Of a DNA stretch of 64,000 nucleotides, positions 1 through 64,000 are shown in pieces. The stretch comes from a virus. A program made the translations under genes and the position numbers. The notes beneath the pieces were generated by a model. The model was not told the DNA's origin. It saw only the letters and a program-made list of their open reading frames with translations, and made no database searches. Positions within the stretch are counted from its first letter, which is position 1; every line of letters starts with the position of its first letter. The stretch is taken from the IMG/VR virus record IMGVR_UViG_3300037467_001050, positions 32,001 to 96,000 of that record; one strand, 5' to 3'.

Positions 1-255
1 GGCGCGAGACAGGACCCGCAGGATCTCCTCCAGCCAGGGCTTACCCTTGGTGTCGCGTGGCGCGTGGTGGAGGATGGCGGTCAGCGTCGACTCCGGCAGG
101 TACGAGACGAGCTCGCGACCGGGCACGCTGGCGACCTGGGCCGATTTGTAGACGATGCGCGCCGCCAGGGGACGACGCGACTGGATCAGGAACCGGACGA
201 TGGTCGACATCGTGACGGAGTTGGCGCGGATGGCGACGTGATGGATCTCGGACAT
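1..255 (-). CDS. hypothetical protein, runs off the left edge (MSEIHHVAIRANSVTMSTIVRFLIQ...)
   Basis: Translated by hand: ATG at 255, GAGGAGG RBS at 261-267, open to position 1. Confidence 0.65.
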   Translation of the reverse strand, partial: MSEIHHVAIRANSVTMSTIVRFLIQSRRPLAARIVYKSAQVASVPGRELVSYLPESTLTAILHHAPRDTKGKPWLEEILRVLSRA

Positions 256-265
256 CGATCCCTCC

Positions 266-445
266 TCAAGCCAGACGGTCGCGCAGCAGGTTTTCCACCC
301 GGTAGGTGGAACCGGTCTCGTTGCGGTTGGCGTAGGCCAGGGCGCCGCACAGGTAGCGCGCGGCGTCGGACGCCCGGTTGAATGTGGCGATCACCCAGCG
401 GGTGCCGTCGGTCTCGTATTCCACCACAGCCAGGAAATCGCGCAT
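266..445 (-). CDS. small hypothetical protein
   Basis: ORF track 266..460; start MRDF chosen after GGAAGG RBS. Confidence 0.55.
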   Translation of the reverse strand: MRDFLAVVEYETDGTRWVIATFNRASDAARYLCGALAYANRNETGSTYRVENLLRDRLA

Positions 446-745
446 GGGGGTGCCTTCCATAGGTTGCCCGCCGCTCCGGTTGCGTGCCGGTCGGACGGTC
501 GCCGGACGGTGCCGGTCGGACGGGTGAGGGGAGGGGCGCTTTCCACCTATGGGTGGAAGCGGTCACATGCCGGACTGCCGACATGACAAAGCCACCCGTT
601 GGGTGCGCGTGGTGCGCCGGGTGGCTTGGCGATGTGGGCGAGGCTTTCCACCCTAGGGTGGAAGAAACCAGGAAAACGGACAGCCGAAAGCCCCCGGAGG
701 ATTACCCTCCGGAGGGATCAGGCCAGATTGTGAGGCGCGCGTCGG

Positions 746-1099
746 CTACCAGACAGAGACGGTCGCGACACGCTGGCAAGCGCGAGACGGATCCGGCATG
801 ATGCCGGGAAGGGTATAGGGCTCATCCGCCCCGCAATCGTGCCAGACCGTGACCCTTTCGCCAGTCTCGGCAACGTGGCGCTTAGCGGCGGAAATGGCGC
901 ACCTATCATCGCCGGACAGGTATCCGCCGGTGAAACCGGACACGCAAACCGATCCCGCCATAAGGGCGCGCGCGTCGGCCATTTCCACCTGAATTGACCG
1001 GACGCGACCGCCGGCATTGCACCGGCGATAGGCCTTGATGTCCCATAGCAGGCTGGCGCGGCATTGGCGGTACAGGGCAAGGCGACTAGCTGCGGACAT
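746..1099 (-). CDS. hypothetical protein
   Basis: 117-aa ORF with GGAG RBS, same strand as neighbours. Confidence 0.5.
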   Translation of the reverse strand: MSAASRLALYRQCRASLLWDIKAYRRCNAGGRVRSIQVEMADARALMAGSVCVSGFTGGYLSGDDRCAISAAKRHVAETGERVTVWHDCGADEPYTLPGIMPDPSRACQRVATVSVW

Positions 1100-1222
1100 G
1101 GTGACGGCTCCGGACTAGGGGAGGAACGTGCCAGCGCACGGGAAACCGCCCCGCAGGGCGATTGCCGGTTCGCTAGACAGGAAGGGCAGGGCACCCCGCT
1201 AAGGGCGCCCTGTCTCGTTTGG

Positions 1223-2332
1223 TTAGGCCGCCTTGCGAGCGGCGCCCTTGCGCGCCTTGCGCACCACAACGACAGGAGCCGGAAGGGCAAGCGGCGCGGC
1301 GTCGGCTTCCACCGTCTCGGACACTTCCGAGAATTCAGCGTCCACCGTCTCCGCCGCTTCGCGCGCCTTGCGAGCCGCTTCGCCCGCCGCTTCCATCGCG
1401 GCGCGGGATGCCGCTTCGGCGTTGATCCGCTGAACAAGGCTATCGAACCCGAAAGCGGACAGTCCTTCGACGATGTCGAAAATCGCCTTGATCCGATCCG
1501 CATCGGTCGCGTCATTGGACAGGTGGAAGGGCGCCGCCGGGGCGTTCTCCGCCGCCGCGACAGCCTCAGGCGCAACCGTCTCGGCTTCCTTCGCCTTAGT
1601 CGCGCCCTTGTTGCCGCCCTTAGCCGCGCCCTTGCCCTTGTTGGGGTTGGCGTAGAGCGTTTCCAGCTTGTCCGACATCGCGGCGAAAGTATCGCCGAAC
1701 GTCGAAAGGACAGACTTGCGCCACGTCTGAGCACAGAGCTTGTGCTCGCCCTTGTCCTTAACCATCGCCGCGCAAGTGTTGATCAGAGCGGCGTTGTTAT
1801 CCCGCATGTAAGTTGCGAGCCGCATCCCATCCTGGCGGAGAAGGGCGAGACCCTTGGTGAGCTTGCGTCCCTTGCCAAACTTCATGACATACTCGGCGGC
1901 AAGGCTGCGCGCCTTGTTCATGTCACCGGCATCCCGCGCCGCGACAATCTCCGCCACCTTGTCGGCGCTGTCCGTTGTGTCCTTGGTGTTCCGGAAAATG
2001 ACCTTCCCGGACAGAGCGGCGTCGAAGTAGATCGAATTGAAAACGAATTCGTCCGTCTGCGGATCGATCAGGGCGATTGCGTTGACGCGGGCTTGCTTCA
2101 TGCAAAGCCGCAGGGCGACAGCCGAGACACCGTTGAACGTGGCGCGATCATGGGCGCCAATGGCAACGACGACGACGCGAGTGGTGTAATCTTCCAGCGA
2201 CACCGCGGCATCAAGCGCGGCATCTTGAGCGGCATCCGTAGCAGCCATTTCCTCCGCCGTCGGGAGCTTGGCCTCAATAGCGGCGGCCTGAGCTTCGGTA
2301 GCGGTGACGGTAGCGGTGTGAAGGTCGGACAT
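1223..2332 (-). CDS. Ala/Lys-rich hypothetical protein (369 aa), first gene of the leftward arm
   Basis: Start MSDLHT after AGAAAGG RBS; basic low-complexity C-terminus. Confidence 0.8.
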   Translation of the reverse strand: MSDLHTATVTATEAQAAAIEAKLPTAEEMAATDAAQDAALDAAVSLEDYTTRVVVVAIGAHDRATFNGVSAVALRLCMKQARVNAIALIDPQTDEFVFNSIYFDAALSGKVIFRNTKDTTDSADKVAEIVAARDAGDMNKARSLAAEYVMKFGKGRKLTKGLALLRQDGMRLATYMRDNNAALINTCAAMVKDKGEHKLCAQTWRKSVLSTFGDTFAAMSDKLETLYANPNKGKGAAKGGNKGATKAKEAETVAPEAVAAAENAPAAPFHLSNDATDADRIKAIFDIVEGLSAFGFDSLVQRINAEAASRAAMEAAGEAARKAREAAETVDAEFSEVSETVEADAAPLALPAPVVVVRKARKGAARKAA

Positions 2333-2639
2333 CGTATTGCCTTTCTGTGTGTGTCGTTTCGGTTGCTGTGTTCTAGGTTTCCACCGTAGGGTGGAAGGAA
2401 ACCGGAGTTTAGGCATAGCTTCGCCGGTAGGGTGAAACGCCCTCTGACTTGGCCTCTTCGCTATGTCTGCCGCCCGGTTGCCTTCGATCCCGCCTCGCTT
2501 TCCACCTAGGGGTGGAAGAAACCGCCCGTTTGGGCATAGCTTCGCCACCAGCGGGGGAAGCGCCCCCGCTCGCCCCCTGTCCGCCAGGGGAGCACAACCC
2601 TTAAACCCCAGACGTGTCTGGGTAAATACACATAGGTTA

Positions 2640-3300
2640 GTTTTCGCCAGAAAAATGCATTTCCAGTCGAGAAAAATGCAAATGGCTCTAGAATGCAAAT
2701 AAACAGGCTTGGAAAGCCCGCGCGAATTTTAGGCTAGGGTAGATCGGGAAAACGGTTCGATCCCGCTCATAGGCCAAATCTCGCAATTCTAGGCCCATTC
2801 CAGCCCTGACCCCTGGCCCCTTACGCGCGCAACGCGCGTGCCTTTCCTGGCCCTGGCCCTGGCCCTGGCAAAGCAGGGGAGAAAACGACGTGGCAAAAAT
2901 CGCCCTCGATGCACCGCAACAAATTGAGCAATTTCAACAGTTTAGCGCGCGCAAATGTGCGCTCCAGCTGCGGAAAAAAACGGCTCGAAAATGGCAGCTC
3001 AAGAGCGGTGCAACATAGCTTGTTGCAATGCAATAATTACACGCTTGTGAGAATGTTCGGCAAAGGTTGTGCCAAAGCACAGCTTCGAAGCTTAAAAATC
3101 ATGTCAAGTCAAAAATAATATGTTGAGAGCATTTCCTCGCAAAGAAATGTTGCGAGATCACATGTTCCCTAGAAGTCAACCCACCTAGGTTAGTTTCAAA
3201 GATTTAGTTTGTAAGTGTGATTTTTTTATTACAGTACCCCCCGGTGCATGGGGTAGCACCCATACAAAAATCACCCCTAAAAGACCCCTTTTTCCCACCC
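2640..3300. promoter_or_regulatory. AT-rich divergent control region (possible origin or terminus), with three AATGCA half-sites at 2651-2700 and (CCTGGC)x4 at 2846-2869
   Basis: No convincing CDS, marked GC drop, genes diverge from it. Confidence 0.55.
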
Positions 3301-3317
3301 CCGTCAAGGACGACATC

Positions 3318-3491
3318 ATGATCTACTCTTTCGTGAAGCATCTCTGGTCAATCCTCTGCGAGCCGATCACCATCAGCCTCTCTGCTCAGATCCAGATCGA
3401 GAGCACCGAGACCCCGCCTTCTCCAATGGCACACCTCACTGACGAGCAGCGCGCCTCACTCCTCACCTGGGCAGGCCCTGCCGCAGCCTGA
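3318..3491 (+). CDS. small hypothetical protein (57 aa)
   Basis: Translated by hand; AAGGA RBS. Confidence 0.5.
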   Translation: MIYSFVKHLWSILCEPITISLSAQIQIESTETPPSPMAHLTDEQRASLLTWAGPAAA

Positions 3492-3567
3492 GACCCCCAC
3501 CCCATTCACCCCCCCGGCCTGTTTGGGGCCCCATCCCCATCCGGCGAGCCCTAAAAGGCCCGTTTCT

Positions 3568-3885
3568 ATGACCCTGCAGACCCCTGAGGAGGAGCGCGCT
3601 GAGCTGGCGCGCATCGAGCGCGAAATGGACGAAGCAGAGGCTGCCATCTTCGCGGAGCTACGACGCATCCGGCAGGAGGAAGACACTGCCCGAGAGGCCG
3701 CAGAGCAGCTGAAACCCCGCTACCGCTGCGATGAGTGCGGGCACGTCTGCCAGGAGCGCCACATGGAGAGCGACGAGGTGTTCAACGACTGGGATGAGGC
3801 GTGGTCCAGCCACATCTGCCCCAACTGCAAGTTTTGGCACGACGGGCTTCGCCCGGGAGAAGGATGGACGAGGGTCGAGCCGTGA
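3568..3885 (+). CDS. Zn-ribbon protein
   Basis: CDEC and CPNC motifs after a coiled-coil N-terminus. Confidence 0.65.
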   Translation: MTLQTPEEERAELARIEREMDEAEAAIFAELRRIRQEEDTAREAAEQLKPRYRCDECGHVCQERHMESDEVFNDWDEAWSSHICPNCKFWHDGLRPGEGWTRVEP

Positions 3886-4145
3886 CCGCGCCCCGCAAGA
3901 TGATCGTCGCCTCCAGCCGGAGGTGGGCTCAGAACATCCGAGACAGCCTCGAGCTCGATCCGTCCGAGTGGGATGCCTTCGGCATAGGCGAGGGCCTGCC
4001 GGCCCGTCCCTACGACAAGATCCTGGTCTTCGCCGACCAGCTGGGCATCCGCCGCACGGAGACCGAGGTCGAGCATCAGCGCGCCTACATCAACATCAAC
4101 CTGCGCAACCGGCTCGCCGATGGCGGTGTCCTGAAGCTCCTCTGA
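3882..4145 (+). CDS. small alpha/beta protein, paralog A
   Basis: GTGA overlap; resembles 6177 and 7547 proteins by eye. Confidence 0.65.
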   Translation: MTAPRKMIVASSRRWAQNIRDSLELDPSEWDAFGIGEGLPARPYDKILVFADQLGIRRTETEVEHQRAYININLRNRLADGGVLKLL

Positions 4146-4211
4146 CACGTTTGCACTGCTTCGCTTGACTGACATTTGCAGGAATGCAAATGAGATCGAC
4201 GGAGAATGCAA

Positions 4212-4520
4212 ATGAGCAAGCCTCAACAGTTCCGCGAGTGCCTGTTGACCCAGGACGGCCACCGGGCAACCGCCTGGATCCGCGCCGATCTCGCCGTCAT
4301 CGGAAACTCGGTGACCATCCCGGAAGTGTCCGGACGGTGGACGATCTTCGATGTCGGCCGCACCAAGGATGGCCTGCAGCTGCGCGCGATCGCCGCCGAT
4401 CAGCCGCCGCTGCCGCGCCCGCGCATCGAGCTGGCAAAGCCCCGCGATCCCTTCCCGGGCTTCGAGCCGCCCGCGCCCGATCCGATCGTCCCGCATCGCT
4501 CGCACTGGGTGCCGGCATGA
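4212..4520 (+). CDS. hypothetical protein, Pro-rich C-terminus
   Basis: GGAG RBS at 4201-4204. Confidence 0.65.
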   Translation: MSKPQQFRECLLTQDGHRATAWIRADLAVIGNSVTIPEVSGRWTIFDVGRTKDGLQLRAIAADQPPLPRPRIELAKPRDPFPGFEPPAPDPIVPHRSHWVPA

Positions 4521-4786
4521 GCATCACCTTCGAGGACGAGCTCACCAAGCTCATCCGGCGCATGGCGCCCGGCGAGACGCTCCTCTGGTCCCAGCCGCTC
4601 GGTAGGGCTCTCGAGGCCGTCGCCTACTCCGCTCAGCTCGACCGCCACAATGGCCGGTCGGAGGCCCGCTACGAGAAGATCTTCGAGCGCGTGAAGGCGA
4701 TCCTGTCGTCGAACGCCACGAAGTTCGAGCTCGGGCTGGCCGTCGGCATCGCTCTAGCACTCGCAACCGAAGGATCCATTCAATGA
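4517..4786 (+). CDS. hypothetical protein
   Basis: ATGA overlaps at both ends. Confidence 0.65.
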   Translation: MSITFEDELTKLIRRMAPGETLLWSQPLGRALEAVAYSAQLDRHNGRSEARYEKIFERVKAILSSNATKFELGLAVGIALALATEGSIQ

Positions 4787-5199
4787 ACCGACGCAACCTC
4801 CTCATCGGCGCTGTGGCAGCGAGCGCCTGCGGCGCTGGTCTAGTGCCTGCAGCCGTCGCCGCTCAGCCGCAGCCGGGCCCGCACCCGCGCAGCCACTTGC
4901 GCCCGTTCTGGGACGCCGCTCGCGCCCACTACAAGGATCACCGCTACGGCATCGAGACCAACGAGGTGGTCAGCGGCCAGGTGCGGGCCTTCATGGCCGA
5001 GCACGGCATGACTTTCCCGATGGTCTTCCCAGGATCTCAGCCGGGCAGCTCCTTCACCATGCTCGGAATGCGCGAGCGCCGCCGCGACGACGGCGTGCTG
5101 GAACTCGGCATCAGCATCCACTCCGACGACATCGTCTTCCACCCGGAGAATTCTGGGACGCACTTCGAGATCATCAACACGGAGTACCCGCGCGCATGA
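4783..5199 (+). CDS. putative Tat-exported protein
   Basis: MNRRNLLIGAVAA twin-arginine signal. Confidence 0.65.
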   Translation: MNRRNLLIGAVAASACGAGLVPAAVAAQPQPGPHPRSHLRPFWDAARAHYKDHRYGIETNEVVSGQVRAFMAEHGMTFPMVFPGSQPGSSFTMLGMRERRRDDGVLELGISIHSDDIVFHPENSGTHFEIINTEYPRA

Positions 5200-5558
5200 A
5201 CGCGAAAGCCTTCTTCCTGGGGGCCTTCGCGCTCCTGTCCGTGTCGGCCTGCGATGTGATGGCTCCGGCACTAGCTGCCGGAACCTACAACTCGCAGATG
5301 CTGCTCGGCGCCTCGAAGATCGTCGAGAACGCCTACGCCGGTGGCGCTCGCAAGAGCGTCCAAGAGGTTCGCACCTCGCTGGAGAACTACCTGAAGGTCA
5401 TGAAGGTCAGCCTGCCGGCCACCTTCTCGGGCGACACCGGCACCATCACGGTGCTGCGCCTGGAACAGAAGGGCAACGAGCTGGTGGCGATCTACACCAC
5501 GCCGGACAGCCCGAGCGAGGGCCGCTTCAGCCTCTACACGGCGGGGAGCGTCCAGTGA
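5196..5558 (+). CDS. putative lipoprotein
   Basis: Hydrophobic signal ending LSVSA-C. Confidence 0.6.
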   Translation: MNAKAFFLGAFALLSVSACDVMAPALAAGTYNSQMLLGASKIVENAYAGGARKSVQEVRTSLENYLKVMKVSLPATFSGDTGTITVLRLEQKGNELVAIYTTPDSPSEGRFSLYTAGSVQ

Positions 5559-5845
5559 GCAAGCTCAACCTGCTCGTCCCGGAAGCCTCATCAGTCGAAT
5601 TCGCTCTGCTGATCCAGCGCGAGGTGAAAGGCCGGACTGTCTACTTAGCCCTCCAGCCCCTCACGGCCGGCGCCTTCGGCACCTACTGGACCACCGACCC
5701 GATGGTCGCGATCCGGTTCGTCTCGGCGAAGCTCGCCACGCAGATGATCGAGGACACCTTCGATCCGAGTGAGCGGGATAACGTCCGCTTCGAGAAGTAC
5801 ACCTTCGGCGACGAGCGCCTGCTCGCACTGGCGGCCCAGTCATGA
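5555..5845 (+). CDS. hypothetical protein
   Basis: Coupled ORF with phage-like codon usage. Confidence 0.65.
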   Translation: MSKLNLLVPEASSVEFALLIQREVKGRTVYLALQPLTAGAFGTYWTTDPMVAIRFVSAKLATQMIEDTFDPSERDNVRFEKYTFGDERLLALAAQS

Positions 5846-6180
5846 GCCGCCTCTCCAGCCGCAGCTACACGGCCTTCATCCCGGGCCACGAACCCATGCG
5901 GGCCACCATGCAACTGCCGGAGCTGGCCCCGCCGCCGGCGCCGCTCCTCGACGAGATCCCGATGGAGATCACCTTCGAGATGGACGTGGTCGAGCGCCCG
6001 GCGCGCACACCCACGGAGCAGAAGGCCTCCGACGAGCGCGTCTCCCTGATGGAGATGATGAACGTCATCGCCGGCATCGCGCTGGCGCGCGGAGACGAGT
6101 TCACCTACCGGCGCGCCGATCGGCTCTTCGGCAAGGCCTACGTCGACGAGTTCTGGGACGGTTTCGGGAGGCGCTCGTGA
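5842..6180 (+). CDS. hypothetical protein
   Basis: Coupled ORF. Confidence 0.65.
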   Translation: MSRLSSRSYTAFIPGHEPMRATMQLPELAPPPAPLLDEIPMEITFEMDVVERPARTPTEQKASDERVSLMEMMNVIAGIALARGDEFTYRRADRLFGKAYVDEFWDGFGRRS

Positions 6181-6482
6181 TCGACGACGCCGACGACATC
6201 GAGGCAAACGCCGAGAGCAGCCAGACCAAGGTGCATCCAGCACAGGCCGCCGGGGCCTACCTCCTCGTCGATCGCACCGTCAACCAGGGTCGACGGAAGC
6301 TGAAGCTGTTCGGCGCCGATCTGAACGCCTGGACGGTCCGCACTTTCGAGTCCGCAGGCACCGGCCGGCGCTTCGAGAAGATCGTCGTGGTCCTGCCGGA
6401 CCAGATGAGCGTCGACCTGATGAACCGGGTGCAGCATCTGCAGACCCTCCTCGCCATCAACGGCACGCTAGAATTCATCTAG
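6177..6482 (+). CDS. small alpha/beta protein, paralog B
   Basis: GTGA overlap; 3' part of ORF 5769..6482. Confidence 0.6.
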   Translation: MIDDADDIEANAESSQTKVHPAQAAGAYLLVDRTVNQGRRKLKLFGADLNAWTVRTFESAGTGRRFEKIVVVLPDQMSVDLMNRVQHLQTLLAINGTLEFI

Positions 6483-6524
6483 CAGTCCAACAGAATACAT
6501 CTAATCAAGAAGGCGTCAACGCCC

Positions 6525-6749
6525 ATGAAAACCCTTTCGATCGACCTCGTCGATCTCGACGAAGGTACGGTTCGACTGACGGATGGCACCGTTGTCGAGA
6601 TCGAGTTCTGGGAGGACCAGGACGGATTTCAGGACGATGAGCCGCTCGAAGAGCCCGCCGCCATCATCTTCCGCCTGCCGTGGCAACGCCCCGGCGAACA
6701 TGTCCGGCTCGAGATCGACGACCCGGACGCCGCCCACATCCTGCACTGA
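6525..6749 (+). CDS. small acidic protein
   Basis: 74 aa, D/E-rich. Confidence 0.65.
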   Translation: MKTLSIDLVDLDEGTVRLTDGTVVEIEFWEDQDGFQDDEPLEEPAAIIFRLPWQRPGEHVRLEIDDPDAAHILH

Positions 6750-6761
6750 GAGGACACCACC

Positions 6762-6959
6762 ATGCCCCGCATGAGCTCCGAGGAGCGCAAGTACCAAGCG
6801 ATGGACGATCTGCGCACGCTGACCCGCGCGCAGGAGATCCAGGCCGACCGCAGCCGCATGGCGGCCGTGAAGAGCCACGCCGCCTCGCAGGTGAAGACCC
6901 TGCAGGCCGTCACCGGCAGCCCGAAGCCGGCTGCGAAACCTCGGGCGAAGGGGAAGTAG
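6762..6959 (+). CDS. small basic protein
   Basis: GAGGA RBS, 65 aa. Confidence 0.65.
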   Translation: MPRMSSEERKYQAMDDLRTLTRAQEIQADRSRMAAVKSHAASQVKTLQAVTGSPKPAAKPRAKGK

Positions 6960-6963
6960 CGCC

Positions 6964-7107
6964 GTGGACTACGCCGCCCGCTACGTCGCCATGCGGCTGA
7001 ACGTGCCGCTCAAGAAGGTCTACGAGATGGACCTCGAGGAGTTCATGCTCGTCTACAGGCTGCTCGTCGCCAACGACAACACCGGCATCGCGGAGCGGGC
7101 CTCGTGA
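6964..7107 (+). CDS. small hypothetical protein (47 aa)
   Basis: Translated by hand; overlaps next start. Confidence 0.5.
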   Translation: MDYAARYVAMRLNVPLKKVYEMDLEEFMLVYRLLVANDNTGIAERAS

Positions 7108-7550
7108 CGGAACCGCTCGCAGGTCAGATCTACCGGAGCGAGGCCACAGCCCGTGCCGAGGAGGCCTTCTACGGCACCCTGAAGGCCGGTGGCGATCTGA
7201 GCCAGGATCCGCCGGAACTGCCGCTGCCCACCAGCGTCCGCATCGGCCCGCACGTCTACACGATCCGTGAGATGTCGGAGGTCGATTACCTCAAGTCCGG
7301 CTTCATGGGCTCGCATCTCGCCTCGCAGCTCGAGATCGAGATCTACCCGAAGCAGCCGTTCCGAGTGAAGGGTGAGGTGCTCCTGCACGAGATCCTGCAC
7401 GGCTGCTACTTCATGGCCGGCCTGCGCCACGACGGCCCTCCGAATGAGGAGCGCACCGTCGACGGTCTCGGTCTTCAGCTCTTCGGCGTGCTGCGCGACA
7501 ACCCGGATGTCCTCGCATACATCGTGGCTGCCTCTAAGGCCCAACCATGA
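7104..7550 (+). CDS. putative zinc metallopeptidase
   Basis: LLHEILHG HExxH motif with downstream EERTV. Confidence 0.65.
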   Translation: MTEPLAGQIYRSEATARAEEAFYGTLKAGGDLSQDPPELPLPTSVRIGPHVYTIREMSEVDYLKSGFMGSHLASQLEIEIYPKQPFRVKGEVLLHEILHGCYFMAGLRHDGPPNEERTVDGLGLQLFGVLRDNPDVLAYIVAASKAQP

Positions 7551-7858
7551 ACGTTGTCGTCGCCGACAGCCGGCTGCACGCCGAGGCCATCATCCGCTGG
7601 GCCGGCCTGAACCCGGAGAACTGGGTTCCCGGCGCATACGGCAAGAAGCTCAACGGGCTCTACGATCAGGCCTTGCTGGTACGCCCGCTGGCCGGGATCA
7701 CCGAGGAGCACTCGGACTGGATCATCGGCTACCTCGTGCCGCGCGTTCTGCGCGAGAAGGGCATCAAGACCCACCCGTCGGATTGGCTCCCGGGTGAGGA
7801 AGAGATGGCCGAGAGAGACGGTCCAGAGGCCTACGAGGCTGAGAGCGTCTTCGCCTGA
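7547..7858 (+). CDS. small alpha/beta protein, paralog C
   Basis: ATGA overlap; resembles 3882 and 6177 proteins. Confidence 0.65.
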   Translation: MNVVVADSRLHAEAIIRWAGLNPENWVPGAYGKKLNGLYDQALLVRPLAGITEEHSDWIIGYLVPRVLREKGIKTHPSDWLPGEEEMAERDGPEAYEAESVFA

Positions 7859-7903
7859 TCACCCATATACCATCAACAATAACAACAGCTTAGATCGAGA
7901 CAC

Positions 7904-8110
7904 ATGCTCAAGCCCGAGAACGCGCGCCGCTTCAAGTGGGAGGGTCAGCCCGTCTCGGAATGGCCGAAATGGCTCGTCGGCAGGAACTACGCCACCGATG
8001 GCAAGAAGGTCGTGCTGCACTTCCTGATTGAGGGAACGCTGACCGCTGAACTCGGCGACACGATCGTGATCAGCACAGAGCAAGTCGTCTCGATCGAACG
8101 GTCCACCTAA
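7904..8110 (+). CDS. hypothetical protein
   Basis: 68-aa ORF. Confidence 0.55.
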   Translation: MLKPENARRFKWEGQPVSEWPKWLVGRNYATDGKKVVLHFLIEGTLTAELGDTIVISTEQVVSIERST

Positions 8111-8134
8111 AACCCCAACAAGAGGGTCAGTACC

Positions 8135-8859
8135 TTGGGCAGACGCAGACAGCAGGACGATCTGAGCAACTGGGCCGACAAGGTCCGCGAGCGACGGATC
8201 AAGGCCAAGGAATTCGAGGACCGCAAGCCGGATCCGATCCAACCCAAGACCGAGACCCAGGCCACCTACCTCCGGGCGCTGCGCTCCGAGGAGCAGATCG
8301 TGGTGCTCGGGCCGGCCGGCACCGGCAAGACCTTCCTCGCCGGAACCCACGCCGCCGATCAGCTGCGGTCGCGCAAGATCCGCAAGGTCGTCATCACCCG
8401 CCCCAACGTCCCCGGCGGCCGGAGCATCGGCTTCTTCCCCGGCACCCTCGAAGAGAAGATCGCCCCTGGGTGGTCCCGCTCACCGAGACCATGAAGGAGC
8501 GCATGGGGGTAGGGCCGTTCGAGATCGCCCTCAAGAACGGCGACATCGAGATCGTGCCCTTCGAGGTGATGCGCGGCCGGACTTTTCGCGATGCCATCGT
8601 GATCCTCGATGAGGCGCAGAACACCACGCCGGCCGAGATCAAGATGTTCCTCACCCGCATCGGCGAGGACGCCCAGGTGATCGTCAACGGCGACGTGTCC
8701 CAGACCGACCTGCGCGAGACCTCCGGTCTGCGCACCGCGATCCACCTGATCAAGAGCCAGGCCCTGCAGATCCCGATCATCGAGTTCAGCAAGGACGACA
8801 TCGTGCGCTCAGGCATCTGCGCCACCTGGGTCGACGCCTTCGACACCGCCGGGATCTGA
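8135..8859 (+). pseudogene. phoH: PhoH-family ATPase split by a 1-nt deletion near 8463-8466
   Basis: GPAGTGKT, ITRP, GFFPG in frame 1; MRGRTF, LDEAQN, GDVSQTD in frame 2; adding one C restores EKIAPWVVPL. Confidence 0.85.
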
Positions 8860-8932
8860 ATGACAAGAGTTCCTGCCATTGGCCGCAGCTATGGCAGGAA
8901 CTCCATACACAACAAGAAACAAGCAACACAAA

Positions 8933-9196
8933 ATGCTAGACTGTCAACGTAGCGGTGCAATCATCATCTCGGTTGTCACGGTCCTCGGTTTCGCGATCGT
9001 GTGCGGGCTGACGTTCTTCATGCCGCGTCTCGACAACCAGCTCACGACCGTGATGCTCACCACCTACTCAGCTGGGTTCATCGCGGTCCTGAACTACTGG
9101 CTCGGCTCATCTGCCGGGTCGAAGGCCAAGGATCAGCAGATCGCCTCCTTGTCACAGAGCCTGACCGCACAGCCGGCAGAGCGAACCAACCAATAA
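8933..9196 (+). CDS. holin-like small membrane protein
   Basis: Two hydrophobic segments and the YWLGSSAGSKAKD motif seen in phage/GTA holin-like proteins. Confidence 0.55.
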   Translation: MLDCQRSGAIIISVVTVLGFAIVCGLTFFMPRLDNQLTTVMLTTYSAGFIAVLNYWLGSSAGSKAKDQQIASLSQSLTAQPAERTNQ

Positions 9197-9225
9197 GACC
9201 CCGGCCAACGGGGCGAGAGGAAACC

Positions 9226-9840
9226 ATGACGAAGCCCACCGGACGGCCGCGCGGCCGTCCCCGCAAGGACGCCGTCGAGCGTCCCGAGATCAGTGCCGAG
9301 AGCGAGAGCTGGCAGAGCCTGCCCTGGCGCCGGGTCTACGACATCATCGACGCCGACATGTCCGACGAAGACCAGGAGCGCATGCTCGATCAGGTCGACG
9401 ACGAGCAGTTCCTGAATTTCATCACGTCGCAGAACCCGAAGATCAACCCGCGGGCCAAGATCCAGATGAACCCGCTGACGCTGCGCACGCTCGCGGCGCT
9501 CGGCAAGCTCTTCTGCACCCAGCAGGAGGTCGCGGGCTATCTCGGCGTCTCGCGCGGCGCTCTGCAGAACTTCTTCGACCGCGAGCCCTACGCCCGCGAG
9601 GTGTTCGAGAACGGGCTGCAGCACGCCAAGATCTCACTGCGGCGCAAGCAGCTGGCGCTCGCCGACAAGAACGCGCCCGCCGCGATCTTCCTCGGCAAAA
9701 ACTATCTCGGCCAGCGCGACGAGCACCACAACACCACCACCAATGTGTCCGTCTCAAAGCTGTCGGACGCGGAGCTCGAAGAAATGGCACGGGCTGAAGC
9801 TGCCAAGGCAAAGGCCCAGACCAAGCAGTTCCACAGCTAA
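9226..9840 (+). CDS. terS: terminase small subunit
   Basis: Upstream of terL; HTH-like QQEVAGYLGVSR; AIFLGKNYLGQRD; N-terminal AT-hook GRPRGRPRK. Confidence 0.75.
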   Translation: MTKPTGRPRGRPRKDAVERPEISAESESWQSLPWRRVYDIIDADMSDEDQERMLDQVDDEQFLNFITSQNPKINPRAKIQMNPLTLRTLAALGKLFCTQQEVAGYLGVSRGALQNFFDREPYAREVFENGLQHAKISLRRKQLALADKNAPAAIFLGKNYLGQRDEHHNTTTNVSVSKLSDAELEEMARAEAAKAKAQTKQFHS

Positions 9841-9852
9841 GCAAGCACACCC

Positions 9853-11322
9853 ATGTCCAACAATGACGACGGCGGGAGCATCTCGCCGGCGACTGAGCTG
9901 CAACGCCGTCGGCGCGCACGCACGTCGCTCATCGGCTTTGCCGAATTCACCCTGGCCAAGTACAAGGCCGATCCCTTCCACTACAAGGTGGCGGAGAAGC
10001 TCGAAGCGGTCGAACGCGGCGAGATCAAGCGCCTGATGATCTTCGCGCCGCCGCGGCACGGCAAGTCCGAGCTGTCGACGCGCCGCTTCCCGGCTTGGTA
10101 CTTGGGTCGGAACCCGACCCACAACATCATCTCGGCCTCATACAACGCCGCGTTTGCCAAGGGCTTCGGCCGCAACGTCCGCGACATCGTCAACCAGGAG
10201 GAGTTCGGCGTCCTGTTCCCCGACGCCCGGGTGCGCGCCGATCTGCGCGCCGCGGATGAATGGGAGCTGGAGCAGGGCGGCCAATACTTCTCAGTGGGTG
10301 TCGGCTCAGGCACAACGGGCCGCGGTGCCAATCTATTTCTCATCGACGATCCAATCAAAGATAGAAAAGAGGCCGACTCCAAGACGTTCCGCGAGGATAT
10401 GTGGAACTGGTACCGAGACGTCGTCTACACCCGTCTCGAAGAAGACGCCCCGATCATCCTCACACTGACCCGGTGGCACTTCGACGACATCGCCGGCCGG
10501 CTTCTCGAGCTGCAGAAAACCGGCAAGGGTGAGCCGTGGGAGGTCCTACTCCTGCCGGCGCTCGCTACGCCGCGCAAGGACCCCGACACCGGAAAGCCCA
10601 TTCTCACGGAGGATGGCACCGTCCCGGGCGATCCGCTCAACCGCAAGCCCTTCGAGCCGCTGTCGCCGTCGCGCTTCTCCTACAAGGCCCTGAAGGACCG
10701 CGAGGAGGTTCTCGGCGAGCGCGGCTGGTCGGCCCTCTACCAGCAGAACCCCATCTCGGAAGAAGGTGGGATGTTCAAGTCCAGCTGGTTCGGGGTGGCC
10801 GACACGCTGCCCGCGCGCCGGCAGCGCGTGCGCGCCTGGGACTTCGGTGCCTCAATCGACGGCGACTGGACCGTCGGCGTCCTGATGAGCCGCGACAGCA
10901 ACGGCGTCTTCTACATCGAGGACGTGCGCCGGCTGCGCGGAACACCCCATGAGGTCGAGAAGCTGGTCTCGGAGACGGCCCGCGACGACGGCAAGGGCGT
11001 CCGGATCCGCATCCCCCAGGATCCGGGTCAGGCTGGTAAGGCTCAGAAGCTCAATTACATGAGGCTGTTGGCCGGCTACCGCGTGGAAGCCGAGCGGATC
11101 AGCGGAGACAAGAAAACCCGCGCCGAAGCCTTCGCGGCCCAAGCGCAGGGCGAGATGGTCAAGATCTACACCGGCGGCGTGGGCGGCTCCCACTGGCGGC
11201 AGGTGTTCTTGGACGAGCTCGCCACATTTCCCCTCGGAACCCACGACGACCAAGTCGACGCAGCCGCCGACGCTTTCAACGCCCTGCTCGGGCGGCGGAA
11301 GGCCGGCATCGCTGACTGGTGA
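9853..11322 (+). CDS. terL: terminase large subunit
   Basis: PPRHGKS Walker A, LIDDP Walker B, AWDFG and HDDQVDA nuclease motifs. Confidence 0.95.
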   Translation: MSNNDDGGSISPATELQRRRRARTSLIGFAEFTLAKYKADPFHYKVAEKLEAVERGEIKRLMIFAPPRHGKSELSTRRFPAWYLGRNPTHNIISASYNAAFAKGFGRNVRDIVNQEEFGVLFPDARVRADLRAADEWELEQGGQYFSVGVGSGTTGRGANLFLIDDPIKDRKEADSKTFREDMWNWYRDVVYTRLEEDAPIILTLTRWHFDDIAGRLLELQKTGKGEPWEVLLLPALATPRKDPDTGKPILTEDGTVPGDPLNRKPFEPLSPSRFSYKALKDREEVLGERGWSALYQQNPISEEGGMFKSSWFGVADTLPARRQRVRAWDFGASIDGDWTVGVLMSRDSNGVFYIEDVRRLRGTPHEVEKLVSETARDDGKGVRIRIPQDPGQAGKAQKLNYMRLLAGYRVEAERISGDKKTRAEAFAAQAQGEMVKIYTGGVGGSHWRQVFLDELATFPLGTHDDQVDAAADAFNALLGRRKAGIADW

Positions 11323-11353
11323 CTTGCAGGAAAGCAAATAGAGAAGCAAGAAA

Positions 11354-12892
11354 ATGGCTCAAACTGCAAATCCCGGCCTGTTCTCGGCTGCCTCCGCCTC
11401 GATGTCGGCACGGCGCGCGCTGATGCGCGCGGTCTACGGCGGCACAGAGACCCTGCGCGCCGCACGGGAAACCTACCTGCCGCGCTACGAGAACGAGAGC
11501 CCGACCCGCTACGAGACCCGGCTCGCCGCTGCCACGTCGCTGAACAAGCTCAGGGAGGCCGTCGACGCGGCTTCCGCGAAGCCGTTCAAGACGATGATCA
11601 AGTTGATCAACAACACCGACGCCGATCTCGATCAGTGGGTCCGTGACATCGATCTGACCGGCAACCATCTGCACATCTTCGCCCACCAGCACTTCAACGA
11701 CTCGCTGCTGATGGGGCAGGGGCACATCCTGGTGGATCACCCGACCACCTCGAACATGCCGAACCTCGGCGCTCAGCTCGCCTCAGGCGTTCGGCCGTTC
11801 ATGAAGTACATCCGCGACGACGACCTGCGCGCGGCCTACAGCGAGAACGTCGGCGGCGACATCCAGGTGACGCACGTCCGCATCTTCTCGACCCGCGTGG
11901 AGCGCGAGCCCGGCACCTTCAAGGAGAAGGTCTGGAACCAGATCTACGTGATCGAGAAGGAGGTCGGCGCCAACGCGGGCGTCGTGCAGGTCTGGGAGCA
12001 GGACGCGCAGGCCGGCGGCGACAGCTGGGATCTCATCTCCGAGAGCCCGCTCACCATGCCGGAAGTGCCGTTCGTGACGCTCTACGCGGGCGAGAAGGAG
12101 GGCGACTTCATCACCCGCCCGATCTTCCTCGACTTGGCGCACAAACAGGTGGAGCACTACCAGAGCTCGGCCGACCAGCGCTCGATCCTGTCCGCGGCGC
12201 GCTTCCCCATGCTCGCCGCCTCCGGCATTGAGTTCGACGAGGAGGAGATCTCGAAGTTCACGGTCGGCCCCTACAAGGCGCTGTTCTCCCCCGATCCGCA
12301 GGGCCGCTACTACTACGTCGAGCCGGCCGGACGGGCGATCAAGTCTGGCGCGGACGACCTCGCCGCCATGGAAATCCAGATGGACATGATGTCCCTCAAT
12401 CCCGTGGTCGGCACGCACCGGCAGTACGTGCCCGCCAACGAGCGCGACATCGCCGAGACGCGGGTGCATTCGGTGGTCCACGATCTGGCGCTGTCCGAGA
12501 AGGACGCGCTGGAGCGCGCGATCGGCTTCATGGGCACCTGGGTCAACCGGGACTTCTCGAACGTGGGCGTCGGCCTCAACTCCGACTTCACGAACACGAA
12601 GGACAAGATGATCCAGATGGGCGTCTTGTTGAACGCCTTCACCTCGAAGGCGATCTCGCTCGAGACCTTCCTGGAGCAGGCGCGCCGCCTCGATCTCGTG
12701 GACGACGAGTTCGACGTGAACGCCGAGGTCCAGCGGCTGGCCGCCGCCAACGCGGCGCTCGCGGACGAGGAGGATCCCAACGTCGACAACACCGGCCCGG
12801 TCGCCGGCTCGGCCTCCGACCCGGTACGTGCTTCGACCACGGCCCCGGTGGACTTCCCGAACGGCCGGACCCGCCCTAGATCTCAGATCTGA
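11354..12892 (+). CDS. portal protein (DUF4055-like)
   Basis: Follows terL; 512 aa; YLPRYENE...RYETRL pattern. Confidence 0.85.
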   Translation: MAQTANPGLFSAASASMSARRALMRAVYGGTETLRAARETYLPRYENESPTRYETRLAAATSLNKLREAVDAASAKPFKTMIKLINNTDADLDQWVRDIDLTGNHLHIFAHQHFNDSLLMGQGHILVDHPTTSNMPNLGAQLASGVRPFMKYIRDDDLRAAYSENVGGDIQVTHVRIFSTRVEREPGTFKEKVWNQIYVIEKEVGANAGVVQVWEQDAQAGGDSWDLISESPLTMPEVPFVTLYAGEKEGDFITRPIFLDLAHKQVEHYQSSADQRSILSAARFPMLAASGIEFDEEEISKFTVGPYKALFSPDPQGRYYYVEPAGRAIKSGADDLAAMEIQMDMMSLNPVVGTHRQYVPANERDIAETRVHSVVHDLALSEKDALERAIGFMGTWVNRDFSNVGVGLNSDFTNTKDKMIQMGVLLNAFTSKAISLETFLEQARRLDLVDDEFDVNAEVQRLAAANAALADEEDPNVDNTGPVAGSASDPVRASTTAPVDFPNGRTRPRSQI

Positions 12893-12916
12893 TTGGCAGG
12901 AATGCAAAGGTAGAAG

Positions 12917-13165
12917 GTGAGAGACACGTCGCTGGACTACACGATCGAGGTCTACGAATGCGAACTCTGCTCGATCCAGCAGGGCCGCCCTGTCGTGGAA
13001 CTCGTCCGCATGATCCCGGCGGCACTCACCTTCGCCGGAACCCTGATCGGCGACGAGGCGTGGTGCTGCCCGGTGTGCCGGACGGCCAAGTTCGATCTCA
13101 AGCGGCGCCGGATCGACCCGAACCGGCCCGCCAAGAGGCGGTCCCGACAGCGAAAAATGGCTTGA
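12917..13165 (+). CDS. Zn-ribbon protein
   Basis: CELC and CPVC motifs. Confidence 0.6.
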   Translation: MRDTSLDYTIEVYECELCSIQQGRPVVELVRMIPAALTFAGTLIGDEAWCCPVCRTAKFDLKRRRIDPNRPAKRRSRQRKMA

Positions 13166-13215
13166 CAGCGTTTGCATTTTCTGGGGTGTTGACATCCCGA
13201 AAGGAAAATGCTAAT
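13162..13215 (+). promoter_or_regulatory. probable promoter(s) for the RNA island
   Basis: TTGACA at 13162 and 13189, interleaved with ATGC/TTGCA half-sites; -10 boxes weak. Confidence 0.45.
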
Positions 13216-13248
13216 GGAATGGCATCCTGCAAAAGGTGTGAGTGAAGC

Positions 13249-13488
13249 ATGTCCGTCGCGACGTCCCTTTCCCGCTGGGAGCTACCGACCTTCGGTGGCG
13301 TGGCGGCCGAGGATGTCCCGGCATGGATCGTCGAGGCGATGCTCCTCGGCGTCCTCACCGTGAACCGCCTCGGCGGGTTCACCCTCGACGATGCCCGCGG
13401 CACGAGCTGCATGGCAGGCGACATCGTGGTCCGACAGCCAGACGGCTCGATCACGTTCGAGAAGCAGGAGCAGGCCATCGCGGCCTGA
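13249..13488 (+). CDS. hypothetical protein
   Basis: 79-aa ORF ending 1 nt before the first tRNA-like gene. Confidence 0.65.
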   Translation: MSVATSLSRWELPTFGGVAAEDVPAWIVEAMLLGVLTVNRLGGFTLDDARGTSCMAGDIVVRQPDGSITFEKQEQAIAA

Positions 13489-13489
13489 T

Positions 13490-13581
13490 TGGAGCGTAGC
13501 TCAGTTGGTTAGAGCGCTGGCTTACCCCCGGTCTAACGGGGACGCCGGAGGCCACAGGTTCGAGCCCTGTCGCACCATCCA
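13490..13581 (+). ncRNA. tRNA-like RNA, Asp-type body with a 15-nt hairpin insertion in the anticodon loop
   Basis: D arm GCTC/GAGC, stem CTGGC/GCCGG, T arm ACAGG-TTCGAGC-CCTGT, TCCA end, 22-nt loop. Confidence 0.8.
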
Positions 13582-13663
13582 TCGGGAGCTGATCTGAAAG
13601 CCGCGATCAACAGGCTGGCGGCAGCTGGCCCTCCCGGCCAATTTCGCCCGAAATTGGGCACGG

Positions 13664-13740
13664 TAGGGTGTAGCTCAGCGGTCTAGAGCGCGGGTCTCCA
13701 AAACCCGGTGTCGCAGGTTCAAATCCTGCCTCCCTAGCCA
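13664..13740 (+). tRNA. trnW: tRNA-Trp(CCA)
   Basis: Full cloverleaf, CGGGT-CT CCA AA-ACCCG, G73, encoded CCA; one T-T mismatch at 6:67. Confidence 0.92.
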
Positions 13741-13779
13741 ATAGTTAGCCCGCAAGGGTGTTTTTGGAGAGCGAAAAGC

Positions 13780-14349
13780 TTGACCACGTACAGCATTTTC
13801 GATCACGGCTCTTGGGAGTCCTACATCAAGCCCGATAGCTTCGGGTCCATCCGACAGATCGGAACCGGGATCGACTGGTACGACTACCGGCAGAATGCCG
13901 CGAACTTCCACGGTGGCGTTCTTGTCACCCTGATGCAGGATTATGCGAACCCGGACGGCTTCCTGTCGGCGGCGCCAAACACCGATGTGTCGATGGTGTC
14001 CCCCTTCGGACGACTGATCGAGATCTTGGACTACGCTGGCTCCACACCTTCCGGTCCCAACAGCGATCTGGCCAACGCTCAGGTCGTCATCAGCGGCAAT
14101 ACCGCGACGTTCACGAAGCCTTACACCCTGACCTCTCGCACGGTTGTGAACCGCATGACCGACGCTGAGATGTACGCCGCCTACATGGCCGACCAGCTGC
14201 AGCCGCTGCGGTCTCGCCTCACAGGGACCGCCGTGCTGCTGACGAGCTTCACGGCACAGAGCGGGACCTCACAGTTCAGCCTGATCAAGGCGGCCTTCGC
14301 CAACCTGTTCGGTGCAGCTCGCGCCGAGACGCTGACAGCGGCCCCGTAG
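13780..14349 (+). CDS. hypothetical protein inside the RNA island, tail-fibre-assembly-like C-terminus
   Basis: 189 aa, TTG start after GGAG; helical C-terminus resembles 31428 protein by eye. Confidence 0.6.
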   Translation: MTTYSIFDHGSWESYIKPDSFGSIRQIGTGIDWYDYRQNAANFHGGVLVTLMQDYANPDGFLSAAPNTDVSMVSPFGRLIEILDYAGSTPSGPNSDLANAQVVISGNTATFTKPYTLTSRTVVNRMTDAEMYAAYMADQLQPLRSRLTGTAVLLTSFTAQSGTSQFSLIKAAFANLFGAARAETLTAAP

Positions 14350-14464
14350 TCGCCAGACGAGAACGAGATCGGCCGGCCCGCGTGGCCGGCCCACAATCAT
14401 GCTCTACCCCAGAGCGCATTCCCTACGGGCACCAGCCCTGAAAAACGTTGACGCCCCAGGTTAG

Positions 14465-14642
14465 GCCTACCACCCCCTTCGAGGGGGAACTCGAGCCCTC
14501 GTATGCGGCTCGAGTGGCGGTACTATGGTCGGATTAAGTAGGCGGGGAATTGCGAGGCAAGGAAGGTGGCGAGAGCCCCGGGTTCCGGTGCGAAAGCACG
14601 ACTGGACCGGCCAGACCGACGGGTCGCAAATGGGTGCCAATT
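14465..14642 (+). ncRNA. candidate structured ncRNA with two multibranch domains
   Basis: Several 4-8 bp stems, GAGA and GAAA tetraloops, TTGACG upstream at 14448. Confidence 0.6.
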
Positions 14643-14649
14643 CGAGATC

Positions 14650-14738
14650 GACGACGTGGTGGCTGAGAGGCTGAAGGCACCACAGAAATGGGGCACGGCC
14701 TGCGGGTCGTCGGGGGTTCAAATCCCTCCCACGTCGTC
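14650..14738 (+). ncRNA. type II tRNA-like RNA with truncated anticodon arm, 10-bp acceptor helix and no adjacent CCA
   Basis: GACGACGTGG/CCACGTCGTC; D arm; variable arm ACGGCC/GGTCGT; T arm GGGGG-TTCAAAT-CCCTC. Confidence 0.7.
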
Positions 14739-14747
14739 GTTTCCATG

Positions 14748-14824
14748 CCCGGTGTAGCTCAGTCTGGTAGAGCATGTGGTTCATGCCCACGGAGCCGCTG
14801 GTTCAAATCCAGCCACCGGCACCA
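14748..14824 (+). tRNA. tRNA(CAT), atypical (C1-C72 mismatch, G37)
   Basis: Cloverleaf, TGTGG-TT CAT GC-CCACG, ACCA end; identity (Met, fMet or Ile2) unresolved. Confidence 0.8.
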
Positions 14825-14941
14825 ACTTTCGAGGCGTGGACCCCTCGGGACCTCTCCGGTCCTAAGGCCTCGATCCCACCACGGTCGTGCTCGAACCGTG
14901 GTCCCTGCGCATGCGGGATACGATGAAGGGAAGGGGTGTCC

Positions 14942-15051
14942 GGGAGGGCATGAGGGCGGAGAGCCCCATCGGGCGCGTCGAGCTGAGCGTGCTCAGCTTC
15001 ACCGGCCCGATGCCTTTTGGCTTGGCGGTGAAAATCCAGCCCCTCCCACCA
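14942..15051 (+). ncRNA. 110-nt tRNA-like RNA with a long extended central arm
   Basis: GGGAGGG/CCCTCCC plus ACCA; GGGC/GCCC; ATCGGGC/GCCCGAT capped by AGCTGAG-CGTG-CTCAGCT; GGTGAAAATCC T-loop-like end. Confidence 0.6.
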
Positions 15052-15056
15052 GTTTC

Positions 15057-15140
15057 GAGTGAGATGCCCGGGTGGACGGGCGGGAGGCTGTAACCCTCCT
15101 GGCTATGCCGTGGTGGGTTCGAGCCCTGCCTCACTCACCA
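15057..15140 (+). tRNA. trnY: tRNA-Tyr(GTA)
   Basis: GAGTGAG/CTCACTC-ACCA, GGAGG-CT GTA AC-CCTCC, long variable arm. Confidence 0.88.
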
Positions 15141-15165
15141 AAATTCAAACCTATCCGAGGGCTTC

Positions 15166-15387
15166 ATGGCCACCATCAGCACCACCGTCCATAAGCTCTT
15201 CGTCTCCGACATCACCTCGATCGTCGTGACCGACATCGTCGAGCAGGAGGACGGCTCGTTCGTTCGCGCCGTGCGCTTCTATGGCGACGATGACGCCGGC
15301 AACAAGGACCAGCTCATCGTCGAGGTGAAGGTCACTGCCGCCACCAAGGCGGGCGTTCAGATCCCAGTTCCAGCCTCGGGTTTCTGA
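15166..15387 (+). CDS. small beta-rich hypothetical protein
   Basis: GAGG RBS, phage-like codon usage. Confidence 0.7.
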   Translation: MATISTTVHKLFVSDITSIVVTDIVEQEDGSFVRAVRFYGDDDAGNKDQLIVEVKVTAATKAGVQIPVPASGF

Positions 15388-15578
15388 GGCTCATTCAATC
15401 CCCATCGCGCTCCCGGCTCATCCCCGGTTGAGCGCGATCGCGACGGCCCCAGCCTGCAGCATCCCCGGCACAAGACGGGCAGGGATACCAAAGAGCGCGC
15501 CCCCGCACCTCGCGCCGCCGTCCATCGATCGCGAACCGGCTCCAAGACCGCGTCGCGTCGGCCCATAGGCCGCCACTG

Positions 15579-15608
15579 AGCCCCGGCTTCGCGCCGGGGC
15601 TTTTTTCT
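15579..15608 (+). terminator. intrinsic terminator before the scaffold gene
   Basis: AGCCCCGGC/GCCGGGGCT followed by a T run. Confidence 0.8.
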
Positions 15609-15626
15609 TGCCCAAGATCAGGCGGG

Positions 15627-16559
15627 ATGCCTGATCGTATTTCCGGGATGGAAATGGCACTTCACGCAATTGTCACCGACATCAATACTGTTCCCGAAGC
15701 ACTCCGCACCGAATACACCGAGAAGGACGGGAAGTTCTTCCTCAATGTAGAGCCGGTCGACGGGTTCAAGCTCGAGAACGTGGATGGGCTCGTCAACGCC
15801 CTGAGCGCCGAGCGCACCCTCAAGGACCGAGCCGAAGCTGCTCTCAAGCAGTTCAAGGACATCGATCCGAAGACCGCGCGCTCCGCCATCGAGGCGATCA
15901 CCGCCTACGGTGACCTCACCCCGCAGCAGGTCCAGGCCCTCCAAGAGGAGGTCGCCAATCTGCGCGCCATCGACCCGACCAAGGAAGCCGGCAAGCTCGC
16001 CGAGGCCCAGGTCAGCGCTGCGGTCGCCGCCGCCAAGGCTGAAGCCGAGCGCGTGTTCGGCACCGAGAAGACCACGCTCGCAGAGCAGCTCAACGGCCTC
16101 ACGGCGCTCAACGAGGGCCTGAAGGGTCAGCTCAAGGATCTGCTCGTCGGCAATCAGGTGAAGGCGGAAATCGCCCGCCTGAAGGTCGTGCCCGGCCTCG
16201 AGCCGGCCGCCGAGATGCTCGCCTCCCAGTCGATCCGCACGGTCGAGAAGGACAACGCCTTCCAGGTCGTGGTCATCGACAAGGACGGCAACCCGCGCAT
16301 GAAGCTCGGCGAGAACAACTCGCTCGTGCCGTTCACGGTCACGGACCTGATGGACGAGCTCAAGAAGACCACCCCCGGCCTCTTCCAGGCGGAAGACAAG
16401 GGCGGTGTTGGCATCCAGCCCGGGCGTCACGCTCCGGGCACCGGGGGCATCTCGAACCCCTGGTCGAAGGAGGCCTGGAACCAGACGGAGCAAGCCAAGC
16501 TCCGGCTCTCGAACCCCACCCTAGCCGCTCAGCTCAAGGCCCAGGCCGGCGTCTCCTGA
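15627..16559 (+). CDS. capsid scaffold protein (start may be 15648 or 15654)
   Basis: Directly before the capsid gene; coiled-coil; NPWSKE...NQTEQ tail. Confidence 0.8.
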   Translation: MPDRISGMEMALHAIVTDINTVPEALRTEYTEKDGKFFLNVEPVDGFKLENVDGLVNALSAERTLKDRAEAALKQFKDIDPKTARSAIEAITAYGDLTPQQVQALQEEVANLRAIDPTKEAGKLAEAQVSAAVAAAKAEAERVFGTEKTTLAEQLNGLTALNEGLKGQLKDLLVGNQVKAEIARLKVVPGLEPAAEMLASQSIRTVEKDNAFQVVVIDKDGNPRMKLGENNSLVPFTVTDLMDELKKTTPGLFQAEDKGGVGIQPGRHAPGTGGISNPWSKEAWNQTEQAKLRLSNPTLAAQLKAQAGVS

Positions 16560-16621
16560 TGCCGGCATGACCCTGGCTCGTGCCGGGACGAGGGTGAACC
16601 TCAACAAGAAGAAGAAAACGA

Positions 16622-17608
16622 ATGGCTATTGAGATCACCCAGCTCAAGGACATGATCGTCCCGGAGGAGTGGAACTCCTACATCGAGCTGACCACGACCC
16701 AGAAGAGCGAACTGTTCACCTCGGGCATCGTCCAGGATCTGTCGGCGGAAGTCGGCAATCAGCTGGAAGGCCCGCTGGTCCACATGCCCTACTTCGACGA
16801 CCTCGACAGTGACGACGATCACGAAGAGCAGCAGCTCGACGACGAGGACGACATCGTGGTGGACGGCATCACCACGGGCATGGACGTCGCGGTCAAGACC
16901 GCGCGCGCCAAGTCCTTCGGTTCGACCGACCTCGCCGCCGACCTCTCGGGCGCCGACCCGATCGCCGCGATCCAGAACAAGTTCGCTGGCTGGTGGGCCC
17001 GTCGGTACCAGACCGCTCTGCTCTCCGTGCTCGAGGGCGCGATGGGTTCGGTCGGTATGGAGTCCAACGTGCTCGACATCTCCGGCCTGACCGGCGATGC
17101 CGCGAAGTTCGCGCCTGTCCCCTTCGTCGAGGCCGCGTTCCTCCTGGGTGACGCCGCCGGTGGCCTGACCGCCCTGGCCGTCCACAGCCAGACGCTGAAG
17201 TCGATGGTCCTGGCCGACATGATCACGGTCGTGAAGGACTCGACCACGAACCTCGACATCCCGACGTACATGGGCAAGCGCATCATCGTCGACGACTCCA
17301 TGCCGGTCACCGGCACGGGCGTGGACCGCGTCTACACCAGCTACCTGTTCGGGCCGGGCGCCATCGGCTACGCCACCAAGCCGCTGAAGGTGCCGGTCGA
17401 GGTGGGCCGCAACGCCCTCAAGACCATGGGTCAGGACTACGTCGTCAACAGGAAGCAGTGGGTGCTCCACCCGCGCGGCATCGCCTGGAAGGGCAATGCG
17501 GTGAAGAAGTCCGGTCCGGTCAACGCCGAGCTCAAGAACCCGGCCAACTGGAACCGCGTGTACGACCACAAGCTGATCCGGCTCGTGGCGTTCAAGCACA
17601 AGAACTAA
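16622..17608 (+). CDS. major capsid protein
   Basis: 328 aa after scaffold, highly biased codons, followed by a terminator. Confidence 0.88.
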   Translation: MAIEITQLKDMIVPEEWNSYIELTTTQKSELFTSGIVQDLSAEVGNQLEGPLVHMPYFDDLDSDDDHEEQQLDDEDDIVVDGITTGMDVAVKTARAKSFGSTDLAADLSGADPIAAIQNKFAGWWARRYQTALLSVLEGAMGSVGMESNVLDISGLTGDAAKFAPVPFVEAAFLLGDAAGGLTALAVHSQTLKSMVLADMITVVKDSTTNLDIPTYMGKRIIVDDSMPVTGTGVDRVYTSYLFGPGAIGYATKPLKVPVEVGRNALKTMGQDYVVNRKQWVLHPRGIAWKGNAVKKSGPVNAELKNPANWNRVYDHKLIRLVAFKHKN

Positions 17609-17621
17609 CTTGCAGGAATGT

Positions 17622-17651
17622 GAACGGGGACTTCGGTCCCCGTTCCTTTTT
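17622..17651 (+). terminator. intrinsic terminator after capsid gene
   Basis: GAACGGGGAC-TTCG-GTCCCCGTTC plus T run. Confidence 0.9.
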
Positions 17652-17698
17652 GCAAGCGACATCATGGCCTGCGCGCCGACATTCAGACGGAAGAATTT

Positions 17699-18079
17699 AT
17701 GTTCATGGAAAAGGGTTGGCGCGCACGCCATGCTGCCGCGATGGCGCGAAATGCAAACCGCGCCTCTAACTCCGGCGCCAGCGCCGAACTCACCGCCCTC
17801 CTGCACGAGCGCGAGCTGAAGCTCGCCGCCGCCCGTGAGGCCGAGCGGGCCGGCAAGGCCCCCGTCGGTATGACCACGGCCGCCACGATGCTCGGCGCCG
17901 ACAAGGCGCAGGAGACCGAGGCGCAGGAAGCCGCTCAGGAGGCCCAGGAGGCCGCTCCCGAGGCGCTCGCTTCCGAGACACCGGCCGAGCCAGCCGCGCC
18001 CGCTGTCGAGGCGCCTACCGCCACTGAGGCCGCCACTGCCGCCCCGGCCAAGGGTCGCGGTCGCAAGGCTCACACCTAA
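17699..18079 (+). CDS. Ala/Glu/Pro-rich hypothetical protein
   Basis: 126-aa ORF in head module. Confidence 0.65.
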   Translation: MFMEKGWRARHAAAMARNANRASNSGASAELTALLHERELKLAAAREAERAGKAPVGMTTAATMLGADKAQETEAQEAAQEAQEAAPEALASETPAEPAAPAVEAPTATEAATAAPAKGRGRKAHT

Positions 18080-18094
18080 TCACCGGAGGAGACC

Positions 18095-18520
18095 GTGGCG
18101 CATTACGCGACCGAGGAGGATATTGTCGCCCTCTACGGGATGGCGCAGCTCGTCATGGTCTCCGACCGGGACAACGACCGCCAGCCCGACCCGGGCGTCG
18201 TCGATGCCGGCCTCCAAGCTGCCGACGACACGATCAACCAGTACCTGTCGTCCCAGTACACCGTGCCGATCACGCCGGTCCCCGGCTCCCTGCGCAAGCT
18301 GGCCATCGACATCGCCCTCTACACCATGGCCCTCGGGCGCGCGGTTCGCACCGAAGAGATGCGGATCCGCTACGAGGACGCCATCGCCACGCTGAAGCTG
18401 ATGGCCAAGGGCACGATCGGCATCGGCTTGCCGCCCGTCGACAGCGACGGCGACGGCACCCCGGACACCAATCCGAACCGCACCCGCAGGGGCCGCGTGA
18501 TCGACATCGGCCGCGGGTAA
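18095..18520 (+). CDS. head-tail adaptor, Mu gp36/DUF1320-like
   Basis: YATEEDI, YTVPI, DIALY, RYEDAI..LK motifs. Confidence 0.85.
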   Translation: MAHYATEEDIVALYGMAQLVMVSDRDNDRQPDPGVVDAGLQAADDTINQYLSSQYTVPITPVPGSLRKLAIDIALYTMALGRAVRTEEMRIRYEDAIATLKLMAKGTIGIGLPPVDSDGDGTPDTNPNRTRRGRVIDIGRG

Positions 18521-18523
18521 GCC

Positions 18524-19060
18524 ATGGCCGAGCAAGGTTCGCTCCTGAAGGTCAGGATCGACACCCGGGCGCTTCAGAAGTTCAGCAACAAGATCGGCGA
18601 GCTCGCCAAGCGGCTCAACGACTACGAGCCCTTCGTCGACGACGCAGCCGCGTACATGGTCAACGTGACCAGAAACCGGATCCTGCGCTCGAAGCGAGGA
18701 CCCGACGGGGAGGCCTGGGCTCCGCTCTCCGAGCTGACCAAGGACCTGAAGGGGTCGAGCACGATCCTGTTCGACAGCGGCGAGCTGGCGCGGTCGATCT
18801 TCGACCAGAAGACGCGGCGCGGCTTCGAGATCGTGGCCGGTGCCGACTACGCCCCGTACATGCACTACGGCGTCAGGCCGGAGAAGCACGGCGGCTCGCT
18901 CCTCAACAAGGAAGGACGGCGCGTTCAACCGCGCGGCGGCATTCCTGCACGCCCATTCATGGGCCTCTCCCCCGAGAACGTCCGGCGCATCACCAAGATG
19001 CTGCGCGGGCACATCGCCGGCGAAGAAGAGGCCTCCGCCTACGGCGAGGGTTTTGAATGA
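18524..19060 (+). CDS. virion morphogenesis (neck) protein, Mu gpG-like
   Basis: PDGEAWAPLS, YAPYMHYG, IPARPFMGLS. Confidence 0.88.
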   Translation: MAEQGSLLKVRIDTRALQKFSNKIGELAKRLNDYEPFVDDAAAYMVNVTRNRILRSKRGPDGEAWAPLSELTKDLKGSSTILFDSGELARSIFDQKTRRGFEIVAGADYAPYMHYGVRPEKHGGSLLNKEGRRVQPRGGIPARPFMGLSPENVRRITKMLRGHIAGEEEASAYGEGFE

Positions 19061-19647
19061 TCGACGACATAGACGCCAACGGCGCGATCGTCGGCTACCG
19101 CACGCGCGTGGTCGAGGCGATCCGCGCTCAGTTTCCCGACTTCGTGACGGTCGACTGGTACGACGGCCTCTTCGACGAGGACGACGTGCGCCAGTGGGGC
19201 GGCGGCGCGCCGGCCTGCTACGTGGCCGTGCTGAACGTGCCGACCACGCACCACACCACGGGCGAGACCAACGGCAACGTGCGCGTCGTGTGCGCGGTCA
19301 TCACCGCAGACCGGGATTACCCGCGTCAGCACGACCCCGAGAACTACAGGTTTCTCGAAGGCATCCACACCTTCGCCAACCTCAACAAGTTCGGCGACCC
19401 GAACGCGGGCGCGGCCACCAACGGCTCGTTCAAGCGTCTGCGCCACCCGCAGATGCGCCGCGAGGGGATCGGCATCGGTGTCGTCGAGTGGGAGAGCAAC
19501 CTCACCTTCGGGGTGAACACCGCCCTGGAGCGCGACAGCATCCGCGACGAGGACGGTGCGCTGATCCCGATGCCGAAGGACATGGACGCGCAGATGCGCG
19601 ACTACCTCGGCTACAGCGAGACCTACACCTTCGATCCTGAGGAGTAG
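19057..19647 (+). CDS. probable tail terminator/completion protein
   Basis: Position between neck and baseplate genes. Confidence 0.55.
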   Translation: MIDDIDANGAIVGYRTRVVEAIRAQFPDFVTVDWYDGLFDEDDVRQWGGGAPACYVAVLNVPTTHHTTGETNGNVRVVCAVITADRDYPRQHDPENYRFLEGIHTFANLNKFGDPNAGAATNGSFKRLRHPQMRREGIGIGVVEWESNLTFGVNTALERDSIRDEDGALIPMPKDMDAQMRDYLGYSETYTFDPEE

Positions 19648-19650
19648 CCG

Positions 19651-20313
19651 ATGCGCCAGCTCCTCTCGATCCAGCGGCAGATCCAGGATCTGTTCGCGAT
19701 GGTGTTCAACCAGCGCCGGGTCGGCAAGATCACCGAGGTCAAGTTCGACCAGGAGAAGAAGCGCTGGTTCGCCAAGTTCCAGTCCGGCAAGGGCGACGAG
19801 AACGAGACCTTCAAGAGCGACTGGCGGCCGTGGAAGAGTTTTTCCAACGGCACGATCAAGATCTCGCTGCCGCCCCGCGTCGGCCAGATCGTGGCGCTGA
19901 CCGCGCTCGGCGGCCGTCCTGAGCTCGGGATCCTCGAGCCCTACCACAACGACCCGGACAACGTCTCGCCTCACGACAAGGAGGACGAGCTGTTCCTGCG
20001 CATCGAGAAGCCCTCGAAGGGCTCCGAGAGCGGCAAGACCAAGGACGAGACCCTCGACCTCCACTTCACCAAGGACGGCTCGAAGATCTCGATCGGATCG
20101 ACCCAGCACGGGCTCACCAAGGACGCCCAGTCGATCAAGACCAAGAACGACAGCATCGACACCGAGACCCACACCGCCAAGGCCTCCAAGAGCCACTCCG
20201 TCACGACCAAGGAGCATGCGGTGAAGGCGCAGAACCGGACCGTCGAGGCCGGCACCACCACCATCAAGAGCGGCACCTACAGCCTGACAGGGAAGACGCT
20301 CATCAACTGCTGA
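19651..20313 (+). CDS. baseplate spike protein, P2 gpV-like
   Basis: RVGKITEV, PPRVGQIV OB-fold start, beta-repeat tail. Confidence 0.8.
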   Translation: MRQLLSIQRQIQDLFAMVFNQRRVGKITEVKFDQEKKRWFAKFQSGKGDENETFKSDWRPWKSFSNGTIKISLPPRVGQIVALTALGGRPELGILEPYHNDPDNVSPHDKEDELFLRIEKPSKGSESGKTKDETLDLHFTKDGSKISIGSTQHGLTKDAQSIKTKNDSIDTETHTAKASKSHSVTTKEHAVKAQNRTVEAGTTTIKSGTYSLTGKTLINC

Positions 20314-20322
20314 AGGAGCGTC

Positions 20323-21162
20323 ATGGCCGGGTTCATCACGTTGCCGCAAGCGATCATGTCGGTTGTGGGCGGGATCCCGGTCCAGCCCGCAGGCCCGATG
20401 ACGATCATCGAGAAGCTGCGCGCCGCCAAGAGCATGCTGCCCGGCGACATCAGCGGCATTCTCGCCAAGGTCCTCCAAGAGGGGCCGCAGGCGCTGCTGC
20501 AGAACCCGATCGCCAGCATCACGGGCCAGCTGCAGGGCCAGCTCGGCGGACTGGTCAGCCAGATCCAAGGGCTCTCCGGCATGGGCCTCGGCGGCCTGCT
20601 CTCGGCGATCTCGGGAACCGGCGGCCTCCAGTCCGCGCTCGGTAACCTGACAGGCGTGGCCAACTCCCTATCCGGTCTTGCCGGATCCGGGCCGTTCTCG
20701 TTGATCGATGCGATCGGCCACGCGAACATCGTCGGCATGCTCGGCTCGGCCATGCCGGCCAATCTGAGCATCGCCAACGCGATGGGCCCGGTCCTGATGG
20801 GCTCCGGCCTCAACTCCATGCTGGGTCAGGTCCAGGGCATCGCCTCGGCGATCACCGCCGGCACCATCGACCCCGTCGCCGCCGTCGCGCAGGTGACGGG
20901 CATGACCAGCACCATCAACGGCGTACTCGATGCCAGCGCCTACGCCTTCAGCACCGTCCAGAACGCGGTGGTCGGCATCGCCCAGACCGCCGGCCTGATC
21001 TCGCTGGTCGCGTCCGGCCCGGCCGATTTCGGTCAGATCGCCAACATGCTGATCCGCGACGAGATGAAGCCGGCCATCCAGGCCGCGATGGACGAGCAGA
21101 TCCGGCCCGTGGACACGCCCATCGACCTGGGTCTCGGCGACGACGGCGACTGGGGTGGCTGA
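20323..21162 (+). CDS. Gly/Ala-rich hydrophobic hypothetical protein
   Basis: 279 aa between gpV and gpW. Confidence 0.7.
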   Translation: MAGFITLPQAIMSVVGGIPVQPAGPMTIIEKLRAAKSMLPGDISGILAKVLQEGPQALLQNPIASITGQLQGQLGGLVSQIQGLSGMGLGGLLSAISGTGGLQSALGNLTGVANSLSGLAGSGPFSLIDAIGHANIVGMLGSAMPANLSIANAMGPVLMGSGLNSMLGQVQGIASAITAGTIDPVAAVAQVTGMTSTINGVLDASAYAFSTVQNAVVGIAQTAGLISLVASGPADFGQIANMLIRDEMKPAIQAAMDEQIRPVDTPIDLGLGDDGDWGG

Positions 21163-21202
21163 ACGAAACACCGGCCGACAGGCCCAACAAGAAGAAAACG
21201 CC

Positions 21203-21520
21203 ATGGAACTGAAGGACTACATCACCATCGCGGTGATCCACCGGCATGGCATCCGGATCGAGCCGGGCACGCGCCTGCAGCTCTCCGACGCCGAGGTGAA
21301 GTACCAGCGCCACGCGCTGCTCGAGATCACCGACGAGGTGCCCGAGGAGCACCGCGCCGAGTTCGAGGCGCTCGAAGTGCAGGGGCTTGCCGAAGAGGCC
21401 GGCGCCGTCGAGGCGTCCGAGCCGGAGCCCGCTCCCGAGCCCGTGAAGCCGCACCGCTCCCGCAAGAAGGTCCACGAGGCCAAGGCGATCGAGGCCGCGG
21501 ATGGCGACGACCAGCACTGA
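21203..21520 (+). CDS. hypothetical protein
   Basis: A-rich leader, acidic C-terminus. Confidence 0.65.
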   Translation: MELKDYITIAVIHRHGIRIEPGTRLQLSDAEVKYQRHALLEITDEVPEEHRAEFEALEVQGLAEEAGAVEASEPEPAPEPVKPHRSRKKVHEAKAIEAADGDDQH

Positions 21521-21863
21521 TGAGCCGATCATCGATGTCGACCGCGACACCGGCGAGCTGATCTCGGGCTGGCCGCGCGTCCGCAAGAGCATCTTCACGA
21601 TCCTTCGCACCCGCCTGAAGACGCGCCTGATGCGTCTGTGGTGGGGCTCGGACTTCCTCGACCTGCAGGACAAGCCCGGCAACGACGAGGTGATCTTCAA
21701 GTCACTCGGCGCAGCGATCGTCGCGGTCAACGACTACGAGCCGGAATTCAAGATCACGCGCCTGATAGTCGGCGGTAACCGCGTCGCGGGCCAGACCGAC
21801 ATCACCGTGGAGGGGTCTTACAAGTTCGACGGCGTGCCCCGGAAAATCAAAGACACGATGTAG
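21501..21863 (+). CDS. baseplate protein, gpW/gp25-like
   Basis: RTRLKTRLMRLWWGS and YEPEF motifs. Confidence 0.85.
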   Translation: MATTSTDEPIIDVDRDTGELISGWPRVRKSIFTILRTRLKTRLMRLWWGSDFLDLQDKPGNDEVIFKSLGAAIVAVNDYEPEFKITRLIVGGNRVAGQTDITVEGSYKFDGVPRKIKDTM

Positions 21864-21896
21864 CGCTTGCGGACACGCAAACGCCAAGGGTTTGCA

Positions 21897-22838
21897 ATGT
21901 CCTCATTCGACTACTCCTCCTACTCTGGATCGCCCGCGCTCTACATCGACTTCTCTCGCCTCCCGCCACCGAAGGTGATCGAGGAGATCGACTACGAGAA
22001 ACTCCTCGCGATCTACCAGGGTCGCGTCGTCAACAAGCTCCCTACGCTGGAGCGCGCGACCAAGCTCGAGCAATCGCCGACAAACGTCATTTTGCAGACG
22101 GAGGCCTATGGCGAGATGATGGTGCGCGCCCGCGTCAATGCGGCGGCGCGCGCGATCATGCTGCCGTTCGCCACCGGCTCGGACCTCGACGTGCTCGCAG
22201 CCTTCTATGACGAGGCGCGTCCAGCCCTCGTCGATACCCCGCGCGGGACCGTCGATGAGTACCCGGAAGACTGGCTCGATGATGCGAGCTTCCGGCGCAT
22301 CGTGCAGCTCTCACCGGAGAGCTTCTCCACCGCGGGTGCCGAAGGCGCCTACATCTATCACTGCCTGAAGGCAGATCCGGCCAACATCCTCGACGCCTCA
22401 GCCAGCCGCGTGGATCTGCGTGGCGGCGTGCGCTGCGCCCTGATGGGTCGGAACGCGAACCCGGCGGTCACGCCCGAGACGATCGCCAAGGTCCGCGAGC
22501 GCCTCAACCGCAAGAACATCAAGCCGCTGACCGACACGCCCTACGTGGTCGGCGCCAAGGTCGTGCCGGTCGAGATCGACGCCCTCGTCACACTGTTCGA
22601 CGGCCCCGACGCCGCGCTGGTGAAGGCCGACATCGTCGCGGCCTTCCAGAACCTGCGCCAGCGCGTGGCTCTGCTCGGCCGGGATCTCACCCGGGCCGCG
22701 ATCGACCGGGCACTGATGCAGGAGGGCGCCCAGAACGCCCGGATCAAGTCGCCGCTCACCGACACCGTCGTCGGCAATGATGCCTGCGTCTGGATCACCA
22801 AGGCGACCGTCAACTTCGAGACATTTCGGGCGAGCTAA
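21897..22838 (+). CDS. baseplate protein, gpJ-like
   Basis: LPPPKVIEEIDYE, ATGSDLD, STAGAEGAY, PLTD motifs. Confidence 0.92.
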   Translation: MSSFDYSSYSGSPALYIDFSRLPPPKVIEEIDYEKLLAIYQGRVVNKLPTLERATKLEQSPTNVILQTEAYGEMMVRARVNAAARAIMLPFATGSDLDVLAAFYDEARPALVDTPRGTVDEYPEDWLDDASFRRIVQLSPESFSTAGAEGAYIYHCLKADPANILDASASRVDLRGGVRCALMGRNANPAVTPETIAKVRERLNRKNIKPLTDTPYVVGAKVVPVEIDALVTLFDGPDAALVKADIVAAFQNLRQRVALLGRDLTRAAIDRALMQEGAQNARIKSPLTDTVVGNDACVWITKATVNFETFRAS

Positions 22839-22841
22839 GCC

Positions 22842-24050
22842 ATGACCGCACCCGTTCGTGATCTCGACCACATCCTGCCCAAGAGCGCCAGCGCCTACGA
22901 GCGCGTGCTCGGTCTGAATGTCGAACGCCTCCTGGAACTCGACACCGACCGCATCCGCAACCTGTGGAACCCGTGGACCTGTGATGCTGACGATCTGCCC
23001 TACCTCGCGTGGGCGTTGTCGGTCGACGTTTGGGACACACGCTGGCCGCTGACCAAGAAGCGCTCGGTCGTCGCCAACGCCTTGAAGCATCACCGCATCA
23101 AGGGCACGCAGGCCGGCATCGAGACTTATCTCGGTCTCGTCGACACCAAGGTCGTCCAGACCATCACGCCGGGTGTGAAGCTGTTCTCCGGGCCGTCGCT
23201 CACGCGCGAGCAGCGCGAGGCATGGCTCTCGAAGCTGCCGCAGATCCGGATCTACCGAGCCTACAGCCGCGGCACTCCGGGGTCGCGCCTGTTCTCGGGT
23301 GGACAGCTCCAGAGCCGGTTTCGCGAGGGACGCTTTCCGCAACCCTCAGAGGCCGCCAAGCGGCTGCGACCGCGCGTCGACTGGGTGGTCAACGACGCTG
23401 CCACCGACGCCACGGTGCTGCCCCTGGACGTCAACACATACCAGATCTTCATCAACACCAAGGATCAGGGTTCGATCTTCTCGAACCAGTCCCCGAAGCG
23501 GAAGCGGTTCTTCCTGCCATCGAAGGCCGCGAAGCGGATCCTGACGGTCACGCCGGTATCGACGTCACCGTGGCGCACAGCGATCGGTCCGACGCTGACC
23601 CCGATCTCGTCGGAGCCCGAGCTCGTCGCCCAGCGACACCAGGCCGGACCCGGCGTCTTCACCGGAACCCGACCGAAGAAGCACATCCTCGTGCCCTCGC
23701 GCGCCCGCTTCCACCTGTACCAGCGGTTCGCTGTCGATGACGGATCGGCGCCGGCTAAGCGCCCGTCGATCCGGTTCTCAGGTGTTGGTCGCTACGGCTA
23801 CCCGGGTCACAAGGCCGAGTTGACCTTGCAGCTGCGGGCTCCGATCGACACGCGCAAGGCGCGCATCGGCGGCCAACCGACCGCGGCTCAGCGCTTCCTG
23901 ATGCCTCACAACGGCGAGCCGTTACGGCGCGCCAAGGCGGCCATCGTCGCCTCCAAGAGGCTCTCGGACAAGATCGTCGTCCGCACCGACACCTCGCGCG
24001 GGATCACCGCCGGCCTGCCTTTCTACGCCGGCGACACGTACCTCGCCTGA
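22842..24050 (+). CDS. baseplate/tail protein, P2 gpI-like with C-terminal extension
   Basis: LPYLAWALSVDVWD and HRIKGT motifs. Confidence 0.88.
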   Translation: MTAPVRDLDHILPKSASAYERVLGLNVERLLELDTDRIRNLWNPWTCDADDLPYLAWALSVDVWDTRWPLTKKRSVVANALKHHRIKGTQAGIETYLGLVDTKVVQTITPGVKLFSGPSLTREQREAWLSKLPQIRIYRAYSRGTPGSRLFSGGQLQSRFREGRFPQPSEAAKRLRPRVDWVVNDAATDATVLPLDVNTYQIFINTKDQGSIFSNQSPKRKRFFLPSKAAKRILTVTPVSTSPWRTAIGPTLTPISSEPELVAQRHQAGPGVFTGTRPKKHILVPSRARFHLYQRFAVDDGSAPAKRPSIRFSGVGRYGYPGHKAELTLQLRAPIDTRKARIGGQPTAAQRFLMPHNGEPLRRAKAAIVASKRLSDKIVVRTDTSRGITAGLPFYAGDTYLA

Positions 24051-24127
24051 TCCATCCGTTCACCGCCAACCACCGACCCGGGGATCCAACCCCGGGCGGT
24101 CGCGCATGCGTGCGCCTAGAGGAACCC

Positions 24128-26413
24128 ATGAAGAAGGTCATTTTCCGGGATTACCAGGAGGAGGTCGCCGACGACCATAACAACCTCCAGGACTACATCT
24201 ACGAGCAGCTCGACGACGTCACGTCGGATACCGTCTCCACCGGCCGCCGGTACGCTGGCATGCTGGTCCAGAAGACGGGTCAGGTCGAGGTGACGGTTGG
24301 CGTCGGCCGCATCTACGATGGCGGTCTCGTCTACAAGCGCCGCACCTCGTTCACGCAGTCGATGTCTCAGTACACGACCGCCGCGGCCAAGCGCATCGTC
24401 GCCATCACGGCCTACGGCAACGAGAATTTCACGGACGAGAACGAGCGGGACTTCCTCGTCGACGTCGACAACAACACCGTCGAGCCGCAGCAGGTCTCGA
24501 TGTCCACGTCCCGCGACGTGCAGCTGGTCTTCACGGCCGGTGCCGAAGCGGCAGATCCTCAGCCCCCGCCCGTACCGGCAACTCACGTTCTGATCGCCTA
24601 CGTCGTGATGGACACGACCCAGGTCATCTCGGTCACGATGCTGGTCGACAACCAGGTGGTCAGCACCGACAGCCTCGCCACCCGCGCCAAGGCCCTCGAA
24701 ACCTTCAAAAGCCAAATCGAGCCGCGCGTCGGTTCACTTGGCGCCGACCTCGCCGACCTCGCCAACCAGCTGCGCAGCTTCGCGAGCCCCGAGACGCTCG
24801 CCCGCGTCTACCTCGACGTTGCACGCCTGAAGTCGGCCCTGAAGTTCCCGACCAACTCGTCTGGCTACGGCTCCTTCCCCTACCTCGACCTGTCCTACTC
24901 GGACACGACCAACGCGGCGCAGCTCGGCTACGACGCCCGCGTCGAAGAGGGTATTCGCTTCCCGGTTGCCAACGCCGACAAGAAGGCGATCAACATCTTC
25001 GCGGCGAACGACCCGAACGCCAAGATCACAAGCGGCATCCTGCTGCCGGCATACACCGAGGAGCTGAAGCTCCAGACCGGCGACTTCTACTCCGAGTTGG
25101 GCATCGCCCAGTACGGCTTCCAGACGCTCACGACCAAGACCGGCTACATGAGCCGCTCGCGCATCCGCTACGGCGGGTCGCAGACGGTCTGCACCAACGG
25201 CACATGGTGGGGCACCACCGGCCAGCCGATGCCGGAAGCTGGTCTCTACGAGCCAGAAAGCGTCCCGATCCAGTTCCAGGACGACGTCTCGAAATACTAC
25301 CATGGCGTCAACGCCGGTCTTGGCGAGGTGATCCGCACCGACACCTACTGGTTCGACACCTGGCAGGAGCCGTTCAACTACACGGTTACGGTCGACAACA
25401 CGATCACCGGTGCTCAGGTCGCTCAGACCCTGCTGGTCTCGAACGACATGTGGGCGACGAAACTCGGCTTCTACATCACCGCCAAGGGCGCGAACGAAGA
25501 CATCAAGCTGATGGTCACCGAGGTGACCAATGGCCAGCCAGACCTCTCCAAGGTCATGATGAACGCGACGTATCCGCAGGCCTCGATCGTGGCTGGCTGG
25601 AACTACGTCCCGATCAAGCCGACCTTCTTCCAGAAGGGCAAGCGTCTCGCGATCGTCCTCGTCTCGAACGCCAACCACAAGATCGGCATGACGAGCGGTC
25701 AGTCCTACGTCGACGGCACGTTCTTCTACTCGACCGACAGCATCTACTACCAGGGCGACCTGACCAAGGACATGATGCTGCAGGTGTTCGGCGCGAAGTT
25801 CGCCGCATCGCAGGTCACAATCCCGTTCGCGGCGCTCAACCTCGACGGCGGCATCCGAGACCTCGACATCATCGCCGAGATGTGGGTGCCCTCGAGCACC
25901 CAGCTGATCTTCGAGATCCGCCCGAATGGCTCGGGCGAGTGGCTCGCGATCACCGATAACGACGTCACGAACCTCGCCGGCGCCCCGCCGCTCTGCGAGT
26001 TCCGCGGCCGGTTCATCGGCACCAAGGACATGATGCCCGCGCTCAACCTGAACGCGGCCACCGTCAAGATGTCCCGGCCGAAGACGGCCTTCAAGCACGT
26101 CTCGCTGGTCGAGGTTGTGCCGAGTACGTCGTCGATCACCGTCAAGGTCCTGTTGGAGCGCTTCAACGACCTGCCGCACGACTACGATCTGTCGCTCTAC
26201 ATCACGGCCGGACCCTCCGGCACGCTGCCCCGCATGGAGACGGCGGACTCTGTGGTCACGAAGCTCATCGACGCCAACGCCGGCCGCTACGAGCGGACCT
26301 TCGTCTTCAACCTGGATGCTCCCGCAACGGGACTGCGCTTCGTGCAGACCGGCCAGACGAACTCGCCGACCTCGACCTACCACGTCGCGGAGCTCGACTA
26401 CTACGTCGTCTGA
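24128..26413 (+). CDS. large baseplate or tail-fibre-base protein
   Basis: 761 aa, beta-rich, follows gpI. Confidence 0.65.
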   Translation: MKKVIFRDYQEEVADDHNNLQDYIYEQLDDVTSDTVSTGRRYAGMLVQKTGQVEVTVGVGRIYDGGLVYKRRTSFTQSMSQYTTAAAKRIVAITAYGNENFTDENERDFLVDVDNNTVEPQQVSMSTSRDVQLVFTAGAEAADPQPPPVPATHVLIAYVVMDTTQVISVTMLVDNQVVSTDSLATRAKALETFKSQIEPRVGSLGADLADLANQLRSFASPETLARVYLDVARLKSALKFPTNSSGYGSFPYLDLSYSDTTNAAQLGYDARVEEGIRFPVANADKKAINIFAANDPNAKITSGILLPAYTEELKLQTGDFYSELGIAQYGFQTLTTKTGYMSRSRIRYGGSQTVCTNGTWWGTTGQPMPEAGLYEPESVPIQFQDDVSKYYHGVNAGLGEVIRTDTYWFDTWQEPFNYTVTVDNTITGAQVAQTLLVSNDMWATKLGFYITAKGANEDIKLMVTEVTNGQPDLSKVMMNATYPQASIVAGWNYVPIKPTFFQKGKRLAIVLVSNANHKIGMTSGQSYVDGTFFYSTDSIYYQGDLTKDMMLQVFGAKFAASQVTIPFAALNLDGGIRDLDIIAEMWVPSSTQLIFEIRPNGSGEWLAITDNDVTNLAGAPPLCEFRGRFIGTKDMMPALNLNAATVKMSRPKTAFKHVSLVEVVPSTSSITVKVLLERFNDLPHDYDLSLYITAGPSGTLPRMETADSVVTKLIDANAGRYERTFVFNLDAPATGLRFVQTGQTNSPTSTYHVAELDYYVV

Positions 26414-26448
26414 TCCGACGCTTGCAGGAATGCAAACGACAGATCCTG

Positions 26449-26476
26449 AGGGTCGCCCAACCGGGCGGCCCTTTTT
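26449..26476 (+). terminator. intrinsic terminator
   Basis: AGGGTCGCCC/GGGCGGCCCT plus T run. Confidence 0.8.
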
Positions 26477-26500
26477 CATTCCGAACATGGGACAGGCCTG

Positions 26501-26668
26501 ATGCCCGCCAACAACATCGATCCGGAGAAGCAGTACCGGGTCAAGCTCAGCAAGGTCGTCGAACTCACTCCGCATGTGTTCGCGCGCCCTCACGACGCCC
26601 TCGTGGTGAAGGGCAAGGTTCTCAGCACGATCCTCGACAGCGTCGAGGCCTACGAGCCGGTGGAGTAA
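26501..26668 (+). CDS. small hypothetical protein (55 aa)
   Basis: Translated by hand. Confidence 0.6.
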   Translation: MPANNIDPEKQYRVKLSKVVELTPHVFARPHDALVVKGKVLSTILDSVEAYEPVE

Positions 26669-26674
26669 CGCCGG

Positions 26675-27424
26675 ATGAGCAGGCGCTATGAAACGATCTA
26701 CAGGGTCAAGCGCCGCGATAACCTCGGCGATCCTGACTACTGGAATGTGCGCCTCGAGGACATCGACCGGCGCGTAGATGCCAACGAGGCCGCCCTCACG
26801 AACCTCGATGATGTCGCGGCCCGTGTCGAGGGCGCCGCCTTCGACCGCATCAACAACGTCATCACTCCCATCGTTGTGGAGACGATCAACAGAGTGGCGA
26901 CGATCGCCAACCTGTTCTCAGCCACCTCGGCAACAGAGAACACGCTGGCCTTCGGGCAGACGGTCTTCGTGGTCGATGCCGGACAGCGCGAGACGTTCGC
27001 GCACCAGAACTACGTCTCGATCACCCCTGCCGACACCCGATCGGCAGGTCTGCTGGCTCCGGTCCTCTCCTACGACCGGACGACGGGCGCGCTGGTGATC
27101 GACCCTGAGGTCGTCTGGGGTTCCGGCACCTACGCGAGCTGGCTGATCTCCGCATCGCAGCCCGCCGACGCGCACGTCCTGCGCAAGGACAACCCGCACG
27201 AGACCACGGCCGCTCAGGTGGGTGCCTACACCCAGGCGCAGGTCGACAAGATCGTCTCCGATGCAGTCGCCGCTGCCGTCTTGAAGCTCATCGGCAACGC
27301 CTCCGTCAACGGCGACACCCTCGGCGAACTCGAAGCGCTCATCGCCGGCCTATCCGCGACCGTCGCAGCCAACGCCGCCGCAGCAACAGAAGAAGCCGTC
27401 GCCATGGCGATCGCGCTCGGATGA
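26675..27424 (+). CDS. tail-fibre-associated structural protein
   Basis: NPHETTAAQVGAYT repeat motif typical of fibre proteins; DTLGELEA. Confidence 0.65.
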   Translation: MSRRYETIYRVKRRDNLGDPDYWNVRLEDIDRRVDANEAALTNLDDVAARVEGAAFDRINNVITPIVVETINRVATIANLFSATSATENTLAFGQTVFVVDAGQRETFAHQNYVSITPADTRSAGLLAPVLSYDRTTGALVIDPEVVWGSGTYASWLISASQPADAHVLRKDNPHETTAAQVGAYTQAQVDKIVSDAVAAAVLKLIGNASVNGDTLGELEALIAGLSATVAANAAAATEEAVAMAIALG

Positions 27425-27433
27425 GGTGACCTC

Positions 27434-27763
27434 ATGGCAGTCGATTTTCCGAACTACAGCGACGCGGCGCTCCCCGCCGGTCGCACGAACCTCACCGGCT
27501 ACGTCCCGGCGGGCCACAAGTGGGTGGTGACGGGCTTCGTCATCGCCAACGGCGATACCGCCCCACAGACCGTCGTGGTCGAGAAGTTCACCGGCACGAA
27601 GTGGGTGAAGCTGCACCCCGGCCTGACGATCCTCGCCGGCCAGTCGTTCAACTTCCCTGGCGACGGCGCCAAGCTCAACCTGATGCCCGGTCAACTTCTC
27701 GCGCTGACGCCGAGCAAGGCCGGCGTCTTCGATTTCGACCTCTCGGTGATGGATAAGAGCTGA
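27434..27763 (+). CDS. small tail-associated beta protein
   Basis: 109 aa in the fibre cluster. Confidence 0.6.
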   Translation: MAVDFPNYSDAALPAGRTNLTGYVPAGHKWVVTGFVIANGDTAPQTVVVEKFTGTKWVKLHPGLTILAGQSFNFPGDGAKLNLMPGQLLALTPSKAGVFDFDLSVMDKS

Positions 27764-28875
27764 TGGGCGCGATCGGCTTTCTCCCGGCCACCGCGCCGCT
27801 CTCGGCCGAGCAGCTCGCGGTCGGCGACAAGCGCTTCGATCGGCTCGACGGGGGCAATCGCAGCCTGCACGTCTTCCCAAACGCGCTCATCAACTCGAGC
27901 TTCGACCATTGGCAGCGCGGCAACGGGCCGTTTGCTTTGACTGGCGGTGGCAGCATTTACGGACCGGACAGGTGGCGCCTGTTTAACGTCGGACCGAACG
28001 GTTCCGTGACGATCACGCGCCAGCCGCTTTCATTCGGCGACTGGCCGTCTCAGAGCCGCCTATCCGTGATCTTCGGTGGCTCGGGGAACACGGCGACGGC
28101 TGATGGGATCGTATTTCAGCAACCGATCGAGGGCGTGGACACCTTCGCCGGCAAGCGCGTGGTTGTTCGCGGCGGGATCCGTTTAGTCTCCGGCGCGGCG
28201 GGAAGCAAAGTCTCTGTTGAACTGGTGCAGAATTTCGGCACCGGAGGCTCCGCTTCGGTGTATACCGACGCTGGTCGTGTCGCTCTTAGTGGCGTGTTAA
28301 CGCCATTTGCTGCGATTGTTGATGTGCCGTCGATGGCCGGAAAGGTCATCGGCTCGGCCGGAGATTTCCTGGGCCTGCAATTCTGGTGTTCTTCCGGATC
28401 TGACTATGCTGCCCGCACCGGAAATCTCGGTTTTCAGGCAATCACCGTTCAGCTCGTCGACGTCGAGGTGAAGGAGGTCAAACCCGGCTACGGCGACCAG
28501 TATCCGGGGTTTGAGCGAGTTCCACGTGAGACGGACTACGATCGCTGCCTGAGGTTCTATGAGCAATCGTGGCTCACTGAAGTTGATATCGTGGGACTGA
28601 ATACTGCGGTAGGATTTGGTACGGTTCACCCGACCGGAGCTTGTCGTATCGCGGTGCGATACAGGAAGCGCAAGCGCATCAACCCTGTACTCGCTATTGC
28701 CGACACTAATCTGATACGCGGAGCCGTCTCCATCTACTACACCAGCAGTAACAGTTGGGTCGGCGGCCAGGGATACTCCCTGCTGTCCGGTTCGGCGGAA
28801 GGCTTTTATTTTGGCCATAACAACCCCAGCTCGATCGAGACGCAGGGCCACTACATCGCAAGCGCGGATTACTAA
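27763..28875 (+). CDS. receptor-binding/tail fibre protein 1
   Basis: NALINSSFDHWQRG ... YDRCLRFY; lower-GC 3' end. Confidence 0.75.
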   Translation: MGAIGFLPATAPLSAEQLAVGDKRFDRLDGGNRSLHVFPNALINSSFDHWQRGNGPFALTGGGSIYGPDRWRLFNVGPNGSVTITRQPLSFGDWPSQSRLSVIFGGSGNTATADGIVFQQPIEGVDTFAGKRVVVRGGIRLVSGAAGSKVSVELVQNFGTGGSASVYTDAGRVALSGVLTPFAAIVDVPSMAGKVIGSAGDFLGLQFWCSSGSDYAARTGNLGFQAITVQLVDVEVKEVKPGYGDQYPGFERVPRETDYDRCLRFYEQSWLTEVDIVGLNTAVGFGTVHPTGACRIAVRYRKRKRINPVLAIADTNLIRGAVSIYYTSSNSWVGGQGYSLLSGSAEGFYFGHNNPSSIETQGHYIASADY

Positions 28876-29020
28876 TCATTGGCATCCAGGGCGGTAATGC
28901 CGGGCTGATTGAGCCTGCGCCCTGGCACTCCGCCGCCTGGCTGACCGCCAACCGCAATCCCGCGCCCGCCGGCTTCGCCGCGCGGCTCGATCCCGCGCGC
29001 CACCTTCGGAGCAATCACCT

Positions 29021-30358
29021 ATGGGTTACATCGGACAGGCTCCCGGCCTCGGCCAGGAGCTTGCGTTCCGCTTTGTCGGCGTGGCCGGTCAAGGCGTGAT
29101 CGCCGGCCGCGACATGCGCGGCTTACCCCTCGTCTTCGTCCCCCGCTACGTCGAACTCTACCGCAACGGTCACCGCCTCACAGAGGGCGACGACTACACG
29201 ACCGACGACGGCTCGCAGATCTTCCCGCAGGGCTGGAGCATTCAGGCCGACGACGAGCTCATCGTCGTCGCGAAGGCGCCCTTCAGCCCGGCCGACACCT
29301 ACTCGCGGGCCGAGGCGGATGCGAGCTTCAACCGGCGGCGCAACCGCAGCCTCGATCCGGGGTGCCGCGTCGCGCAGCAATTTGGCACCACCTCGATCCC
29401 GCTCACAACCTCGTCGGGCATCTACTATGTCTCGGACGGCATGGTTGTGCAGCGCGGCGGTACGGTCGGCATGGCGTCGGCGCAGCGTATCGCGTCGCCA
29501 ACACCGGGCGGGTCCGGTTTCCGCAACCGGATCACCGTCACGACCGCGAACCCGACCCCCGGCGCGCAAGACATCCTGCGTGTCGCGTTTCCCGTCGAGG
29601 GCAATGAGATCGCGGACCTCAAGTGGGGCACGGCTGCGGCTCGGCCATTGCTGAAGCGGTTCGGGTTCAAGTCACCTATCGCCGGCACATTCCCGGTGTC
29701 GGTGGTGAATGCCTCGGGAACGCAGTCTTATGTTGCTGCTACGGTCACGGTGCAGCCCGGCGAGGTCAATTCAGATCTGGTACGCTGGATCGTCATCCCT
29801 GGTCCGACTACTGGATTGTGGCCGAGCGACAATGGGCTGTCTTTCACGATCAGCATCGCTCTTCTAGCTGGGCCTAGCTACCAAGGCGTAGCTGGCTGGC
29901 AAAACGGCGTGTTCTACGGCCTCTCGACCGGCATCAATGGCATGCAGACTGCCGGACTGAGCTTCGACGTCTTTGACTTTGGGATGTACGACGTTTCGGA
30001 CATCACGAACCCCGCTCCGTTCCGGTTTGAACTGGCGCCGCAACGGGACGATGAGTTCGCTTGTTTTCGGTACTACTGGCAGGCTGATAGCGCCAATAAC
30101 GCAATGTATACCGTTTCTACCGGCGGTCGAATGATGAACCAGGGGTCAATAACGCAGTCGTGCTATGCAGCCATCAAGCATGCGCGAAAGATGCGGATCG
30201 CCCCCAACACCACCATAACTTACGATATCAGCGACGGGGGTGAGCAAACCGCGTCAGGACAGCAAAGTTCGACGGACTTGACGATTTGGGGTGTAACCGT
30301 GCCGCCGCAAAACTTCCTCGATATCCATAATTTCACCGCCAGCGCGAGGATGATCTGA
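29021..30358 (+). CDS. receptor-binding/tail fibre protein 2
   Basis: NRSLDPGCRVAQQ ... EFACFRYY; lower-GC 3' end. Confidence 0.75.
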   Translation: MGYIGQAPGLGQELAFRFVGVAGQGVIAGRDMRGLPLVFVPRYVELYRNGHRLTEGDDYTTDDGSQIFPQGWSIQADDELIVVAKAPFSPADTYSRAEADASFNRRRNRSLDPGCRVAQQFGTTSIPLTTSSGIYYVSDGMVVQRGGTVGMASAQRIASPTPGGSGFRNRITVTTANPTPGAQDILRVAFPVEGNEIADLKWGTAAARPLLKRFGFKSPIAGTFPVSVVNASGTQSYVAATVTVQPGEVNSDLVRWIVIPGPTTGLWPSDNGLSFTISIALLAGPSYQGVAGWQNGVFYGLSTGINGMQTAGLSFDVFDFGMYDVSDITNPAPFRFELAPQRDDEFACFRYYWQADSANNAMYTVSTGGRMMNQGSITQSCYAAIKHARKMRIAPNTTITYDISDGGEQTASGQQSSTDLTIWGVTVPPQNFLDIHNFTASARMI

Positions 30359-31425
30359 TGACCCGGTCCGCAGAACAGGCCGGCATTCAGGCCGGCGACC
30401 TTCAGGGCATGGCCATGGCCAACATGGCCGTGAACTCATTCTGCGAGATCAGCCAGGAGAGGGGCAGCAGTGTTGTGTCGACCCCGAACGCCTCGGCGTA
30501 TCCGGTCGACCAGAACTGTTTCACCTCCCTCGGGAGCATGGTCATCACGGCGCAGCAGGTCGCCAACCCGTTCCCAACGGTGCCGAACCTGCTCAACGCC
30601 GTGAAGCTGACCGTGACGACCGCGCAGGCGACGCTCGGCGCGAACGATCTCATTCAGTGGTATCAGCCGATCGAGGGTGTGCGCGTCAAGAAGCTCGGCT
30701 GGGGAAGCCCGCTGGCGCTACCGCTCACCAGCGCCCGCTTGTTCCGGGCCCTTCAGAACACGACGATTTACGTTTGCATTCAGGACAAAGACAGCACCCG
30801 CAGTCGGTTCAAGCGCGTGTTCCTGCCGGCCAATCAAGACGTGCTCGTGTCGAACGTCTTTCTGCCGGACACGGGCGGGACATATCCGAGAGACAAAAAC
30901 GCCAGTATCTTTGATCTCGTCATTCTGGGGGCGGGTTCGAACTACCAAGGGACGCCTGAGATCCTGAATACGTCGGGCAACAAGAAGTGCGGCGCGGATG
31001 TGGGCAACTTCGCGGCGACGGTCGGCAACACCCTCTACGTGTCCGGCCCGGTGATGTTCGCCGGTATCGTTCCGATCAGCAAGGAGACGTTCGCGCTCAT
31101 CAATCGGCACGTCTCGGACGAGTACCGTCTGTGCAAGCGGTACTGGCGGCAGAACCCGGTAGGTTTTGGTCTGGGTGGGGGCACGACTTCGTGGCAGGGC
31201 TATGCCCGCTTGGAGGAGCCGATGCGCGACACACCTACCGCGTCGATCAATGGAAGCTCAAACCAGATCATATTCAACTGGATCCAGTTTGCTACGCTTA
31301 CCAGTATTACGGGCATCGCTATGAACGGTGACGACTTAAACTTTCAAGGCACCGGATCCGGCATGGTCGATAGAGTTATGGGAGCGCTTGTGCCGGGCGC
31401 TCTCAGTCTGAACGCGAGGTTCTAA
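30358..31425 (+). CDS. receptor-binding/tail fibre protein 3
   Basis: NMAVNSFCEISQE ... EYRLCKRYW; lower-GC 3' end. Confidence 0.75.
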   Translation: MTRSAEQAGIQAGDLQGMAMANMAVNSFCEISQERGSSVVSTPNASAYPVDQNCFTSLGSMVITAQQVANPFPTVPNLLNAVKLTVTTAQATLGANDLIQWYQPIEGVRVKKLGWGSPLALPLTSARLFRALQNTTIYVCIQDKDSTRSRFKRVFLPANQDVLVSNVFLPDTGGTYPRDKNASIFDLVILGAGSNYQGTPEILNTSGNKKCGADVGNFAATVGNTLYVSGPVMFAGIVPISKETFALINRHVSDEYRLCKRYWRQNPVGFGLGGGTTSWQGYARLEEPMRDTPTASINGSSNQIIFNWIQFATLTSITGIAMNGDDLNFQGTGSGMVDRVMGALVPGALSLNARF

Positions 31426-31427
31426 TC

Positions 31428-32060
31428 ATGGCGATCACCGCAAAGTACAGCAACGCCGGCAAGACCAACGTCAACGTGACCCTGGAGCCGGGCGATCACC
31501 TCGCCTCGCTCAACGTCCAGGCCGAGCACACCATCCCCGGCTACACCATCCCGGCGCACACAGTGCCGTCCTTCGTGCTGGATGGGGTGACCTATCCAGC
31601 GCGTGACGTGCCGGCCGAGGACGTGCCCGAGCAGCACATCCCGGCAGGGAAGACCACGACCTACAGCGTGCCGTGCGATGACGCGAACCCGGTGTGGGTC
31701 GCGCTGAAGGCGCTCGTCGACGCCGGAGAGGTGGTCATCGCCGACTTCGAGCCGCCGCCTCCGACGGTCGTGGAGGAGATCAGCGACCGGCAGTTCTTCC
31801 AGCAGCTGGCGATTGAGGGCGACATCACCGAAGATGAGGCGCTCGCGGCGGTCCAGACCGGCGCGATCCCCTCGGATCTTCAGGCGGTGATCGCCACGCT
31901 CCCGGCCGACCAGCAGTTCAACGCCAGGATGCTATTGGCCGGCGCGACCGTGTTCAAATTCTCCAACCCGCTCACCGCAGCCCTCGCAGCCGCGCTGACG
32001 CCGCCGCGCACGACCGAGCAGATGCAAGCGCTCTGGGCGTCGGCCGCAAAGCTCGTCTGA
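31428..32060 (+). CDS. tail fibre assembly chaperone-like protein
   Basis: EISDRQFFQQLA and helical C-terminus; follows fibre genes. Confidence 0.65.
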   Translation: MAITAKYSNAGKTNVNVTLEPGDHLASLNVQAEHTIPGYTIPAHTVPSFVLDGVTYPARDVPAEDVPEQHIPAGKTTTYSVPCDDANPVWVALKALVDAGEVVIADFEPPPPTVVEEISDRQFFQQLAIEGDITEDEALAAVQTGAIPSDLQAVIATLPADQQFNARMLLAGATVFKFSNPLTAALAAALTPPRTTEQMQALWASAAKLV

Positions 32061-32094
32061 TCACTTGCAGGAATGCAAACAAGCGGCATCTGAA

Positions 32095-32454
32095 ATGGCA
32101 AACCCCTTCACCACCGCGGCGGGGTGGCTCCTGGGCAATCCGCTCGTGAGCCACGCCGTCGTGGCCTCGGCTCTGACCGCGGCAGGGTCCGCGGCCGGGC
32201 ACGTCGCCGGCATCGCCCATGCTCCGGTGATCGCGGCCGGCGTCATCTCTGCGGTCTACTACGGCCGCGAGGCCGGCCAGCTGGAGCATGACCTCAAGCA
32301 TGGCACGACCTCCCACGGGGTCGTCTCTCCCTTCCTGGCGTTCGCGGGTGCCGAGTTCGGCTTCCTGTGGAGCCTCGACAACCTCCTGCAGTTTCTCGCT
32401 GCAGCTGGAGCCTCCGCAGGTGTTGCGGCGGCCTTGACCCTCACGGGCAACTAA
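32095..32454 (+). CDS. multi-TM small membrane protein (holin candidate)
   Basis: Almost entirely hydrophobic, 119 aa. Confidence 0.55.
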   Translation: MANPFTTAAGWLLGNPLVSHAVVASALTAAGSAAGHVAGIAHAPVIAAGVISAVYYGREAGQLEHDLKHGTTSHGVVSPFLAFAGAEFGFLWSLDNLLQFLAAAGASAGVAAALTLTGN

Positions 32455-32498
32455 ACGGCTGCCGGATCACCGGCTCAGCCCAAGAAACGTCCCCTCCG

Positions 32499-32530
32499 AA
32501 AGCCGCCCAAACAGGGCGGCTTTTCTTTTT
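32499..32530 (+). terminator. intrinsic terminator
   Basis: AAAGCCGCCC/GGGCGGCTTT plus T run. Confidence 0.8.
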
Positions 32531-32545
32531 GGAGCAAAGAGAAAA

Positions 32546-33973
32546 GTGGCTGTTACATACCTGCACGGTGTCGAGACCATCGAGCTCGACGACGGCATCG
32601 TTCCCGTCCAGACCGTCAAGTCCTCGATCATCGGCGTGATCGGCACGGCGCCCGACGCTGATCCCGACCTGTTTCCCTTGAACACGCCGGTGGCGCTGTT
32701 CGCCAACCCGACCAAGGCGACCAAGCTCGGCAAGGCCGGCACGCTGCTCGACGCGGTCAACGCGATCTACTCGCAGGGCTCGGCCACCGTGGTCGTGATC
32801 CGCGTCGAAGGCGAGACCGGCCGCGAAGCGATGGCCAACGCCGTGGGCTCGCCGACCGCCAAGACGGGCGTGTGGGCCCTCCTGAAGTCGCGCCCGATCC
32901 TGAAGCTGATCCCGAAGATCCTGATCGCCCCGGGCCTCACCTCCGAGCGCCCGTCCGACGGTCTGGTCGACGCCACTGTCGGCGCCCCGGGTGACGGCTA
33001 CGTCCAGGCGACCACGAAGGTGGTCTTCGATCCCCCGGCCGCGGGTGGCCGGCAGGCGCAGGGCACCGTCCAGGTGGTGCTCGGTAAGGTGACCGGCGTC
33101 ACCATCACTGACCCCGGCTACGGTTACGCGGCGGCCCCAGCGGCCACCGTGACCGGCGACGGCACCGGTGCCACCGTGACGACCTCGCTCGGCTTCGTCG
33201 CCAACCCCGTCGCGAAGGCCCTGGAAGCCGTGGCGCCGCGCCTGCGCGCGATCGCCCTCGTGGACGGACCCGGCACGTCCTACGAAGACGCGGTGAGCTA
33301 CAGAAACGACTTCGGCTCGCAGCGCGTGATGGTGCTCGACCCCGGCGTCGTGGTCTACGACATCGAGACGGCGACCAACGTCACCAAGCCCGCCTCCGCC
33401 TACGCTGCCGGCATCCAGGCCCGCATCGACAAGGAGAATGGCTTCTGGTGGAGCTTCTCCAACAACGAGATCCAGAACATCCTCGGCCCGGCACGCCCGG
33501 TCGACTTCATGTACGGGGATCCGGACGCGGAGGCGAACCAGCTCAACGGGCAGCAGATCACGACCATCATCCACGATGATGGTTTTAGGTTCTGGGGTCT
33601 GCGCGGCACGGGTCAGGATGCCCTCTGGGCCTTCCTGAGCGTCCGCCGCACCGCGGACATGATCTACGAGAGCCTCGAGGCGGCCCACCGGCCCTTCCTC
33701 GATCGGCCCTTCAACTACGCGCTGCTCGACGTCATCGAGAACTCGGTGAACGCCTACCTGCAGCAGCTGCGGGCCCGCGGCGCGCTGATCAACGGCACCT
33801 GCACGATCGACCCGAACGTCAACACGAAGGACACCTTCGTGAACGGCGAGCTGATCGTCGACTTCGACCTGGAGCCGCCCGCCCCGCTCGAGCACCTGAC
33901 GTTCCGCGCCCGGCGCAACCCGAACTACTACACGGACTTCATCGAGGAGTTCGTGGCGGCTACGCAGGGCTAA
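32546..33973 (+). CDS. tail sheath protein, P2 FI-like
   Basis: YLHGVETIE, GFWWSFSN, GFRFWG, SVRRTADMI, PPAPLEHLTF. Confidence 0.95.
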   Translation: MAVTYLHGVETIELDDGIVPVQTVKSSIIGVIGTAPDADPDLFPLNTPVALFANPTKATKLGKAGTLLDAVNAIYSQGSATVVVIRVEGETGREAMANAVGSPTAKTGVWALLKSRPILKLIPKILIAPGLTSERPSDGLVDATVGAPGDGYVQATTKVVFDPPAAGGRQAQGTVQVVLGKVTGVTITDPGYGYAAAPAATVTGDGTGATVTTSLGFVANPVAKALEAVAPRLRAIALVDGPGTSYEDAVSYRNDFGSQRVMVLDPGVVVYDIETATNVTKPASAYAAGIQARIDKENGFWWSFSNNEIQNILGPARPVDFMYGDPDAEANQLNGQQITTIIHDDGFRFWGLRGTGQDALWAFLSVRRTADMIYESLEAAHRPFLDRPFNYALLDVIENSVNAYLQQLRARGALINGTCTIDPNVNTKDTFVNGELIVDFDLEPPAPLEHLTFRARRNPNYYTDFIEEFVAATQG

Positions 33974-34088
33974 TCACTTGCAGGAATGCAAGTGAACATC
34001 GTCTGACAAAGCAAACCGCTGATGGGCGGGCGCGGCCGAGTGGTCGCGCCCCGCTCGAGCGCGTCTTCGCAACAAAAAGAAGAAGAAA

Positions 34089-34619
34089 ATGGCGAACACC
34101 AACCTGCGCGACAGCGATATTCTGCGCGACTTCACCGTCTGGATCAAGGGCAACGGTAAGATGGGGACTTGCCCCAGCTTCCAGCTGCCGGAAATCAAGA
34201 TCCAGACTGAGGATTTCCGCGGCGGCGGCATGGATATGGCCGTCGAAATCCCGATGGGCGTGGAAAAAATCGAATTTGATTTTGACATGCATGTGTGGGA
34301 TCCGGAGATCTTCCAGAACCTCGGCTACGATGTCGGGGCCATGGATGTGCCACTCATGTTCCGCGGCTACATGCTCTCGCCCAACGGCGCCCAGAAGAGC
34401 GTGATGATCGCGACCCAATCGCTGATCAAGGCGATCAAGCCGGGCAAGGTCGAGCCGGGCAAGAAGACCGAGATCTCGGTCTCCGTCTCCGCGAACCGCT
34501 ACGTCCACAAGATCGACACCAAGATCGTCAACTCGTTCGACGCCTTCAACAAGGTCATGATCATCAACGGTCAGGACAAGAGCTCTGAGGCGCGCCGGAT
34601 CCTGGGCTTCGACTACTAA
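34089..34619 (+). CDS. tail tube protein, P2 FII-like
   Basis: LPEIKIQTEDFRGGGMD; follows sheath. Confidence 0.92.
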   Translation: MANTNLRDSDILRDFTVWIKGNGKMGTCPSFQLPEIKIQTEDFRGGGMDMAVEIPMGVEKIEFDFDMHVWDPEIFQNLGYDVGAMDVPLMFRGYMLSPNGAQKSVMIATQSLIKAIKPGKVEPGKKTEISVSVSANRYVHKIDTKIVNSFDAFNKVMIINGQDKSSEARRILGFDY

Positions 34620-34708
34620 GATCCCCATATAATCCATCTGAAACCCAGCCGCCCCGCCGGTTCGCCGGCGGGGTTCGTGCTGCCAAGGTGTAACAAGAAG
34701 AAAAGACA

Positions 34709-34981
34709 ATGTCGGGACTGACATACAAGCTGAAGTTTCCCTTCGAGCACGCCGGTGTGAACTACACCGAATTCTCGCTGCGCCGCCCCAAGGTGCGCGA
34801 CTTCCGGAACTTCGCCAAGAACATCGAGCGGGATCCGATCACGGCCATGGAGGAGATCATCTCCGACCTGTGCGAAATCGACGGAAACGTCATCGCCGAG
34901 ATCGACATCGAGGACTGGGGCCCGATGAAGGATTTCTTTGAGGGTTTTTTGGACAAGCTCTCGAAAAAGTCGGAGAAGTAA
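34709..34981 (+). CDS. tail assembly chaperone, gpE-like
   Basis: LKFPF, LRRPKVRD motifs; between tube and tape measure. Confidence 0.88.
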   Translation: MSGLTYKLKFPFEHAGVNYTEFSLRRPKVRDFRNFAKNIERDPITAMEEIISDLCEIDGNVIAEIDIEDWGPMKDFFEGFLDKLSKKSEK

Positions 34982-35130
34982 TTCCGGCTGCGGTGCCAAT
35001 GTTTGAACGTTGGCACTGGAATATGGAAAACATCGAGAACCTGGACTGGGAAGAGTTCTGGGCTCTCTCTGAGGGAGCGAAGCTCCTCTACAAGCGAGAA
35101 GCAGAAGCGAGAGCGCGCGGGGGTCGATGA
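34942..35130 (+). other. -1 frameshift site G GGT TTT and the extension ORF (gpE+E')
   Basis: Slippery heptamer 34942-34948; -1 frame open to TGA 35128-35130. Confidence 0.85.
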
Positions 35131-35160
35131 CCCTCGCGCCAAACTCGCCAGGGGAGCGCC

Positions 35161-38100
35161 ATGGGCCAGGAGACCACCGAACTCAAAGCAGTCGTTACCG
35201 TCGAGACCCGCGCGGAAGCGCAGATCGACCGGCTCGAGAAGAAGATCAAGTCGCTGGCGGGCGCTGCCAACTCCACCTTCAAAGCCCCGCTCGACACCAC
35301 CACCAAACAAGCCCAGCTGATCTCGAAGGCGTTCGAGAAGCACCGCGGTGACATGCAGGACTTCGGCCGCGCACAGCGCGACTGGGCCAACAGCATCTAC
35401 CGCCAAGGCAAGATGACGGTGACGCTCTACGACGAGCTCGAGAAGAGCGTCCGGAGCATGATCACCGCGCAGGGTCAACTGCGCAAGGGTGCGGACGAGG
35501 CCAAGTTCATCCGCGCCGTCCGAACCCTCAACGCCTACGCCTACGTCTGGAACCGGCACCACGACACCTACGTGCGGAACCTGCGTCAGCAGGATCGCCT
35601 GCAGGCCCAGATCGAGGACAAGCGGCTCTATCTCGCGCAGCGCGCCACCCAGGCCTTCGAGCGCGGTGAGAAGCGCCGGGCCGATAGCGCCGCAGCTCTC
35701 GACCGGCAGCGCTCGCGCGCCTTCCTGGCGGCGGAGAATGAGAAGGAGAGTGCGCGCCGGGCACTCGAACGCCAGCGATCGCGCGCCTACATCGCGCAGA
35801 TCCGCACCGAGGAGGCTGCCGGTCGCAAGGCGGAAGCCAACAAGATCCGCGAGCAGCTGCGCGCCCAGCGTGAGGCGGAGAAACTCCGTCGTGCCGACGA
35901 GCGGGCAAAGCTCAAGGTTGCCGCTGAGCAAGAGAGCGCCAGACGCGCCCTCGAGCGGCAACGGTCGCGCGCCTACATCGCGCAGATCCGAGAGCAGGAG
36001 CGGCTTGGCCAGAGAGCCGAAGCGGAGAGGGTCCGCGAAGCTCTTCGCCAGCAGCGCATGCAGGAGAGCTCTCGTCGCGCGATCGAGCGCCAGCGGTCGC
36101 GCGCGTACATCGCCGAGATCCGAGAGCAGGAGCGGCTCGGCCGAAAGGCTGAAGCCGACAAGATCCGCGAGAAGCTCCGACAGGAACGCTCCCAGGAGAG
36201 CTCTCGCCGAGCCCTGGAGCGCCAGCGCAGCCAAGCGTACATCAAGGAGATCCGGGATCAGGAGCGTGCCGGCCGAAAGGCAGAGGCCGATAAGATCCGC
36301 GAGCAGTTGCGCCAGCAGCGCTCCCAGGAGAGCGCCCGCCGGGCTTTGGATCGGCAGCGCACTCAGGCCTACACGCGCGAGCTGCGCGAGCAAGCCGGAG
36401 CTGAAGCCAAGAACGCCCGCTACATCCAGCAGTTGAAGAACAACTCCTGGATCATGCAGATGCGCCAGGACGAGCAGGCGCGCAGGGCGCAGGAGCGCGC
36501 CGCTCGGTCCTCGTGGCGCCAGTTTGGCGTCGACGGCAAGCAGTCCCTGCGCGGGCTCGGCATCGGCACGCAGTCGATCGGCAGCGCGCTCAACCGCACG
36601 GGCGTCATCGCCATGTACGGTGGCGCAGCCGCCGGTGCCGCATCGGCCGCCGCCCAGCGCGGCGTGCGCTCGCGCATGAGCGTTGAGGCTGCCGAGACCG
36701 AGCTGCGCATGTTCGGTGGTGAGCTCGCCCGCCCGGGCAAACCCGCCAAGCCGATGACGGCTGCAGACGTCGCCGGGATCCGCAGCGAGTGGCTCGATGA
36801 GGCCGCAATCGGCTCAGGCGTCTCGGCCACGACCGGCCTCAACGTCCTCACCGAGGTGATCAAAGCCGGTATCGATCCGGCGAAGTCGCGCGAAATGACC
36901 GAGCTCGTCCTCGGAGCCTCCGCCGGCATGGACATGAACACCCGGGAGACCACCCGCGTGCTCGGACGTGCCGCGACCAACATCCCCAACGTCGACAGCG
37001 CCCGCATGAAGAAGATCATGACGGGCATGGCGATCGCCGCCGCAGAGACCGCGGCCGACCCGGACGAGATCGTGTCCGGCATGGATCGCGGCATGGGCGC
37101 GCTCTCCTACGGCATGTCGCCCGAGGATCTTGCGGCCTGGGTCGCCGTCGGTCGCTCGACCGGCATCCAAGCGGCAAAGTCCGGCAACTTCATCGCCACC
37201 CTGCTCTCGAAGGGCGTCAACGCCAAGAACCTGCGCGGCAAACCCGGCAGGGATATGGATGATGCTGCCCGGATGCTCGGCATGGGCAGCGCCCGCGGCA
37301 TGTCCCGGCGCGCCTCGGCTGACCCGAACCAGTTCCTTGAGGACATGTTCGAGAAGGTCGAGAGCATGAGCGTCGACAAGCGCGCCAAGCTCTCGAACCT
37401 CATGGGCGGCCAGGAGTGGGACGACGAGATCCTGCAGATGAAGCAGGGTCTCCAGAAGCTCAAGGAAGTCCGCGCCGCCATGAAGGACGAGCGCAACAAG
37501 AACTTCCTCGAGGACAACAAGGACCTCAAGAACAACTCGCTGCGCGGCCTCTGGGCTCGCATGCGAGCGCGCTTCGGTCTCCTGTGGGAGACCTTCGGTG
37601 ATGGCTTCACGAGCACCTTCGAGGAGGTCTCGCGCTGGTTCATCATCAGCGGTCGTGCGGTGAACCTCGGTGGTCTTCGGACCATCGGCGCATCGTTCAT
37701 GACCGGACTTGTGAATGGTCTCGGGTTCGAGAACTGGACCGCGCTGCTGAACAAGTATTTCAACGGCGGCCAGTTCGACTGGGGCGACATCAACGACAAG
37801 GTCCAGCGCTTCGCCAAAGGCTTCGGCAAGGGCCTCAAGGCGGTCTACGACAACCTGCAGTCGATCCTCGGGATGGTGCCCGGCTCCGGCAAGATGGACG
37901 CCGAGTCCCTCGGTGAGATGACCGCCAAGCTCGTCGGGTTCGCGCTCGGCGTGCAGGCCGGAAAACCCGCCTGGGATCTGCTCGGCATCGTCAAGGACGG
38001 CCTCATTGCCCTCGCGGGCGGCGTCATCTTCCTCAACGGCGCGCTGGGCCTGCTCGGGCTCGGCGGGATCAAGGGTCTCGGCGGCAAGGCGCTCGGCGTA

Positions 38101-40233
38101 CTCGGCGCTCGCACCTTCGCGGGCGCAGCTGGTGCTGTCGGCTCGGTTGCGATCGGCGAAGCTCTGGGCACCGTCGGTGTCGGTGCAAGTCTCGCGGCCA
38201 TCGCCGCTGGCGGCATCCTGATCGCCGGTCTCGCGGCCGGCGTGGCGGCCATCGCCGTCACGATCATGAACTGGGACGCGATCAAGGAGTGGTTCAAGCC
38301 CTATCAGCAAAAGGCGCAGGGCAACCTCACCGACAAGGAGTTCCAGGACAATCAGGGTCTGGCCGAAGGCCTCAACGCCGAAGCCGACCCGCTCGCCAGG
38401 GCCATCGGCCGGTGGCTCAAATCGTGGTTCACCAAGGACGCCACACCGGCACAGCGCCGGCAGATGTCGTTCTCCGGTGATGGCGACTTCCGCTCGATGC
38501 TCCATTACGCGAGCTTCGAGGCCTCCGGTCTCAGCGACCTGAAGCACTCCGTCGACAAGATGGGCGCCAAGTTCGAGCTTGCCGCCCTGACGGGTCCGGG
38601 CATCGCAGCTGGCTCTCACGCCATGCTGGGATCAACAGGCACCGGAACCGGCAGCGGCAGCACCAGCTATGGTCTGCCGCAATACTCGATCCCAAACTCG
38701 GATCCGGCCCAGCGCTACGGAAAGCGGTTCTTCTCGGTCCCGGGCGGCCTGTTCGACGGTAGAGGTAACCCGTCGGGTATCGTCGGGTACGGCGCCAACC
38801 CTGGAGCCTACAAGCCGTTCCTCGACTACATCGCCGGCACCGAAGGTACGGCAGGTGGCAAGAACAACGGCTACGATGTCACGCTGGCCAACGGCAAGCT
38901 ACTACCGGGAGGTAAGGAGCAGGATCTGACCAAGATGACCTTGGATCAGATCGACGCCATGCAGACGGGGATGCTGAACAACCCGAACAACCGCTGGAAT
39001 TCTTCCGCGGCGGGTCGTTATCAGATCGTCCGCAAGACCCTGCGCAATCTTCGCCGCCAGCTCGGGCTCAAGGGCAATGAGCTGTTCGATGAGGCGATGC
39101 AGGACCGGCTCGGCGCGACGCTCGCCCAGCAGCGCGGTGCCAACGGCTCGCTTGGATCTGAGTGGGCTTCCCTGCGGGGAGGCAAGCTCTCCCAAGCGAT
39201 CGCGATACTCGGTCAAGTGCCGAAGGACGCATCAACCACGCCCGGAGCTCGCCCGGCCGATGCGGTCTCAGGTCTCGACCAGTTCGAAGGTCTGCGGCTG
39301 AAGAGCCGTGAGGCGATCGCCGGCGGGGCTACGGCTCTCGGCATCACCGATCTGGCTCGTCAGGCGCAGGCGAACCTGCCTGGCGGTGTTGCGCGGTTCT
39401 CGTCGTTCAACGACGCCTACCATCACGGCGCGAACCCGAATAGCAAGCACACGCAGGGCCTCGCCTTCGACACATCGCTCAACGATCCACGGCAGCACGC
39501 TGCCGCGGCCGAAGCGATGCGCGAGAAGCTGCGGGCAGCCGGCCTCGACGAGAACGCCTTCAAGGTCATCGACGAGTACGCGAACCCCTCGGGGCATGCC
39601 ACCGGCGGTCACATCCACACGCAGTTCAATACCAAGGAGGCGGCCCAGAAGTACCACGACTACGTGGCGGCTCTGGACCAGAAGGCCAAGGCAGTCGTTG
39701 CCTCGAACAAAGTCGACGGTGCCGACGGCATGACCTCCACAGGATGGAAGTCGGCTGGATGGAAGCAGGAGAACGGCGGACCGTGGATCAACAAGGCGAC
39801 CGGCCAGGAGGCCTCTCCCGAGAAAGCCGCCGAGCTCAACAAGAAGATGGCGGACTGGGATGAGCGCAAGAAGAGGATGTTCGGTCGGGGTCGTCCGCGG
39901 ACCCTGGCTGACGACGGCTTCACCGGCGTGCCTTTTGGGGCAAGCAAGGAGCTGATCGACAAGGCGAAGGACGCGGCGAACGGTGGTGGCGCTGCGGCGA
40001 CCGCCAACGGCGCCCCGAGCTCCGGTGCCGAGCGCATGATCAAGAACGTGCCCGCTCCGTCGGTCGGCGGCGGTCAGGGCGGCGGCGGCGGTGGAAGCGC
40101 TCCGCAGATCCACGTCACCCAGCACATCAACGGCTGGGAGAAGTCGCCCAAGGAAATCGCCGACATGTCGCAGAAGCACATCACCGAGGCGTGGAACCAC
40201 CCGAACTTCGACCTCGAGCCAGGACTCGGCTGA
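35161..40233 (+). CDS. tape measure protein with muramidase-like and peptidase M15-like domains
   Basis: 1690 aa helical; FLDYIAGTEG...AAGRYQI; SKHTQGLAFD...GGHIH. Confidence 0.92.
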   Translation: MGQETTELKAVVTVETRAEAQIDRLEKKIKSLAGAANSTFKAPLDTTTKQAQLISKAFEKHRGDMQDFGRAQRDWANSIYRQGKMTVTLYDELEKSVRSMITAQGQLRKGADEAKFIRAVRTLNAYAYVWNRHHDTYVRNLRQQDRLQAQIEDKRLYLAQRATQAFERGEKRRADSAAALDRQRSRAFLAAENEKESARRALERQRSRAYIAQIRTEEAAGRKAEANKIREQLRAQREAEKLRRADERAKLKVAAEQESARRALERQRSRAYIAQIREQERLGQRAEAERVREALRQQRMQESSRRAIERQRSRAYIAEIREQERLGRKAEADKIREKLRQERSQESSRRALERQRSQAYIKEIRDQERAGRKAEADKIREQLRQQRSQESARRALDRQRTQAYTRELREQAGAEAKNARYIQQLKNNSWIMQMRQDEQARRAQERAARSSWRQFGVDGKQSLRGLGIGTQSIGSALNRTGVIAMYGGAAAGAASAAAQRGVRSRMSVEAAETELRMFGGELARPGKPAKPMTAADVAGIRSEWLDEAAIGSGVSATTGLNVLTEVIKAGIDPAKSREMTELVLGASAGMDMNTRETTRVLGRAATNIPNVDSARMKKIMTGMAIAAAETAADPDEIVSGMDRGMGALSYGMSPEDLAAWVAVGRSTGIQAAKSGNFIATLLSKGVNAKNLRGKPGRDMDDAARMLGMGSARGMSRRASADPNQFLEDMFEKVESMSVDKRAKLSNLMGGQEWDDEILQMKQGLQKLKEVRAAMKDERNKNFLEDNKDLKNNSLRGLWARMRARFGLLWETFGDGFTSTFEEVSRWFIISGRAVNLGGLRTIGASFMTGLVNGLGFENWTALLNKYFNGGQFDWGDINDKVQRFAKGFGKGLKAVYDNLQSILGMVPGSGKMDAESLGEMTAKLVGFALGVQAGKPAWDLLGIVKDGLIALAGGVIFLNGALGLLGLGGIKGLGGKALGVLGARTFAGAAGAVGSVAIGEALGTVGVGASLAAIAAGGILIAGLAAGVAAIAVTIMNWDAIKEWFKPYQQKAQGNLTDKEFQDNQGLAEGLNAEADPLARAIGRWLKSWFTKDATPAQRRQMSFSGDGDFRSMLHYASFEASGLSDLKHSVDKMGAKFELAALTGPGIAAGSHAMLGSTGTGTGSGSTSYGLPQYSIPNSDPAQRYGKRFFSVPGGLFDGRGNPSGIVGYGANPGAYKPFLDYIAGTEGTAGGKNNGYDVTLANGKLLPGGKEQDLTKMTLDQIDAMQTGMLNNPNNRWNSSAAGRYQIVRKTLRNLRRQLGLKGNELFDEAMQDRLGATLAQQRGANGSLGSEWASLRGGKLSQAIAILGQVPKDASTTPGARPADAVSGLDQFEGLRLKSREAIAGGATALGITDLARQAQANLPGGVARFSSFNDAYHHGANPNSKHTQGLAFDTSLNDPRQHAAAAEAMREKLRAAGLDENAFKVIDEYANPSGHATGGHIHTQFNTKEAAQKYHDYVAALDQKAKAVVASNKVDGADGMTSTGWKSAGWKQENGGPWINKATGQEASPEKAAELNKKMADWDERKKRMFGRGRPRTLADDGFTGVPFGASKELIDKAKDAANGGGAAATANGAPSSGAERMIKNVPAPSVGGGQGGGGGGSAPQIHVTQHINGWEKSPKEIADMSQKHITEAWNHPNFDLEPGLG
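35746..36400 (+). repeat. 132-bp (44-aa) coding tandem repeats in the tape measure gene
   Basis: ES(A/S)RRA(L/I)ERQR units start near 35746, 35932, 36064, 36196, 36328. Confidence 0.85.
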
Positions 40234-40317
40234 TCACGACAACGACCCGCGCGGGGACCTCTCCGCGCGGGCCCACCACCCGAACGAGAGCCGGGATCAA
40301 CCCGGCCGGAGGTGCCT

Positions 40318-40788
40318 ATGGCCGACACGCTCCTGAGCATCGGCAAGAACTTCTTCTACTCGCCCAAGCCCGGCGAGGAGACCCCGAACTATCAGGCCCT
40401 GACCCGCGACCTCAACTGGACGTGGACGGCCCAGCCGCGGCTCTCGCGCGAGAACGCCAACCAGTTCACCGGCATCGGTGAGAAGCGCGCGATCGTCGAG
40501 GGGCGGCTCTACCCGCACATCTTCGGCGGCCTGAAAACCCTCGACGCGATCGAGGCGACCGGCGACGAGGGGAAGCCCGTGCCGCTGATCCGCTACTTCC
40601 GCTTCACCAATCCTGTCGAATACATCGGCGAGCTGGTCGGCCTCTACGGCATCGCCCGCCTGCGCCGACAGGAAACCAAGATTAATTCTGGCAACGTGCC
40701 GATGGCTGTCGATTTCACCCTTGAGCTGATCCAGTTCGGCGAGGACTCAGCCAGCACGTCGCCAGACGAATTCCTGAGGCTCGGCTGA
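40318..40788 (+). CDS. tail protein, P2 gpU-like
   Basis: After tape measure; QFTGIG, GRLYP, DFTLEL. Confidence 0.85.
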   Translation: MADTLLSIGKNFFYSPKPGEETPNYQALTRDLNWTWTAQPRLSRENANQFTGIGEKRAIVEGRLYPHIFGGLKTLDAIEATGDEGKPVPLIRYFRFTNPVEYIGELVGLYGIARLRRQETKINSGNVPMAVDFTLELIQFGEDSASTSPDEFLRLG

Positions 40789-41015
40789 TGGCTAAGCCCT
40801 ACATCACCCAGATGTACGACCGGCTCGATAAGATCTGCGAGCGGCGCTACGGCATCTACGACTCGAAGACCCACCAGCACGTCTGGGACGCCAACCCAGG
40901 GCTGGTCAGTCACGGCATGCTGCTGCCGATGGGCATGGCCCTCAAACTGCCGCCGCTGCCGACGCCGAACACCGACACCACGCCGGTCATCGATCAGATC
41001 CGCCTCTGGGACTGA
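40788..41015 (+). CDS. tail protein, P2 gpX-like (LysM-type)
   Basis: DRLDKICERRYG, DANPGL, LKLP, IRLWD. Confidence 0.92.
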   Translation: MAKPYITQMYDRLDKICERRYGIYDSKTHQHVWDANPGLVSHGMLLPMGMALKLPPLPTPNTDTTPVIDQIRLWD

Positions 41016-41041
41016 TCCAATCCACCCCTTTAGACCAATCC

Positions 41042-41068
41042 AGGTCGCCCCATCCGGGCGGCCTTTTT
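41042..41068 (+). terminator. intrinsic terminator
   Basis: AGGTCGCCC/GGGCGGCCT plus T run. Confidence 0.75.
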
Positions 41069-41084
41069 CTCTGCGTGAGGACCC

Positions 41085-42215
41085 ATGCCTGTCGGCTACA
41101 CGCCGATCTTCCGGATCGAACAAGAGGGGATCGACATCACCAGCCGGTTCAACGACCGGCTCACCGAGATCGAGGTGACGCTCACCAACGGCCAGGGCCA
41201 GCAGGACACCTGCGAGATCACCCTCGATGACCGCGAGTGGAAGATCGCCAGCCCGACAGTCGGGCGCAAGCTCGAGATCTATCTCGGCTACAAGGAGGTC
41301 GGCCTCGCCCAGCAGAACGTCTTCACGATCAAGACGGTCGAGTACCTCGGGCCGCCGCGCTCGATCAAGATTACCGGGACCGCCACCGACTTCATCGGCA
41401 CGCTCAAGCAGCCGCGGGTCAAGGAGTATGAGGGCAAGACCCTCAAGGAGGTGATCGAGAGCATCGCCAAGGAGGCGAACGTCACCGCCATGGTCGAGCA
41501 GGGGCTCGGAGAGATCCGGGTTCCGTTCATGAACCAGACCCAGAGCTCAGTCCACCTCCTGCAGGAGCTGGAGCGGCGCTACGGCGCCATCGCCCAGTTC
41601 GACAGCGGCAAGCTGATCTTCATCCCCCGCGACGCCAACACGACCGCCAACGGCATCTCGCTTCCGGCGCTGCTGCTGAAGCCCGAGCACCTCGCCAAGT
41701 GGTCTGTCCGGCACGACAAGCGGAACGACTTCACCGGCGCGCGGGGCGCCTACATCGACCCGGACACGCACCAGCCTGTCTGGATCGAGGAGCAGAACCC
41801 CCGGGCCGAGACCGATCCCGAGTACGGCCGGCCGGAGAAGAACCCCTACCGTTTCCCGAAGCCGTTCGTGTCGGAAGAGGAGGCTCGGGCCGGGCTCAAG
41901 TCGGCCATCTCGACGATGAACCGCTCGCTCGGCGAGTGCAATCTCGTCCTGTCCAAGGGCGATCCGTGGATCCGCGGCAACCAGCTGACGCTGATCTCCG
42001 GGATGCGCGATGGCATCAACGGGGTCTATATTTCTGAAACCGTAAAACACACATACACGAAAGGCACAGGTCTGCTCACGACCATCATGGGCAAGCCGCC
42101 CGGCGGCGAGACCTCGCTCGATAACGGCGCCGGCTCGGACGAGAAGGTCTTCAGCCCAAAACCCGGTGAGAAAATGGGTGAGCGGTTCATCCCGCCCACC
42201 TTCGACAACACATGA
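41085..42215 (+). CDS. baseplate hub protein, P2 gpD-like
   Basis: DTCEITLDDR, LGYKE, QTQSSVHLLQEL..RYG. Confidence 0.9.
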   Translation: MPVGYTPIFRIEQEGIDITSRFNDRLTEIEVTLTNGQGQQDTCEITLDDREWKIASPTVGRKLEIYLGYKEVGLAQQNVFTIKTVEYLGPPRSIKITGTATDFIGTLKQPRVKEYEGKTLKEVIESIAKEANVTAMVEQGLGEIRVPFMNQTQSSVHLLQELERRYGAIAQFDSGKLIFIPRDANTTANGISLPALLLKPEHLAKWSVRHDKRNDFTGARGAYIDPDTHQPVWIEEQNPRAETDPEYGRPEKNPYRFPKPFVSEEEARAGLKSAISTMNRSLGECNLVLSKGDPWIRGNQLTLISGMRDGINGVYISETVKHTYTKGTGLLTTIMGKPPGGETSLDNGAGSDEKVFSPKPGEKMGERFIPPTFDNT

Positions 42216-42259
42216 CCGGACGCTTGCAGGAATGCAAGCCAACCGGCGGAGGAATGCAA

Positions 42260-43432
42260 ATGACCATGCTGACCAGCGAGGCGCTGCGCCGCATCGCCCC
42301 GTCGGCGCGCGCTGACATCGTCGCCGCCCTGATCGCGGCCGAGCCCGAGATGCGTGCGGCCGGCATCACCGCCAACGAGCGCCGCCTGCGCCACTTCATC
42401 GCCCAGACCGCCTGTGAGAGCGCCGGCTTCCGCCATCTGGAAGAGGGGCTCTCCTACACGGCTGAGCGCCTGCATGCCGTGTGGCCGAAGCGCTTCCCGA
42501 CTGTCGCCTCGGCGCGCCCCTACGCGCGCAACCCAGAGAAGCTGGCGAACAAGGTCTACGGCGGCCGTCTGGGTAACACCCAGAGTGGCGACGGATACAA
42601 GTACCGCGGTGGCGGCCTGATCCAGACCACCGGCCGCGACAACTACCGGGCGGCCGGCCACGAGCACGACCCCGAGACGGTCCGGACGCCGGCCGGCGGC
42701 GTCGCTGCTGCCATCGAGTTCTGGAAGCGCAACGGCCTCAACATCATCGCCGACCGCGACGACATCGTGGCTGTGACCCGCAAGGTGAACGGCGGCGAGA
42801 ACGGTCTTGCGGAGCGCCGGAATTTCTACCGGCTCGCCTGCAAGTACATCGTGCCGGTCTCCGACGAGGTCGAGGACGGTTCCGAGGGTGAGACCCGCGC
42901 CCCGGCGCCCGCCGACCTCGCTCTGTCCGCCGGCAAGATCAAGGCCCTGCAGGAGCAACTGCTGCAGCTCGGCTACGCCCAGATCGGCCGGCCCGACGGC
43001 GTCATGGGCTCGAAGACCATCGCGGCGATCTCCCAGTTCCAGGCGGAGAACGGCATCGAGGTCAACGGCCGCTTCGACGAGCAGACGCAGGAACACCTCT
43101 ACGAGGCCAGCCCCCGGGTCACGAACTACGCCGACCCGAAGGAGAAGGGCAGCAAGATCACCAAGCACGCCGAGACGATGATGAAGGGCGCGCTGGGTCT
43201 GATGGGTGCCACCGGCTTCAGTGCCGCGGCTGACCCGCTGTCGCAGATAGAGGCGGCCAAGGGCTACCTCGACCGCATCAAGTCAGTGATGGCGCCGTTC
43301 CACGCGATCCAGGAGTTCGTGACCGGCCACGTCTGGCTCGTCGCGATCGCCGCCGCGCTCGCCGTCTACCTCTACGGACGGACCATCGCCCACCACGACG
43401 CCGACAATCACGCAACTGGAAAAACGGCGTAA
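42260..43432 (+). CDS. GH19 endolysin with peptidoglycan-binding domain and C-terminal TM segment
   Basis: HFIAQTACES, YRGGGLIQTTGRDNY, VNGGENGLAER; PDGVMGSKT..AISQFQ. Confidence 0.92.
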   Translation: MTMLTSEALRRIAPSARADIVAALIAAEPEMRAAGITANERRLRHFIAQTACESAGFRHLEEGLSYTAERLHAVWPKRFPTVASARPYARNPEKLANKVYGGRLGNTQSGDGYKYRGGGLIQTTGRDNYRAAGHEHDPETVRTPAGGVAAAIEFWKRNGLNIIADRDDIVAVTRKVNGGENGLAERRNFYRLACKYIVPVSDEVEDGSEGETRAPAPADLALSAGKIKALQEQLLQLGYAQIGRPDGVMGSKTIAAISQFQAENGIEVNGRFDEQTQEHLYEASPRVTNYADPKEKGSKITKHAETMMKGALGLMGATGFSAAADPLSQIEAAKGYLDRIKSVMAPFHAIQEFVTGHVWLVAIAAALAVYLYGRTIAHHDADNHATGKTA

Positions 43433-43444
43433 GGGATCCCCGAA

Positions 43445-43828
43445 ATGCTCAGCAAGCTCAAAGACTTGCTCGCCGGGTTGATCCCCGGCGGCACGGCCGT
43501 CACCGCGATCTGGAACTTCGTCACCTCGACCGTCGGCATGGTGCTGATCGCCAGCACCATCGCCTTCGTCACCGGCTACCACCTTCGGGCGGAGAAGGCC
43601 GAGCTCGACGACCTGCGCCATCAGGTGCTGGTGTTGAAGACCGACAACGAGCTGTCCGAGAACGCCCGCAAGCTGGTCGAGCGCCAGTCGGCGAGCCTCG
43701 AGGCGAAGCTCAAGTCCAACCAGGGGAGGGTGGCTGCTCTGCAGGCCGATCTCGCCAAGCGCGCACCGGCTCGCAAGGCCTGCGGGCTGACCGAGGACGA
43801 CGCGCGCAAGCTGCGGGAGATCCAGTGA
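43445..43828 (+). CDS. i-spanin (Rz-like)
   Basis: N-terminal TM, coiled coil, C-terminal Cys; overlaps next gene. Confidence 0.7.
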   Translation: MLSKLKDLLAGLIPGGTAVTAIWNFVTSTVGMVLIASTIAFVTGYHLRAEKAELDDLRHQVLVLKTDNELSENARKLVERQSASLEAKLKSNQGRVAALQADLAKRAPARKACGLTEDDARKLREIQ

Positions 43829-44169
43829 TGGCCCCGAAGGCTCTCCTCAAGATCTCCGTCACGGCGGCGCTCGCCGCCTCCCTGGCGGCCTGTGCCACCT
43901 CCGGCAATCCGGGTCTCGCCCGGAAGCTGCCACTGGCGCCCGACTACGCGCGCCCGGTCCTCACCGCCGACCCCAAGGCCGGCGAAGATGCCCTGATCGT
44001 TGCCGCGCGCGAGCGCCTCGGCAAGGCTCAGGCGAACTGCATCATCCAGAACTTCCGGAACTGGTACGAGCGCGTCCGCGAGGCCTACGCCCGCGGGGAC
44101 GACGGTTCGGCACTGGCGAAGGAGACGGCTGAAAAGTGCGGCCCCCTGCCGAGGCGGGGGCGCCCATAG
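43828..44169 (+). CDS. o-spanin (Rz1-like) lipoprotein
   Basis: Lipobox LAA-C, Pro-rich mature part. Confidence 0.75.
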   Translation: MAPKALLKISVTAALAASLAACATSGNPGLARKLPLAPDYARPVLTADPKAGEDALIVAARERLGKAQANCIIQNFRNWYERVREAYARGDDGSALAKETAEKCGPLPRRGRP

Positions 44170-44262
44170 TCATAGACCGTCGCCCAGACCCCATGCCCAC
44201 ATTCGCCCCGCCCGCCGCCGCTGTCGCCGAGAGCGGCAGCCCGACGCGCCCCTCATGACAGG

Positions 44263-44700
44263 GTGCAATTTATGGAAGATGAGACCATGGCCACGGCGCA
44301 GATGCAGTCATTCGACTCGCGCCTCTCCGTGCTTGAGACAGAAGTCAAAGGCATCGTTGGAACCCAGCAGAGCATCATCAACGCGGTCGATCGGATCGGA
44401 TCCAAGATCGACCAGAAGTCGACGCCCCAGTGGAGTGTCTATATCTCGGCCGCCGCGTTTCTGCTGACCGTCCTCATCACGATCGGCGCCGCCTGGAAGG
44501 CACCGATCGAGACCTCGATCACGAAGCAGGACAGCGACATCCGCAAGCTCCAGGACAGCATCGTCAGTCGCACGGAACATGCCGAGCACTGGCGCTGGTC
44601 GGAGAAGGAGTTCGACATCCTGCGCCAGCGCGTCACGCGCGAGCACGATCAGATCGAGAAGCGCATCGACCGCTTGGAGGCCCAGCGCCTCGGCAAGTGA
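44263..44700 (+). CDS. single-TM coiled-coil protein (start may be 44287)
   Basis: Central hydrophobic helix WSVYISAAAFLLTVLITIGAAW. Confidence 0.6.
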   Translation: MQFMEDETMATAQMQSFDSRLSVLETEVKGIVGTQQSIINAVDRIGSKIDQKSTPQWSVYISAAAFLLTVLITIGAAWKAPIETSITKQDSDIRKLQDSIVSRTEHAEHWRWSEKEFDILRQRVTREHDQIEKRIDRLEAQRLGK

Positions 44701-44754
44701 TTTGCAGGAATGCAAATGACGTGCTAGGGAAAATGCAAACGGAGATGCTAACGC

Positions 44755-45267
44755 ATGCGGCGTTTGTTCGGTTCCCTGGTAGCCCTCACGATCCTCGCAA
44801 CTGGGGCCCTCGCGGCGCCCCAGTGCGAGCGGTCGGAGGCGAAGTCATCGGCCTCTGCGCCACCCCCGTGGACGGCCAAGCAGTGCCCCATCGCCTGCCG
44901 CGTCCGCTACAGCCCGGGCGGTTGGATCGACGATTTCAAGAAGTCAGCACTGCAGCTCAAGGCTGATGGGCGCACGCTGATCATCGACGGTCAATGCATC
45001 TCCGCCTGCACGGTGGCGGCCGACCTCGCGCGCCCGAACGTGTGCATCACGCCGCGCGCCAGCTTTCGCTTCCACAGGACCTATGCCTGGGACATGGCCA
45101 CTCTGTGCTTCCTCGGGCGCGATGACGCCTATGAGGACTACAGCGCCGACATCGGCGGCTGGATCCGCGCGCACGGCGGTTTCCCGGGCAAGACGCTGCA
45201 CGACGATGCGCTGCTCGACATGAACGCGAAGGAGGCCGCCGCCTTTTTCCCGGTCTGCGGGGCCTGA
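44755..45267 (+). CDS. secreted protein with ClpP/crotonase-like motif
   Basis: Signal peptide; SPGGW, IDGQCISACT, FRFH. Confidence 0.6.
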   Translation: MRRLFGSLVALTILATGALAAPQCERSEAKSSASAPPPWTAKQCPIACRVRYSPGGWIDDFKKSALQLKADGRTLIIDGQCISACTVAADLARPNVCITPRASFRFHRTYAWDMATLCFLGRDDAYEDYSADIGGWIRAHGGFPGKTLHDDALLDMNAKEAAAFFPVCGA

Positions 45268-45268
45268 G

Positions 45269-47233
45269 ATGCCGACACCTCTCATCCCCACGCCCGAGCG
45301 CATCCGCCGCAAGGAGCGCATCGAGGAGCTGTTGCGCCAGGGCTATGCGCCCCTGAAGGTCCGCGGCGGAAAGGGTGCTGCGTGCAATCACGCTGCCCTC
45401 GCCGAGGACATCAACTACCACCGCTGGGTCCGCTCCGAAGAGAGGGAGCGTGACGCCGGCCGCGAAAGCTACGTCCCGGACTGGTCCCTGTACGCGGGGG
45501 AGATCCAGCCGGAAGCGCCCCACGTCACCGTGATGGGCGACGATCTGAAGCCCACCCAGATCGAACACGCGCAGGCTCGAGCCGCTCTGCTCGCCACCCA
45601 GGTCAACAACCTGGTCACGCGCTCCCGCTTCCCCCTGATCAATCCCGACGCGATCATCATCGCGAGCAACATGAACCAGGCCTACGACGTGATGCTCGGC
45701 GAGTACGTCGAGCGCCAGGGCCGGCCGCGGACGTGGCTCACCGACACCCTGCGCGTCGCGCCGGTGCCGGACGCCCGCAACCGCCGCTTCCTGTTCACGG
45801 CCGCCCAGAACGACGCGCCGCTGCATGACGGCTTCTGGCTGAACCTGCAGGCCTATGCCGAGCACATCGGTGCCGAGATCGTGGTCGGGCCGTTCACCTA
45901 CGAGACGACGTGGTGGTCCGAGAACGATCCAACGAGCCGCGAGTACGCCGAGGAACTTACCGAGCACCTGTGCTTCGGCCAGATGGAGATCGGCGACAAC
46001 TTCATCTTCGCTGGCGAGATGAACACTCTGCCGACCGCCTCGCAGCCGATCTCGGACCTGACCACCTACAGCCGGAACCGCTGGGCCGTGTTCCCGCATG
46101 CCAAGCGCCAGCTCAAGAGCGTGCCCTCGACCGATCCGGCCGTGCAGGCGCATCAGGTGATGACCACCGGCAGCGTCACACGCCCGAAGGTGATCCCGCG
46201 TAAGGCCGGCGTAAAGTCTCTGTTCCATCAAGTGGTTGGCGCCGTCGTCGTCGAGTTCGACGAGGAAGCCAATCCGTTCTGCCGGCAGATCACCGCCAAC
46301 GAGGATGGCAGCTTCTACGACCTCGACCGGCACATCTCCGGTGGAGAGGTCACCACTGGCCACCGAGTGCGCGCCGTGGTCGCGGCCGACCTGCACATGC
46401 GCAAGATCGCCAACGACAACGCGCTCGCCACATTCGGCTTCGATCCGTCAACGCAGGCGCGCTACCGCGGCAGCCTGATCGACGTGCTCCGGCCGGAGTA
46501 CCTGATGCTGCACGACATCTTCGACCACGAGGCTCGAAACCACCACAACCAGAACGACCCGGGTCACGCCTACGAGATGCACGTCCGCGGGCGCGCGAGC
46601 ATCCTCGGTGAGATCGTGCAGGTCGGCGGCTTCCTGGAGAAGCTCCAGGTGACGGTGCCCGAGACTGAGATCGTCGTTGTGGAGAGCAACCACGACATCG
46701 GCCTCGACCGCTACGTGCGCGAGGGCCGCTACCGGCAGGATCCGGTCAACATCCGGCTCGGGCTGAAGCTGGAGGACGCGATGCTCGGCCAGCGCGCCGC
46801 GGTTGCCATGGCGCTCGACAACGACCAGACGCCGCCGCGCTTCTCGCTGCTCGAGGCGGCCCTGCGCGGCACGGGCGCCGAACTGGACCGGGTCTCCTGG
46901 GCGTATGATGGCTACAGCCGATTGATCGATGGTATCGAAGTCGGTCACCATGGTTTTCGTGGTGTAAATGGCTCCAAGGGCACAGTACAGGGCTTCGCTC
47001 GCACCGGTCGCAAAATGTCAATCGGAGACAAACATTCGCCTGAAATCAATGAAGGCGTGTACGTTGCCGGTGCTATAAACTTGCAGATGGGCTATAATCG
47101 TGGACCAAGCACTTGGGCTGTCTCTCACATAATTCATTACGCTGACGGCAATAGATCAATAGTCACACTTCAGAAAGGCAGATGGAGAGCAGAGAAACCT
47201 CGTGTTTCAGTTCCAGCATCGAGAGCTGCGTAA
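45269..47233 (+). CDS. large putative metallophosphoesterase (calcineurin-like C-terminal domain)
   Basis: ADLH, HDIFD, SNHD, HHG and GDKHS metal-binding pattern. Confidence 0.7.
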   Translation: MPTPLIPTPERIRRKERIEELLRQGYAPLKVRGGKGAACNHAALAEDINYHRWVRSEERERDAGRESYVPDWSLYAGEIQPEAPHVTVMGDDLKPTQIEHAQARAALLATQVNNLVTRSRFPLINPDAIIIASNMNQAYDVMLGEYVERQGRPRTWLTDTLRVAPVPDARNRRFLFTAAQNDAPLHDGFWLNLQAYAEHIGAEIVVGPFTYETTWWSENDPTSREYAEELTEHLCFGQMEIGDNFIFAGEMNTLPTASQPISDLTTYSRNRWAVFPHAKRQLKSVPSTDPAVQAHQVMTTGSVTRPKVIPRKAGVKSLFHQVVGAVVVEFDEEANPFCRQITANEDGSFYDLDRHISGGEVTTGHRVRAVVAADLHMRKIANDNALATFGFDPSTQARYRGSLIDVLRPEYLMLHDIFDHEARNHHNQNDPGHAYEMHVRGRASILGEIVQVGGFLEKLQVTVPETEIVVVESNHDIGLDRYVREGRYRQDPVNIRLGLKLEDAMLGQRAAVAMALDNDQTPPRFSLLEAALRGTGAELDRVSWAYDGYSRLIDGIEVGHHGFRGVNGSKGTVQGFARTGRKMSIGDKHSPEINEGVYVAGAINLQMGYNRGPSTWAVSHIIHYADGNRSIVTLQKGRWRAEKPRVSVPASRAA

Positions 47234-47261
47234 ATCTGGCTTTCTGTTATTGGTATGTAGC

Positions 47262-47744
47262 ATGCTCACTCAAGACAGAGTCTCTCAGGTACTCGATTAT
47301 GACCCAGAGACCGGCCTGTTTACATGGAAAGTTAACATATCGCGTCGCATGCGTGCTGGATCGCGTGCCGGCACGATCGATGCAAATGGCTACTTGAAGC
47401 TCAAGATAGACGGCCATTCTGATTACGGGCATCGCATCGCCTTCCTCATCATGGAGGGTTGGATGCCCGACGAGGTCGATCACAGGAACTTGGTTCGGTC
47501 TGACAACGCCTGGAGCAATCTCAGGCCAGCCACCCCTGGTCAGCAGATGAGCAATCGTCGCACGCCGAAATCGAACACGTCTGGCGTCAAAGGTGTCCGT
47601 CTTGAGAACGGACGCTGGAGAGCGCGGATCAAAGTTGGCGGCAAGAAGCTGCACTTGGGCTCATTCGATACCATCGAAGAGGCATCCGCAGCCTACGCGG
47701 CAGCATCAGAACGGCACCACGGTGAGTTCGGGAGACTGAACTAG
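47262..47744 (+). mobile_element. HNH-AP2 homing endonuclease
   Basis: HRIAF, VDHRNLVRSDNAWSNLR, NTSGVKGV, HLGSFDTIEEA; lower GC than flanks. Confidence 0.92.
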
Positions 47745-47746
47745 CC

Positions 47747-47935
47747 ATGATGCGCTGGACCAAGGAGCGCGAGAAGGCGATCAAGCTCCATCGCAAGGCG
47801 GCACGCCACTACGCCTACGCCATGGAGCTCATGCTCCGCGACAGACCGACGGCGGCTTCTCGTGCCTTCCGTGCCTGTCTGCTCGCGCGCCAGAAAGCCT
47901 GGAGGCTGGATCCGGAGAGCCACCTCTTTTCCTGA
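47747..47935 (+). CDS. small basic protein
   Basis: 62-aa ORF. Confidence 0.55.
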   Translation: MMRWTKEREKAIKLHRKAARHYAYAMELMLRDRPTAASRAFRACLLARQKAWRLDPESHLFS

Positions 47936-47974
47936 GGCCACGCTTGCAGGAATGCAAACAGTGTGCGAGGGAAA

Positions 47975-48466
47975 ATGCAAACGCAGGGGATTGCCGTGAA
48001 CCCGAAAGTGTACCTCGCTGGGCCAATCAGCGGCCTCTCCTACGGAGGAGCCACCGATTGGCGCGTCCTCGCCAAAGCCATGCTCCGCACCAACGACATC
48101 GACGCCTTCTCGCCACTTCGGCACCAACAGAACCTTGCCAGCATCCAGATCTTCTCTGACCTCGGCTCTGAGACCGAGCGCCTGAAGGATCCGATGTCGA
48201 CCACGCGCGGTCTGACTGTGCGCGATCGCTGGGACGCCCAGCGCTGCGACGTGATGCTGGTGAACTTGCTCGGCGCCAAGAAGGTGTCGATCGGCACTGT
48301 GCTCGAGCTGGCGTGGGCAGATGCCCGCCGCATCCCGATCGTGGTCGCGATGGAAGCTGACGGCTCGAACCCACACGAGCACGCGATGATCCACGAGATC
48401 ATCGGCTTCCGCACACCAGACCTCGACAGCGCCGTCGTCACCACCGTGAAGATCCTGAAGCCATGA
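47975..48466 (+). CDS. nucleoside 2-deoxyribosyltransferase/nucleotide hydrolase family protein
   Basis: VYLAGPI, FSP, D..RCD, SIGTVLELAWA. Confidence 0.85.
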   Translation: MQTQGIAVNPKVYLAGPISGLSYGGATDWRVLAKAMLRTNDIDAFSPLRHQQNLASIQIFSDLGSETERLKDPMSTTRGLTVRDRWDAQRCDVMLVNLLGAKKVSIGTVLELAWADARRIPIVVAMEADGSNPHEHAMIHEIIGFRTPDLDSAVVTTVKILKP

Positions 48467-48744
48467 GCGGCATCATCGACAGAGATGTGGCGAAAAAAAT
48501 CATCCAGGATTTCCTGGATGACGTCGGTGCTCGAGAAGAGCTCGAGGTTCGCGGTTGGTATGCTTCTACGCGCAAGTTCAAGATCGGTGACGTCCCTGGA
48601 TATCTGATGGACCACGCGATCGAGAAGCTGATCCACAACGTCTACGCGCAGGCGATGGTAGCAGCTGCGGACGACGCGAAGAGCCGGATCGAGAATAAGA
48701 TCAGGGCCCGCATCACGGCGATCATCGACGAGGCCGTGAGATGA
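48463..48744 (+). CDS. hypothetical protein
   Basis: Coupled ORF. Confidence 0.6.
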   Translation: MSGIIDRDVAKKIIQDFLDDVGAREELEVRGWYASTRKFKIGDVPGYLMDHAIEKLIHNVYAQAMVAAADDAKSRIENKIRARITAIIDEAVR

Positions 48745-49025
48745 AGCGCGGCTCCGAGAAACAGAAGGTCATCCCGGTCTCGCCGAAGCTGCAGGCCGCC
48801 TGGGACGCCCTCGTCGAGCGCCGCCCCGCCGCCGTGGCCTTCCACGCCCACGAGCTGCCGGGTGCCGACGCCGAAATCGAGCGAGTGTTGAAGCAGACGA
48901 CGCAGGCCGAGGCGGACACCGCCTCCGCGGCCTTCCTGCTCCAGCCGCACAGCAAGCTGTCGATCGAGGTCCGCTGGGTCCTCGATCCCGAAGTGGTCAA
49001 GAAACACAAGGGGAAGCAGAAGTGA
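48741..49025 (+). CDS. hypothetical protein
   Basis: Coupled ORF. Confidence 0.6.
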   Translation: MKRGSEKQKVIPVSPKLQAAWDALVERRPAAVAFHAHELPGADAEIERVLKQTTQAEADTASAAFLLQPHSKLSIEVRWVLDPEVVKKHKGKQK

Positions 49026-49732
49026 ACGCGATCGGCCTGTCCGGCTTCGCGGCGTCGGGGAAGACGACCGCGGCCAAGTATATCGAGAAGACCTACGGTT
49101 TCGAGCGGCGCCACATCGCCGAGCCGCTGCGCGCCATGATCGCCGTTCTGATGCGCGCCAACGGCATCTCCGAGGAGATGATCGACCGCTACCTCGTGGG
49201 CGACCTGAAGGACGGCGTGGTGATCCCTGAGCTGGGCAAGACCTCGCGCGAGCTGCAGATCACCATCGGCACAGAGTGGGGGAGGGAGTGCGTCGGCCCT
49301 GACGTCTGGGTGAACACCTGGGTCCGCGGCGTCGGCCCGGGCGAGCGCGTCATGAACGACAGCGTCCGCTTCCCCAACGAGGAAGACGCCATACACTCGC
49401 TCGGTGGCCTCACGATCCTGATCACCCGCAAGGGCACTGGCCCGGCCAAGTTCAAGTGGTTCGGCCTCGGCAAGCTGCTCTACAAGGCCACCGGCCTCAT
49501 GTGGGGCGTCCACGACAGCGAGCGCACCGACCGGCTCAGCCCCGACATCGTCATCGAGAACGACGGAACGGTCGAGGATCTGGAGCGCGCGATCGACGCC
49601 GCCCTGCGGGACTTCTGGGCCGACCGGCAGCCGAAGGGCGCCACGTACCCGGTGCCGGAACTCGCCAACGACAACCGGGCCGGCGTGATCGCGCTCGCCA
49701 CCCAAGCCTTCGCTATGCGGGGTGTCGCGTGA
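49022..49732 (+). CDS. deoxynucleoside monophosphate kinase
   Basis: IGLSGFAASGKTT, AEPLR, RELQITIGTEWGR, DSVRFPNE. Confidence 0.9.
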   Translation: MNAIGLSGFAASGKTTAAKYIEKTYGFERRHIAEPLRAMIAVLMRANGISEEMIDRYLVGDLKDGVVIPELGKTSRELQITIGTEWGRECVGPDVWVNTWVRGVGPGERVMNDSVRFPNEEDAIHSLGGLTILITRKGTGPAKFKWFGLGKLLYKATGLMWGVHDSERTDRLSPDIVIENDGTVEDLERAIDAALRDFWADRQPKGATYPVPELANDNRAGVIALATQAFAMRGVA

Positions 49733-49917
49733 TGTGGCTCTTCAAGCGCAAACAGAAGCCTGCTCCATACAAGTCGCGCGACGGCTCTGAAATCCTCGCT
49801 CTGCGCTGGAACTGGTCGCCGAAAGACATCGCCACTCTTCGTGACGACGAATTGGCTATGCTGGTTGGAGCCGCACGGATGCTGGAGCGCCGCGAACAGC
49901 TGGTGAGGGCCGCGTGA
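49729..49917 (+). CDS. small hypothetical protein
   Basis: Coupled; begins MWLFKRK. Confidence 0.55.
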   Translation: MMWLFKRKQKPAPYKSRDGSEILALRWNWSPKDIATLRDDELAMLVGAARMLERREQLVRAA

Positions 49918-50177
49918 TGTGGCCATTCAAGCGCAAGAGCAAGAAGGTCGAGTCGAAGATCCTGCACGTCTACCGTTTCCGTCCGCAGGAGGACATGACG
50001 GCACGGGAGCTGGCCATGCTGCTGACCTTGGCCAATCCGCTGCTGTCCACTGTGCTCGAGCCGGAGGCGAAGTTCGATGGCGACGAGCCCCCGGACTTGT
50101 TCTTCATGCGCGAACTCGGCATGCCCGAGCTGGGGCGTCATTTCGAGCCGACCTTCAACCTGGTGGATCGGCCATGA
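49914..50177 (+). CDS. hypothetical protein
   Basis: Coupled; begins MWPFKRK. Confidence 0.6.
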   Translation: MMWPFKRKSKKVESKILHVYRFRPQEDMTARELAMLLTLANPLLSTVLEPEAKFDGDEPPDLFFMRELGMPELGRHFEPTFNLVDRP

Positions 50178-50437
50178 CCGGCTTCCTGGACGCCCAGGAT
50201 CGCCCGTGGCTGGCGATGAAGGAGAAGATCGGCGAGGTGATCGAGAAGGAGCGGATGCTCCCGCTCACCCGGCACAGCCTACAGCAGATGCTCGACAAGA
50301 TCGGCACGCTGCTGCTCAACAGCGCCGGCGTGCAGGGCTTCATCACCACCGAGATCAGCCATGTCCCGGTTCCCTACGACAGCATCAAGGAGCTGGTGCC
50401 GCCGACCGAGTATCTGGTGGACCCCGCCCATGCGTGA
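50174..50437 (+). CDS. hypothetical protein
   Basis: 3' part of ORF 49919..50437, ATGA overlap. Confidence 0.6.
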   Translation: MTGFLDAQDRPWLAMKEKIGEVIEKERMLPLTRHSLQQMLDKIGTLLLNSAGVQGFITTEISHVPVPYDSIKELVPPTEYLVDPAHA

Positions 50438-50702
50438 CTGGCTCGAAGCGTTCGGCGTGGCCGTCGGCATGACCGTGGCCTGCGCGATCCCGTTCCTCGT
50501 GATCCTGCTGCTCGTGGCGAGCTGCTCTGTGGACCAGGGACGGTGCCTCGCCAGTGAGAAGCGCATGGAGACGCAGATGATCCAGACAGGGTCGATCCCT
50601 GTCGGTGGTGGCGTCTCGATGCCGATCTACACCTACTACGACGAGGATGTGGATCACTGCACCCAGTGGGAATTTCCCGAGGGTCGCACACGCGCACGTT
50701 GA
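50430..50702 (+). CDS. small membrane protein or lipoprotein
   Basis: Long hydrophobic stretch ending VASC. Confidence 0.55.
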   Translation: MRDWLEAFGVAVGMTVACAIPFLVILLLVASCSVDQGRCLASEKRMETQMIQTGSIPVGGGVSMPIYTYYDEDVDHCTQWEFPEGRTRAR

Positions 50703-50711
50703 AAACGGCTC

Positions 50712-50743
50712 GGGCGCAGCCTAGCTTTGCTGCGCCCTTTTTT
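50712..50743 (+). terminator. intrinsic terminator
   Basis: GGGCGCAGC/GCTGCGCCC plus T6. Confidence 0.85.
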
Positions 50744-50756
50744 CTGAGCCGGACCC

Positions 50757-51029
50757 ATGCGCGCCGCTATCGCCGCCCTTGCCCTTCTGATCCCCACCAC
50801 AGCCCTGGCCGACGAGAAGTGTCGGATGACCGTCGATCAGTTCGAGGCGATCCGTCTCGACTGGCCTGTCTCGCGCGTCAACAACCTGCTGGGTTGCGAC
50901 GGCGAGCTCTCCGGGGCGTCCAAGTTCGGGGACATCGAGACCAAGGTCTACGTCTACTACGGCGAGCACAACAACTTTCAGCTGCTATTCCAGAACCGAC
51001 GGCTCGCACGCAAGCTGAAGCTCAGCTAG
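50757..51029 (+). CDS. small exported protein, BLIP/SmpA-like fold candidate
   Basis: Signal peptide ending ALA; MTVDQFEAI...V..LLG pattern. Confidence 0.6.
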   Translation: MRAAIAALALLIPTTALADEKCRMTVDQFEAIRLDWPVSRVNNLLGCDGELSGASKFGDIETKVYVYYGEHNNFQLLFQNRRLARKLKLS

Positions 51030-51328
51030 GCTGCATCGGCCTCGTAGGCGATCACCAGCAGGCCTTCCTTCGTGATGTCGTAGGCGTGGGTGACCTCCAC
51101 GTCGGGAGCTCCGACGTCGTTCTCCCCAGCCTCGAGGGCGATCGTGCTCTGGAGTGGCTCTGCCTTGAGCCAACCGGCCCGTAGCAGGCTTTCAATGTCC
51201 TCGCCGGCCACGAAGCCGTTCGGTGTCTCGACGGCCATGTAGGAGGCTGCATTCGACCCAGGCGTGAGGCCGCCGAACGGCACCACGTCTACGATCTTCG
51301 CGAGCTCGATCTTGAGGCGCAGGCTCAT
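51026..51328 (-). CDS. hypothetical protein
   Basis: ATGA-coupled; last gene of the leftward arm. Confidence 0.6.
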   Translation of the reverse strand: MSLRLKIELAKIVDVVPFGGLTPGSNAASYMAVETPNGFVAGEDIESLLRAGWLKAEPLQSTIALEAGENDVGAPDVEVTHAYDITKEGLLVIAYEADAA

Positions 51329-51618
51329 GGCTTGAGCCATGGCCCGAGCGGCTCCTCGCCGCGCACCTCGCGGATCGCGTTGATGATCTCTAGGGCGACC
51401 TCACGCCCGGTCGCCCCCTCCCAGCGCTCCGAGAGCTTGGTCAGGCGCTTCTCGATGCTCAGGATGGCCTGAGAGGGTCCATCAGTGACTCTCTCGGCCA
51501 GCAGCGCCCGGATGACCCTAGCGCCGTGGAAGCAGGCCTGCTCGCGCCCGTGGCCGTTCTTGTCGGCATAGAGCTCGAGGTGGTCCAGCGTGTTGTCGAT
51601 GTCGGCTTGGTCGATCAT
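51325..51618 (-). CDS. hypothetical protein
   Basis: 97-aa ORF. Confidence 0.6.
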   Translation of the reverse strand: MIDQADIDNTLDHLELYADKNGHGREQACFHGARVIRALLAERVTDGPSQAILSIEKRLTKLSERWEGATGREVALEIINAIREVRGEEPLGPWLKP

Positions 51619-51623
51619 GCGTA

Positions 51624-51863
51624 TCAGCCCTCCCTGACGTACCCGACGCCACGCGGCGCGCAGTTCTCCAGCATGCCGCGGTAGACCTCCATAGCCTTCT
51701 CACGGCTCTCGAACTGCAGCAGCGTCGGCTTATGCGCGAGCAGCGCTTCCACGTCGAAGATCAGGTCCCACGCGCCGTGCATGGTCCCGACCTTCGCGGC
51801 CTCTGCGCGAACCTGCGGCAGCAGCCTGCGGATCGCCTGTTCGTCCTCATCGATCTGCTTCAT
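51624..51863 (-). CDS. hypothetical protein
   Basis: GAGG RBS. Confidence 0.6.
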   Translation of the reverse strand: MKQIDEDEQAIRRLLPQVRAEAAKVGTMHGAWDLIFDVEALLAHKPTLLQFESREKAMEVYRGMLENCAPRGVGYVREG

Positions 51864-51867
51864 GGCC

Positions 51868-52080
51868 TCAATAGTCCTCGTGGATCGCCATCCGGAGCGC
51901 ATCGAGCCGCTTGAGGTGGGCCTGCTGATCGGGCGTGATCTGATCGCGGCCGAACGGCCCACGCTTCACCCCGAACTCATTCTCCAGGGCGGTGATCGCC
52001 AGATCGAACGACCAGCGCAGGTCGCGCAGGCTGTCGTTCGGGACCGCCAGAACGCGGCAATCGCTGTGCTTATGGATCAT
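51868..52080 (-). CDS. hypothetical protein
   Basis: 70-aa ORF. Confidence 0.55.
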   Translation of the reverse strand: MIHKHSDCRVLAVPNDSLRDLRWSFDLAITALENEFGVKRGPFGRDQITPDQQAHLKRLDALRMAIHEDY

Positions 52081-52102
52081 GTCGGATGCCCCCGCTTTCG
52101 AA

Positions 52103-52345
52103 CTACGCCCGCGGCGGCAGGCCGATGTAGCTGGCCCGCACCCGGTCGATGGTGCCGTGCCGCAGCCCGTCTATGGCGTTCTGCGCGTGATAGAGCGCGT
52201 CCTGTGCGCGGCACGCTACCGGGGCGCCCGCACCCTTCGACGCCTCCGGTTCGAAGTCGTCGCGCTCCGACAGCTTGCTCGCCTCGACCAAGAATGGAAG
52301 GGCGGCCTCAAGTGCCGCAAGCGCCTGTTTCTGTGTGTCGTTCAT
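52103..52345 (-). CDS. hypothetical protein
   Basis: 3' part of ORF 52103..52501. Confidence 0.55.
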   Translation of the reverse strand: MNDTQKQALAALEAALPFLVEASKLSERDDFEPEASKGAGAPVACRAQDALYHAQNAIDGLRHGTIDRVRASYIGLPPRA

Positions 52346-52379
52346 CGCCAAACCCTGCCCCCTCCGTCGAACGCCGAAC

Positions 52380-52607
52380 CTATTTCGCCGACACCAATCG
52401 GATCGCCTTGATTGCGCGGCCAAGGCACTCCCCGGCCCAAGCCAAGCACGCGACAAGCGCGACCGTGGTTGCTCCGGACGGGAGCGGCTGCCCCGCTTCA
52501 TTGGCTGCGGCTATCGCCCATACGGCCCAACCTGTGAGGGCGAGCCATGCTGCGCTCGAAGCTATGGTGAAGCTATTGCTGATAAGGACTTTCGCCCGAC
52601 TGCTCAT
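52380..52607 (-). CDS. small two-TM membrane protein
   Basis: GGGAGG RBS; hydrophobic. Confidence 0.55.
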   Translation of the reverse strand: MSSRAKVLISNSFTIASSAAWLALTGWAVWAIAAANEAGQPLPSGATTVALVACLAWAGECLGRAIKAIRLVSAK

Positions 52608-52661
52608 TGTTCCCTCCCGCATGGCGGGACCCTTGTCCGCCATACTGGCGGCCCCGCTTCC

Positions 52662-52889
52662 CTACTTCGGCAGATCCTTGAGCCCGGCGCCGGCAATCGC
52701 CGCCTCGGCCATGCTCAGCATTTCGTCCAGCACCTCAACCTCACGCGGCGACAGCGTAAGGGGCCGAAATTCTGTGCGCCTACGGCGGCGCAGCGCCTCA
52801 CGCTCCTCCACCGTCGAGGGCTCACCCGTGGCTTGTCCCGGCTTGTTTTCCATCACCCTCTCCCTGATGGCGGAGCCCCGGTCCGTCAT
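52662..52889 (-). CDS. hypothetical protein
   Basis: Start adjacent to upstream stop. Confidence 0.45.
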   Translation of the reverse strand: MTDRGSAIRERVMENKPGQATGEPSTVEEREALRRRRRTEFRPLTLSPREVEVLDEMLSMAEAAIAGAGLKDLPK

Positions 52890-52893
52890 ACTC

Positions 52894-53082
52894 TCAGCCC
52901 TGCGGCACTGACCGTCCTTCGGCGTCGAACCACCGCTCGTCGTGGAAGTCGCCATCGTCACAGGTGGCGCAGATGATCTCGATCTTGCAGACGCTCGCGG
53001 GGATGCTCGGGTCGATCCCATGGGCGTATGGCGCTGTTGCCTGACACCTCGGGCAGTGCAGGGTTATGGTCGGCTCGCTCAT
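52894..53082 (-). CDS. small Zn-binding protein
   Basis: CPRC and CATC motifs. Confidence 0.6.
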   Translation of the reverse strand: MSEPTITLHCPRCQATAPYAHGIDPSIPASVCKIEIICATCDDGDFHDERWFDAEGRSVPQG

Positions 53083-53127
53083 GCTGTCCTCCCTGGTATG
53101 GGTTCTCCCCTGTCCGCCACTAGCCGC

Positions 53128-53346
53128 CTAGTCGCGCAGAACGAACGTGATTGGCTCGCCGGTCAGACCGGAAGTAACGGCCGCGCAGAACGCCACGTCC
53201 TCGCACATGCCGCCGGCAACAAGCGCCGCAATCACGCGGTCGCCGTGCGTGCATCCGGGCTTGCTTAGCGCAGCCTGTACGCCCGAAAGCTCGGCCCGAT
53301 TGATGCGCAGTCGCTTCTTCACGAAATCCCACTTCCCGGCGTCCAT
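53128..53346 (-). CDS. hypothetical protein
   Basis: GGAG RBS. Confidence 0.55.
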   Translation of the reverse strand: MDAGKWDFVKKRLRINRAELSGVQAALSKPGCTHGDRVIAALVAGGMCEDVAFCAAVTSGLTGEPITFVLRD

Positions 53347-53415
53347 TGATTTGCTCCTCTTTCCCTGTTGGCGGCGGCCCCGTCCGCACAAAGTGCTCGC
53401 TAAGCCTTTGAAGTA

Positions 53416-53718
53416 TCAGGCGGCAGGCGCGGGAATGTCGGCTCCGGCCCTAACATCGGCCCCAACAGCAAGCGCCGCTCGGGCGTAGTCCAGCGCCCTG
53501 ATGCGCCCAGCCGGAGAGCCCATGTGCAGATCATAGACGATGATGCGCAGCGCCTCGCGCAACCGCTCGATCTCGGCCCTATCACCGGCCCCAGCTTGCG
53601 CGGCGCGTAGGGCGGAGATTTCGGCGATGGCCACGCGAAACTCTTGCGCTTCCGCACTGTATCCGCGGTTGTCCAATTCTCCGCACATCCTTCGGAGTTC
53701 TGCGAGGTCAGCCGCCAT
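53416..53718 (-). CDS. helical hypothetical protein, paralog of 53772
   Basis: AIAEISALRAAQAG. Confidence 0.6.
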   Translation of the reverse strand: MAADLAELRRMCGELDNRGYSAEAQEFRVAIAEISALRAAQAGAGDRAEIERLREALRIIVYDLHMGSPAGRIRALDYARAALAVGADVRAGADIPAPAA

Positions 53719-53771
53719 AACTTGTAGCTCCCGTATAATGCTTGCCGAATTGCCCGTGATCGCTTCCGCCC

Positions 53772-54050
53772 TCAGGCGGGGGCGTTGATCTGAGCCGCCA
53801 TGGCCGTGATAGTGTGCCGGGCTGTCTCTAGCTCGGCCTGCAACCGGGCGTTCTCCGACCGCTCATGCTTCAGCTTGCCATCAAGCTCGCTGATGCGGTC
53901 CGCAACGGCCCTGTCAACGTCCCCAACTTGCGCGGCGCGTAGGGAGGAGATTTCGGCAATGGCGTCGGTAATGCAATCCCCGGCTGCTCTGAAGCCCGAA
54001 GACTTCAATATGCGCCGGACCTCGACCAAGTGCTCTAACAGGTCTGCCAT
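53772..54050 (-). CDS. helical hypothetical protein, paralog of 53416
   Basis: AIAEISSLRAAQVG. Confidence 0.6.
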   Translation of the reverse strand: MADLLEHLVEVRRILKSSGFRAAGDCITDAIAEISSLRAAQVGDVDRAVADRISELDGKLKHERSENARLQAELETARHTITAMAAQINAPA

Positions 54051-54103
54051 TGCTTGCCGCCCTCCTTAATTACTTGCCGAAATATCCGCAATCCCATCCG
54101 CCA

Positions 54104-54307
54104 TCAGGCGGTGGCCGCTTCGTCGTCCTGTCCGGCCGTCAGGTACAAGCCAGCCGGGCCCTCGTGATCTTCAAGGGTGATGCGCGGCACGAAGCCCTTG
54201 GCGAGGCACCGCTCAACCAGTTCGCGAAGGCCAAGGTCAGCGATCTGCTCGTCTGTCATCCCGAGGACGCGGTTCCATTCCGGGTCCACGTAGAGGTGAT
54301 CAGCCAT
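54104..54307 (-). CDS. hypothetical protein
   Basis: GAGG RBS. Confidence 0.55.
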   Translation of the reverse strand: MADHLYVDPEWNRVLGMTDEQIADLGLRELVERCLAKGFVPRITLEDHEGPAGLYLTAGQDDEAATA

Positions 54308-54349
54308 CGTATTCCCTCTGCTAAACCGTTCGAGTGCTACCGTCTCCGT

Positions 54350-54613
54350 CTAACCGGCCTCTGCTCCAGCGACGGCATGGTCTAGGCGCATCCAGTCCTG
54401 CGTGGTTAGGTTTCCGGTGCTGATCGACACGTCGCCGTTGTCGTTGAACACACACGCCGAGAACGGCCGAGCGGCCTCGCGCAGCTCGGCAATGTCGGCC
54501 TCAAGCTCTGCGATATAGGCCAACCTCGCATCGAGCGAGTTGTCCAGCACTTGGTTAAGGCCGCGCAGGTGCTCCACCTGCCCGGTATCGGGGTGCTCAA
54601 AGATGTCCATCAT
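54350..54613 (-). CDS. hypothetical protein
   Basis: GGAGG RBS. Confidence 0.6.
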   Translation of the reverse strand: MMDIFEHPDTGQVEHLRGLNQVLDNSLDARLAYIAELEADIAELREAARPFSACVFNDNGDVSISTGNLTTQDWMRLDHAVAGAEAG

Positions 54614-54650
54614 GTCCTCCCTGGTATGGCGGAAATCCCAGAAATCGAAC

Positions 54651-54884
54651 TCACCGAGGATGGTCGGGGCACAGGTCGCCCGCGCAGTCGGGCGAAATGC
54701 ACATGGACGGGCAGCGGCAGAAGTTGTCGGCCGGCAGGTCGCCCTTCTTCCGAGCGTAGGCCTCCTCGCGCATGTCATCGAAGGCCTCCTTGCACGTCGC
54801 TGAGCACCACGATCCGACGAAGCTCTCGCTGTCGTAGGCCTGCCCGTGGATTTCGCACTTGCAGTTCACGCAGACGTTCGACAC
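54651..54884 (-). CDS. Cys-rich small protein
   Basis: Ten Cys in 77 aa; GAGGAG RBS. Confidence 0.6.
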   Translation of the reverse strand: MSNVCVNCKCEIHGQAYDSESFVGSWCSATCKEAFDDMREEAYARKKGDLPADNFCRCPSMCISPDCAGDLCPDHPR

Positions 54885-54889
54885 TGCCG

Positions 54890-55033
54890 CTACTCCTCAC
54901 CATCCGGCACGTAGCCGAGCAGGGCAGCCGCGTTGTCGGAGACGATCTCGACGGTCTCCGTCCCGTCGGGCCACTGGATGGTGAGCGCCCAGTCGCCGGT
55001 CAGCGTATTCGCGGCCTCGATGATCTTGTGCAT
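54890..55033 (-). CDS. small hypothetical protein (47 aa)
   Basis: Translated by hand; GAGGAG RBS. Confidence 0.55.
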   Translation of the reverse strand: MHKIIEAANTLTGDWALTIQWPDGTETVEIVSDNAAALLGYVPDGEE

Positions 55034-55056
55034 GGTCAGCTCTCCTCTCGGCCTGC

Positions 55057-58476
<3,420 letters not shown>

Positions 58477-58489
58477 AGGGATCCTTGGT

Positions 58490-58696
58490 TCAGGCTGCTT
58501 GCTGGGTTTCGCGCTCGATGATGCGGGCCACGAGCGCCTCATCGAGGTCCGAGGCCGGCTCGGCGCCGATCTCGATCCTCTGCTCGTCCTCGTCCCAGAC
58601 GAGGATCGGCACCATGTCGATGCCGAAGATTTTCTTGACCTTGTCGACGTAGGCGTCGGCGATGCGCTTGGCCCGGCCCTTCGTGTCGTAGTTCAT
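58490..58696 (-). CDS. hypothetical protein (start uncertain)
   Basis: 3' part of ORF 58490..58825. Confidence 0.5.
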   Translation of the reverse strand: MNYDTKGRAKRIADAYVDKVKKIFGIDMVPILVWDEDEQRIEIGAEPASDLDEALVARIIERETQQAA

Positions 58697-58755
58697 CGGC
58701 AGGCCCTCGAGGTAGGACACCTGCCGAGCACACTCCCTGGCGAGGCCCGTGAGCG

Positions 58756-59007
58756 TCAGGTCGTGGGAGGCCAGTCGACGTGGATTTGGTTCAACTCCAT
58801 TGCCTCCCGCAGGTACTGGATCCACTGCTCGTCACGCTCCCTGAGACGGGCCTGGATCAGCTGCTCCACGGCCTCGGTGATGGCCTCTGCGGCCTCGATG
58901 GAGAAGGGCGCCACGCCGAATGGCGACCGAGACTGAAGAAGGGTTCGCGAGAGAGCGCGAGCCCGTCGGAACGCCTCGGTGGCGGCATGTGCAAGCAGGC
59001 TGGCCAT
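58756..59007 (-). CDS. hypothetical protein
   Basis: Directly downstream of a motif copy. Confidence 0.55.
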   Translation of the reverse strand: MASLLAHAATEAFRRARALSRTLLQSRSPFGVAPFSIEAAEAITEAVEQLIQARLRERDEQWIQYLREAMELNQIHVDWPPTT

Positions 59008-59046
59008 TTGCATTTTATTACTTGCATTCCTGCAAACGCGCAAGCG

Positions 59047-59358
59047 TCAAGCAGCGTTCCGTGCTGAGAGGCCGTGCTCTTCGCGCCACGCCCGGGCCTT
59101 GGGCAGGAGATCCTTGTCGATCACCTTCTCCTCGTCGGGCTCGAGCATGGCCTGGACGAGCAGCGCGTCCGCCAACCTCGATTGGCAGACCTCGTTTTTC
59201 GTCGGGACGCAGCCCTGTGTCATGTCGGCTCGGATCTCGAAGAGCTCGGCCTCCTCGCCGAACACGGCCGCGATCTGTTCCCGCGGAAGACTAGCTTCCA
59301 ACCCACACTTCGTGCAGACGATCCTCACTTCGGGGAGCGGCCAGTCCTTCAAATTCAT
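59047..59358 (-). CDS. Zn-binding hypothetical protein
   Basis: CTKC plus two further Cys. Confidence 0.65.
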   Translation of the reverse strand: MNLKDWPLPEVRIVCTKCGLEASLPREQIAAVFGEEAELFEIRADMTQGCVPTKNEVCQSRLADALLVQAMLEPDEEKVIDKDLLPKARAWREEHGLSARNAA

Positions 59359-59575
59359 CGATCGCCCTCACCAGCATGTCGAAAATCTTCGGGTCGTAGA
59401 CCCACTCGCCGCCCTGTCCGCGCCACCGGCGCCGGGACCGCCGGGACAGCTTCATCCACGGCGGGGTCTGGCGGCTGTCGAGCAGCCGGCGAACCAGGTA
59501 CCGGACGTTGAATTCCTTCCACATCCGGTCGCTGACCAGGAGGGTTTTTTCGCCCCAGATCTTCAGCTCGGTCAT
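59291..59575 (-). CDS. basic hypothetical protein
   Basis: ATGA-coupled to the deaminase; overlaps next gene. Confidence 0.5.
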   Translation of the reverse strand: MTELKIWGEKTLLVSDRMWKEFNVRYLVRRLLDSRQTPPWMKLSRRSRRRWRGQGGEWVYDPKIFDMLVRAIDEFEGLAAPRSEDRLHEVWVGS

Positions 59576-60147
59576 GCTGCGCACCCGCAGGCGGCGGCCG
59601 GCGCGTCGTCGTTCGTGGCGCCCTGCTCGTACCAGAGATCGTCCGGGGTCAGGACCGGCTTGAAGGTCCCGAGATGGCCGTCGTAGAGGTCGATGACGAT
59701 GCCTGCCTTGAGCATGTTCATCGCCGCCCAGCGCATGTTCTGAGCCCAGCGCAGGGGCACCATGTTGTTGTGGGCCACGACCCGGGTGATCTTCTTCTGG
59801 ATGATCTCCGAGGCGCAGTTGCAGCACGGGGGCAGACCGGAAACGTAGATCGTGTGCCCGGCGAGGCTCTGGTCCTTCGCGAAGCCAATCGCGTTCTCCT
59901 CCGCGTGCCGGACTGTGGCGATCTTGTAGTCGCGGTCTTGGTACAGCTCGGGAGCGTCGGACAGACCCTGCGGGAAGCCGTTGAAACCGATCGAGGCCAG
60001 CGTGCGGTCCGGGCGCACGAGGACGGCGCCGATCTTCGAGGACGGATCTTTCGACCAGCTGCCGACCAGCCGGGCCATTTCCAGGAAGCGCAGATCCCAC
60101 TTCGGATCCGCATCGGGCAGGATCAGGAACTTGGCGAGGTCCAGCAT
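59572..60147 (-). CDS. dCMP deaminase family protein
   Basis: SKDPSSKIGA, GFNGFP, HAEEN, PCCNC. Confidence 0.92.
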   Translation of the reverse strand: MLDLAKFLILPDADPKWDLRFLEMARLVGSWSKDPSSKIGAVLVRPDRTLASIGFNGFPQGLSDAPELYQDRDYKIATVRHAEENAIGFAKDQSLAGHTIYVSGLPPCCNCASEIIQKKITRVVAHNNMVPLRWAQNMRWAAMNMLKAGIVIDLYDGHLGTFKPVLTPDDLWYEQGATNDDAPAAACGCAA

Positions 60148-60149
60148 GG

Positions 60150-60593
60150 TCAGGCTCCGATGAGCGTCATCTGATCGGGATGGGTGGACGTGCGGCGTGA
60201 GGCACGGCGCGCGACGATCTCGCGGCTCTCTGCGAGCCTCTGCAGATCCAGCCGGGCGGATTGCTGCGGCTGGCTGCGCCTGCGGACTCGGGTGCAGCCC
60301 CTCGCCAGGACGCGGGTGCCGCGCAGACCTAAGGGCTCCATCACCAGCCGGAGGTTGGCCGGCTTCCACTCCTTGCCGCTCTGGGTCCGGTAGCCGAGCT
60401 CGTTGATGATCGCCGTGATCTGCCGGTAGGTCATTCCGGGCTTGTGGTGGTGCTTGAGCGCCTGCTCCAGCGTCATCGGCTTCCGCTGGCGCGGGGGAGG
60501 GGGCTCATGAACGGGCTCTGCGGGCTGCTGGATCGGTGCGCGTGACGGCGCCTCGATCGCTCTGACGACGGCCTTGAGGATGCGACGGAGCAA
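60150..60593 (-). CDS. stand-alone Recombinase-type DNA-binding domain protein
   Basis: TYRQITAIINELGYRTQSGKEWKPANL; no catalytic resolvase domain. Confidence 0.7.
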   Translation of the reverse strand: MLRRILKAVVRAIEAPSRAPIQQPAEPVHEPPPPRQRKPMTLEQALKHHHKPGMTYRQITAIINELGYRTQSGKEWKPANLRLVMEPLGLRGTRVLARGCTRVRRRSQPQQSARLDLQRLAESREIVARRASRRTSTHPDQMTLIGA

Positions 60594-60595
60594 GA

Positions 60596-61282
60596 TCAGG
60601 CTTCCTTTCCGGTTGCGTGGTTGTAGCCGCTGGAGTCGATGCAGGCGGGCAGCTTGGTGACCCGCCCGGCAGCGATGACCTCGGCGATCAGGTCCTGCTC
60701 GGTCTTGCCGGCGGGTGGTGGCGGGAGAGAGCGCTTCCGCCGGGTCGGGATGGTGCCGAAGTTCTCGACGAAGCTGCCCTTGGCAGGCGGGGAGGCATCG
60801 GGCGTCCGCATCGAGCGGAACGAGCCGCCCGAGCTCTTCAGGCCCAGCCGGTCGAAGGTCTTCACGAGTGTGGCGGCATAGAACTTGCCGCCACGTTCGG
60901 TCTTGATCCCGCGGTTGTTCAGCTCGGTGGCGATGCCATTGAGGGTCGTGGTCCCGCCCTCGAAGATCTCGATGATCGTGGCGTCGAGCGGATCCGGGGC
61001 CGGCGGCGCCTCCGGGAGGCGCTCTTCGATTTCAGCCTCAGGGGTCGGTTCGACTGCTGCGGGCAGGATCGCTGCAGCTGGAGAGAGCAGGATCTTCGGT
61101 TCGAGCTTCACCTGGGTCAGGGCTGCGAGCGGCTTCATCCACTCCGGAAGCTCTCCGGTTGCCGGCTCGTAGTCGGGTTCGCGCGTCTCGCCGAGGCCGT
61201 CCGCGATGCGCTCCAGGGCGTCAGCGATGCGCCCGACATTGGCGAAGAAGGGTGTCAGATCCACCGCCGTCCCCATTAGCAT
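60596..61282 (-). CDS. Recombinase-type DNA-binding domain protein with extra N- and C-terminal regions
   Basis: TLNGIATELNNRGIKTERGGKFYAATL. Confidence 0.7.
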   Translation of the reverse strand: MLMGTAVDLTPFFANVGRIADALERIADGLGETREPDYEPATGELPEWMKPLAALTQVKLEPKILLSPAAAILPAAVEPTPEAEIEERLPEAPPAPDPLDATIIEIFEGGTTTLNGIATELNNRGIKTERGGKFYAATLVKTFDRLGLKSSGGSFRSMRTPDASPPAKGSFVENFGTIPTRRKRSLPPPPAGKTEQDLIAEVIAAGRVTKLPACIDSSGYNHATGKEA

Positions 61283-61298
61283 TTTAGATCATAAGCCG

Positions 61299-61709
61299 TT
61301 AGCATTCCTGCAAGCGTTCGACAAGGCCTGTATGGTCGACGGTCAGAACCTCCATCCTCGCGCGTTGAGCGCGCTCGATCATGTCGGCCGTTCCTTCGTT
61401 ACCAGGAAGGGCCACCAGCGCGCCGGGCCTCCAGCGGGTGATCATGGCCTGGTTGCGCATCCGACCAGCCATCGCCCGACCCCAGCGCGCCCAGTCCGCC
61501 GGCATGGTCTCGTAGGGCACGCCGCGGGCGATCGCCCATTGCAGCCCCCACCAGTCCCCGCCACCGACGGTCTTGCCCTTCACCCGGCTGCGCTGTCCGC
61601 CCTCGATCACGCCGCAGATGCCGCCCAGCATCACGTCGGCCTGATCGAGAGCCCGCATCGCCATCTCGCCATCGGTGAAGTCGCGCCCGCCGGCGACGAT
61701 GGTGATCAT
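61299..61709 (-). CDS. SLOG-superfamily protein (DUF2493/YspA-like)
   Basis: IVAGGRDF, IEGG, GGD, ADW, RNQAM, PGNEGTADM. Confidence 0.85.
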   Translation of the reverse strand: MITIVAGGRDFTDGEMAMRALDQADVMLGGICGVIEGGQRSRVKGKTVGGGDWWGLQWAIARGVPYETMPADWARWGRAMAGRMRNQAMITRWRPGALVALPGNEGTADMIERAQRARMEVLTVDHTGLVERLQEC

Positions 61710-62125
61710 CGCCAGTTCATGTCGGAGAATGAGACCCGCATCTGCAGCTGGTCGTCGTTCTGTATGCTTGCAGCGGACGCTGGGTCCAGGAGCCACCCAG
61801 CGAGCCGAGCGCGATCCTCGACATCCCAGATGAGCCATCGGCGCTGCTCGTGCTGATACAGCCCGTCGCGACCATAGCCGTCCGGCGTGGTGACATAAAA
61901 GTCGCCAGCGACGTGATCCGGGCCCGGCTTCCAGAAAGCGCCGAAGGTGTCGGAGCTGCGCAGCTGCGGCATCAACTCGGCAACGACGAAGTCGTTCGGC
62001 TCGCCGTGCTCGGGTAGGAAGCCGCCTAGGATCTGGAGGCCATCATGGATGTTCCCGCCGCCCAACTCCTGGAAGATCGTCCCGACCGGCAGCGTCTTGA
62101 ACTCGGCCCAGCTGACGACCCGCAT
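61706..62125 (-). CDS. hypothetical protein
   Basis: Coupled ORF. Confidence 0.65.
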   Translation of the reverse strand: MRVVSWAEFKTLPVGTIFQELGGGNIHDGLQILGGFLPEHGEPNDFVVAELMPQLRSSDTFGAFWKPGPDHVAGDFYVTTPDGYGRDGLYQHEQRRWLIWDVEDRARLAGWLLDPASAASIQNDDQLQMRVSFSDMNWR

Positions 62126-62424
62126 CAGTTCGGCCTCCGCTGCTGATTGTTTAGCTCGGCCGACAGCTCCCGCATCAGCCGGACTGCCTCGCTGCTGAAG
62201 CCAGGCCTGCCGGTCTCGGAGCGCTTGATCAGACCCACCAGCATCGCCTGCAGGGCCATTGCCTGCATCTCGTCGATCTCGACCGGGTGCGTCTTGAAGG
62301 GTGTCCGCAGGCCCTCGATCGTCTGCGCCGCATCGGGCTTGCCCAGCTGCAGAGCCGAGTTGGAGATCATGCCGAGCAGGTCGTCGAACAGAGCGGCGTC
62401 GGTGGCCTTCATCGTGATCTTCAT
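62125..62424 (-). CDS. hypothetical protein
   Basis: GGAG RBS. Confidence 0.6.
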   Translation of the reverse strand: MKITMKATDAALFDDLLGMISNSALQLGKPDAAQTIEGLRTPFKTHPVEIDEMQAMALQAMLVGLIKRSETGRPGFSSEAVRLMRELSAELNNQQRRPN

Positions 62425-62428
62425 GGGG

Positions 62429-62821
62429 TCACTCCAGGATGCACCGCCACTCGGGCGGCAGGATGCAGTTGTCGGACGCGCCACGGAACAGCGGCGCGAT
62501 CTGGTCATGGGTGTAGCCGGCAAGCCCGGTACCGATCGGGGTCACCTTGAACAGCAGGTTCGGATGGCTCTCTGCGAAGAGCAGGAAGCGGACGACATGC
62601 CACTCGATCTCCCACAATGGGAGGGTAGTCAGTGGGCCGGTCCGGCCTCCGCGCTTGGTCGGGATGGCGTAGCTGAAGCCCTGAAGGCCCTCGTCCTGCC
62701 CGTAGATTGCCCCGTGGTTCTGGACAGCGAAAAGGGCAGCGCCCTTGCCGTGTCTCCCGTGGGGCTTGTTCGAGCCGAAGACGAATATGTCGCGTCCGAC
62801 GTGCCCGTAGTCGGAGTTCAC
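62429..62821 (-). CDS. A1S_2505-like phage protein (macrodomain-related candidate)
   Basis: IFVFGSN, HGKGAA, SYAIPT, FKVTPIGTGLAGY. Confidence 0.8.
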   Translation of the reverse strand: MNSDYGHVGRDIFVFGSNKPHGRHGKGAALFAVQNHGAIYGQDEGLQGFSYAIPTKRGGRTGPLTTLPLWEIEWHVVRFLLFAESHPNLLFKVTPIGTGLAGYTHDQIAPLFRGASDNCILPPEWRCILE

Positions 62822-63660
62822 TGGACGACGCCGACTGTCGCTTCCTCGGTTTCAGGGTTGGCGGCGTCGAACACCACCGCTACCCGGTTCTTCACCGTCA
62901 CGAATGGCGGCATCTCGAGGCAGGCCACATCCGAGCGCATCAGCTTGGCGCCAGGCTCAGGCCGGAACTTCTCCGGGATCGCAGCCCGCTCCTCCTCCGT
63001 CAGCTCCCGCTCGCCTGAAACGCGCCGCAGGTAGGTCCCGCGCTTGAAGAAGACGGGATAGGCATCGAAGTCGACACCGGCCTCTCTGAGCATCGCGCGC
63101 ATGCCATCGACCGAAACACCGTGCAGCTGCTTCGCCGAGAAGTGGTGAAAGGCCGCCATGCTGACGGCGTTGCGGGTCGCATCGAACTCGCGCCACAGGA
63201 AGGCGTTCGCACCTTCCTCGCGGCTCGGCAGGTTGAAGACGCGGGCATCGAAGTGCGGCAGGCGACTGGCGTAGGCAGCGAACTCGGGGTCGTGGAAGGT
63301 TGCCACTGTCCGGCCGAATGACGCGGTCGCCAACCCGGCGAGCACCGAGCACAGCTTCTGCACCTTGGCGTCGAAGAACATCTGCGAGCCCGGCACGTCG
63401 GCAGGAACGTGCCAGATCAACGAGATCTCGTCGGACTGGGTGTAGCCGAGCCGCGCGCCTGCCTCCCTGATCAGGTGGCGGGTGGTCTCCCGCATGGCGA
63501 ATGACATGCGCTCGTCGAAGGGCCGGCGCATCCCGCGCGTGAACCGCGAGAAGCCGCGCCCATCGATGCGGGCGTAGACGGGCAGGTGCGGGTCGAGGCG
63601 GCGGCCGGTCTCGACGGCCTCGTACCCCTTCAGTCGATCCCCAAACGGATCCTTGCTCAC
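62818..63660 (-). CDS. tRNA-His guanylyltransferase-like protein (Thg1-like, 3'-5' polymerase)
   Basis: ARIDGRGFS, YTQSDEISL, HFDARVF, FLWREFDATRN, FKRGT. Confidence 0.9.
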   Translation of the reverse strand: MSKDPFGDRLKGYEAVETGRRLDPHLPVYARIDGRGFSRFTRGMRRPFDERMSFAMRETTRHLIREAGARLGYTQSDEISLIWHVPADVPGSQMFFDAKVQKLCSVLAGLATASFGRTVATFHDPEFAAYASRLPHFDARVFNLPSREEGANAFLWREFDATRNAVSMAAFHHFSAKQLHGVSVDGMRAMLREAGVDFDAYPVFFKRGTYLRRVSGERELTEEERAAIPEKFRPEPGAKLMRSDVACLEMPPFVTVKNRVAVVFDAANPETEEATVGVVQ

Positions 63661-64000
63661 GCTGCCTTCTCCATACCAAGAGCCAATCGGATGATTGAGA
63701 TTGCCTCGCGCATCTTCGCAGGCGTCAGCTGCACCGGCCCGTTCGTGCTTGGGTGTGGCGTCAGGTACGCCAATGCGCGTTCAAGCTCGCTGCGATCAGG
63801 CGGACCTTCAGGGAACATCTCGTCAGGGCTCGCCAGCTTCCCGTCCTGATCGAACAGGAGGAAGTTGCCATTGCGGGTGTCGACGCGCAGCTGCACGTAC
63901 TTGAACCGCCACGGTCCGGAGACCCAATGGTAACGGCGCAGGCGCTCGATGAATGACGGCAGGTTCCGATACCAGCGGTTGAGCCGGATCCCATTGTTCG
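63657..64000 (-). CDS. hypothetical protein, 5' end outside the window
   Basis: Frame of ORF 63657..63896 is open to the window edge. Confidence 0.6.
   Translation of the reverse strand, partial: NNGIRLNRWYRNLPSFIERLRRYHWVSGPWRFKYVQLRVDTRNGNFLLFDQDGKLASPDEMFPEGPPDRSELERALAYLTPHPSTNGPVQLTPAKMREAISIIRLALGMEKAA

What the first reader, a model, noticed from the sequence alone, without database searches (positions are those of the whole stretch)
13490..15140. RNA island of tRNA mimics with rebuilt anticodon arms
Seen: in 1.65 kb there are two ordinary tRNAs (Trp, Tyr), one atypical CAT tRNA and three tRNA-shaped genes. In each of the three the acceptor helix and outer arms are recognisable but the anticodon arm is altered: +15 nt (13490), cut to 3 bp (14650), or replaced by a long two-part helix (14942). 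Inserted sequences form their own helices, which argues against simple decay. Known: phage tRNAs can offset host anticodon nucleases. Inference: a dedicated set of non-decoding tRNA mimics (nuclease decoys, synthetase or ribosome ligands), placed unusually between portal and scaffold. Best candidate for an undescribed system in this window.
Basis: partly seen in the sequence, partly recalled or inferred. Interest (0 to 1): 0.88.

Follow-up and report, generated by a model that had tools for sequence, protein, structure and literature searches.

The report
Phage tRNA cluster with non-decoding tRNAs
A soil phage of Methylobacterium/Bradyrhizobium-type bacteria has a small tRNA gene cluster in which three of six genes keep a tRNA shape but cannot read codons; they may be dead tRNA copies or working tRNA look-alikes, and the sequence alone cannot yet tell which.

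Summary
Window 13490-15140 contains tRNA-Trp, a CAU tRNA with a proline-type body, tRNA-Tyr, and three tRNA-shaped genes with unusable anticodon arms.

- el1 (13490) has a host tRNA-Asp-type body. Its 7-nt anticodon loop has become 22 nt and contains a 5-bp hairpin.
- el2 (14650) is a host-type tRNA-Ser(CGA) that lacks exactly C32-U33-C34 and the encoded CCA.
- el3 (14942) matches no tRNA in sequence. It has a perfect 7-bp acceptor plus ACCA, a T-like arm and a very stable 45-nt central helix.

The position is normal for this lineage: 23 of 48 relatives carry tRNAs at the same spot. None of the three elements has a homologue in about 125 related loci, in IMG/VR pattern scans or in 401 host-family genomes. 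Covariation therefore cannot be tested. Expression data could not be obtained.

My best reading is a fast-evolving, host-derived tRNA operon with members that have lost decoding. el2 looks like a fresh pseudogene. el3 looks like a selected tRNA-framed small RNA comparable to T4 RNAC. A dedicated decoy system remains possible (about 0.2).

Two new points: the phage encodes RtcB RNA ligase, and the island holds a conserved unclassified RNA at 14395-14650. Earlier notes of this scan describe similar hairpin-swapped tRNA bodies in other phages.

The parts
13191..13219 (+). Promoter-like TTGACA-N17-TAATGG upstream of the 79-aa gene
   Evidence: Read from the sequence. L019 and L011 have TTGACA at the matching place. 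Function is inferred; the consensus scan did not list it.
13249..13488 (+). Conserved 79-aa gene that marks the 5' edge of the tRNA site
   Evidence: tblastn finds homologues in about 50 related loci, always just downstream of the portal gene.
13490..13581 (+). el1: tRNA-Asp-type body with a 22-nt anticodon loop that contains a 5-bp hairpin; U73; encoded CCA
13664..13740 (+). Canonical tRNA-Trp(CCA), followed by a short GNRA hairpin and a U run
   Evidence: Rfam 64.1 bits; ARAGORN; sequence.
13780..14349 (+). 189-aa gene of unknown function inserted in the island
   Evidence: Three homologues at 56-77% identity and a distant copy elsewhere in L019. No Pfam, PHROG or PDB match. The structure model is unusable, pLDDT 43.5.
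14395..14650 (+). Conserved non-coding RNA-like block, with a 51-nt hairpin insertion at 14468-14518 that is specific to this phage
   Evidence: Shared with L132 (32/32 identical nt) and L019 (19/19 and 22/23 nt). One GNRA hairpin is replaced by a different GNRA hairpin. No Rfam match.
14650..14740 (+). el2: tRNA-Ser(CGA)-type gene lacking C32-U33-C34; G73 followed by UCG rather than CCA; leader and trailer extend the acceptor helix to 10 bp
14748..14824 (+). tRNA with CAU anticodon, Pro-like body, C1.C72 mismatch and G37
   Evidence: Rfam 59.9 bits; ARAGORN drawing; the best body matches are tRNA-Pro.
14825..14941 (+). 117-nt spacer with hairpins; no homologue found
   Evidence: Fold z-score -0.96; no BLAST match in related loci or elsewhere in the genome.
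14942..15051 (+). el3: 110-nt CCA-ending tRNA-framed RNA with a 45-nt helix in place of the anticodon arm
15057..15140 (+). tRNA-Tyr(GUA), class II, with A8; its variable arm is identical to that of host-family tRNA-Tyr
   Evidence: It fails the Rfam tRNA model.
15166..15387 (+). 73-aa gene starting 25 nt after tRNA-Tyr, so it is probably co-transcribed with el3 and Tyr
   Evidence: Homologues in relatives; same position in L019.
15578..15610 (+). Strong intrinsic terminator that closes the unit

Best explanation
The stretch is the usual tRNA operon site of this phage lineage: temperate Methylobacterium/Bradyrhizobium-type phages of about 120 kb, with Bradyrhizobium phage BDU-MI-1 as the nearest isolate. 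The tRNA genes were captured from host-like genomes and turn over quickly.

Three genes still decode: Trp-CCA, a CAU tRNA rebuilt on a Pro-type body, and Tyr-GUA. Three others have lost decoding through changes confined to the anticodon arm.

- el2 is a recently inactivated tRNA-Ser(CGA). It has one 3-nt deletion, an uncompensated A.G pair, and no encoded CCA.
- el1 is a tRNA-Asp-type gene whose anticodon loop gained a self-complementary 15 nt. A single template-switch event inside the anticodon hairpin could produce this. That step is inferred, not shown.
- el3 has lost all sequence likeness to tRNAs but keeps perfect helices and an acceptor/T minihelix ending in ACCA. I therefore read it as a selected, stable tRNA-framed small RNA. 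It would probably be cut out of the operon transcript by RNase P like its neighbours. This makes it comparable to T4 RNAC.

Shown: the anatomy, the host origin of the tRNA bodies, the lineage-typical position, and the lack of homologues. Inferred: transcription, processing, and which elements are dead and which are used.
For: Position: tRNAs lie downstream of the conserved 79-aa gene in 23 of 48 relatives. L011/L082 and L019 carry arrays of 7-9. The gene content differs between relatives, which indicates turnover.

Host origin:
- el1 matches host tRNA-Asp at 33 of 35 positions from U8 to position 48 outside the loop, counted by hand on the sequences (hits).
- el2 matches host-family tRNA-Ser(CGA) at 79% identity with a 3-nt gap, and the T arm is identical.
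- Tyr shares its variable arm with host tRNA-Tyr.

Decay in relatives: L019's island contains uncalled tRNA remnants at 8640-8721 and 9141-9228.

el3: the arm is more stable than 99.87% of genome 45-mers and the whole element more stable than 99.7%. It is the only frame with a T-like hairpin.

T4 rnaC lies in the T4 tRNA cluster and has a canonical T arm plus long hairpins. Its role is unknown (PMC3014915).

Transcription context: a promoter-like site precedes the 79-aa gene; orf73 starts 25 nt after Tyr; a terminator sits at 15578.
Against: Phage genomes rarely keep junk, yet about 300 nt of non-decoding tRNA-like genes persist here.

el1 is intact everywhere except the loop. Deriving it from CUGUCAC needs sequence added on both sides of GUC, which looks built rather than broken.

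All three lesions fall in the anticodon arm. Part of this is ascertainment: copies broken elsewhere would not be recognised as tRNA-like.

The functional tRNAs of this island also lack orthologues in relatives, so the absence of homologues for el1-el3 does not argue for decay.

No expression data were available.
Confidence: 0.5

Rival explanations
1. The three genes are a working set of non-decoding tRNA mimics. They are transcribed with the real tRNAs and cut out by RNase P. They then act as decoys or competitive inhibitors for host proteins that attack or count tRNAs, such as anticodon nucleases or VapC-type toxins. The phage's RtcB ligase repairs cleaved tRNAs alongside them. el2 could still be serylated, because SerRS reads the variable arm and not the anticodon.
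For: The acceptor, D and T arms are preserved while only the anticodon arm is altered. el3's structure is highly non-random. Each odd gene sits directly upstream of a real tRNA, inside a transcription unit. The phage encodes RtcB. Phage tRNAs are known to counter tRNA-cleaving defences (PMC10264068, PMC11464382, PMC11555353). Irregular tRNAs that are charged but not used in translation have been described (PMC5389517). Earlier notes of this scan report hairpin-swapped tRNA bodies in other phages (unchecked).
Against: No homologue was found in about 125 related loci, IMG/VR pattern scans or 401 host-family genomes. el2 lacks CCA and carries an uncompensated A.G pair. RtcB is widespread in tRNA-bearing phages and is not tied to these elements. 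No nuclease target is identified.
Confidence: 0.25
2. The hairpin-bearing tRNA copies are scars of a small mobile cassette that settles at tRNA genes. Examples would be the homing-endonuclease or GIY-YIG type seen elsewhere in this scan, and SegB in the T4 tRNA cluster.
For: Earlier scan notes describe pseudo-tRNAs whose anticodon arm is replaced by a hairpin, sitting next to real tRNAs (unchecked). Here each odd gene precedes a real tRNA. An unrelated gene (ORF189) is inserted in the island. T4 carries segB inside its tRNA cluster.
Against: No GIY-YIG domain is found anywhere in the phage genome in six frames. The odd genes are not copies of their neighbouring tRNAs. The inserted segments are unique and not alike, so there is no shared palindrome. 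ORF189 has no nuclease signature.
Confidence: 0.07
3. The extra sequence in el1 (and in el3) is an intron-like insert. An endonuclease removes it and the phage's RtcB reseals the ends, giving working tRNAs.
For: RtcB is the ligase for tRNA splicing and repair, and the phage encodes one. The insert lies in the anticodon loop, where tRNA introns normally sit.
Against: There is no bulge-helix-bulge motif; the exon positions do not pair with the insert (checked by hand on the sequence). The genome has no EndA-type endonuclease. At 15 nt the insert is far too short for a group I intron, and Rfam finds none. No contiguous 15-nt deletion restores an Asp loop. RtcB is also present in relatives that lack such inserts.
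Confidence: 0.04
4. The odd genes are special decoders. el1 would be an amber suppressor (CUA in the apical loop) or a Val-UAC tRNA, and el2 a frameshift tRNA with a short loop.
For: ARAGORN draws el1 as Val-UAC. The apical loop GGUCUAAC contains U-CUA-A.
Against: TAG is a normal stop codon, ending 17 of 78 long ORFs. The Val fold is 9 kcal/mol weaker, has C37 and lacks position 26. An anticodon arm lengthened by 5 bp cannot span the distance between decoding centre and peptidyl-transferase centre (general knowledge of tRNA geometry). el2's loop is a GAAA tetraloop without U33.
Confidence: 0.03

Closest known systems
Phage tRNA gene clusters with pseudo or irregular tRNAs, including the irregular tRNA polycistrons and alpha-proteobacterial phage clusters of Mukai et al. 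2017 (PMC5389517)
   Same: Host-derived tRNA genes lie in one operon-like array. Some members have non-canonical arms and may be charged without being used in translation. The setting is soil alpha-proteobacterial phages.
   Different: The elements here have the normal 7/5 acceptor/T geometry, not 8/4 or 9/3. Their defect is the loss or replacement of the anticodon loop itself.
Bacteriophage T4 RNAC and RNAD (species 1 and 2 RNAs)
   Same: They are small stable RNAs encoded inside the phage tRNA cluster. rnaC has a canonical T arm near its 3' end and long internal hairpins. Their function is still unknown (PMC3014915, PMC9697503).
   Different: There is no sequence similarity. el3 has a perfect 7-bp acceptor with encoded ACCA and a degenerate T loop (UGAAAAU). 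Expression of el3 has not been shown.
Phage tRNAs that counter anticodon nucleases (T5 tRNAs against PrrC, PARIS or retron effectors; PMC10264068, PMC11464382, PMC11555353)
   Same: The tRNAs are phage-encoded and altered in the anticodon loop. The phage also carries tRNA repair capacity (RtcB).
   Different: The known cases are still working decoders with point changes in the loop. These three cannot decode at all.
Bacterial Y RNA-like YrlA (Rfam RF02553) with Rsr and RtcB
   Same: It is a tRNA-like module linked genetically to RtcB in some bacteria. The anticodon arm is replaced by a long helix.
   Different: In YrlA the 5' and 3' ends lie in the long helix, whereas in el3 they lie in the acceptor stem. 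The phage has no TROVE/Ro protein. The weak Rfam hit only spans el2's T arm and the next tRNA's D arm.

Membership tests
Canonical tRNA (Rfam RF00005) | Covariance-model score at or above the gathering score (29 bits) | tested here: met
   el1 scores 52.0 bits and el2 36.7 bits; el3 gives no hit at E<=10. The feature is met for el1 and el2 and not met for el3.
Canonical tRNA (Rfam RF00005) | 5-bp anticodon stem closed by a 7-nt loop with U33, an anticodon and purine 37 | tested here: not met
   el1 has a 22-nt loop. el2 has a 14-nt arm with a GAAA loop and no U33. el3 has a 45-nt helix with a CGUG loop.
Canonical tRNA (Rfam RF00005) | 3' NCCA end encoded, as in the neighbouring genes | tested here: inconclusive
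   el1 has UCCA and el3 has ACCA. el2 has G73 followed by UCG, and the phage has no CCA-adding enzyme. The host enzyme could still add CCA.
Pseudo-tRNA (decaying gene copy) | Traceable to a functional tRNA by a few simple mutations, some of them uncompensated | tested here: met
   Met for el2: it is tRNA-Ser(CGA) minus C32-U33-C34, with pair 29-41 now A.G and GCCA changed to GUCG. Partly met for el1: it has an Asp-type body, but the loop change is complex. Not met for el3, for which no parent tRNA was found.
Stable tRNA-framed small RNA of phage tRNA clusters (T4 RNAC/RNAD type) | Lies in the tRNA operon, has an acceptor/T-arm frame and no anticodon | tested here: met
   el3 lies between tRNA-CAU and tRNA-Tyr and has the frame. 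T4 rnaC shows a T arm plus long hairpins.
Stable tRNA-framed small RNA of phage tRNA clusters (T4 RNAC/RNAD type) | Accumulates as a stable processed RNA during infection | not testable with these tools
tmRNA | Alanine identity pair G3:U70, a tag reading frame, detection by ARAGORN or Rfam | tested here: not met
   el3 has G3-C70. ARAGORN finds no tmRNA and Rfam gives no hit.
Y RNA-like YrlA with Ro/Rsr | Ends located in the Ro-binding helix, and a TROVE protein encoded nearby | tested here: not met
   The phage has no TROVE domain. The YrlA hit scores 25.4 bits against a gathering score of 69 and spans two adjacent genes.
Archaeal-type or group I tRNA intron | Bulge-helix-bulge motif with an EndA nuclease, or a group I ribozyme core | tested here: not met
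   No EndA is present and Rfam finds no intron. The insert is 15 nt, and no BHB pairing is seen on inspecting the sequence.
allo-tRNA (8/4 or 9/3; PMC5389517) | 12-bp acceptor branch split 8/4 or 9/3 | tested here: not met
   el2 has a 7-bp acceptor and a 5-bp T stem; the extra pairs come from leader and trailer.
Hairpin pseudo-tRNA of GIY-YIG cassettes (earlier notes of this scan) | Small GIY-YIG gene alongside, a copy of the neighbouring tRNA, and a shared palindrome | tested here: not met
   The genome has no GIY-YIG domain. The elements are not copies of their neighbours. The inserts are unique.

The most novel reading that the evidence does not exclude
el1 and el3, and possibly el2, are expressed, RNase P-processed, CCA-ended tRNA mimics that cannot enter decoding. 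They would bind and neutralise host tRNA-targeting defence nucleases or toxins. el1 and el3 display GUC and GUG, the Asp and His anticodons of the GUN family, at the tips of stable hairpins. Together with the phage RtcB ligase and replacement tRNAs this would form a three-part counter-defence.
Probability: 0.2. Interest if true: 0.8.

Novelty: new variant of a known kind. Interest (0 to 1): 0.42.

Why it matters
Phage tRNAs are now seen as weapons against tRNA-cleaving host defences. All characterised cases are still working decoders. If even one of these three RNAs is a stable non-decoding mimic, it would add a decoy mode to that conflict. It might also hint at a role for the long-unexplained T4 RNAC/RNAD class.

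If they are dead copies, the island instead shows how phage tRNA arrays are built from host genes and decay. In that case automatic tRNA calls such as 'Val-UAC' for el1 should not be trusted.

Tried and rejected
**Searches for homologues, all negative**
- blastn-short of each element against about 85 related viral and genome loci, and later 40 metagenome loci.
- A strict cloverleaf scan for tRNA bodies with enlarged anticodon arms over 1 Mb of relatives.
- IMG/VR pattern scans for el1 and el3. The four el3 hits were chance matches in coding sequence.
- A search of 401 host-family genomes. It matched only el2, the CAU tRNA and Tyr, each to ordinary host tRNAs. Only two candidates per genome were scored, so this is weak negative evidence for el3.

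**Motif scans for the conserved 14395-14650 RNA**
- They found only chance coding matches.

**Mobile-element ideas**
- MITE or repeat origin of the inserts is rejected, because the inserts are unique in the genome.
- GIY-YIG cassette is rejected.

**Other RNA classes**
- Archaeal intron, group I intron, tmRNA, YrlA and allo-tRNA are rejected; see the membership tests.

**Decoding alternatives**
- Amber suppression is rejected, because TAG is a normal stop.

**ORF189**
- No family or PDB match, and the AlphaFold model is too poor to use (pLDDT 43.5).
- The IMG/VR scan with its alignment found nothing.

- As a result there are no expression data, and I could not reach the contigs of the closest ORF189 relatives (P0092, P0094).
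Full report
**What the window is.** The window is bases 32001-96000 of a 122,894-bp IMG/VR virus record with 64.6% G+C, rated complete. Large terminase (9853-11322), portal (11354-12892), scaffold (15627-16559) and major capsid (16622-17608) were identified with PHROGs and Pfam. The nearest isolate is Bradyrhizobium phage BDU-MI-1, with 58% capsid identity. Portal relatives at 50-63% identity come from Methylobacterium and Bradyrhizobium genomes and from soil viromes.

**Check of the observation.**
- ARAGORN calls five plus-strand genes in 13490-15140. It also makes a sixth call on the minus strand inside the scaffold gene, which I regard as false.
- Rfam's tRNA model scores Trp 64.1, the CAT tRNA 59.9, el1 52.0 and el2 36.7 bits. 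Tyr reaches only a sub-threshold tRNA-Sec hit. el3 is not hit at all.

**el1 (13490-13581).**
- Rfam aligns a complete class I body with a 22-nt anticodon loop.
- In host-type genomes the best match is tRNA-Asp(GUC). The D arm, G26, the 3' strand of the anticodon stem and the T loop are identical, and 9 of 10 anticodon-stem bases match.
- The loop CUGUCAC has become UU-ACCCCCG-GUC-UAACGGGG-AC. A 5-bp GC helix now carries GUC in its apical loop.
- No single contiguous 15-nt insertion turns the Asp loop into this sequence.
- The extended-arm fold is 9 kcal/mol better than ARAGORN's 'Val-UAC' drawing.
- A 5-bp hairpin in a random 22-mer of this genome occurs 7-10% of the time, so the helix alone proves little.
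- The discriminator is U, not the Asp identity base G73. The acceptor stem has one A.A mismatch.

**el2 (14650-14740).**
- Its D arm equals that of host tRNA-Ser.
- Against host-family tRNA-Ser(CGA) it aligns at 79% identity with one 3-nt gap, and the T arm is identical.
- The loop CUCGAAA has become GAAA. Pair 29-41 is now A.G. GCCA has become GUCG.
- This is what a recently inactivated gene looks like. Because SerRS does not read the anticodon (established knowledge; PMC5389517 discusses SerRS identity), charging cannot be excluded.

**el3 (14942-15051).**
- BLAST against two host-type genomes gives only chance-level matches, and Rfam gives nothing.
- It nevertheless has a perfect 7-bp terminal helix plus ACCA, a 4-bp hairpin with a GG-containing loop, a 45-nt helix (7 bp, an internal loop, then 2 + 8 bp, capped by CGUG), a small GCC-UUUU-GGC arm, and a 5-bp stem with one bulge closed by UGAAAAU.
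- The arm is more stable than 99.87% of genome 45-mers, and the whole element more stable than 99.7%.
- Perfect 7-bp+NCCA frames occur 45 times in the genome by chance. Only this one also has a T-like hairpin, and it lies 5 nt before tRNA-Tyr.
- Sequence likeness is gone while the helices are perfect. That pattern points to selection on structure.

**The 'normal' tRNAs.**
- Trp is canonical.
- The CAU tRNA has a C1.C72 mismatch and G37, and its body is closest to tRNA-Pro.
- Tyr has A8 and shares its variable arm with host tRNA-Tyr.
- The whole array therefore looks host-derived and irregular.

**Position.**
- A conserved 79-aa gene (13249-13488) lies just before the island, and it has homologues in about 50 relatives.
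- 23 of 48 relatives with enough downstream sequence carry at least one tRNA within 1.8 kb of it. This is usually Asn-GUU, and some relatives carry arrays of 7-9.
- BDU-MI-1 has tRNA-Asn at the same place.
- The position is therefore typical for the lineage. The gene content differs from phage to phage.
- L019, a Methylobacterium contig, has its own uncalled tRNA remnants.

**Transcription context (inferred).**
- A TTGACA-N17 promoter-like site precedes the 79-aa gene, and el1 starts 2 nt after that gene's stop.
- orf73 starts 25 nt after tRNA-Tyr, and a strong terminator follows at 15578.
- The odd genes are thus embedded in units that must be transcribed for their neighbours to be expressed.
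- A small leader motif (TCGC..AA.TGGG) precedes Trp, el2 and a tRNA-Gln in L019.

**Other parts of the genome.**
- The phage encodes RtcB (G000:C1:111162-112568, minus strand; 98.8 bits).
- RtcB is also found in BDU-MI-1 (61.7% identity) and in hundreds of tRNA-bearing phages. It sets the scene but is not specific to these elements.
- The genome has no TROVE protein, CCA-adding enzyme, EndA, PF09414 ligase or GIY-YIG domain.

**Homologue searches.**
- None of el1, el2 or el3 has a homologue in the related loci, in IMG/VR pattern scans or in 401 host-family genomes.
- The functional tRNAs of the island have no orthologues in relatives either. Absence of homologues therefore does not decide between decay and function.
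- Covariation could not be tested, and expression data could not be obtained.

**A conserved RNA inside the interval.**
- It carries a 51-nt hairpin insertion specific to this phage. One GNRA hairpin is replaced by a different GNRA hairpin in L132.
- It matches no Rfam family.

**Comparison with what is known.**
- T4 encodes RNAC and RNAD in its tRNA cluster, and their roles are unknown (PMC3014915, PMC9697503). Folding T4 rnaC shows a canonical T arm near the 3' end and long hairpins. This is the nearest described analogue of el3.
- Irregular tRNAs, some charged but not used in translation, and unusual tRNAs in alpha-proteobacterial phage clusters are described in PMC5389517.
- Phage tRNAs with anticodon-loop changes that escape nucleases are described in PMC10264068.
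- Earlier notes of this scan report hairpin-swapped tRNA bodies in other phages and GIY-YIG cassettes beside tRNA genes. I tested the cassette idea here and it does not fit.

**Verdict.** The anatomy is real and unusual in having three different non-decoding tRNA derivatives in one 1.65-kb island. The claim of a dedicated mimic system rests on anatomy alone. I give 0.5 to a turnover reading in which el2 is dead, el1 is uncertain and el3 is probably a selected small RNA. I give 0.25 to a working mimic set. The remainder goes to mobile-cassette scars, intron-like processing and special decoding.

Noticed in passing
window 14395-14650: A conserved non-coding block is shared with two related phages: L132 563-748 (with a 32/32 identical stretch) and L019 8715-8920. 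This phage has a 51-nt hairpin insertion at 14468-14518, and one GNRA hairpin is swapped for another. No Rfam family matches. It is probably an undescribed small RNA of this phage lineage.
   Followed up: partly
L009 540-700, L013 870-1030, L019 8990-9135, L027 260-420, L033 2100-2260, L131 680-830, L132 1010-1160: A second conserved non-coding element, CCGGTAACGG...GG(G/A)TAAGCCAG...hairpin with loop GACTTCTGGATTG...CCCACC, lies next to tRNA genes in many relatives. It has no Rfam match at gathering score. It was not found in this phage.
   Followed up: partly
G000:C1:111162-112568 (minus strand; outside the window): The phage encodes an RtcB RNA ligase (468 aa, PF01139 98.8 bits). It is 61.7% identical to that of BDU-MI-1 and is also found in Rhizobium, Caulobacter and Mycobacterium phages. 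The nine neighbouring genes scanned are unannotated except a YqaJ-like recombinase.
   Followed up: partly
window 14748-14824: The CAU-anticodon tRNA has a Pro-type body, a C1.C72 mismatch and G37. It may be a tRNA-Pro converted to read AUG, or AUA after lysidine modification.
   Followed up: partly
window 13644-13660 and 14624-14636; L019 8892-8906: A short leader motif, TCGC(N0-4)AA(W)TGGG, forms a small hairpin 3-14 nt upstream of tRNA-Trp, el2 and L019 tRNA-Gln. It may be a processing or leader signal.
   Followed up: no
L019 8640-8721 and 9141-9228: The tRNA island of a Methylobacterium relative holds two tRNA-like remnants that no tool calls. One has a canonical T arm and ACCA but a long hairpin in place of its 5' half. 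The other is Tyr-like (GUA) with T loop UGCAAAU.
   Followed up: partly
window 16434-16531 (minus strand): ARAGORN's 98-nt 'tRNA-Ala(GGC)' lies inside the scaffold gene and has several mismatches. It is very probably a false positive.
   Followed up: no
window 13780-14349: A 189-aa gene of unknown function is inserted in the tRNA island. In L019 its distant homologue lies upstream of the terminase. A 77%-identical fragment (P0094) exists on a 1.3-kb metagenome contig, which hints at a closer relative phage that I could not fetch.
   Followed up: partly

What the first reader, a model, noticed from the sequence alone, without database searches (positions are those of the whole stretch)
13490..13581. 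tRNA-Asp-like gene with its anticodon pushed onto an extra hairpin
Seen: a textbook tRNA body, but the 7-nt anticodon loop is 22 nt: TTAC-CCCCG-GTCTAA-CGGGG-AC. The D, anticodon-stem and T regions resemble alphaproteobacterial tRNA-Asp as I recall it (stem CCGGC/GCCGG, loop ending AC), and GTC survives in the new apical loop, overlapping T-CTA-A (amber anticodon context). Acceptor is T1-A72 with an A-A mismatch and U73. Inference: an elongated-arm mimic or a short intron; removing 15 nt can only give ACC, ACG, AGG or GGG anticodons, not GTC.
Basis: partly seen in the sequence, partly recalled or inferred. Interest (0 to 1): 0.8.

Follow-up and report, generated by a model that had tools for sequence, protein, structure and literature searches.

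The report
Phage tRNA-Asp look-alike, sealed anticodon arm
A soil phage carries a gene that is clearly built from an aspartate tRNA but has a 15-base hairpin where the anticodon loop should be, so it most likely cannot read codons and serves as a tRNA look-alike; only one copy is known, so this stays a reasoned guess.

Summary
At 13490-13581 (+) there is a 92-nt tRNA gene (Rfam tRNA, 52 bits) whose anticodon loop is 22 nt: UUAC, a 5-bp G-C helix capped by GUCUAA, then AC. With the other arms fixed, this extended arm is the best fold (-32.3 kcal/mol). ARAGORN's 'tRNA-Val(tac)' class-II fold gives -23.4. The body derives from alphaproteobacterial tRNA-Asp: the only full-length BLAST hits are tRNA-Asp(GTC). 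The acceptor stem is remodelled (two compensated pair swaps, one A-A mismatch, G73 to U73).

The intron reading is not supported. There is no bulge-helix-bulge motif and no splicing endonuclease in the phage, and a 15-nt excision gives only Pro, Arg or Gly anticodons that do not fit the body. The phage does encode an RtcB ligase, far from the island.

The gene lies in a phage-specific RNA island between the portal and scaffold genes. A tRNA-Ser-derived neighbour lacks exactly three loop bases, which leaves a GAAA cap, and a 110-nt tRNA-shaped RNA has a long arm.

My best reading (about 0.5) is a non-decoding tRNA mimic. The rivals are a disabled pseudogene and an unknown mini-intron.

No homologue turned up in viral, metagenome or genome scans, so conservation is untested. 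This scan has noted similar hairpin-bearing phage tRNA genes on other DNA.

The parts
13490..13581 (+). Whole 92-nt tRNA-Asp-derived gene, including U73 (13578) and encoded CCA (13579-13581)
   Evidence: Rfam RF00005 52 bits; ARAGORN 92-nt call; alignment A1 to alphaproteobacterial tRNA-Asp
13490..13496 (+). Acceptor stem 5' strand TGGAGCG. It pairs with 13571-13577 (CGCACCA). There is an A4-A69 mismatch, and pairs 1-72 and 2-71 are swapped compensatorily relative to tRNA-Asp
13499..13515 (+). D arm GCTC-AGTTGGTTA-GAGC, identical to the Sphingomonas and Azospirillum tRNA-Asp genes; the other three differ at one or two bases
   Evidence: alignment A1
13517..13521 (+). Anticodon stem 5' strand CTGGC. 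It pairs with 13544-13548 (GCCGG). One C to T change gives a U-G pair
13522..13525 (+). 5' side of the internal loop, TTAC. TT corresponds to positions 32-33 of the Asp loop
13526..13541 (+). Inserted hairpin CCCCG-GTCTAA-CGGGG: a 5-bp G-C helix with a 6-nt apical loop at 13531-13536 that holds GTC. It occurs only once in the genome
13542..13543 (+). 3' side of the internal loop, AC. This corresponds to A37 C38 of the tRNA-Asp loop
   Evidence: alignment A1
13549..13570 (+). Variable loop AGGCC and T arm ACAGG-TTCGAGC-CCTGT. Pair 51-63 is swapped compensatorily (G-C to A-U) relative to tRNA-Asp
13249..13488 (+). Upstream 79-aa ORF whose stop codon ends 1 nt before the RNA gene. This implies co-transcription, with RNase P-type cleavage releasing the RNA
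   Evidence: no Pfam match
14652..14738 (+). Context: a tRNA-Ser-derived gene in the same island whose anticodon loop lacks exactly 3 nt (C32 U33 C34), which leaves a GAAA tetraloop
   Evidence: Rfam 36.7 bits; alignment A2 to Rhizobium tRNA-Ser(CGA)
14942..15051 (+). Context: a 110-nt tRNA-shaped RNA with a 7-bp acceptor, ACCA, and a long two-part 'anticodon' arm
   Evidence: z = -2.8
15578..15602 (+). Intrinsic terminator that closes the transcription unit holding the RNA island

Best explanation
This is a phage gene for a non-decoding tRNA look-alike, derived from an alphaproteobacterial-type tRNA-Asp.

Shown:
- The acceptor, D and T arms and all the elbow-forming bases are kept.
- The three anticodon bases have been replaced by an 18-nt segment. 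That segment adds a 5-bp G-C helix and a 6-nt cap on top of the old anticodon stem, with the old loop bases 32-33 and 37-38 left as an internal loop.
- The Asp discriminator G73 has become U.

Inferred:
- The RNA is transcribed with the late genes. It is cut out by RNase P and 3' trimming like a tRNA, and it is stable, as engineered 'tRNA scaffolds' with a hairpin in this position are.
- The arm is about 20 Angstrom too long and has no 7-nt loop, so the RNA cannot pair with a codon on the ribosome.
- With GUC displaced and G73 lost, AspRS probably does not charge it.

Most likely role (inference, not shown): it binds a protein that recognises the tRNA body, for example as an uncleavable decoy for a host tRNA-targeting nuclease. 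It would act together with the two other anticodon-sealed tRNA-shaped RNAs of the same island.
For: - It is a true tRNA body: Rfam 52 bits.
- Asp origin: all four full-length BLAST hits that I fetched and identified are alphaproteobacterial tRNA-Asp(GTC). The D arm is identical to two of them, the variable loop to one, and the anticodon stem differs by a single base.
- The lineage kept the fold. Relative to tRNA-Asp it has three compensated pair swaps of its own (1-72, 2-71, 51-63), two one-sided changes that keep pairing, and only one broken pair.
- The extended arm is the best fold by 9 kcal/mol over ARAGORN's alternative. It is stable on its own, with z = -2.6. Only about 1.5% of random loops match it.
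- The ancestral loop cannot be turned into this one by a single 15-nt insertion without further substitutions. Deriving it takes either a block replacement or at least two steps (sequence and alignment A1).
- The same island holds a tRNA-Ser body with exactly three loop bases removed to give a GAAA cap, and a 110-nt tRNA-shaped RNA with a long arm. That makes three RNAs altered only in the anticodon arm, beside three ordinary tRNAs.
- The island is absent from nine related phage structural modules.
- The phage carries RtcB, a marker of conflict over tRNA cleavage.
- tRNA scaffolds with a hairpin in place of the anticodon loop are processed and stable in E. coli (PMC3753655).
Against: - There is a single sequence, with no homologue of the insert in viral, metagenome or genome scans. 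The inserted helix therefore has no covariation support, and selection on it is unproven.
- No RNA data exist.
- The acceptor stem has an A-A mismatch.
- No partner protein or target nuclease is identified, and the host is unknown.
- The compensated swaps could all predate the insertion, so they do not prove that the present form is functional.
- RtcB is not linked to the island.
Confidence: 0.5

Rival explanations
1. Disabled pseudogene. A phage tRNA-Asp copy was knocked out by a small replacement or insertion in the anticodon loop that happens to be self-complementary. It has no function and has not yet decayed.
For: - It is a singleton with no conserved homologue.
- The acceptor stem has an A-A mismatch and a non-Asp discriminator.
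- Hairpins of 5 bp or more arise in about 13% of random loops of this composition.
- Phage tRNA clusters are known to contain degenerate copies (general knowledge).
Against: - Every base needed for the L-shape is intact, and three stem pairs are compensated.
- A hairpin this stable is reached by only about 1.5% of random loops.
- Two further RNAs in the same 1.65-kb island are altered only in the anticodon arm, and each is left with a neat capped helix. That pattern is unlikely for independent random decay.
Confidence: 0.25
2. Mini-intron. The hairpin is cut out by an unknown endonuclease, from the host or the phage, and the halves are rejoined, perhaps by the phage RtcB. The product is a 77-nt decoding tRNA with anticodon ACC (Gly), ACG (Arg), or GGG/AGG (Pro).
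For: - The phage encodes an RtcB ligase (98.8 bits).
- Unexplained introns have been reported in Lak phage tRNAs (PMC6784885).
- U73 together with C35 C36 would fit part of the bacterial tRNA-Gly identity set (established knowledge).
- ARAGORN accepts every excised form as a tRNA.
Against: - There is no bulge-helix-bulge motif. The two unpaired stretches face each other as a 4x2 internal loop, rather than being staggered across a 4-bp helix. All 82 enlarged-loop tRNAs that the pattern found elsewhere look like archaeal intron-bearing genes, with the intron pairing onto the anticodon (the 33 genome records are titled archaeal).
- The phage has no tRNA_int_endo, and bacteria are not known to have it.
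- Excision at the canonical 37/38 site leaves C37.
- No excision restores GUC, and the body is Asp-like, not Gly-, Arg- or Pro-like (U20 rather than A20 for Arg; U73 and A72 rather than A73 and G72 for Pro).
- At 10 bp split by an internal loop, the helix is short for RNase III, and RNase III ends (5'-P, 3'-OH) are not RtcB substrates.
- No ATP-dependent RNA ligase was found.
Confidence: 0.15
3. ARAGORN's reading. A class II-like tRNA-Val(UAC) with anticodon stem GCUGG/CCGGU, a 7-nt loop CUUACCC and a 21-nt variable arm.
For: ARAGORN reports this fold with a canonical 7-nt loop and U33.
Against: - It is 9 kcal/mol less stable than the extended-arm fold (-23.4 against -32.3).
- It uses up nucleotide 26, has two G-U pairs in the stem, has C at position 37 and lacks A73, the discriminator ValRS needs.
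- Rfam's model aligns the stem CUGGC/GCCGG instead.
- That stem is the conserved tRNA-Asp stem.
Confidence: 0.03

Closest known systems
Alphaproteobacterial tRNA-Asp(GUC) (Rfam RF00005)
   Same: The D arm is identical to two of the five compared genes and the variable loop AGGCC to one. The anticodon stem differs by one base. A37 C38, the T loop, G10 and the encoded CCA match. Identity outside the acceptor stem and the insert is about 90% (alignment A1).
   Different: The loop is 22 nt instead of 7. GUC is moved to the cap of an extra helix. The discriminator is U73 instead of G73. Acceptor pairs 1-72 and 2-71 are swapped and pair 4-69 is mismatched.
Engineered 'tRNA scaffold' RNAs (Ponchon and Dardel; PMC3753655)
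   Same: A tRNA acceptor, D arm and T arm carry a hairpin in place of the anticodon loop. Such chimeras are recognised by bacterial processing enzymes and accumulate stably. This is what the phage RNA works like in terms of biogenesis.
   Different: The scaffolds are artificial, and their inserts are cargo RNAs of tens to hundreds of bases. Here the insert is natural, only 15 nt net, and its purpose is unknown.
'Enigmatic introns' in Lak megaphage tRNAs (Devoto et al. 2019, PMC6784885)
   Same: These are phage-encoded tRNA genes that are longer than normal because of an insert called in the anticodon region, with no known removal mechanism.
   Different: The Lak cases were called as introns that leave a normal anticodon and isotype. 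They are conserved across genomes and occur in low-GC gut megaphages. In our gene no excision gives an anticodon that fits the body, and no second copy is known.
Archaeal and eukaryal protein-spliced pre-tRNAs (BHB introns)
   Same: They have an enlarged anticodon loop of similar size. The enlarged-loop tRNAs with this stem that the scans found (49 metagenome, 33 genome records) are of this type. An RtcB-type ligase is present in the phage.
   Different: Our gene has no BHB geometry, no splicing endonuclease, and a bacterial-type setting (encoded CCA, a class II tRNA-Tyr next door). The spliced product would be nonsensical for the body.

Membership tests
Canonical tRNA (Rfam RF00005) | Cloverleaf with acceptor, D and T arms and conserved elbow bases | tested here: met
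   52 bits against a gathering score of 29, full model 1-71. U8, A14, G18, G19, A21, T54, T55, C56 and A58 can be read directly in the sequence.
Canonical tRNA (Rfam RF00005) | 7-nt anticodon loop with U33 and a 3-nt anticodon on a 5-bp stem | tested here: not met
   The loop is 22 nt. The model shows a 20-nt insertion where it expects 5 positions. The best fold has an extra 5-bp helix and a 6-nt cap.
tRNA-Asp | Body sequence of tRNA-Asp (D arm, anticodon stem, C38, variable loop, T arm) | tested here: met
   All four full-length BLAST hits that I fetched are alphaproteobacterial tRNA-Asp(GTC). 34 of 37 viral tRNAs with this stem are Asp.
tRNA-Asp | AspRS identity set: G34 U35 C36 in the anticodon loop, and G73 | tested here: not met
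   GUC lies in the cap of the added helix, not at positions 34-36. The discriminator is U. The identity set itself is taken from established knowledge of E. coli AspRS.
Protein-spliced tRNA intron (BHB type) | Two 3-nt bulges on opposite strands, separated by a 4-bp helix | tested here: not met
   The fold shows a 4x2 internal loop followed by an uninterrupted 5-bp helix. It contrasts with the 82 archaeal-type examples.
Protein-spliced tRNA intron (BHB type) | Splicing endonuclease (tRNA_int_endo) available | tested here: not met
   PF01974 is absent from the 122.9-kb phage genome, while the control search finds it only in archaea. The host is unknown, so it was not tested.
Protein-spliced tRNA intron (BHB type) | Excision restores a 7-nt loop with an anticodon that fits the tRNA body | tested here: not met
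   Only GGG, AGG, ACG or ACC are possible, and the body is Asp-like.
Protein-spliced tRNA intron (BHB type) | RtcB-type ligase available | tested here: met
   A 468-aa RtcB, 98.8 bits, at G000 111162-112568 (-). It is not linked to the island.
Group I intron in a tRNA anticodon loop | Self-splicing core of about 200 nt or more | tested here: not met
   The insert is 15 nt, and there is no Rfam intron match.
Bacterial Y RNA (YrlA) tRNA-like module | Rfam YrlA match, and a Ro (TROVE) protein partner | tested here: not met
   There is no YrlA match at this locus. The only weak match (25 bits against 69) spans two neighbouring tRNAs. PF05731 is absent from the phage.
tmRNA | tRNA-like domain with a tag reading frame | tested here: not met
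   ARAGORN in tmRNA mode finds none in the genome.
RNase III-processed hairpin | About one helical turn or more of near-continuous double strand | tested here: inconclusive
   There are 5 + 5 bp, interrupted by a 4x2 internal loop. This looks too short from general knowledge of RNase III substrates, but cleavage cannot be tested here.

The most novel reading that the evidence does not exclude
The gene belongs to a purpose-built set of three anticodon-sealed tRNA mimics: Asp-derived with an extended arm, Ser-derived with a GAAA cap, and a 110-nt long-armed form. The phage would express them with its late genes to soak up or misdirect host proteins that recognise tRNA bodies, most plausibly anticodon-cleaving defence nucleases. 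That would be a counter-defence by uncleavable tRNA decoys, distinct from the known strategies of replacing or repairing cleaved tRNAs.
Probability: 0.25. Interest if true: 0.8.

Novelty: new variant of a known kind. Interest (0 to 1): 0.5.

Why it matters
Phage tRNA genes are now seen as weapons in a conflict over host tRNA-cleaving defences. The known phage answers are nuclease-resistant replacement tRNAs (PMC10264068, PMC11464382) and repair ligases.

A tRNA body kept intact while its anticodon arm is sealed would point to a third answer: a decoy or scaffold RNA that is processed like a tRNA but never decodes.

This case is clean in its anatomy. Its parent, tRNA-Asp, is identifiable base by base. 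It also sits next to two other RNAs altered in the same place, which makes the island a compact test bed.

It is still a single sequence from a soil metagenome with no host, no expression data and no conserved relatives, so its weight is limited until those are found.

Tried and rejected
Searches for homologues (none found):
- Exact 5' half and exact T-arm/acceptor patterns in viral contigs: 0 hits.
- The phage's tRNA-Tyr used as an anchor: 0 hits.
- Enlarged-loop pattern: 0 hits in viral contigs. Only archaeal-type intron-bearing tRNAs in metagenomes and genomes.

Synteny:
- The portal, major head protein and island ORF used as anchors gave nine related structural modules. None has any tRNA.

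Contigs of island relatives:
- The search for homologous proteins found three relatives of the island ORF: P0002, P0003 and P0004.

Sequencing runs:
- No RNA holder was listed.
- Only the probable source run covers the gene.
- Two other soil or rhizosphere runs touch only generic tRNA arms and the island ORF. The 'joints' seen there are ordinary tRNAs of other organisms.

Other checks:
- The genome search 'relatives' is not available for a virus record.
- Absent from the phage: tRNA_int_endo, TROVE, CCA-adding enzyme, ATP-dependent RNA ligase, class IIb aaRS and TGT.
- Other copies of the hairpin in the genome: none.
- An antisense partner for the apical loop: none of 7 nt or more. The only 6-nt match in the island is in the RNA's own D loop.
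- Amber recoding: TAG is used as a normal stop.

Rejected readings:
- ARAGORN's class II Val(UAC) fold, on energy and identity grounds.
- YrlA, tmRNA and group I intron.

Literature:
- Searches found no description of a phage tRNA with an extended anticodon arm.

Full report
**What is there.** The window is bases 32001-96000 of a complete 122,894-bp, 64.6% G+C virus record from IMG/VR. At 13490-13581 (+), Rfam's tRNA model matches end to end at 52 bits, with a 20-nt insertion where the model expects five loop positions. ARAGORN calls a 92-nt gene at the same coordinates.

The sequence reads as follows:
- acceptor TGGAGCG/CGCACCA, with an A4-A69 mismatch
- D arm GCTC-AGTTGGTTA-GAGC
- anticodon stem CTGGC/GCCGG
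- a 22-nt loop TTAC-CCCCG-GTCTAA-CGGGG-AC
- variable loop AGGCC
- T arm ACAGG-TTCGAGC-CCTGT
- U73 and an encoded CCA

The probable source run covers the stretch at about 43x without a single difference, so the insert is not an assembly error.

**Which fold.** ARAGORN's label 'tRNA-Val(tac)' comes from a different cloverleaf. It shifts the anticodon stem by one register (GCUGG/CCGGU), uses up nucleotide 26, and treats the rest as a 21-nt variable arm. That fold scores -23.4 kcal/mol. The cloverleaf with the extended anticodon arm scores -32.3, and it is the minimum-energy structure once the acceptor, D and T arms are fixed.

The arm alone folds into stem / 4x2 internal loop / 5-bp helix / 6-nt cap. 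It takes 81% of the ensemble at -17.7 kcal/mol, z = -2.6, with 3 of 200 shuffles as good. In a simulation, 1.5% of random 22-nt loops of the genome's composition were as stable, and 0.6% also had GUC in the apical loop. The hairpin is therefore more than chance. For one sequence, though, it is only moderately so.

**Where the body comes from.** A pattern taken from the anticodon stem found 37 viral tRNAs. All had normal 7-nt loops, and 34 were tRNA-Asp(GTC). That pattern was chosen from the sequence itself, so I also ran a plain BLAST of the gene against plasmids and chromids. The only hits that span the whole gene are alphaproteobacterial, and the four I fetched are all tRNA-Asp(GTC): Sphingomonas, Methylobacterium, Azospirillum and Rhizobium.

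In the alignment (A1):
- The D arm matches two of these genes exactly, the variable loop matches one, and A37 C38 and the T loop match as well.
- The anticodon stem differs by one base, giving a U-G pair.
- The 15-nt gap falls exactly in the loop.
- The acceptor stem has been rebuilt: 1-72 G-C to U-A, 2-71 C-G to G-C, 4-69 to A-A, and G73 to U73.

Counting pairs, the phage gene has three compensated swaps of its own (1-72, 2-71, 51-63), two one-sided changes that keep pairing, and one broken pair. The lineage was under selection to keep a tRNA fold. Whether that still held after the insert arose cannot be told.

**How the loop relates to the Asp loop.** All seven ancestral loop letters (yU-GUC-AC) are present in order: UU-[ACCCCCG]-GUC-[UAACGGGG]-AC. 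A single contiguous 15-nt insertion cannot produce this without two more substitutions. Deriving it needs either a block replacement of GUC by 18 nt or at least two steps. This is read directly from the sequence and from A1.

**Intron?** I consider it unlikely, for these reasons:
- The enlarged-loop pattern (12-30 nt between the same stem halves) found nothing in viral contigs. It found 49 metagenome and 33 genome records. All 33 genome records are titled as archaeal, and every hit looks like an archaeal intron-bearing tRNA (Arg, Thr, Ala and others) whose intron pairs back onto the anticodon, as a bulge-helix-bulge motif requires.
- Our RNA has a 4x2 internal loop and an uninterrupted helix, not staggered 3-nt bulges.
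- The phage has no splicing endonuclease.
- Removing any 15 contiguous bases gives only GGG or AGG (Pro), ACG (Arg) or ACC (Gly), none of which fits an Asp body. Excision at the canonical 37/38 site leaves C37.
- The phage does encode RtcB (98.8 bits). It lies 65 kb away, among ribonucleotide reductase, YqaJ exonuclease, a DnaQ-like exonuclease, SSB and primase-helicase genes.
- No ATP-dependent RNA ligase, CCA-adding enzyme, TGT, class IIb synthetase or Ro protein is present.

U73 with C35 C36 would match part of the bacterial tRNA-Gly identity set (established knowledge). For that reason I keep a mini-intron reading at 0.15.

**Context.** The gene starts 1 nt after the stop codon of a 79-aa ORF. 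It lies in a 1.65-kb RNA island between the portal gene (11354-12892) and the scaffold and major head genes (15627-17608). A strong terminator at 15578-15602 closes the unit.

The island holds ordinary tRNA-Trp and tRNA-Tyr and a CAU tRNA. It also holds two more odd RNAs:
- The gene at 14652-14738 aligns to Rhizobium tRNA-Ser(CGA) with exactly C32 U33 C34 missing. That turns the loop into a GAAA tetraloop, while G73 and the long variable arm are kept.
- The RNA at 14942-15051 has a 7-bp acceptor, ACCA and a long two-part arm, with z = -2.8.

Nine related phage structural modules have no tRNA at all, so the island is a lineage-specific acquisition. Three RNAs are changed only in the anticodon arm, and each is left with a tidy capped helix. 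I take that as the best argument against simple decay.

**Most likely mechanism.**

Shown: a tRNA-Asp body with an extended, capped anticodon arm and a non-Asp discriminator.

Inferred:
- It is transcribed with the late genes and matured like a tRNA. Engineered tRNA scaffolds with a hairpin in this position are precisely processed and stable in E. coli (PMC3753655).
- It cannot decode, because the arm is about seven stacked layers (roughly 20 Angstrom) too long and lacks a 7-nt loop.
- AspRS probably does not charge it, because both main determinants (the anticodon and G73) are displaced or lost.

A role as a protein-binding mimic follows by elimination. It also fits the known conflict over tRNA cleavage, in which phages answer host tRNases with resistant tRNAs (PMC10264068, PMC11464382) or with repair. 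An uncleavable decoy is my preferred specific guess. It is a guess.

**Limits.**
- No homologue of this RNA was found by any route.
- No RNA run holds it.
- The inserted helix therefore has no covariation support.

**Relation to earlier notes of this scan.** Other agents have reported phage tRNA-shaped genes with hairpins in the anticodon loop on other DNA. Some of those had compensatory support, and they were read variously as mimics or mini-introns. I did not test those notes. They gave me the leads to the Lak phage paper and the tRNA-scaffold paper, both of which I read.

**Verdict.** The Asp origin and the extended arm are supported, and the intron and suppressor ideas are not.
- non-decoding tRNA mimic: 0.5
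- disabled pseudogene: 0.25
- unknown mini-intron: 0.15
- ARAGORN's fold: 0.03

Interest is moderate (0.5). The anatomy is clear and the island context is suggestive, but the gene is a singleton with no expression or conservation data.

Noticed in passing
window 14652-14738 (+): A tRNA-Ser-derived gene (Rfam 36.7 bits). Against Rhizobium tRNA-Ser(CGA) it lacks exactly C32 U33 C34, so the anticodon stem is capped by a GAAA tetraloop. G73 and the long variable arm are kept. SerRS does not read the anticodon (established knowledge), so the RNA might still be charged.
   Followed up: partly
window 14942-15051 (+): A 110-nt RNA that folds like a tRNA: a 7-bp acceptor followed by ACCA, a D-like hairpin, a long two-part 'anticodon' arm, a mini variable arm and an imperfect T arm. 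z = -2.8, and there is no Rfam match. It ends 5 nt before tRNA-Tyr.
   Followed up: partly
G000 27794-28804 (-), that is 3.2 kb before the window (L140:1794-2804): A 336-aa phage protein with a ProQ/FinO RNA-binding domain (82.8 bits) and a partial ribosomal bL12 C-terminal domain (36 bits, above the cut-off). It is a possible partner for structured phage RNAs. No link to the island is shown.
   Followed up: partly
G000 111162-112568 (-), outside the window (L127:8162-9568): A phage RtcB RNA ligase (98.8 bits), embedded among class II ribonucleotide reductase, YqaJ exonuclease, a DnaQ-like exonuclease, SSB and primase-helicase genes.
   Followed up: partly
window 13532-13537 and 13508-13513: The apical loop's UCUAAC is the exact complement of GUUAGA in the same RNA's D loop and stem. 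GTTAGA occurs only twice on the plus strand of the whole genome. I estimate the chance of such a 6-nt match at about 8%. The two sites are far apart in an L-shaped tRNA, so the meaning is unclear.
   Followed up: partly
window 14748-14824 (+): A CAU-anticodon tRNA (Rfam 59.9 bits) with a C1-C72 mismatch at the top of the acceptor stem and G37 next to the anticodon. It is not initiator-like in its anticodon stem. It could be a Met or an Ile2-type tRNA.
   Followed up: no
window 16434-16531 (-): ARAGORN calls a 98-nt 'tRNA-Ala(ggc)' on the minus strand inside the scaffold protein gene. Rfam gives no support, so it is probably a false positive.
   Followed up: partly
window 14350-14651 (+): A 302-nt non-coding spacer between the island ORF and the Ser-like gene. 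It is G+C-rich, but it does not fold better than shuffles (z = -0.7), and it has no Rfam match.
   Followed up: partly
window 13780-14349 (+): A 189-aa ORF that sits among the tRNA genes. It has no Pfam or PHROG match, and only three relatives among 5.8 billion proteins (62%, 56% and 77% identity), all from metagenomes.
   Followed up: partly

Follow-up and report, generated by a model that had tools for sequence, protein, structure and literature searches.

A candidate structured noncoding RNA of no known family in the tRNA island of a large phage

GOLLD and ROOL are structured noncoding RNAs of unknown function that are often found in prophages and beside tRNA genes (PMC5737381). The element described here, which lies in a window of 64,000 nucleotides (the whole stretch of DNA that was analyzed) from a 122,894-bp IMG/VR record of a soil phage, resembles GOLLD (RF01998) and ROOL (RF03087) in combining a conserved core with variable arms and in its place beside phage tRNAs. 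However, GOLLD and ROOL are 500-800 nt long, contain many multistem junctions and are widespread, whereas the element has about 200-210 nt, is found in three lineages and matches neither model. An earlier note on this DNA had already drawn the comparison, which holds for the genomic setting but does not extend to similarity of sequence or model. YrlA RNAs (RF02553) are, like the element, of about 100-200 nt, occur in bacteria and phages and are built around tRNA-like parts; one copy of the element even carries a T-arm-like hairpin and a closed stem in the order typical of YrlA. A word of 10-11 nt in its most conserved block is identical to one strand of loop E/helix IV in host-type 5S rRNA (RF00001). 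With the tRNA genes and tRNA look-alikes of its own island, the element shares the strand, probably the transcription unit, and a sporadic distribution among related phages, but it lacks both a cloverleaf and an acceptor end, and the tRNA model gives no score over 14443-14650.

In the window, the genes for the portal (11354-12892, PHROG 145) and the scaffold protein (15627-16559, PHROG 206) flank the element; the interval between them also holds tRNA-Trp, tRNA-Met and a Tyr-type tRNA together with several tRNA-shaped genes with abnormal anticodon arms. A strong terminator-like hairpin stands at the end of the island (15578-15602), no sigma-70-like promoter was found by consensus before the element, and the island is probably one transcript. 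The neighboring ORFs gave no match in Pfam or PHROG. Since the nearest portal relatives are found in prophages of Bradyrhizobium and Methylobacterium, the host of the phage is most likely a member of the Hyphomicrobiales. A packaging RNA (pRNA), an idea based only on the position beside the portal, was rejected: relatives hold ordinary tRNAs at this place and Rfam, pRNA included, returned no match.

Several other features of the island deserve description. The tRNA-Ser look-alike that adjoins the element (Table 1) has a D arm and a long variable arm, while its anticodon arm consists of a short GAAA-capped stem and has no anticodon; 23 nt stand here against 13 anticodon-arm positions in the Rfam tRNA model, and the acceptor helix can be extended to 11 bp. 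The tRNA gene at 13490-13581, called Val(TAC) by ARAGORN, is 92 nt long and scores 52 bits with the Rfam tRNA model, with about 20 nt against the 5 anticodon-loop positions of that model. ARAGORN also called a tRNA-Ala(GGC) of 98 nt within the scaffold-protein ORF (16434-16531, minus strand), which has no Rfam tRNA match and is probably a false call. Finally, a G+C-rich hairpin (GGCCGGCCCGCGTGGCCGGCC, 14369-14394) follows a 189-codon ORF. It is 96% identical to a stretch that precedes the RNA by over 1 kb in a related contig (L263, see below), hence it is best regarded as a repeated hairpin element and not as part of the RNA.

The search for homologs started from an alignment of portal proteins, which led to related portals at 76 viral and 9 genomic loci. 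Only one of these loci, L018, a prophage of Methylobacterium sp. WL120, was matched by nhmmer and fuzzy matching; the nhmmer match is weak and lies at the same distance behind the portal gene as in the window, and the L018 sequence has long words identical to it. An exact-word scan of IMG/VR using the words common to the window and L018 retrieved a third copy, L110, on a 118-kb soil contig, and one metagenome scan added L263, a 152-kb soil contig of the same lineage as L110. The 22-mer pattern of block B (blocks are defined in Table 1) occurs once in the JGI metagenome collection, in L263. Block A was found beside block B in the IMG/VR exact-word scans only in L110 and L115 (the latter being the IMG/VR locus of L018), and among the 39 IMG/VR loci with a 14-mer of block B, only 2, both portal-related, hold block A too. 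Otherwise, the IMG/VR word scans (block A, block B and a relaxed block B) gave only chance matches in coding DNA. When up to 3 or 2 mismatches to block B were allowed, 401 + 201 (= 602) Hyphomicrobiales genomes gave chance-level matches or none, and no copy of the element is present in the 50,697 records of cultured phages in INPHARED.

The portals of the L018 and L110/L263 lineages are 53-58% identical to that of the window. In all of them, the element occupies the same position, in a tRNA island that is preceded by the portal gene and by small ORFs, and on the tRNA strand; most relatives with tRNAs at the same site do not carry it. Judged from these three independent lineages (window, L018 and L110/L263), the family is real and very rare. 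The carriers would form a clade of large (~120 kb) phages and prophages of Hyphomicrobiales, with hosts of the Methylobacterium/Bradyrhizobium type.

According to a block alignment, the order of the conserved blocks, A-B-C-D, is fixed in the three lineages (Table 1), and the spacing between them differs by 0-62 nt through hairpin-shaped inserts. The number of hairpins that separate blocks A and B is zero in L018 and two in the window, and rises to three in L110, where the insert includes one T-arm-like hairpin (GGGGUUCGACUCCCC) followed by a UUCG-capped stem. The C-D interval contains a lineage-specific set of two or three hairpins in each lineage; those of the window are exchanged for different ones in L018 and L110, only the GAGA-capped hairpin recurring (in L110). 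The flanks of the element have diverged beyond recognition between lineages, whereas the blocks are identical, and the conserved letters fall mostly in regions drawn as unpaired. Between the window and L263, the tRNA-Met genes adjoining the element show only 68% identity; set against the near-identical blocks, this indicates that the core of the element is more strictly conserved than a tRNA gene. By this sequence comparison, the core blocks are under strong purifying selection. Conservation in the relatives also moves the borders of the unit outward, to approximately 14443-14652. The limits given in the earlier note were too narrow, block A beginning before 14465, and the joining regions, which are the truly conserved parts, had gone unmentioned there.

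Table 1. Features of the RNA element and of the gene adjoining its 3' end (coordinates in the window)
Feature	Coordinates	Strand	Remarks
5' lead AAACGUUGAC	14443..14452	+	5/10 columns invariant among three sequences; probable 5' border of conserved unit
Block A GCCCCAGGUUAGGC	14453..14466	+	14/14 invariant in three lineages
P2 5' strand GCCUAC	14465..14470	+	pairs with 14538-14543; closes domain 1
Variable insert V1, two hairpins	14473..14514	+	CCCCC-UUCGA-GGGGG 14473-14487; CUCGAGCC...GGCUCGAG 14490-14514
Block B GGCGGUACUAUGGUCGGAUUAAGUAG	14516..14541	+	22/26 invariant; most conserved stretch; in loop closed by P2
P2 3' strand GUAGGC	14538..14543	+	P2 within MFE of window's domain 1
Domain-2 closure, 5' side	14547..14563	+	GAAUU 14547-14551; GGCA 14556-14559; stretch includes block C
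Block C CGAGGCAAGGA	14553-14563	+	4/11 invariant
Variable insert V2, three hairpins	14568..14625	+	GGC-GAGA-GCC 14568-14577; GAAA-capped 14581-14608; GACC-GACG-GGUC 14614-14625
Block D AAAUGGGUG	14628..14636	+	7/9 invariant
Domain-2 closure, 3' strands	UGCC 14635-14638, AAUUC 14639-14643	+	in block D/3' block region
3' block CCAAUUCGAGAUCGAC	14637..14652	+	8/18 columns invariant; abuts tRNA-Ser-like gene
tRNA-Ser-like gene	14652..14738	+	ARAGORN 'tRNA-???'; Rfam tRNA 36.7 bits; outside RNA element, adjoins its 3' end

Every helix named in the earlier note can be read in the sequence, and the observation is confirmed. Besides P2 and the hairpins of Table 1 (GGC-GAGA-GCC, GACC-GACG-GGTC), these include CCCCC(T)/(A)GGGGG (14473-14478/14482-14487), an 8-bp stem CTCGAGCC/GGCTCGAG (14490-14497/14507-14514), GTGC-GAAA-GCAC (14588-14599) and, closing domain 2, AATT plus GGCA with TGCC plus AATT (the AATT strands at 14548-14551 and 14639-14642). 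However, the internal hairpins that had been stressed (CCCCC/GGGGG, the 8-bp stem and the GNRA-capped arms) are decorations particular to one lineage; the relatives lack them or have others instead. Nor does the stability of the fold stand out, with a minimum free energy (MFE) over 14455-14650 of -76.0 kcal/mol vs -76.06 +/- 4.6 in 200 dinucleotide shuffles (z = 0.01). Stems of this kind are expected by chance in G+C-rich DNA, so the named helices carry no weight on their own; it is conservation in the relatives, and not the helices, that raises the region above chance.

The pairing with the best comparative evidence is P2, the closing stem of domain 1. GCCUAC/GUAGGC in the window becomes CGCUAC/GUAGCG in L018 through double changes at two pairs, and CGCGAC/GUCGUG in L110, where the 3' strand is shifted by 3 nt and a G-U pair is included; G-U pairs are compatible with the plus strand only. 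P2 can thus be said to covary, on a comparison of three sequences in which the invariant blocks are uninformative on pairing. In the MFE structure of the window's domain 1, P2 is extended by CCCC (14454-14457) pairing with GGGG (14544-14547), leaving AGGUUAG as an asymmetric internal loop. Covariation of the domain-2 closure is partly supported: the outer part changes from GAAUU/AAUUC in the window to GGAUC/GUUCC in L018 (both letters altered in two pairs, and one mismatch), and the inner part from GGCA/UGCC to AGCA/UGUU in L110.

Other pairings compete with these. Block B could pair through UCGGA with the 3' block and through CUAU with AUGG of block D (AUAG in L110), CGCCC of block A with GGGUG of block D, and an invariant mini-hairpin inside block B (UACU/AGUA) competes with P2. 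MAFFT and RNAalifold on the raw sequences misaligned block A, and a block-anchored alignment was used instead; on it, RNAalifold prefers an 8-bp helix with two bulges between blocks A and B (CCCCAGGU/ACUAUGGUCGG), which is invariant in the three sequences and either excludes P2 or forms a knot with it. Several of the competing pairings would form pseudoknots with P2. The fold presented here is therefore a working model, since several mutually exclusive or pseudoknotted pairings fit equally well.

The region is noncoding, in agreement with the earlier note, which had seen no plausible ORF. No ORF is conserved on either strand in the three lineages. The 49-codon ATG frame of the window, which starts inside block B, shrinks to 3 codons in L018 and to 9 in L110; the long antisense frames have in common only the 9 residues encoded by block B, and the lengths of the inserts differ by non-multiples of three. 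The hexamer TTGACG that had been pointed out upstream is present (14447-14452), but it reads GTGACG in L018 and GATGAT in L110 and lacks a -10 partner.

The 4,227 models of Rfam 15 were searched at the gathering score, at E <= 10 on 3.6 kb, and on 221 bases alone. Over 14443-14650, there was no match at the gathering score or at E <= 10 on 3.6 kb, and the best scores with the 221 bases alone were 12.4 bits (Guanidine-I, gathering 63) and 11.4 bits. No Rfam family matched the L018 and L110 copies, L018 giving only chance-level scores of at most 13 bits. With ARAGORN, and likewise with the Rfam models for tRNA and tmRNA, no call falls in 14443-14650. The statement that no family could be assigned thus stands, and conservation and some covariation support the proposal that the tRNA strand carries a noncoding element resembling a structured RNA; the reading of the element as an unassigned structured RNA is, overall, partly supported.

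We consider, with moderate confidence, that 14443-14652 (+) encodes a structured noncoding RNA that is new and rare, is processed out of the tRNA-island transcript and acts in trans. The RNA would be transcribed together with the island as a single precursor ending at the terminator, its 3' end would be freed by RNase P at the abutting tRNA or tRNA look-alike, and it would then act in trans. The invariant letters predicted to be unpaired, AGGUUAG (bulge), GGUACUAUGGUCGGA (domain-1 loop) and AAAUGGGUG (domain 2), may build a compact, probably pseudoknotted core able to bind a host or phage factor. Considering that its neighbors are tRNAs and tRNA look-alikes with disabled anticodon arms, our best guess is that it serves as a binding or decoy RNA on the translation or RNA-metabolism machinery of the host during infection. 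A search for partners and targets found no similarity to the element, beyond common coding words, in two related host genomes, and antisense matches of at least 10 nt in three phage genomes were limited to the opposite strand of the element itself. Genes for ProQ and RtcB are found in the phage of the window only, being absent from G004, which also carries the RNA. The ORFs common to the carriers and missing in two non-carriers have no RNA-related Pfam domain, and no co-occurring partner gene was found among the carriers.

The 3' side of the element abuts the Ser-type tRNA look-alike in the window and a normal tRNA-Gln (53 bits) in L018. A cut by RNase P at the 5' end of the tRNA would make the 3' end of the RNA, and hence the tRNA-Ser-like gene is likely to act as its signal. 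In L018, the letters homologous to the 3' block of the window, UCCGAGAUCG, are positions 1-10 of the tRNA-Gln; the mature 3' end may lie before them, in which case the cut would remove the strand needed for the outer closure of domain 2. In L110/L263, the RNA is followed by a 43-codon ORF and not by a tRNA, so this way of forming the 3' end cannot apply in general. The product of this ORF, which directly follows the RNA (L110 1395-1524 / L263 1395-1524, minus strand), is hydrophobic, and its Shine-Dalgarno-like AAGGGA is within the conserved 3' block of the RNA in this lineage. A tRNA-like 3' half (CTGGTTCGATACCAG then ...ACCA) that was not called is located just upstream of the RNA copy in L018 (7690-7720).

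Such an arrangement could also mean that the element is a cis-acting part of the tRNA precursor, a spacer or leader for folding, processing order or stability with no life after processing. Its direct neighbor is a tRNA-like gene in the window and a tRNA in L018, where the conserved 3' block overlaps the tRNA-Gln itself, and the absence of a promoter-like site before it and the single terminator closing the island fit this possibility as well. However, the ORF found in place of a tRNA in L110/L263, the change of the following tRNA between lineages (Ser-like vs Gln) and the many relatives that have tRNAs at the site without the element speak against it, and invariant blocks of 14 and 22 nt far exceed what known tRNA spacers keep. 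We consider a purely cis-acting role improbable, although not negligibly so.

It seems unlikely that the invariant blocks constitute a self-contained pseudoknotted active site, i.e., a new small ribozyme or high-affinity aptamer acting on the tRNAs or look-alikes of the island. Such an RNA would cut, join or capture tRNAs or look-alikes, or capture a host factor that attacks tRNAs and, if this were true, it would open a new functional class of phage RNAs. We give a similarly low probability to the absence of any functional RNA, the region being instead a site acting at the DNA level (protein binding or a recombination hot spot) or decaying remains of tRNA-type genes spread by recent exchange between phages. 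The thermodynamic signal is nil, the family is tiny, and the island, rich in odd tRNA-like pieces, is known as a hot spot of insertion, all in keeping with such an origin. Nevertheless, the blocks are identical between flanks that have lost all resemblance, and hairpin-shaped changes of spacing of 0-62 nt, together with compensatory stem pairs, fit neither a DNA site nor neutral decay.

The resemblance to 5S rRNA would suggest a much-altered derivative or partial mimic of the host 5S rRNA, taken from the end of an rrn operon and keeping one loop E/helix IV strand. Alphaproteobacterial rrn operons end with 5S-tRNA-fMet, and a tRNA with a CAT anticodon lies within ~200 nt downstream in the window and L110. 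The word GGTACTATGG (10-11 nt) of block B equals the 5' strand of loop E/helix IV in the 5S rRNA of Bradyrhizobium and of a Methylobacteriaceae genome and, in L018, GAGGGTAGGT matches GAGAGTAGGT further on in 5S rRNA, in the same order. However, the complementary strand and the three-way junction are missing, the 5S covariance model did not match the element in three phage records (G000, G003, G004; E <= 10) or in the 221-base search, and end-to-end (glocal) alignments were not significant (z = 0.8-2.7 vs shuffles). The nominal p of the shared word is 0.006-0.25 per comparison (shuffles reach it 6-250 times in 1,000), a post hoc value obtained after several host RNAs had been compared. We regard this origin as quite unlikely and keep the likeness as a weak lead.

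It is very unlikely that the element cuts the island transcript as a self-cleaving or self-splicing ribozyme. A core of high conservation, surrounded by variable hairpins and possibly pseudoknotted, would suit such a ribozyme, and the transcript that hosts it must be cut many times, but none of the ribozyme and group I or group II intron families of Rfam matches the element, joining its flanks yields neither a tRNA nor an ORF, and no conserved context for a cleavage site was seen.

The least credible alternative, a Y RNA-like (YrlA-type) RNA tethering the host Ro/Rsr protein through a tRNA-like module, draws on the YrlA consensus order of the L110 insert and on a Bradyrhizobium genome (G002) with rsr and two adjacent YrlA-like RNAs, but we consider it highly implausible: the YrlA model misses the element in the window, L018 and L110 and matches only neighboring tRNAs (the T arm of the adjoining tRNA-like gene with 25.4 bits, and tRNAs of L264 with 20.4 bits), L018 has no tRNA-like module and the window a different one, TROVE (PF05731), and with it rsr, is absent from the phages G000, G003 and G004 and from the Methylobacteriaceae genome G001, and blocks A-D bear no likeness to a Ro-binding stem or to the stems of the Bradyrhizobium Y RNAs. 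The latter are an observation in their own right: in G002:C7 (L316 2443-2800), a TROVE (Rsr/Ro) gene is accompanied by two tandem YrlA-like RNAs scoring 45 and 42 bits (gathering 69), which are probably genuine but divergent Y RNAs.

The islands of these phages contain further RNAs of unusual type. A second conserved noncoding stretch is found right after the tRNA-Met in the window (14823-14944) and in L263 (1085-1206, minus strand), with 87% identity over 124 nt and compensatory changes in the hairpin CCACGGU...ACCGUGG; it has no Rfam match. Its 17-mer TTCGAGGCGTGGACCCC is also present in three other IMG/VR contigs (L305, L306 and L307), and L306 additionally carries a permuted (two-piece type) tmRNA gene on the reverse strand (3787-4145), with the tag ANDNVAVALSA. 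The island of L263 has about 650 nt of noncoding sequence with tRNA-like RNAs, including two (690-900, minus strand) with acceptor-type closing stems and T-arm-like hairpins that end in CACCA or GCACC, neither of which is called by ARAGORN.

Phage tRNA clusters are now viewed as weapons against host enzymes that cut tRNAs. To its tRNA cluster, the clade described here adds several look-alikes with sealed anticodon arms and at least two conserved RNAs of no known family. Were the element only a processing spacer, it would be of minor interest. The small size of the element and its extremely conserved core make it tractable for probing, pull-downs and structure work, and the carrier prophage of Methylobacterium WL120 should be open to genetics. 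If our preferred reading of a stable trans-acting RNA is right, the element would join GOLLD and ROOL, as a new and small case, among the orphan structured RNAs that accompany phage tRNAs.

Follow-up and report, generated by a model that had tools for sequence, protein, structure and literature searches.

A bacterial-type Thg1-like protein in a soil phage: a candidate enzyme of tRNA 5'-end repair

The complete 122,894-bp (~123-kb) genome of a soil phage encodes a genuine bacterial-type Thg1-like protein (TLP), apparently active to judge from its sequence, for which we favor a role as a general tRNA 5'-end repair enzyme acting beside a phage-encoded RtcB ligase, a reading to which we give about an even chance. 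The phage also carries tRNAs with mismatched acceptor stems; a comparison of phages does not support editing of these tRNAs by the TLP, and the mismatches are best explained as a separate trait of the lineage's tRNAs. The phage belongs to a siphovirus-like lineage akin to BDU-MI-1, its nearest cultured relative, which infects Bradyrhizobium, and its own host is presumed to be of Rhizobiales type. Most of the features discussed here lie in a window of 64,000 nt (Table 1).

Table 1. Genes and RNA features of the phage, with window coordinates
Feature	Position	Strand	Evidence and remarks
Thg1-like protein, bacterial-type TLP	62818..63660	-	280 aa, GTG start; Pfam PF04446, PHROG 4717
Downstream ORF	62429..62821	-	130 aa; PHROG 2072; overlaps TLP gene
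RtcB RNA ligase	outside window, same genome		PF01139, 98.8 bits; His nucleophile motif present; HGSRGLG and PHGAGR kept
tRNA-like, A4·A69 mismatch	13490..13581	+	RF00005, 52 bits; ARAGORN: Val(UAC), long extra arm
tRNA-Trp(CCA), U6·U67 mismatch	13664..13740	+	RF00005, 64.1 bits; ARAGORN
Type-II-like tRNA mimic, no acceptor mismatch	14649..14745	+	RF00005, 36.7 bits; ARAGORN reports 2-base anticodon
tRNA(CAU), C1·C72, A73, encoded CCA	14748..14824	+	RF00005, 59.9 bits, non-canonical marks at 1:72; ARAGORN
tRNA-Tyr(GUA)-like, perfect 7-bp acceptor stem	15057..15140	+	ARAGORN

The Thg1-like protein

The first-pass annotation had called a clear Thg1-like gene, and profile searches bear this out: the protein scores 95.3 bits with PF04446 (cut-off 29.2), aligning to positions 3-130 of the 130-position profile, and matches PHROG 4717, 'tRNA-His guanylyltransferase', at 7.5e-75. 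Its best solved relative by phmmer is BtTLP, the TLP of Bacillus thuringiensis (4KGK, 8e-32), with Candida Thg1 matched at 4.6e-9. An AF2 model (pLDDT 91.4, pTM 0.86) superposes on 4KGM/4KGK with TM scores of 0.85-0.88; the top eight Foldseek chains are all BtTLP, and every match with E <= 0.001 is a Thg1 or TLP chain, which identifies the palm-domain Thg1 fold. The three metal-binding carboxylates, D33 in an RIDG motif and D77 and E78 in an SDE motif, are invariant in 24 homologues, and both motifs align with those of BtTLP and Candida Thg1. The protein lacks the eukaryotic HINNLYN motif (ATRNAVS aligns to it in Candida Thg1), and an arginine that is invariant in the clade, R46, occupies the position of the ATP-specific lysine K43 of BtTLP.

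The gene lies within a block of early replication and nucleotide-metabolism genes, has a GC3 (0.86) typical for the phage, and overlaps each of its two neighbouring ORFs by 4 nt. The downstream neighbour was found by tblastn in none of 240 other TLP loci and is thus not a conserved partner; the TLP has no conserved gene neighbours. The closest phage TLPs, at 45-51% identity, come from phages of Caulobacter, Brevundimonas, Ruegeria and Phaeobacter, hosts that belong to the Caulobacterales and Rhodobacterales. The family extends over more than 575 viral contigs, with relatives in Myxococcota, Planctomycetota and Alphaproteobacteria. We know of no activity, substrate or phenotype for any phage TLP.

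tRNA and tRNA-like genes

Three of the five phage tRNA-like genes carry an acceptor-stem mismatch (C1·C72, A4·A69 and U6·U67), each recovered by both cmscan and ARAGORN, as had been read from the letters alone. Since at least one such mismatch occurs in only 11.7% of 854 phage tRNAs analysed, three in five is an excess (p = 0.013). Several of these RNAs are unusual in other respects. The anticodon/variable region of the gene with A4·A69 is ~15 nt longer than usual, its insert measuring 20 nt against 5 in the RF00005 model; the type-II-like mimic has a 6-nt anticodon loop, does not encode CCA, and folds with a lengthened acceptor helix of 11 bp (MFE -45.5 kcal/mol, z = -2.7); and the tRNA-Tyr-like gene (MFE z = -2.9) reaches only a sub-threshold Rfam score, with the tRNA-Sec model (25.5 bits). 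A further ARAGORN call, a 'tRNA-Ala' at 16434-16531, was rejected, as it has no Rfam support and lies antisense inside a scaffold gene.

The tRNA(CAU) merits closer description. Its body resembles tRNA-Pro, the best matches in Rhizobiales genomes being tRNA-Pro(CGG/UGG) at 75-77%, and its anticodon loop, UUCAUGC with G37, is atypical for an initiator. Compared with initiator tRNAs, it shows the 1:72 mismatch and, of the formylase determinants, C3:G70, but has C2:G71 where G2:C71 is required, and C:G at 11:24 where the initiator has A11:U24. In the anticodon stem, U29:A41, G30:C40 and G31:C39 stand in place of the three initiator G:C pairs, of which the middle one (30:40) alone can suffice in E. 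coli (PMC5389676). The register of the acceptor stem is itself not unique: once the genomic G at 14747 is taken into account, G(-1):C72 becomes the closing pair of the MFE fold and one C of the CCC run is left as a bulge, and this fold is isoenergetic with the C1·C72 register (-30.5 vs -29.9 kcal/mol). A homopolymer assembly error may also underlie the C1·C72 register.

A possible role in tRNA 5'-end repair

Under the repair reading, the TLP, a member of a family of 3'-5' RNA polymerases, would use ATP or GTP to activate a 5'-monophosphate terminus and then add nucleotides in the 3'-5' direction by Watson-Crick pairing, with the 3' acceptor strand as template, so that 5'-truncated tRNAs would be restored. 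Its substrates would be host tRNAs and probably the phage's own as well, and the enzyme would form one accessory part of an RNA-repair kit together with RtcB and the small island of tRNAs and tRNA mimics. The chemistry has precedent: Watson-Crick-templated 3'-5' addition on 5'-truncated tRNAs is known for BtTLP, MaTLP and IhTLP, and all bacterial and archaeal TLPs tested prefer such repair, whatever the species of the tRNA (PMC6471195). The presence of RtcB in the same genome makes a role in 5'-end repair more plausible; the motifs of the phage ligase align to those of P. horikoshii RtcB, and its N-terminal third is weakly alignable. Moreover, at least five TLP-positive viral genomes (>=90% complete), three of them rechecked with ARAGORN, have no tRNA match, so TLP substrates need not be phage tRNAs. 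A 5'-end repair role was already proposed for the TLPs of jumbo phages, and phage Thg1 was placed among RNA-repair genes by Iyer et al. 2021 (PMC7824862).

Several observations count against the repair model, namely the lack of conserved neighbours, the presence of the gene in only one of three lineage members, and a weak co-occurrence with RtcB, which is found in 6 of 20 complete TLP-positive phage genomes and 2 of 15 TLP-negative ones. No host defence is known to us that acts by truncating tRNAs at the 5' end. It is very doubtful that the TLP, RtcB and the island of remodelled tRNAs and tRNA mimics together make up one counter-defence kit; were this true, it would mark the first time that a pathway for 5' tRNA editing or repair was shown anywhere but in the organelles of eukaryotes.

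Alternative roles

Among the alternatives, one that we consider unlikely is that the TLP acts mainly on a non-tRNA substrate, such as 5'-recessed structured RNAs of phage or host (extended-helix tRNA mimics, small RNAs), or just leaves 5'-adenylylated or guanylylated ends. Substrates of this kind have been proposed for bacterial TLPs and DdiTLP4 (PMC6471195), and the near-complete TLP-positive phages without tRNAs, the 11-bp terminal helix of one of the present phage's unusual tRNA-like RNAs, and the replacement of K43 by R46 throughout the clade are all compatible with them. However, repair of truncated tRNAs has been seen with every TLP assayed to date, TLP-tRNA structures (5AXM/5AXN, among the fold matches) show recognition of the acceptor and T arm, and the sequence names no alternative substrate.

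Less probable still is that the TLP is a recently acquired passenger with no selected function in the phage. Because the other known members of the lineage do not carry the gene, it must be dispensable for the lineage, and the absence of conserved neighbours and the wide movement of the family among phages and bacteria fit such a history. Yet no catalytic residue has been lost from the intact ORF, its codon composition is that of the phage, and its overlaps with both neighbours are consistent with co-translation. In addition, of 18 near-complete viral genomes with tRNAs that were drawn at random, 3 encode a TLP, a frequency that speaks for recurrent selection.

A third alternative, which we judge highly improbable, is that the TLP edits the phage's own tRNAs in mitochondrial style, C1 of the tRNA(CAU) being removed and replaced by a G1 templated by C72 to give a normal G1:C72 end. 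C1·C72 is real in the canonical register, the 3' strand does serve TLPs as template, and DdiTLP3 performs just this repair step in Dictyostelium mitochondria (PMC6471195); furthermore, G1:C72 is found in a viral tRNA(CAU) that shares the loop and the 3' strand, CACCGGC (L446/L460), so G1 would be the expected base. The first-pass annotation had proposed looking for co-occurrence of the gene with mismatched tRNAs across phages, and the outcome was negative, with no excess of 5'-proximal mismatches. Among non-CAU tRNAs, 1:72 mismatches are rarer in TLP-positive phages (8/511, 1.6%) than in TLP-negative ones (5/99, 5.1%; odds ratio 0.30). Across positions 1-7 of those 511 tRNAs, mismatches number 8, 5, 4, 4, 12, 16 and 11, that is, 1.1% per position at 1-3 vs 2.1% at 4-7. 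A conserved U1·U72 tRNA-Ile is common to the TLP-negative phages phiCbK and Karma and to TLP-positive CcrPW and another contig, and the TLP-less sister phage BDU-MI-1 likewise bears mismatched tRNAs.

Among phage CAU tRNAs, a 1:72 mismatch occurs in 18 of 69 (C·U, U·U, G·A, A·A, C·A or A·C), 11 of 33 in TLP-positive phages and 7 of 36 elsewhere, a difference that is not significant; apart from the present one, nearly all phage CAU tRNAs with a 1:72 mismatch show stems of NGCGGG or NGCAGG type, and in most the D stem is of GAGC/GCTC or GAGA/TCTC type. CAU-tRNA 1:72 mismatches are common in phages with and without a TLP, and usually initiator-like. The isoenergetic G(-1):C72 fold further weakens the case for editing, as does the location of the 4:69 and 6:67 mismatches outside positions 1-3, the range of known 5' editing. 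Pfam matches for ~40 phage ORFs include no candidate for removal of a 5' nucleotide, and to our knowledge no enzyme that removes mismatched 5' nucleotides has been identified, mitochondria included. For C1·C72, the likelier readings are a register artefact or a feature for identity or evasion on a remodelled tRNA-Pro-like, initiator-like scaffold; an editing substrate is less likely. Of the earlier inference of repair or editing, repair stands as plausible, the more so given RtcB; the proposed C1-to-G1 link to the mismatched tRNAs is not supported.

Least probable of all is the addition of G-1 to tRNA-His, either of the host or of a different host range: although all databases name the family for this reaction, tRNA-His adjoins the TLP in 6 of 80 bacterial loci, and tRNA-His with C73 and no encoded G-1 occurs in a few TLP-positive phages (L178:9772, L259:3907), the role is unlikely here because ARAGORN and Rfam detect no tRNA-His in the window, as previously noted, or in the complete genome, and because the nearest relative's host belongs to the Rhizobiales, whose tRNA-His lacks G-1, with Caulobacterales and Rhodobacterales listed alongside (PMC3064791). 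The earlier argument that the classic role is not needed is supported. The tRNA-His of the presumed host also has A73, which TLPs extend poorly (PMC6471195), and ~12 of 17 tRNA-His genes of TLP-positive phages, read by eye, already encode G-1.

Relation to known systems

Eukaryotic Thg1 (yeast, human, Candida; 3OTB, 3WBZ) shares the fold and catalytic carboxylates of the phage TLP, but the phage protein has ATRNAVS in place of HINNLYN, shows much weaker similarity to it than to BtTLP, and has no tRNA-His substrate in its genome. DdiTLP3 and the 5' editing of protist mitochondria belong to the same superfamily, and the hypothetical chemistry, templated replacement of a mismatched 5' nucleotide, would be identical. 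However, TLP-positive phages do not show the protist signature, in which many tRNAs have mismatches and these are limited to positions 1-3, nor does the present phage, whose three mismatches fall at positions 1, 4 and 6.

Closer are the PHROG 4717 proteins of Pseudomonas phage 201phi2-1, Caulobacter phages CcrColossus and CcrPW, and Brevundimonas, Bacillus and Vibrio phages, which form the same family, share 44-51% identity with the present protein and include genes already listed as jumbo-phage RNA-repair genes (PMC7824862, PMC2904730). In contrast to those jumbo phages, the present phage is not jumbo at 123 kb and has 4-5 tRNA-like genes. Finally, BtTLP is the best match in both sequence and fold, at an identity of only ~30% and with lysine rather than arginine at the ATP-specific position. 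The C-terminal ~70 residues of the phage TLP align with it by Foldseek (~260 columns), whereas the phmmer alignment ends near residue 212, and the two proteins have in common RxDG, SDE and, in place of HINNLYN, a motif of TLP type.

The phage Thg1-like protein and its lineage

[quoted passage not shown] Its best solved relative is the Bacillus thuringiensis TLP (BtTLP; 4KGK, 8e-32), with Candida Thg1 reaching just 4.6e-9, and it carries ATRNAVS where the eukaryote-specific HINNLYN motif stands in Thg1. All of 24 homologues keep the RIDG and SDE motifs (D33, D77, E78) unchanged, the AlphaFold model (pLDDT 91.4) superimposes on BtTLP with a TM of 0.85-0.88, and all significant fold matches of the model are Thg1 or TLP chains. 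The protein is a TLP of the bacterial type and has lost none of the catalytic residues. Arg46, likewise invariant in 24 close homologues, aligns to BtTLP Lys43, a residue reportedly specific to ATP-dependent 5' activation, and this replacement may change which nucleotide is used for activation. The GC3 of the gene (0.86) is the codon composition of the phage itself; the gene is an ordinary member of the phage TLP family and is probably active.

That family is widespread: its members appear in 164 phage records of GenBank, in over 575 contigs of IMG/VR and as more than 3,000 proteins at E <= 1e-20, and bacterial carriers include Enterovirga, Mesorhizobium, Myxococcota and Planctomycetota. In a random draw of 18 viral genomes that bear tRNAs and reach 90% completeness or more, 3 have it. 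No conserved neighbours emerged across 240 TLP loci. Single-protein and exact-pattern scans of IMG/VR yielded no close relative of the phage TLP or of its CAU tRNA; TLP homologues at 69-72% exist, and are absent among the matches listed from alignment-based metagenome and genome scans.

The parent IMG/VR record (122,894 bp, complete by CheckV, 64.6% GC), of which the window spans bases 32001-96000, has a plus-strand structural block of terminase, portal, tRNA island, scaffold protein and SPP1-gp13-like capsid protein, flanked by minus-strand early blocks; the early region also holds a ProQ/FinO-bL12 C-terminal-like fusion and TerC-/TerB-family genes. Its closest cultured relative is the 121-kb Bradyrhizobium phage BDU-MI-1 (terminase 67%, portal 55% and capsid 58% identical), with the same gene order around the tRNA site; from the similarity to BDU-MI-1, we infer a host in the Rhizobiales. 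The lineage has a third member, the contig G408 (108.9 kb, direct terminal repeats, portal 53%). A chosen candidate attP stretch had no match in 301 Rhizobiales-order genomes.

RNA-repair context

The best-supported mechanism, to which we give roughly an even chance, is that the TLP would perform generic tRNA 5'-end repair beside an RtcB RNA ligase homologue encoded in the same genome. The RtcB homologue keeps the HGSRGLG and PHGAGR motifs and is divergent in its N-terminal third, and an RNase T-like exonuclease is encoded outside the window too, as is the ProQ-bL12 fusion. BDU-MI-1 has RtcB and tRNAs without a TLP and G408 lacks all three, and thus the TLP would be the latest addition to a graded tRNA/RNA-repair kit, a pattern that is anecdotal at three genomes. 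Among complete genomes, the association of TLP with RtcB is weak and not significant (RtcB in 6 of 20 TLP-positive vs 2 of 15 TLP-negative). The first-pass annotation had proposed phage tRNA 5'-end repair or editing; repair beside RtcB stands as the best-supported reading, while editing of mismatched tRNAs gave way in the comparative tests below.

A non-tRNA substrate ranks second and is unlikely. No tRNA match came from five TLP-positive viral genomes of 90% completeness or more (one of 37.7 kb that has terminal repeats, the others of 84, 87, 49 and 316.7 kb), and end-to-end ARAGORN re-scans of three of them found no tRNA; phage TLPs therefore cannot exist solely for phage tRNAs. That the TLP is a passenger gene we consider distinctly improbable.

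Acceptor-stem mismatches and the editing model

Four tRNAs of the whole genome are of Rfam grade, and ARAGORN adds a tRNA-Tyr. The mismatches reported at first pass, C1·C72 in the CAU tRNA, A4·A69 in the tRNA-like 13490 gene and U6·U67 in tRNA-Trp, recur in the cmscan non-canonical marks and ARAGORN drawings, and acceptor mismatches affect 3 of the 5 tRNAs here vs 11.7% of 854 phage tRNAs (p = 0.013). BDU-MI-1 carries C5·U68 in tRNA-Asn and U4·U69 in tRNA-Met without having a TLP; mismatch-rich tRNAs are therefore a habit of the lineage, independent of the enzyme. A 98-nt ARAGORN tRNA-Ala(GGC) is very probably spurious; it has several mismatches and no Rfam match, and it runs antisense to the scaffold-protein gene, within which it lies. 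Another gene of the window is a tRNA mimic, Ser-like and of type II, whose anticodon loop has 6 nt and whose terminal helix has 11 bp; a tRNA-like gene of BDU-MI-1, at another genome position, likewise has an anticodon loop of 6 nt.

That the TLP edits the phage's own mismatched tRNAs is very unlikely, this model having failed every comparative test at hand. Co-occurrence of the gene with mismatched tRNAs, suggested as a check at first pass, was assessed on tRNA regions of about 37 TLP-positive viral genomes and on about 115 viral stretches drawn by a generic T-arm pattern (TLP status checked for the 45 tRNA-richest), phiCbK and Karma being added and acceptor stems scored on ARAGORN structures. 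Among the non-CAU tRNAs of TLP-positive phages (511 unique), mismatches at positions 1-7 numbered 8, 5, 4, 4, 12, 16 and 11, without 5'-proximal excess, and 1:72 mismatches were rarer with a TLP (8/511 vs 5/99 TLP-negative; odds ratio 0.30, p = 0.044). For CAU tRNAs, the 1:72 counts (11/33 TLP-positive vs 7/36 other) did not differ significantly; almost all mismatched CAU tRNAs have an initiator-type acceptor stem (NGCGGG- or NGCAGG-type), and in most the D stem is likewise of initiator type and the anticodon stem has GG:CC at its base. The 1:72 mismatch of initiator-type CAU tRNAs is a known formylase determinant (PMC5389676). TLP-positive CcrPW and another TLP-positive contig have a second copy of tRNA-Ile(GAU), marked by U1·U72 and A73, as do TLP-negative phiCbK and CcrKarma. 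In the Caulobacter phages, this U1·U72 is conserved though the remaining stem has diverged, and it looks selected and TLP-independent; blastn with their tRNA cluster returned generic tRNA matches alone.

The CAU tRNA

The closest Rhizobiales-genome matches of the CAU tRNA are tRNA-Pro(CGG/UGG) at 75-77%, with C1, A73, G37 and the D arm in common. The ProRS identity elements, which we take from E. coli work to be G72, G35 and G36, are all altered (C72, anticodon CAU), and the gene resembles a tRNA-Pro scaffold after remodelling, with decoding now through its CAU anticodon. It belongs to a scattered viral tRNA(CAU) class with a rare UUCAUGC loop, whose other members have G:C, U:A, C·A (with three G:C pairs) or U·U at 1:72. 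In one of these (L446/L460), the 3' strand CACCGGC, the same as in the present gene, pairs with GCCGGUG. The present 5' side reads G-CCC-GGUG, and in the minimum free energy fold that includes the G at 14747, G:C72 closes the stem with one C bulged, 0.6 kcal/mol better than the mismatch register; thus C1·C72 is just one of two equally good readings, and it could be a homopolymer error. The CAU tRNA of BDU-MI-1 is different, with G1:C72, and G408 has no tRNAs.

Coordinates of the features discussed (window positions unless a genome or compared stretch, L-number, is named)
Feature	Position	Strand	Remark
TLP	62818-63660	-	280 aa
CAU tRNA	14748-14824		
13490 gene	13490-13581		
tRNA-Trp	13664-13740		
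Ser-like tRNA mimic	14649-14745		
ARAGORN tRNA-Ala(GGC)	16434-16531	-	
RtcB homologue	genome 111162-112568 = L083:16162-17568	-	outside window; 468 aa, PF01139 98.8 bits
ProQ/FinO-bL12 fusion, TerC/TerB genes	L082:8794-9804; L083:7492-8848	-	outside window
tRNA-like gene, BDU-MI-1	L172:386-462		
tRNA-His(GUG)	L178:9772-9846	-	
tRNA-His(GUG)	L259:3907-3980	+	
U1·U72 tRNA-Ile(GAU)	L470:4874-4948		phiCbK
U1·U72 tRNA-Ile(GAU)	L472:5000-5074		Karma
U1·U72 tRNA-Ile(GAU)	L184:10950-11024		
U1·U72 tRNA-Ile(GAU)	L185:16297-16372		CcrPW
UUCAUGC-loop tRNA(CAU)	L415:59-135		
UUCAUGC-loop tRNA(CAU)	L445:3051-3127		
UUCAUGC-loop tRNA(CAU)	L446:8487-8560		
UUCAUGC-loop tRNA(CAU)	L460:10120-10193		
UUCAUGC-loop tRNA(CAU)	L464:9365-9438		
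tRNA array, Mesorhizobium sp. SP-1A	contig 2, 954354-957419 (L411)		

tRNA-His and the canonical role

Canonical addition of G-1, the extra 5' G of tRNA-His, which the first-pass annotation had judged unnecessary in the Rhizobiales, is the least probable role, because tRNA-His is absent both from the window and from the tRNAs of the whole genome (Rfam, ARAGORN) and the presumed host is of a type that has tRNA-His without G-1 (PMC3064791). This is in keeping with a general role of TLPs in the repair of 5' ends, as has been argued (PMC6471195).

Two other TLP-positive viral contigs encode tRNA-His(GUG) with C73, T at -1 and G-1 unencoded; by sequence, these tRNAs are candidates to receive a templated G-1 from a phage TLP in the canonical manner. 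About 12 of 17 tRNA-His genes of TLP-positive phages encode G-1 (printed sequences read by eye), and the counts for a tie of the TLP with tRNA-His genes that do not encode G-1 were small and mixed. Within 6 kb of bacterial TLP genes (80 loci, L328-L407), tRNA-His(GUG) is the commonest tRNA (6/35); viral and metagenome loci have no such bias. Mesorhizobium sp. SP-1A has a dense tRNA array, 10 genes within 3 kb, of which several are acceptor-mismatched and one is a tRNA-His with G1·U72 and no G-1; the array is about 90 kb away from the TLP gene of the same genome and may be a mobile element, such as a prophage.

Relation to known systems

The present uncultured phage adds one more case of a phage TLP, with RtcB as a partner, and the analysis disposes of an appealing but unsupported notion, namely that phage TLPs are there to edit mismatched phage tRNAs. 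Phage Thg1 was noted earlier (Anantharaman et al. 2010, PMC2904730) and was later grouped with the RNA-repair genes of jumbo phages, restoration of 5' ends being proposed for it (Iyer et al. 2021, PMC7824862). Phages of G-1-less hosts (Rhizobiales, Caulobacterales, Rhodobacterales) are natural cases in which the canonical role is excluded, and cultured TLP-positive and TLP-negative sisters, CcrColossus or CcrPW vs phiCbK, could therefore make the role of the TLP testable.
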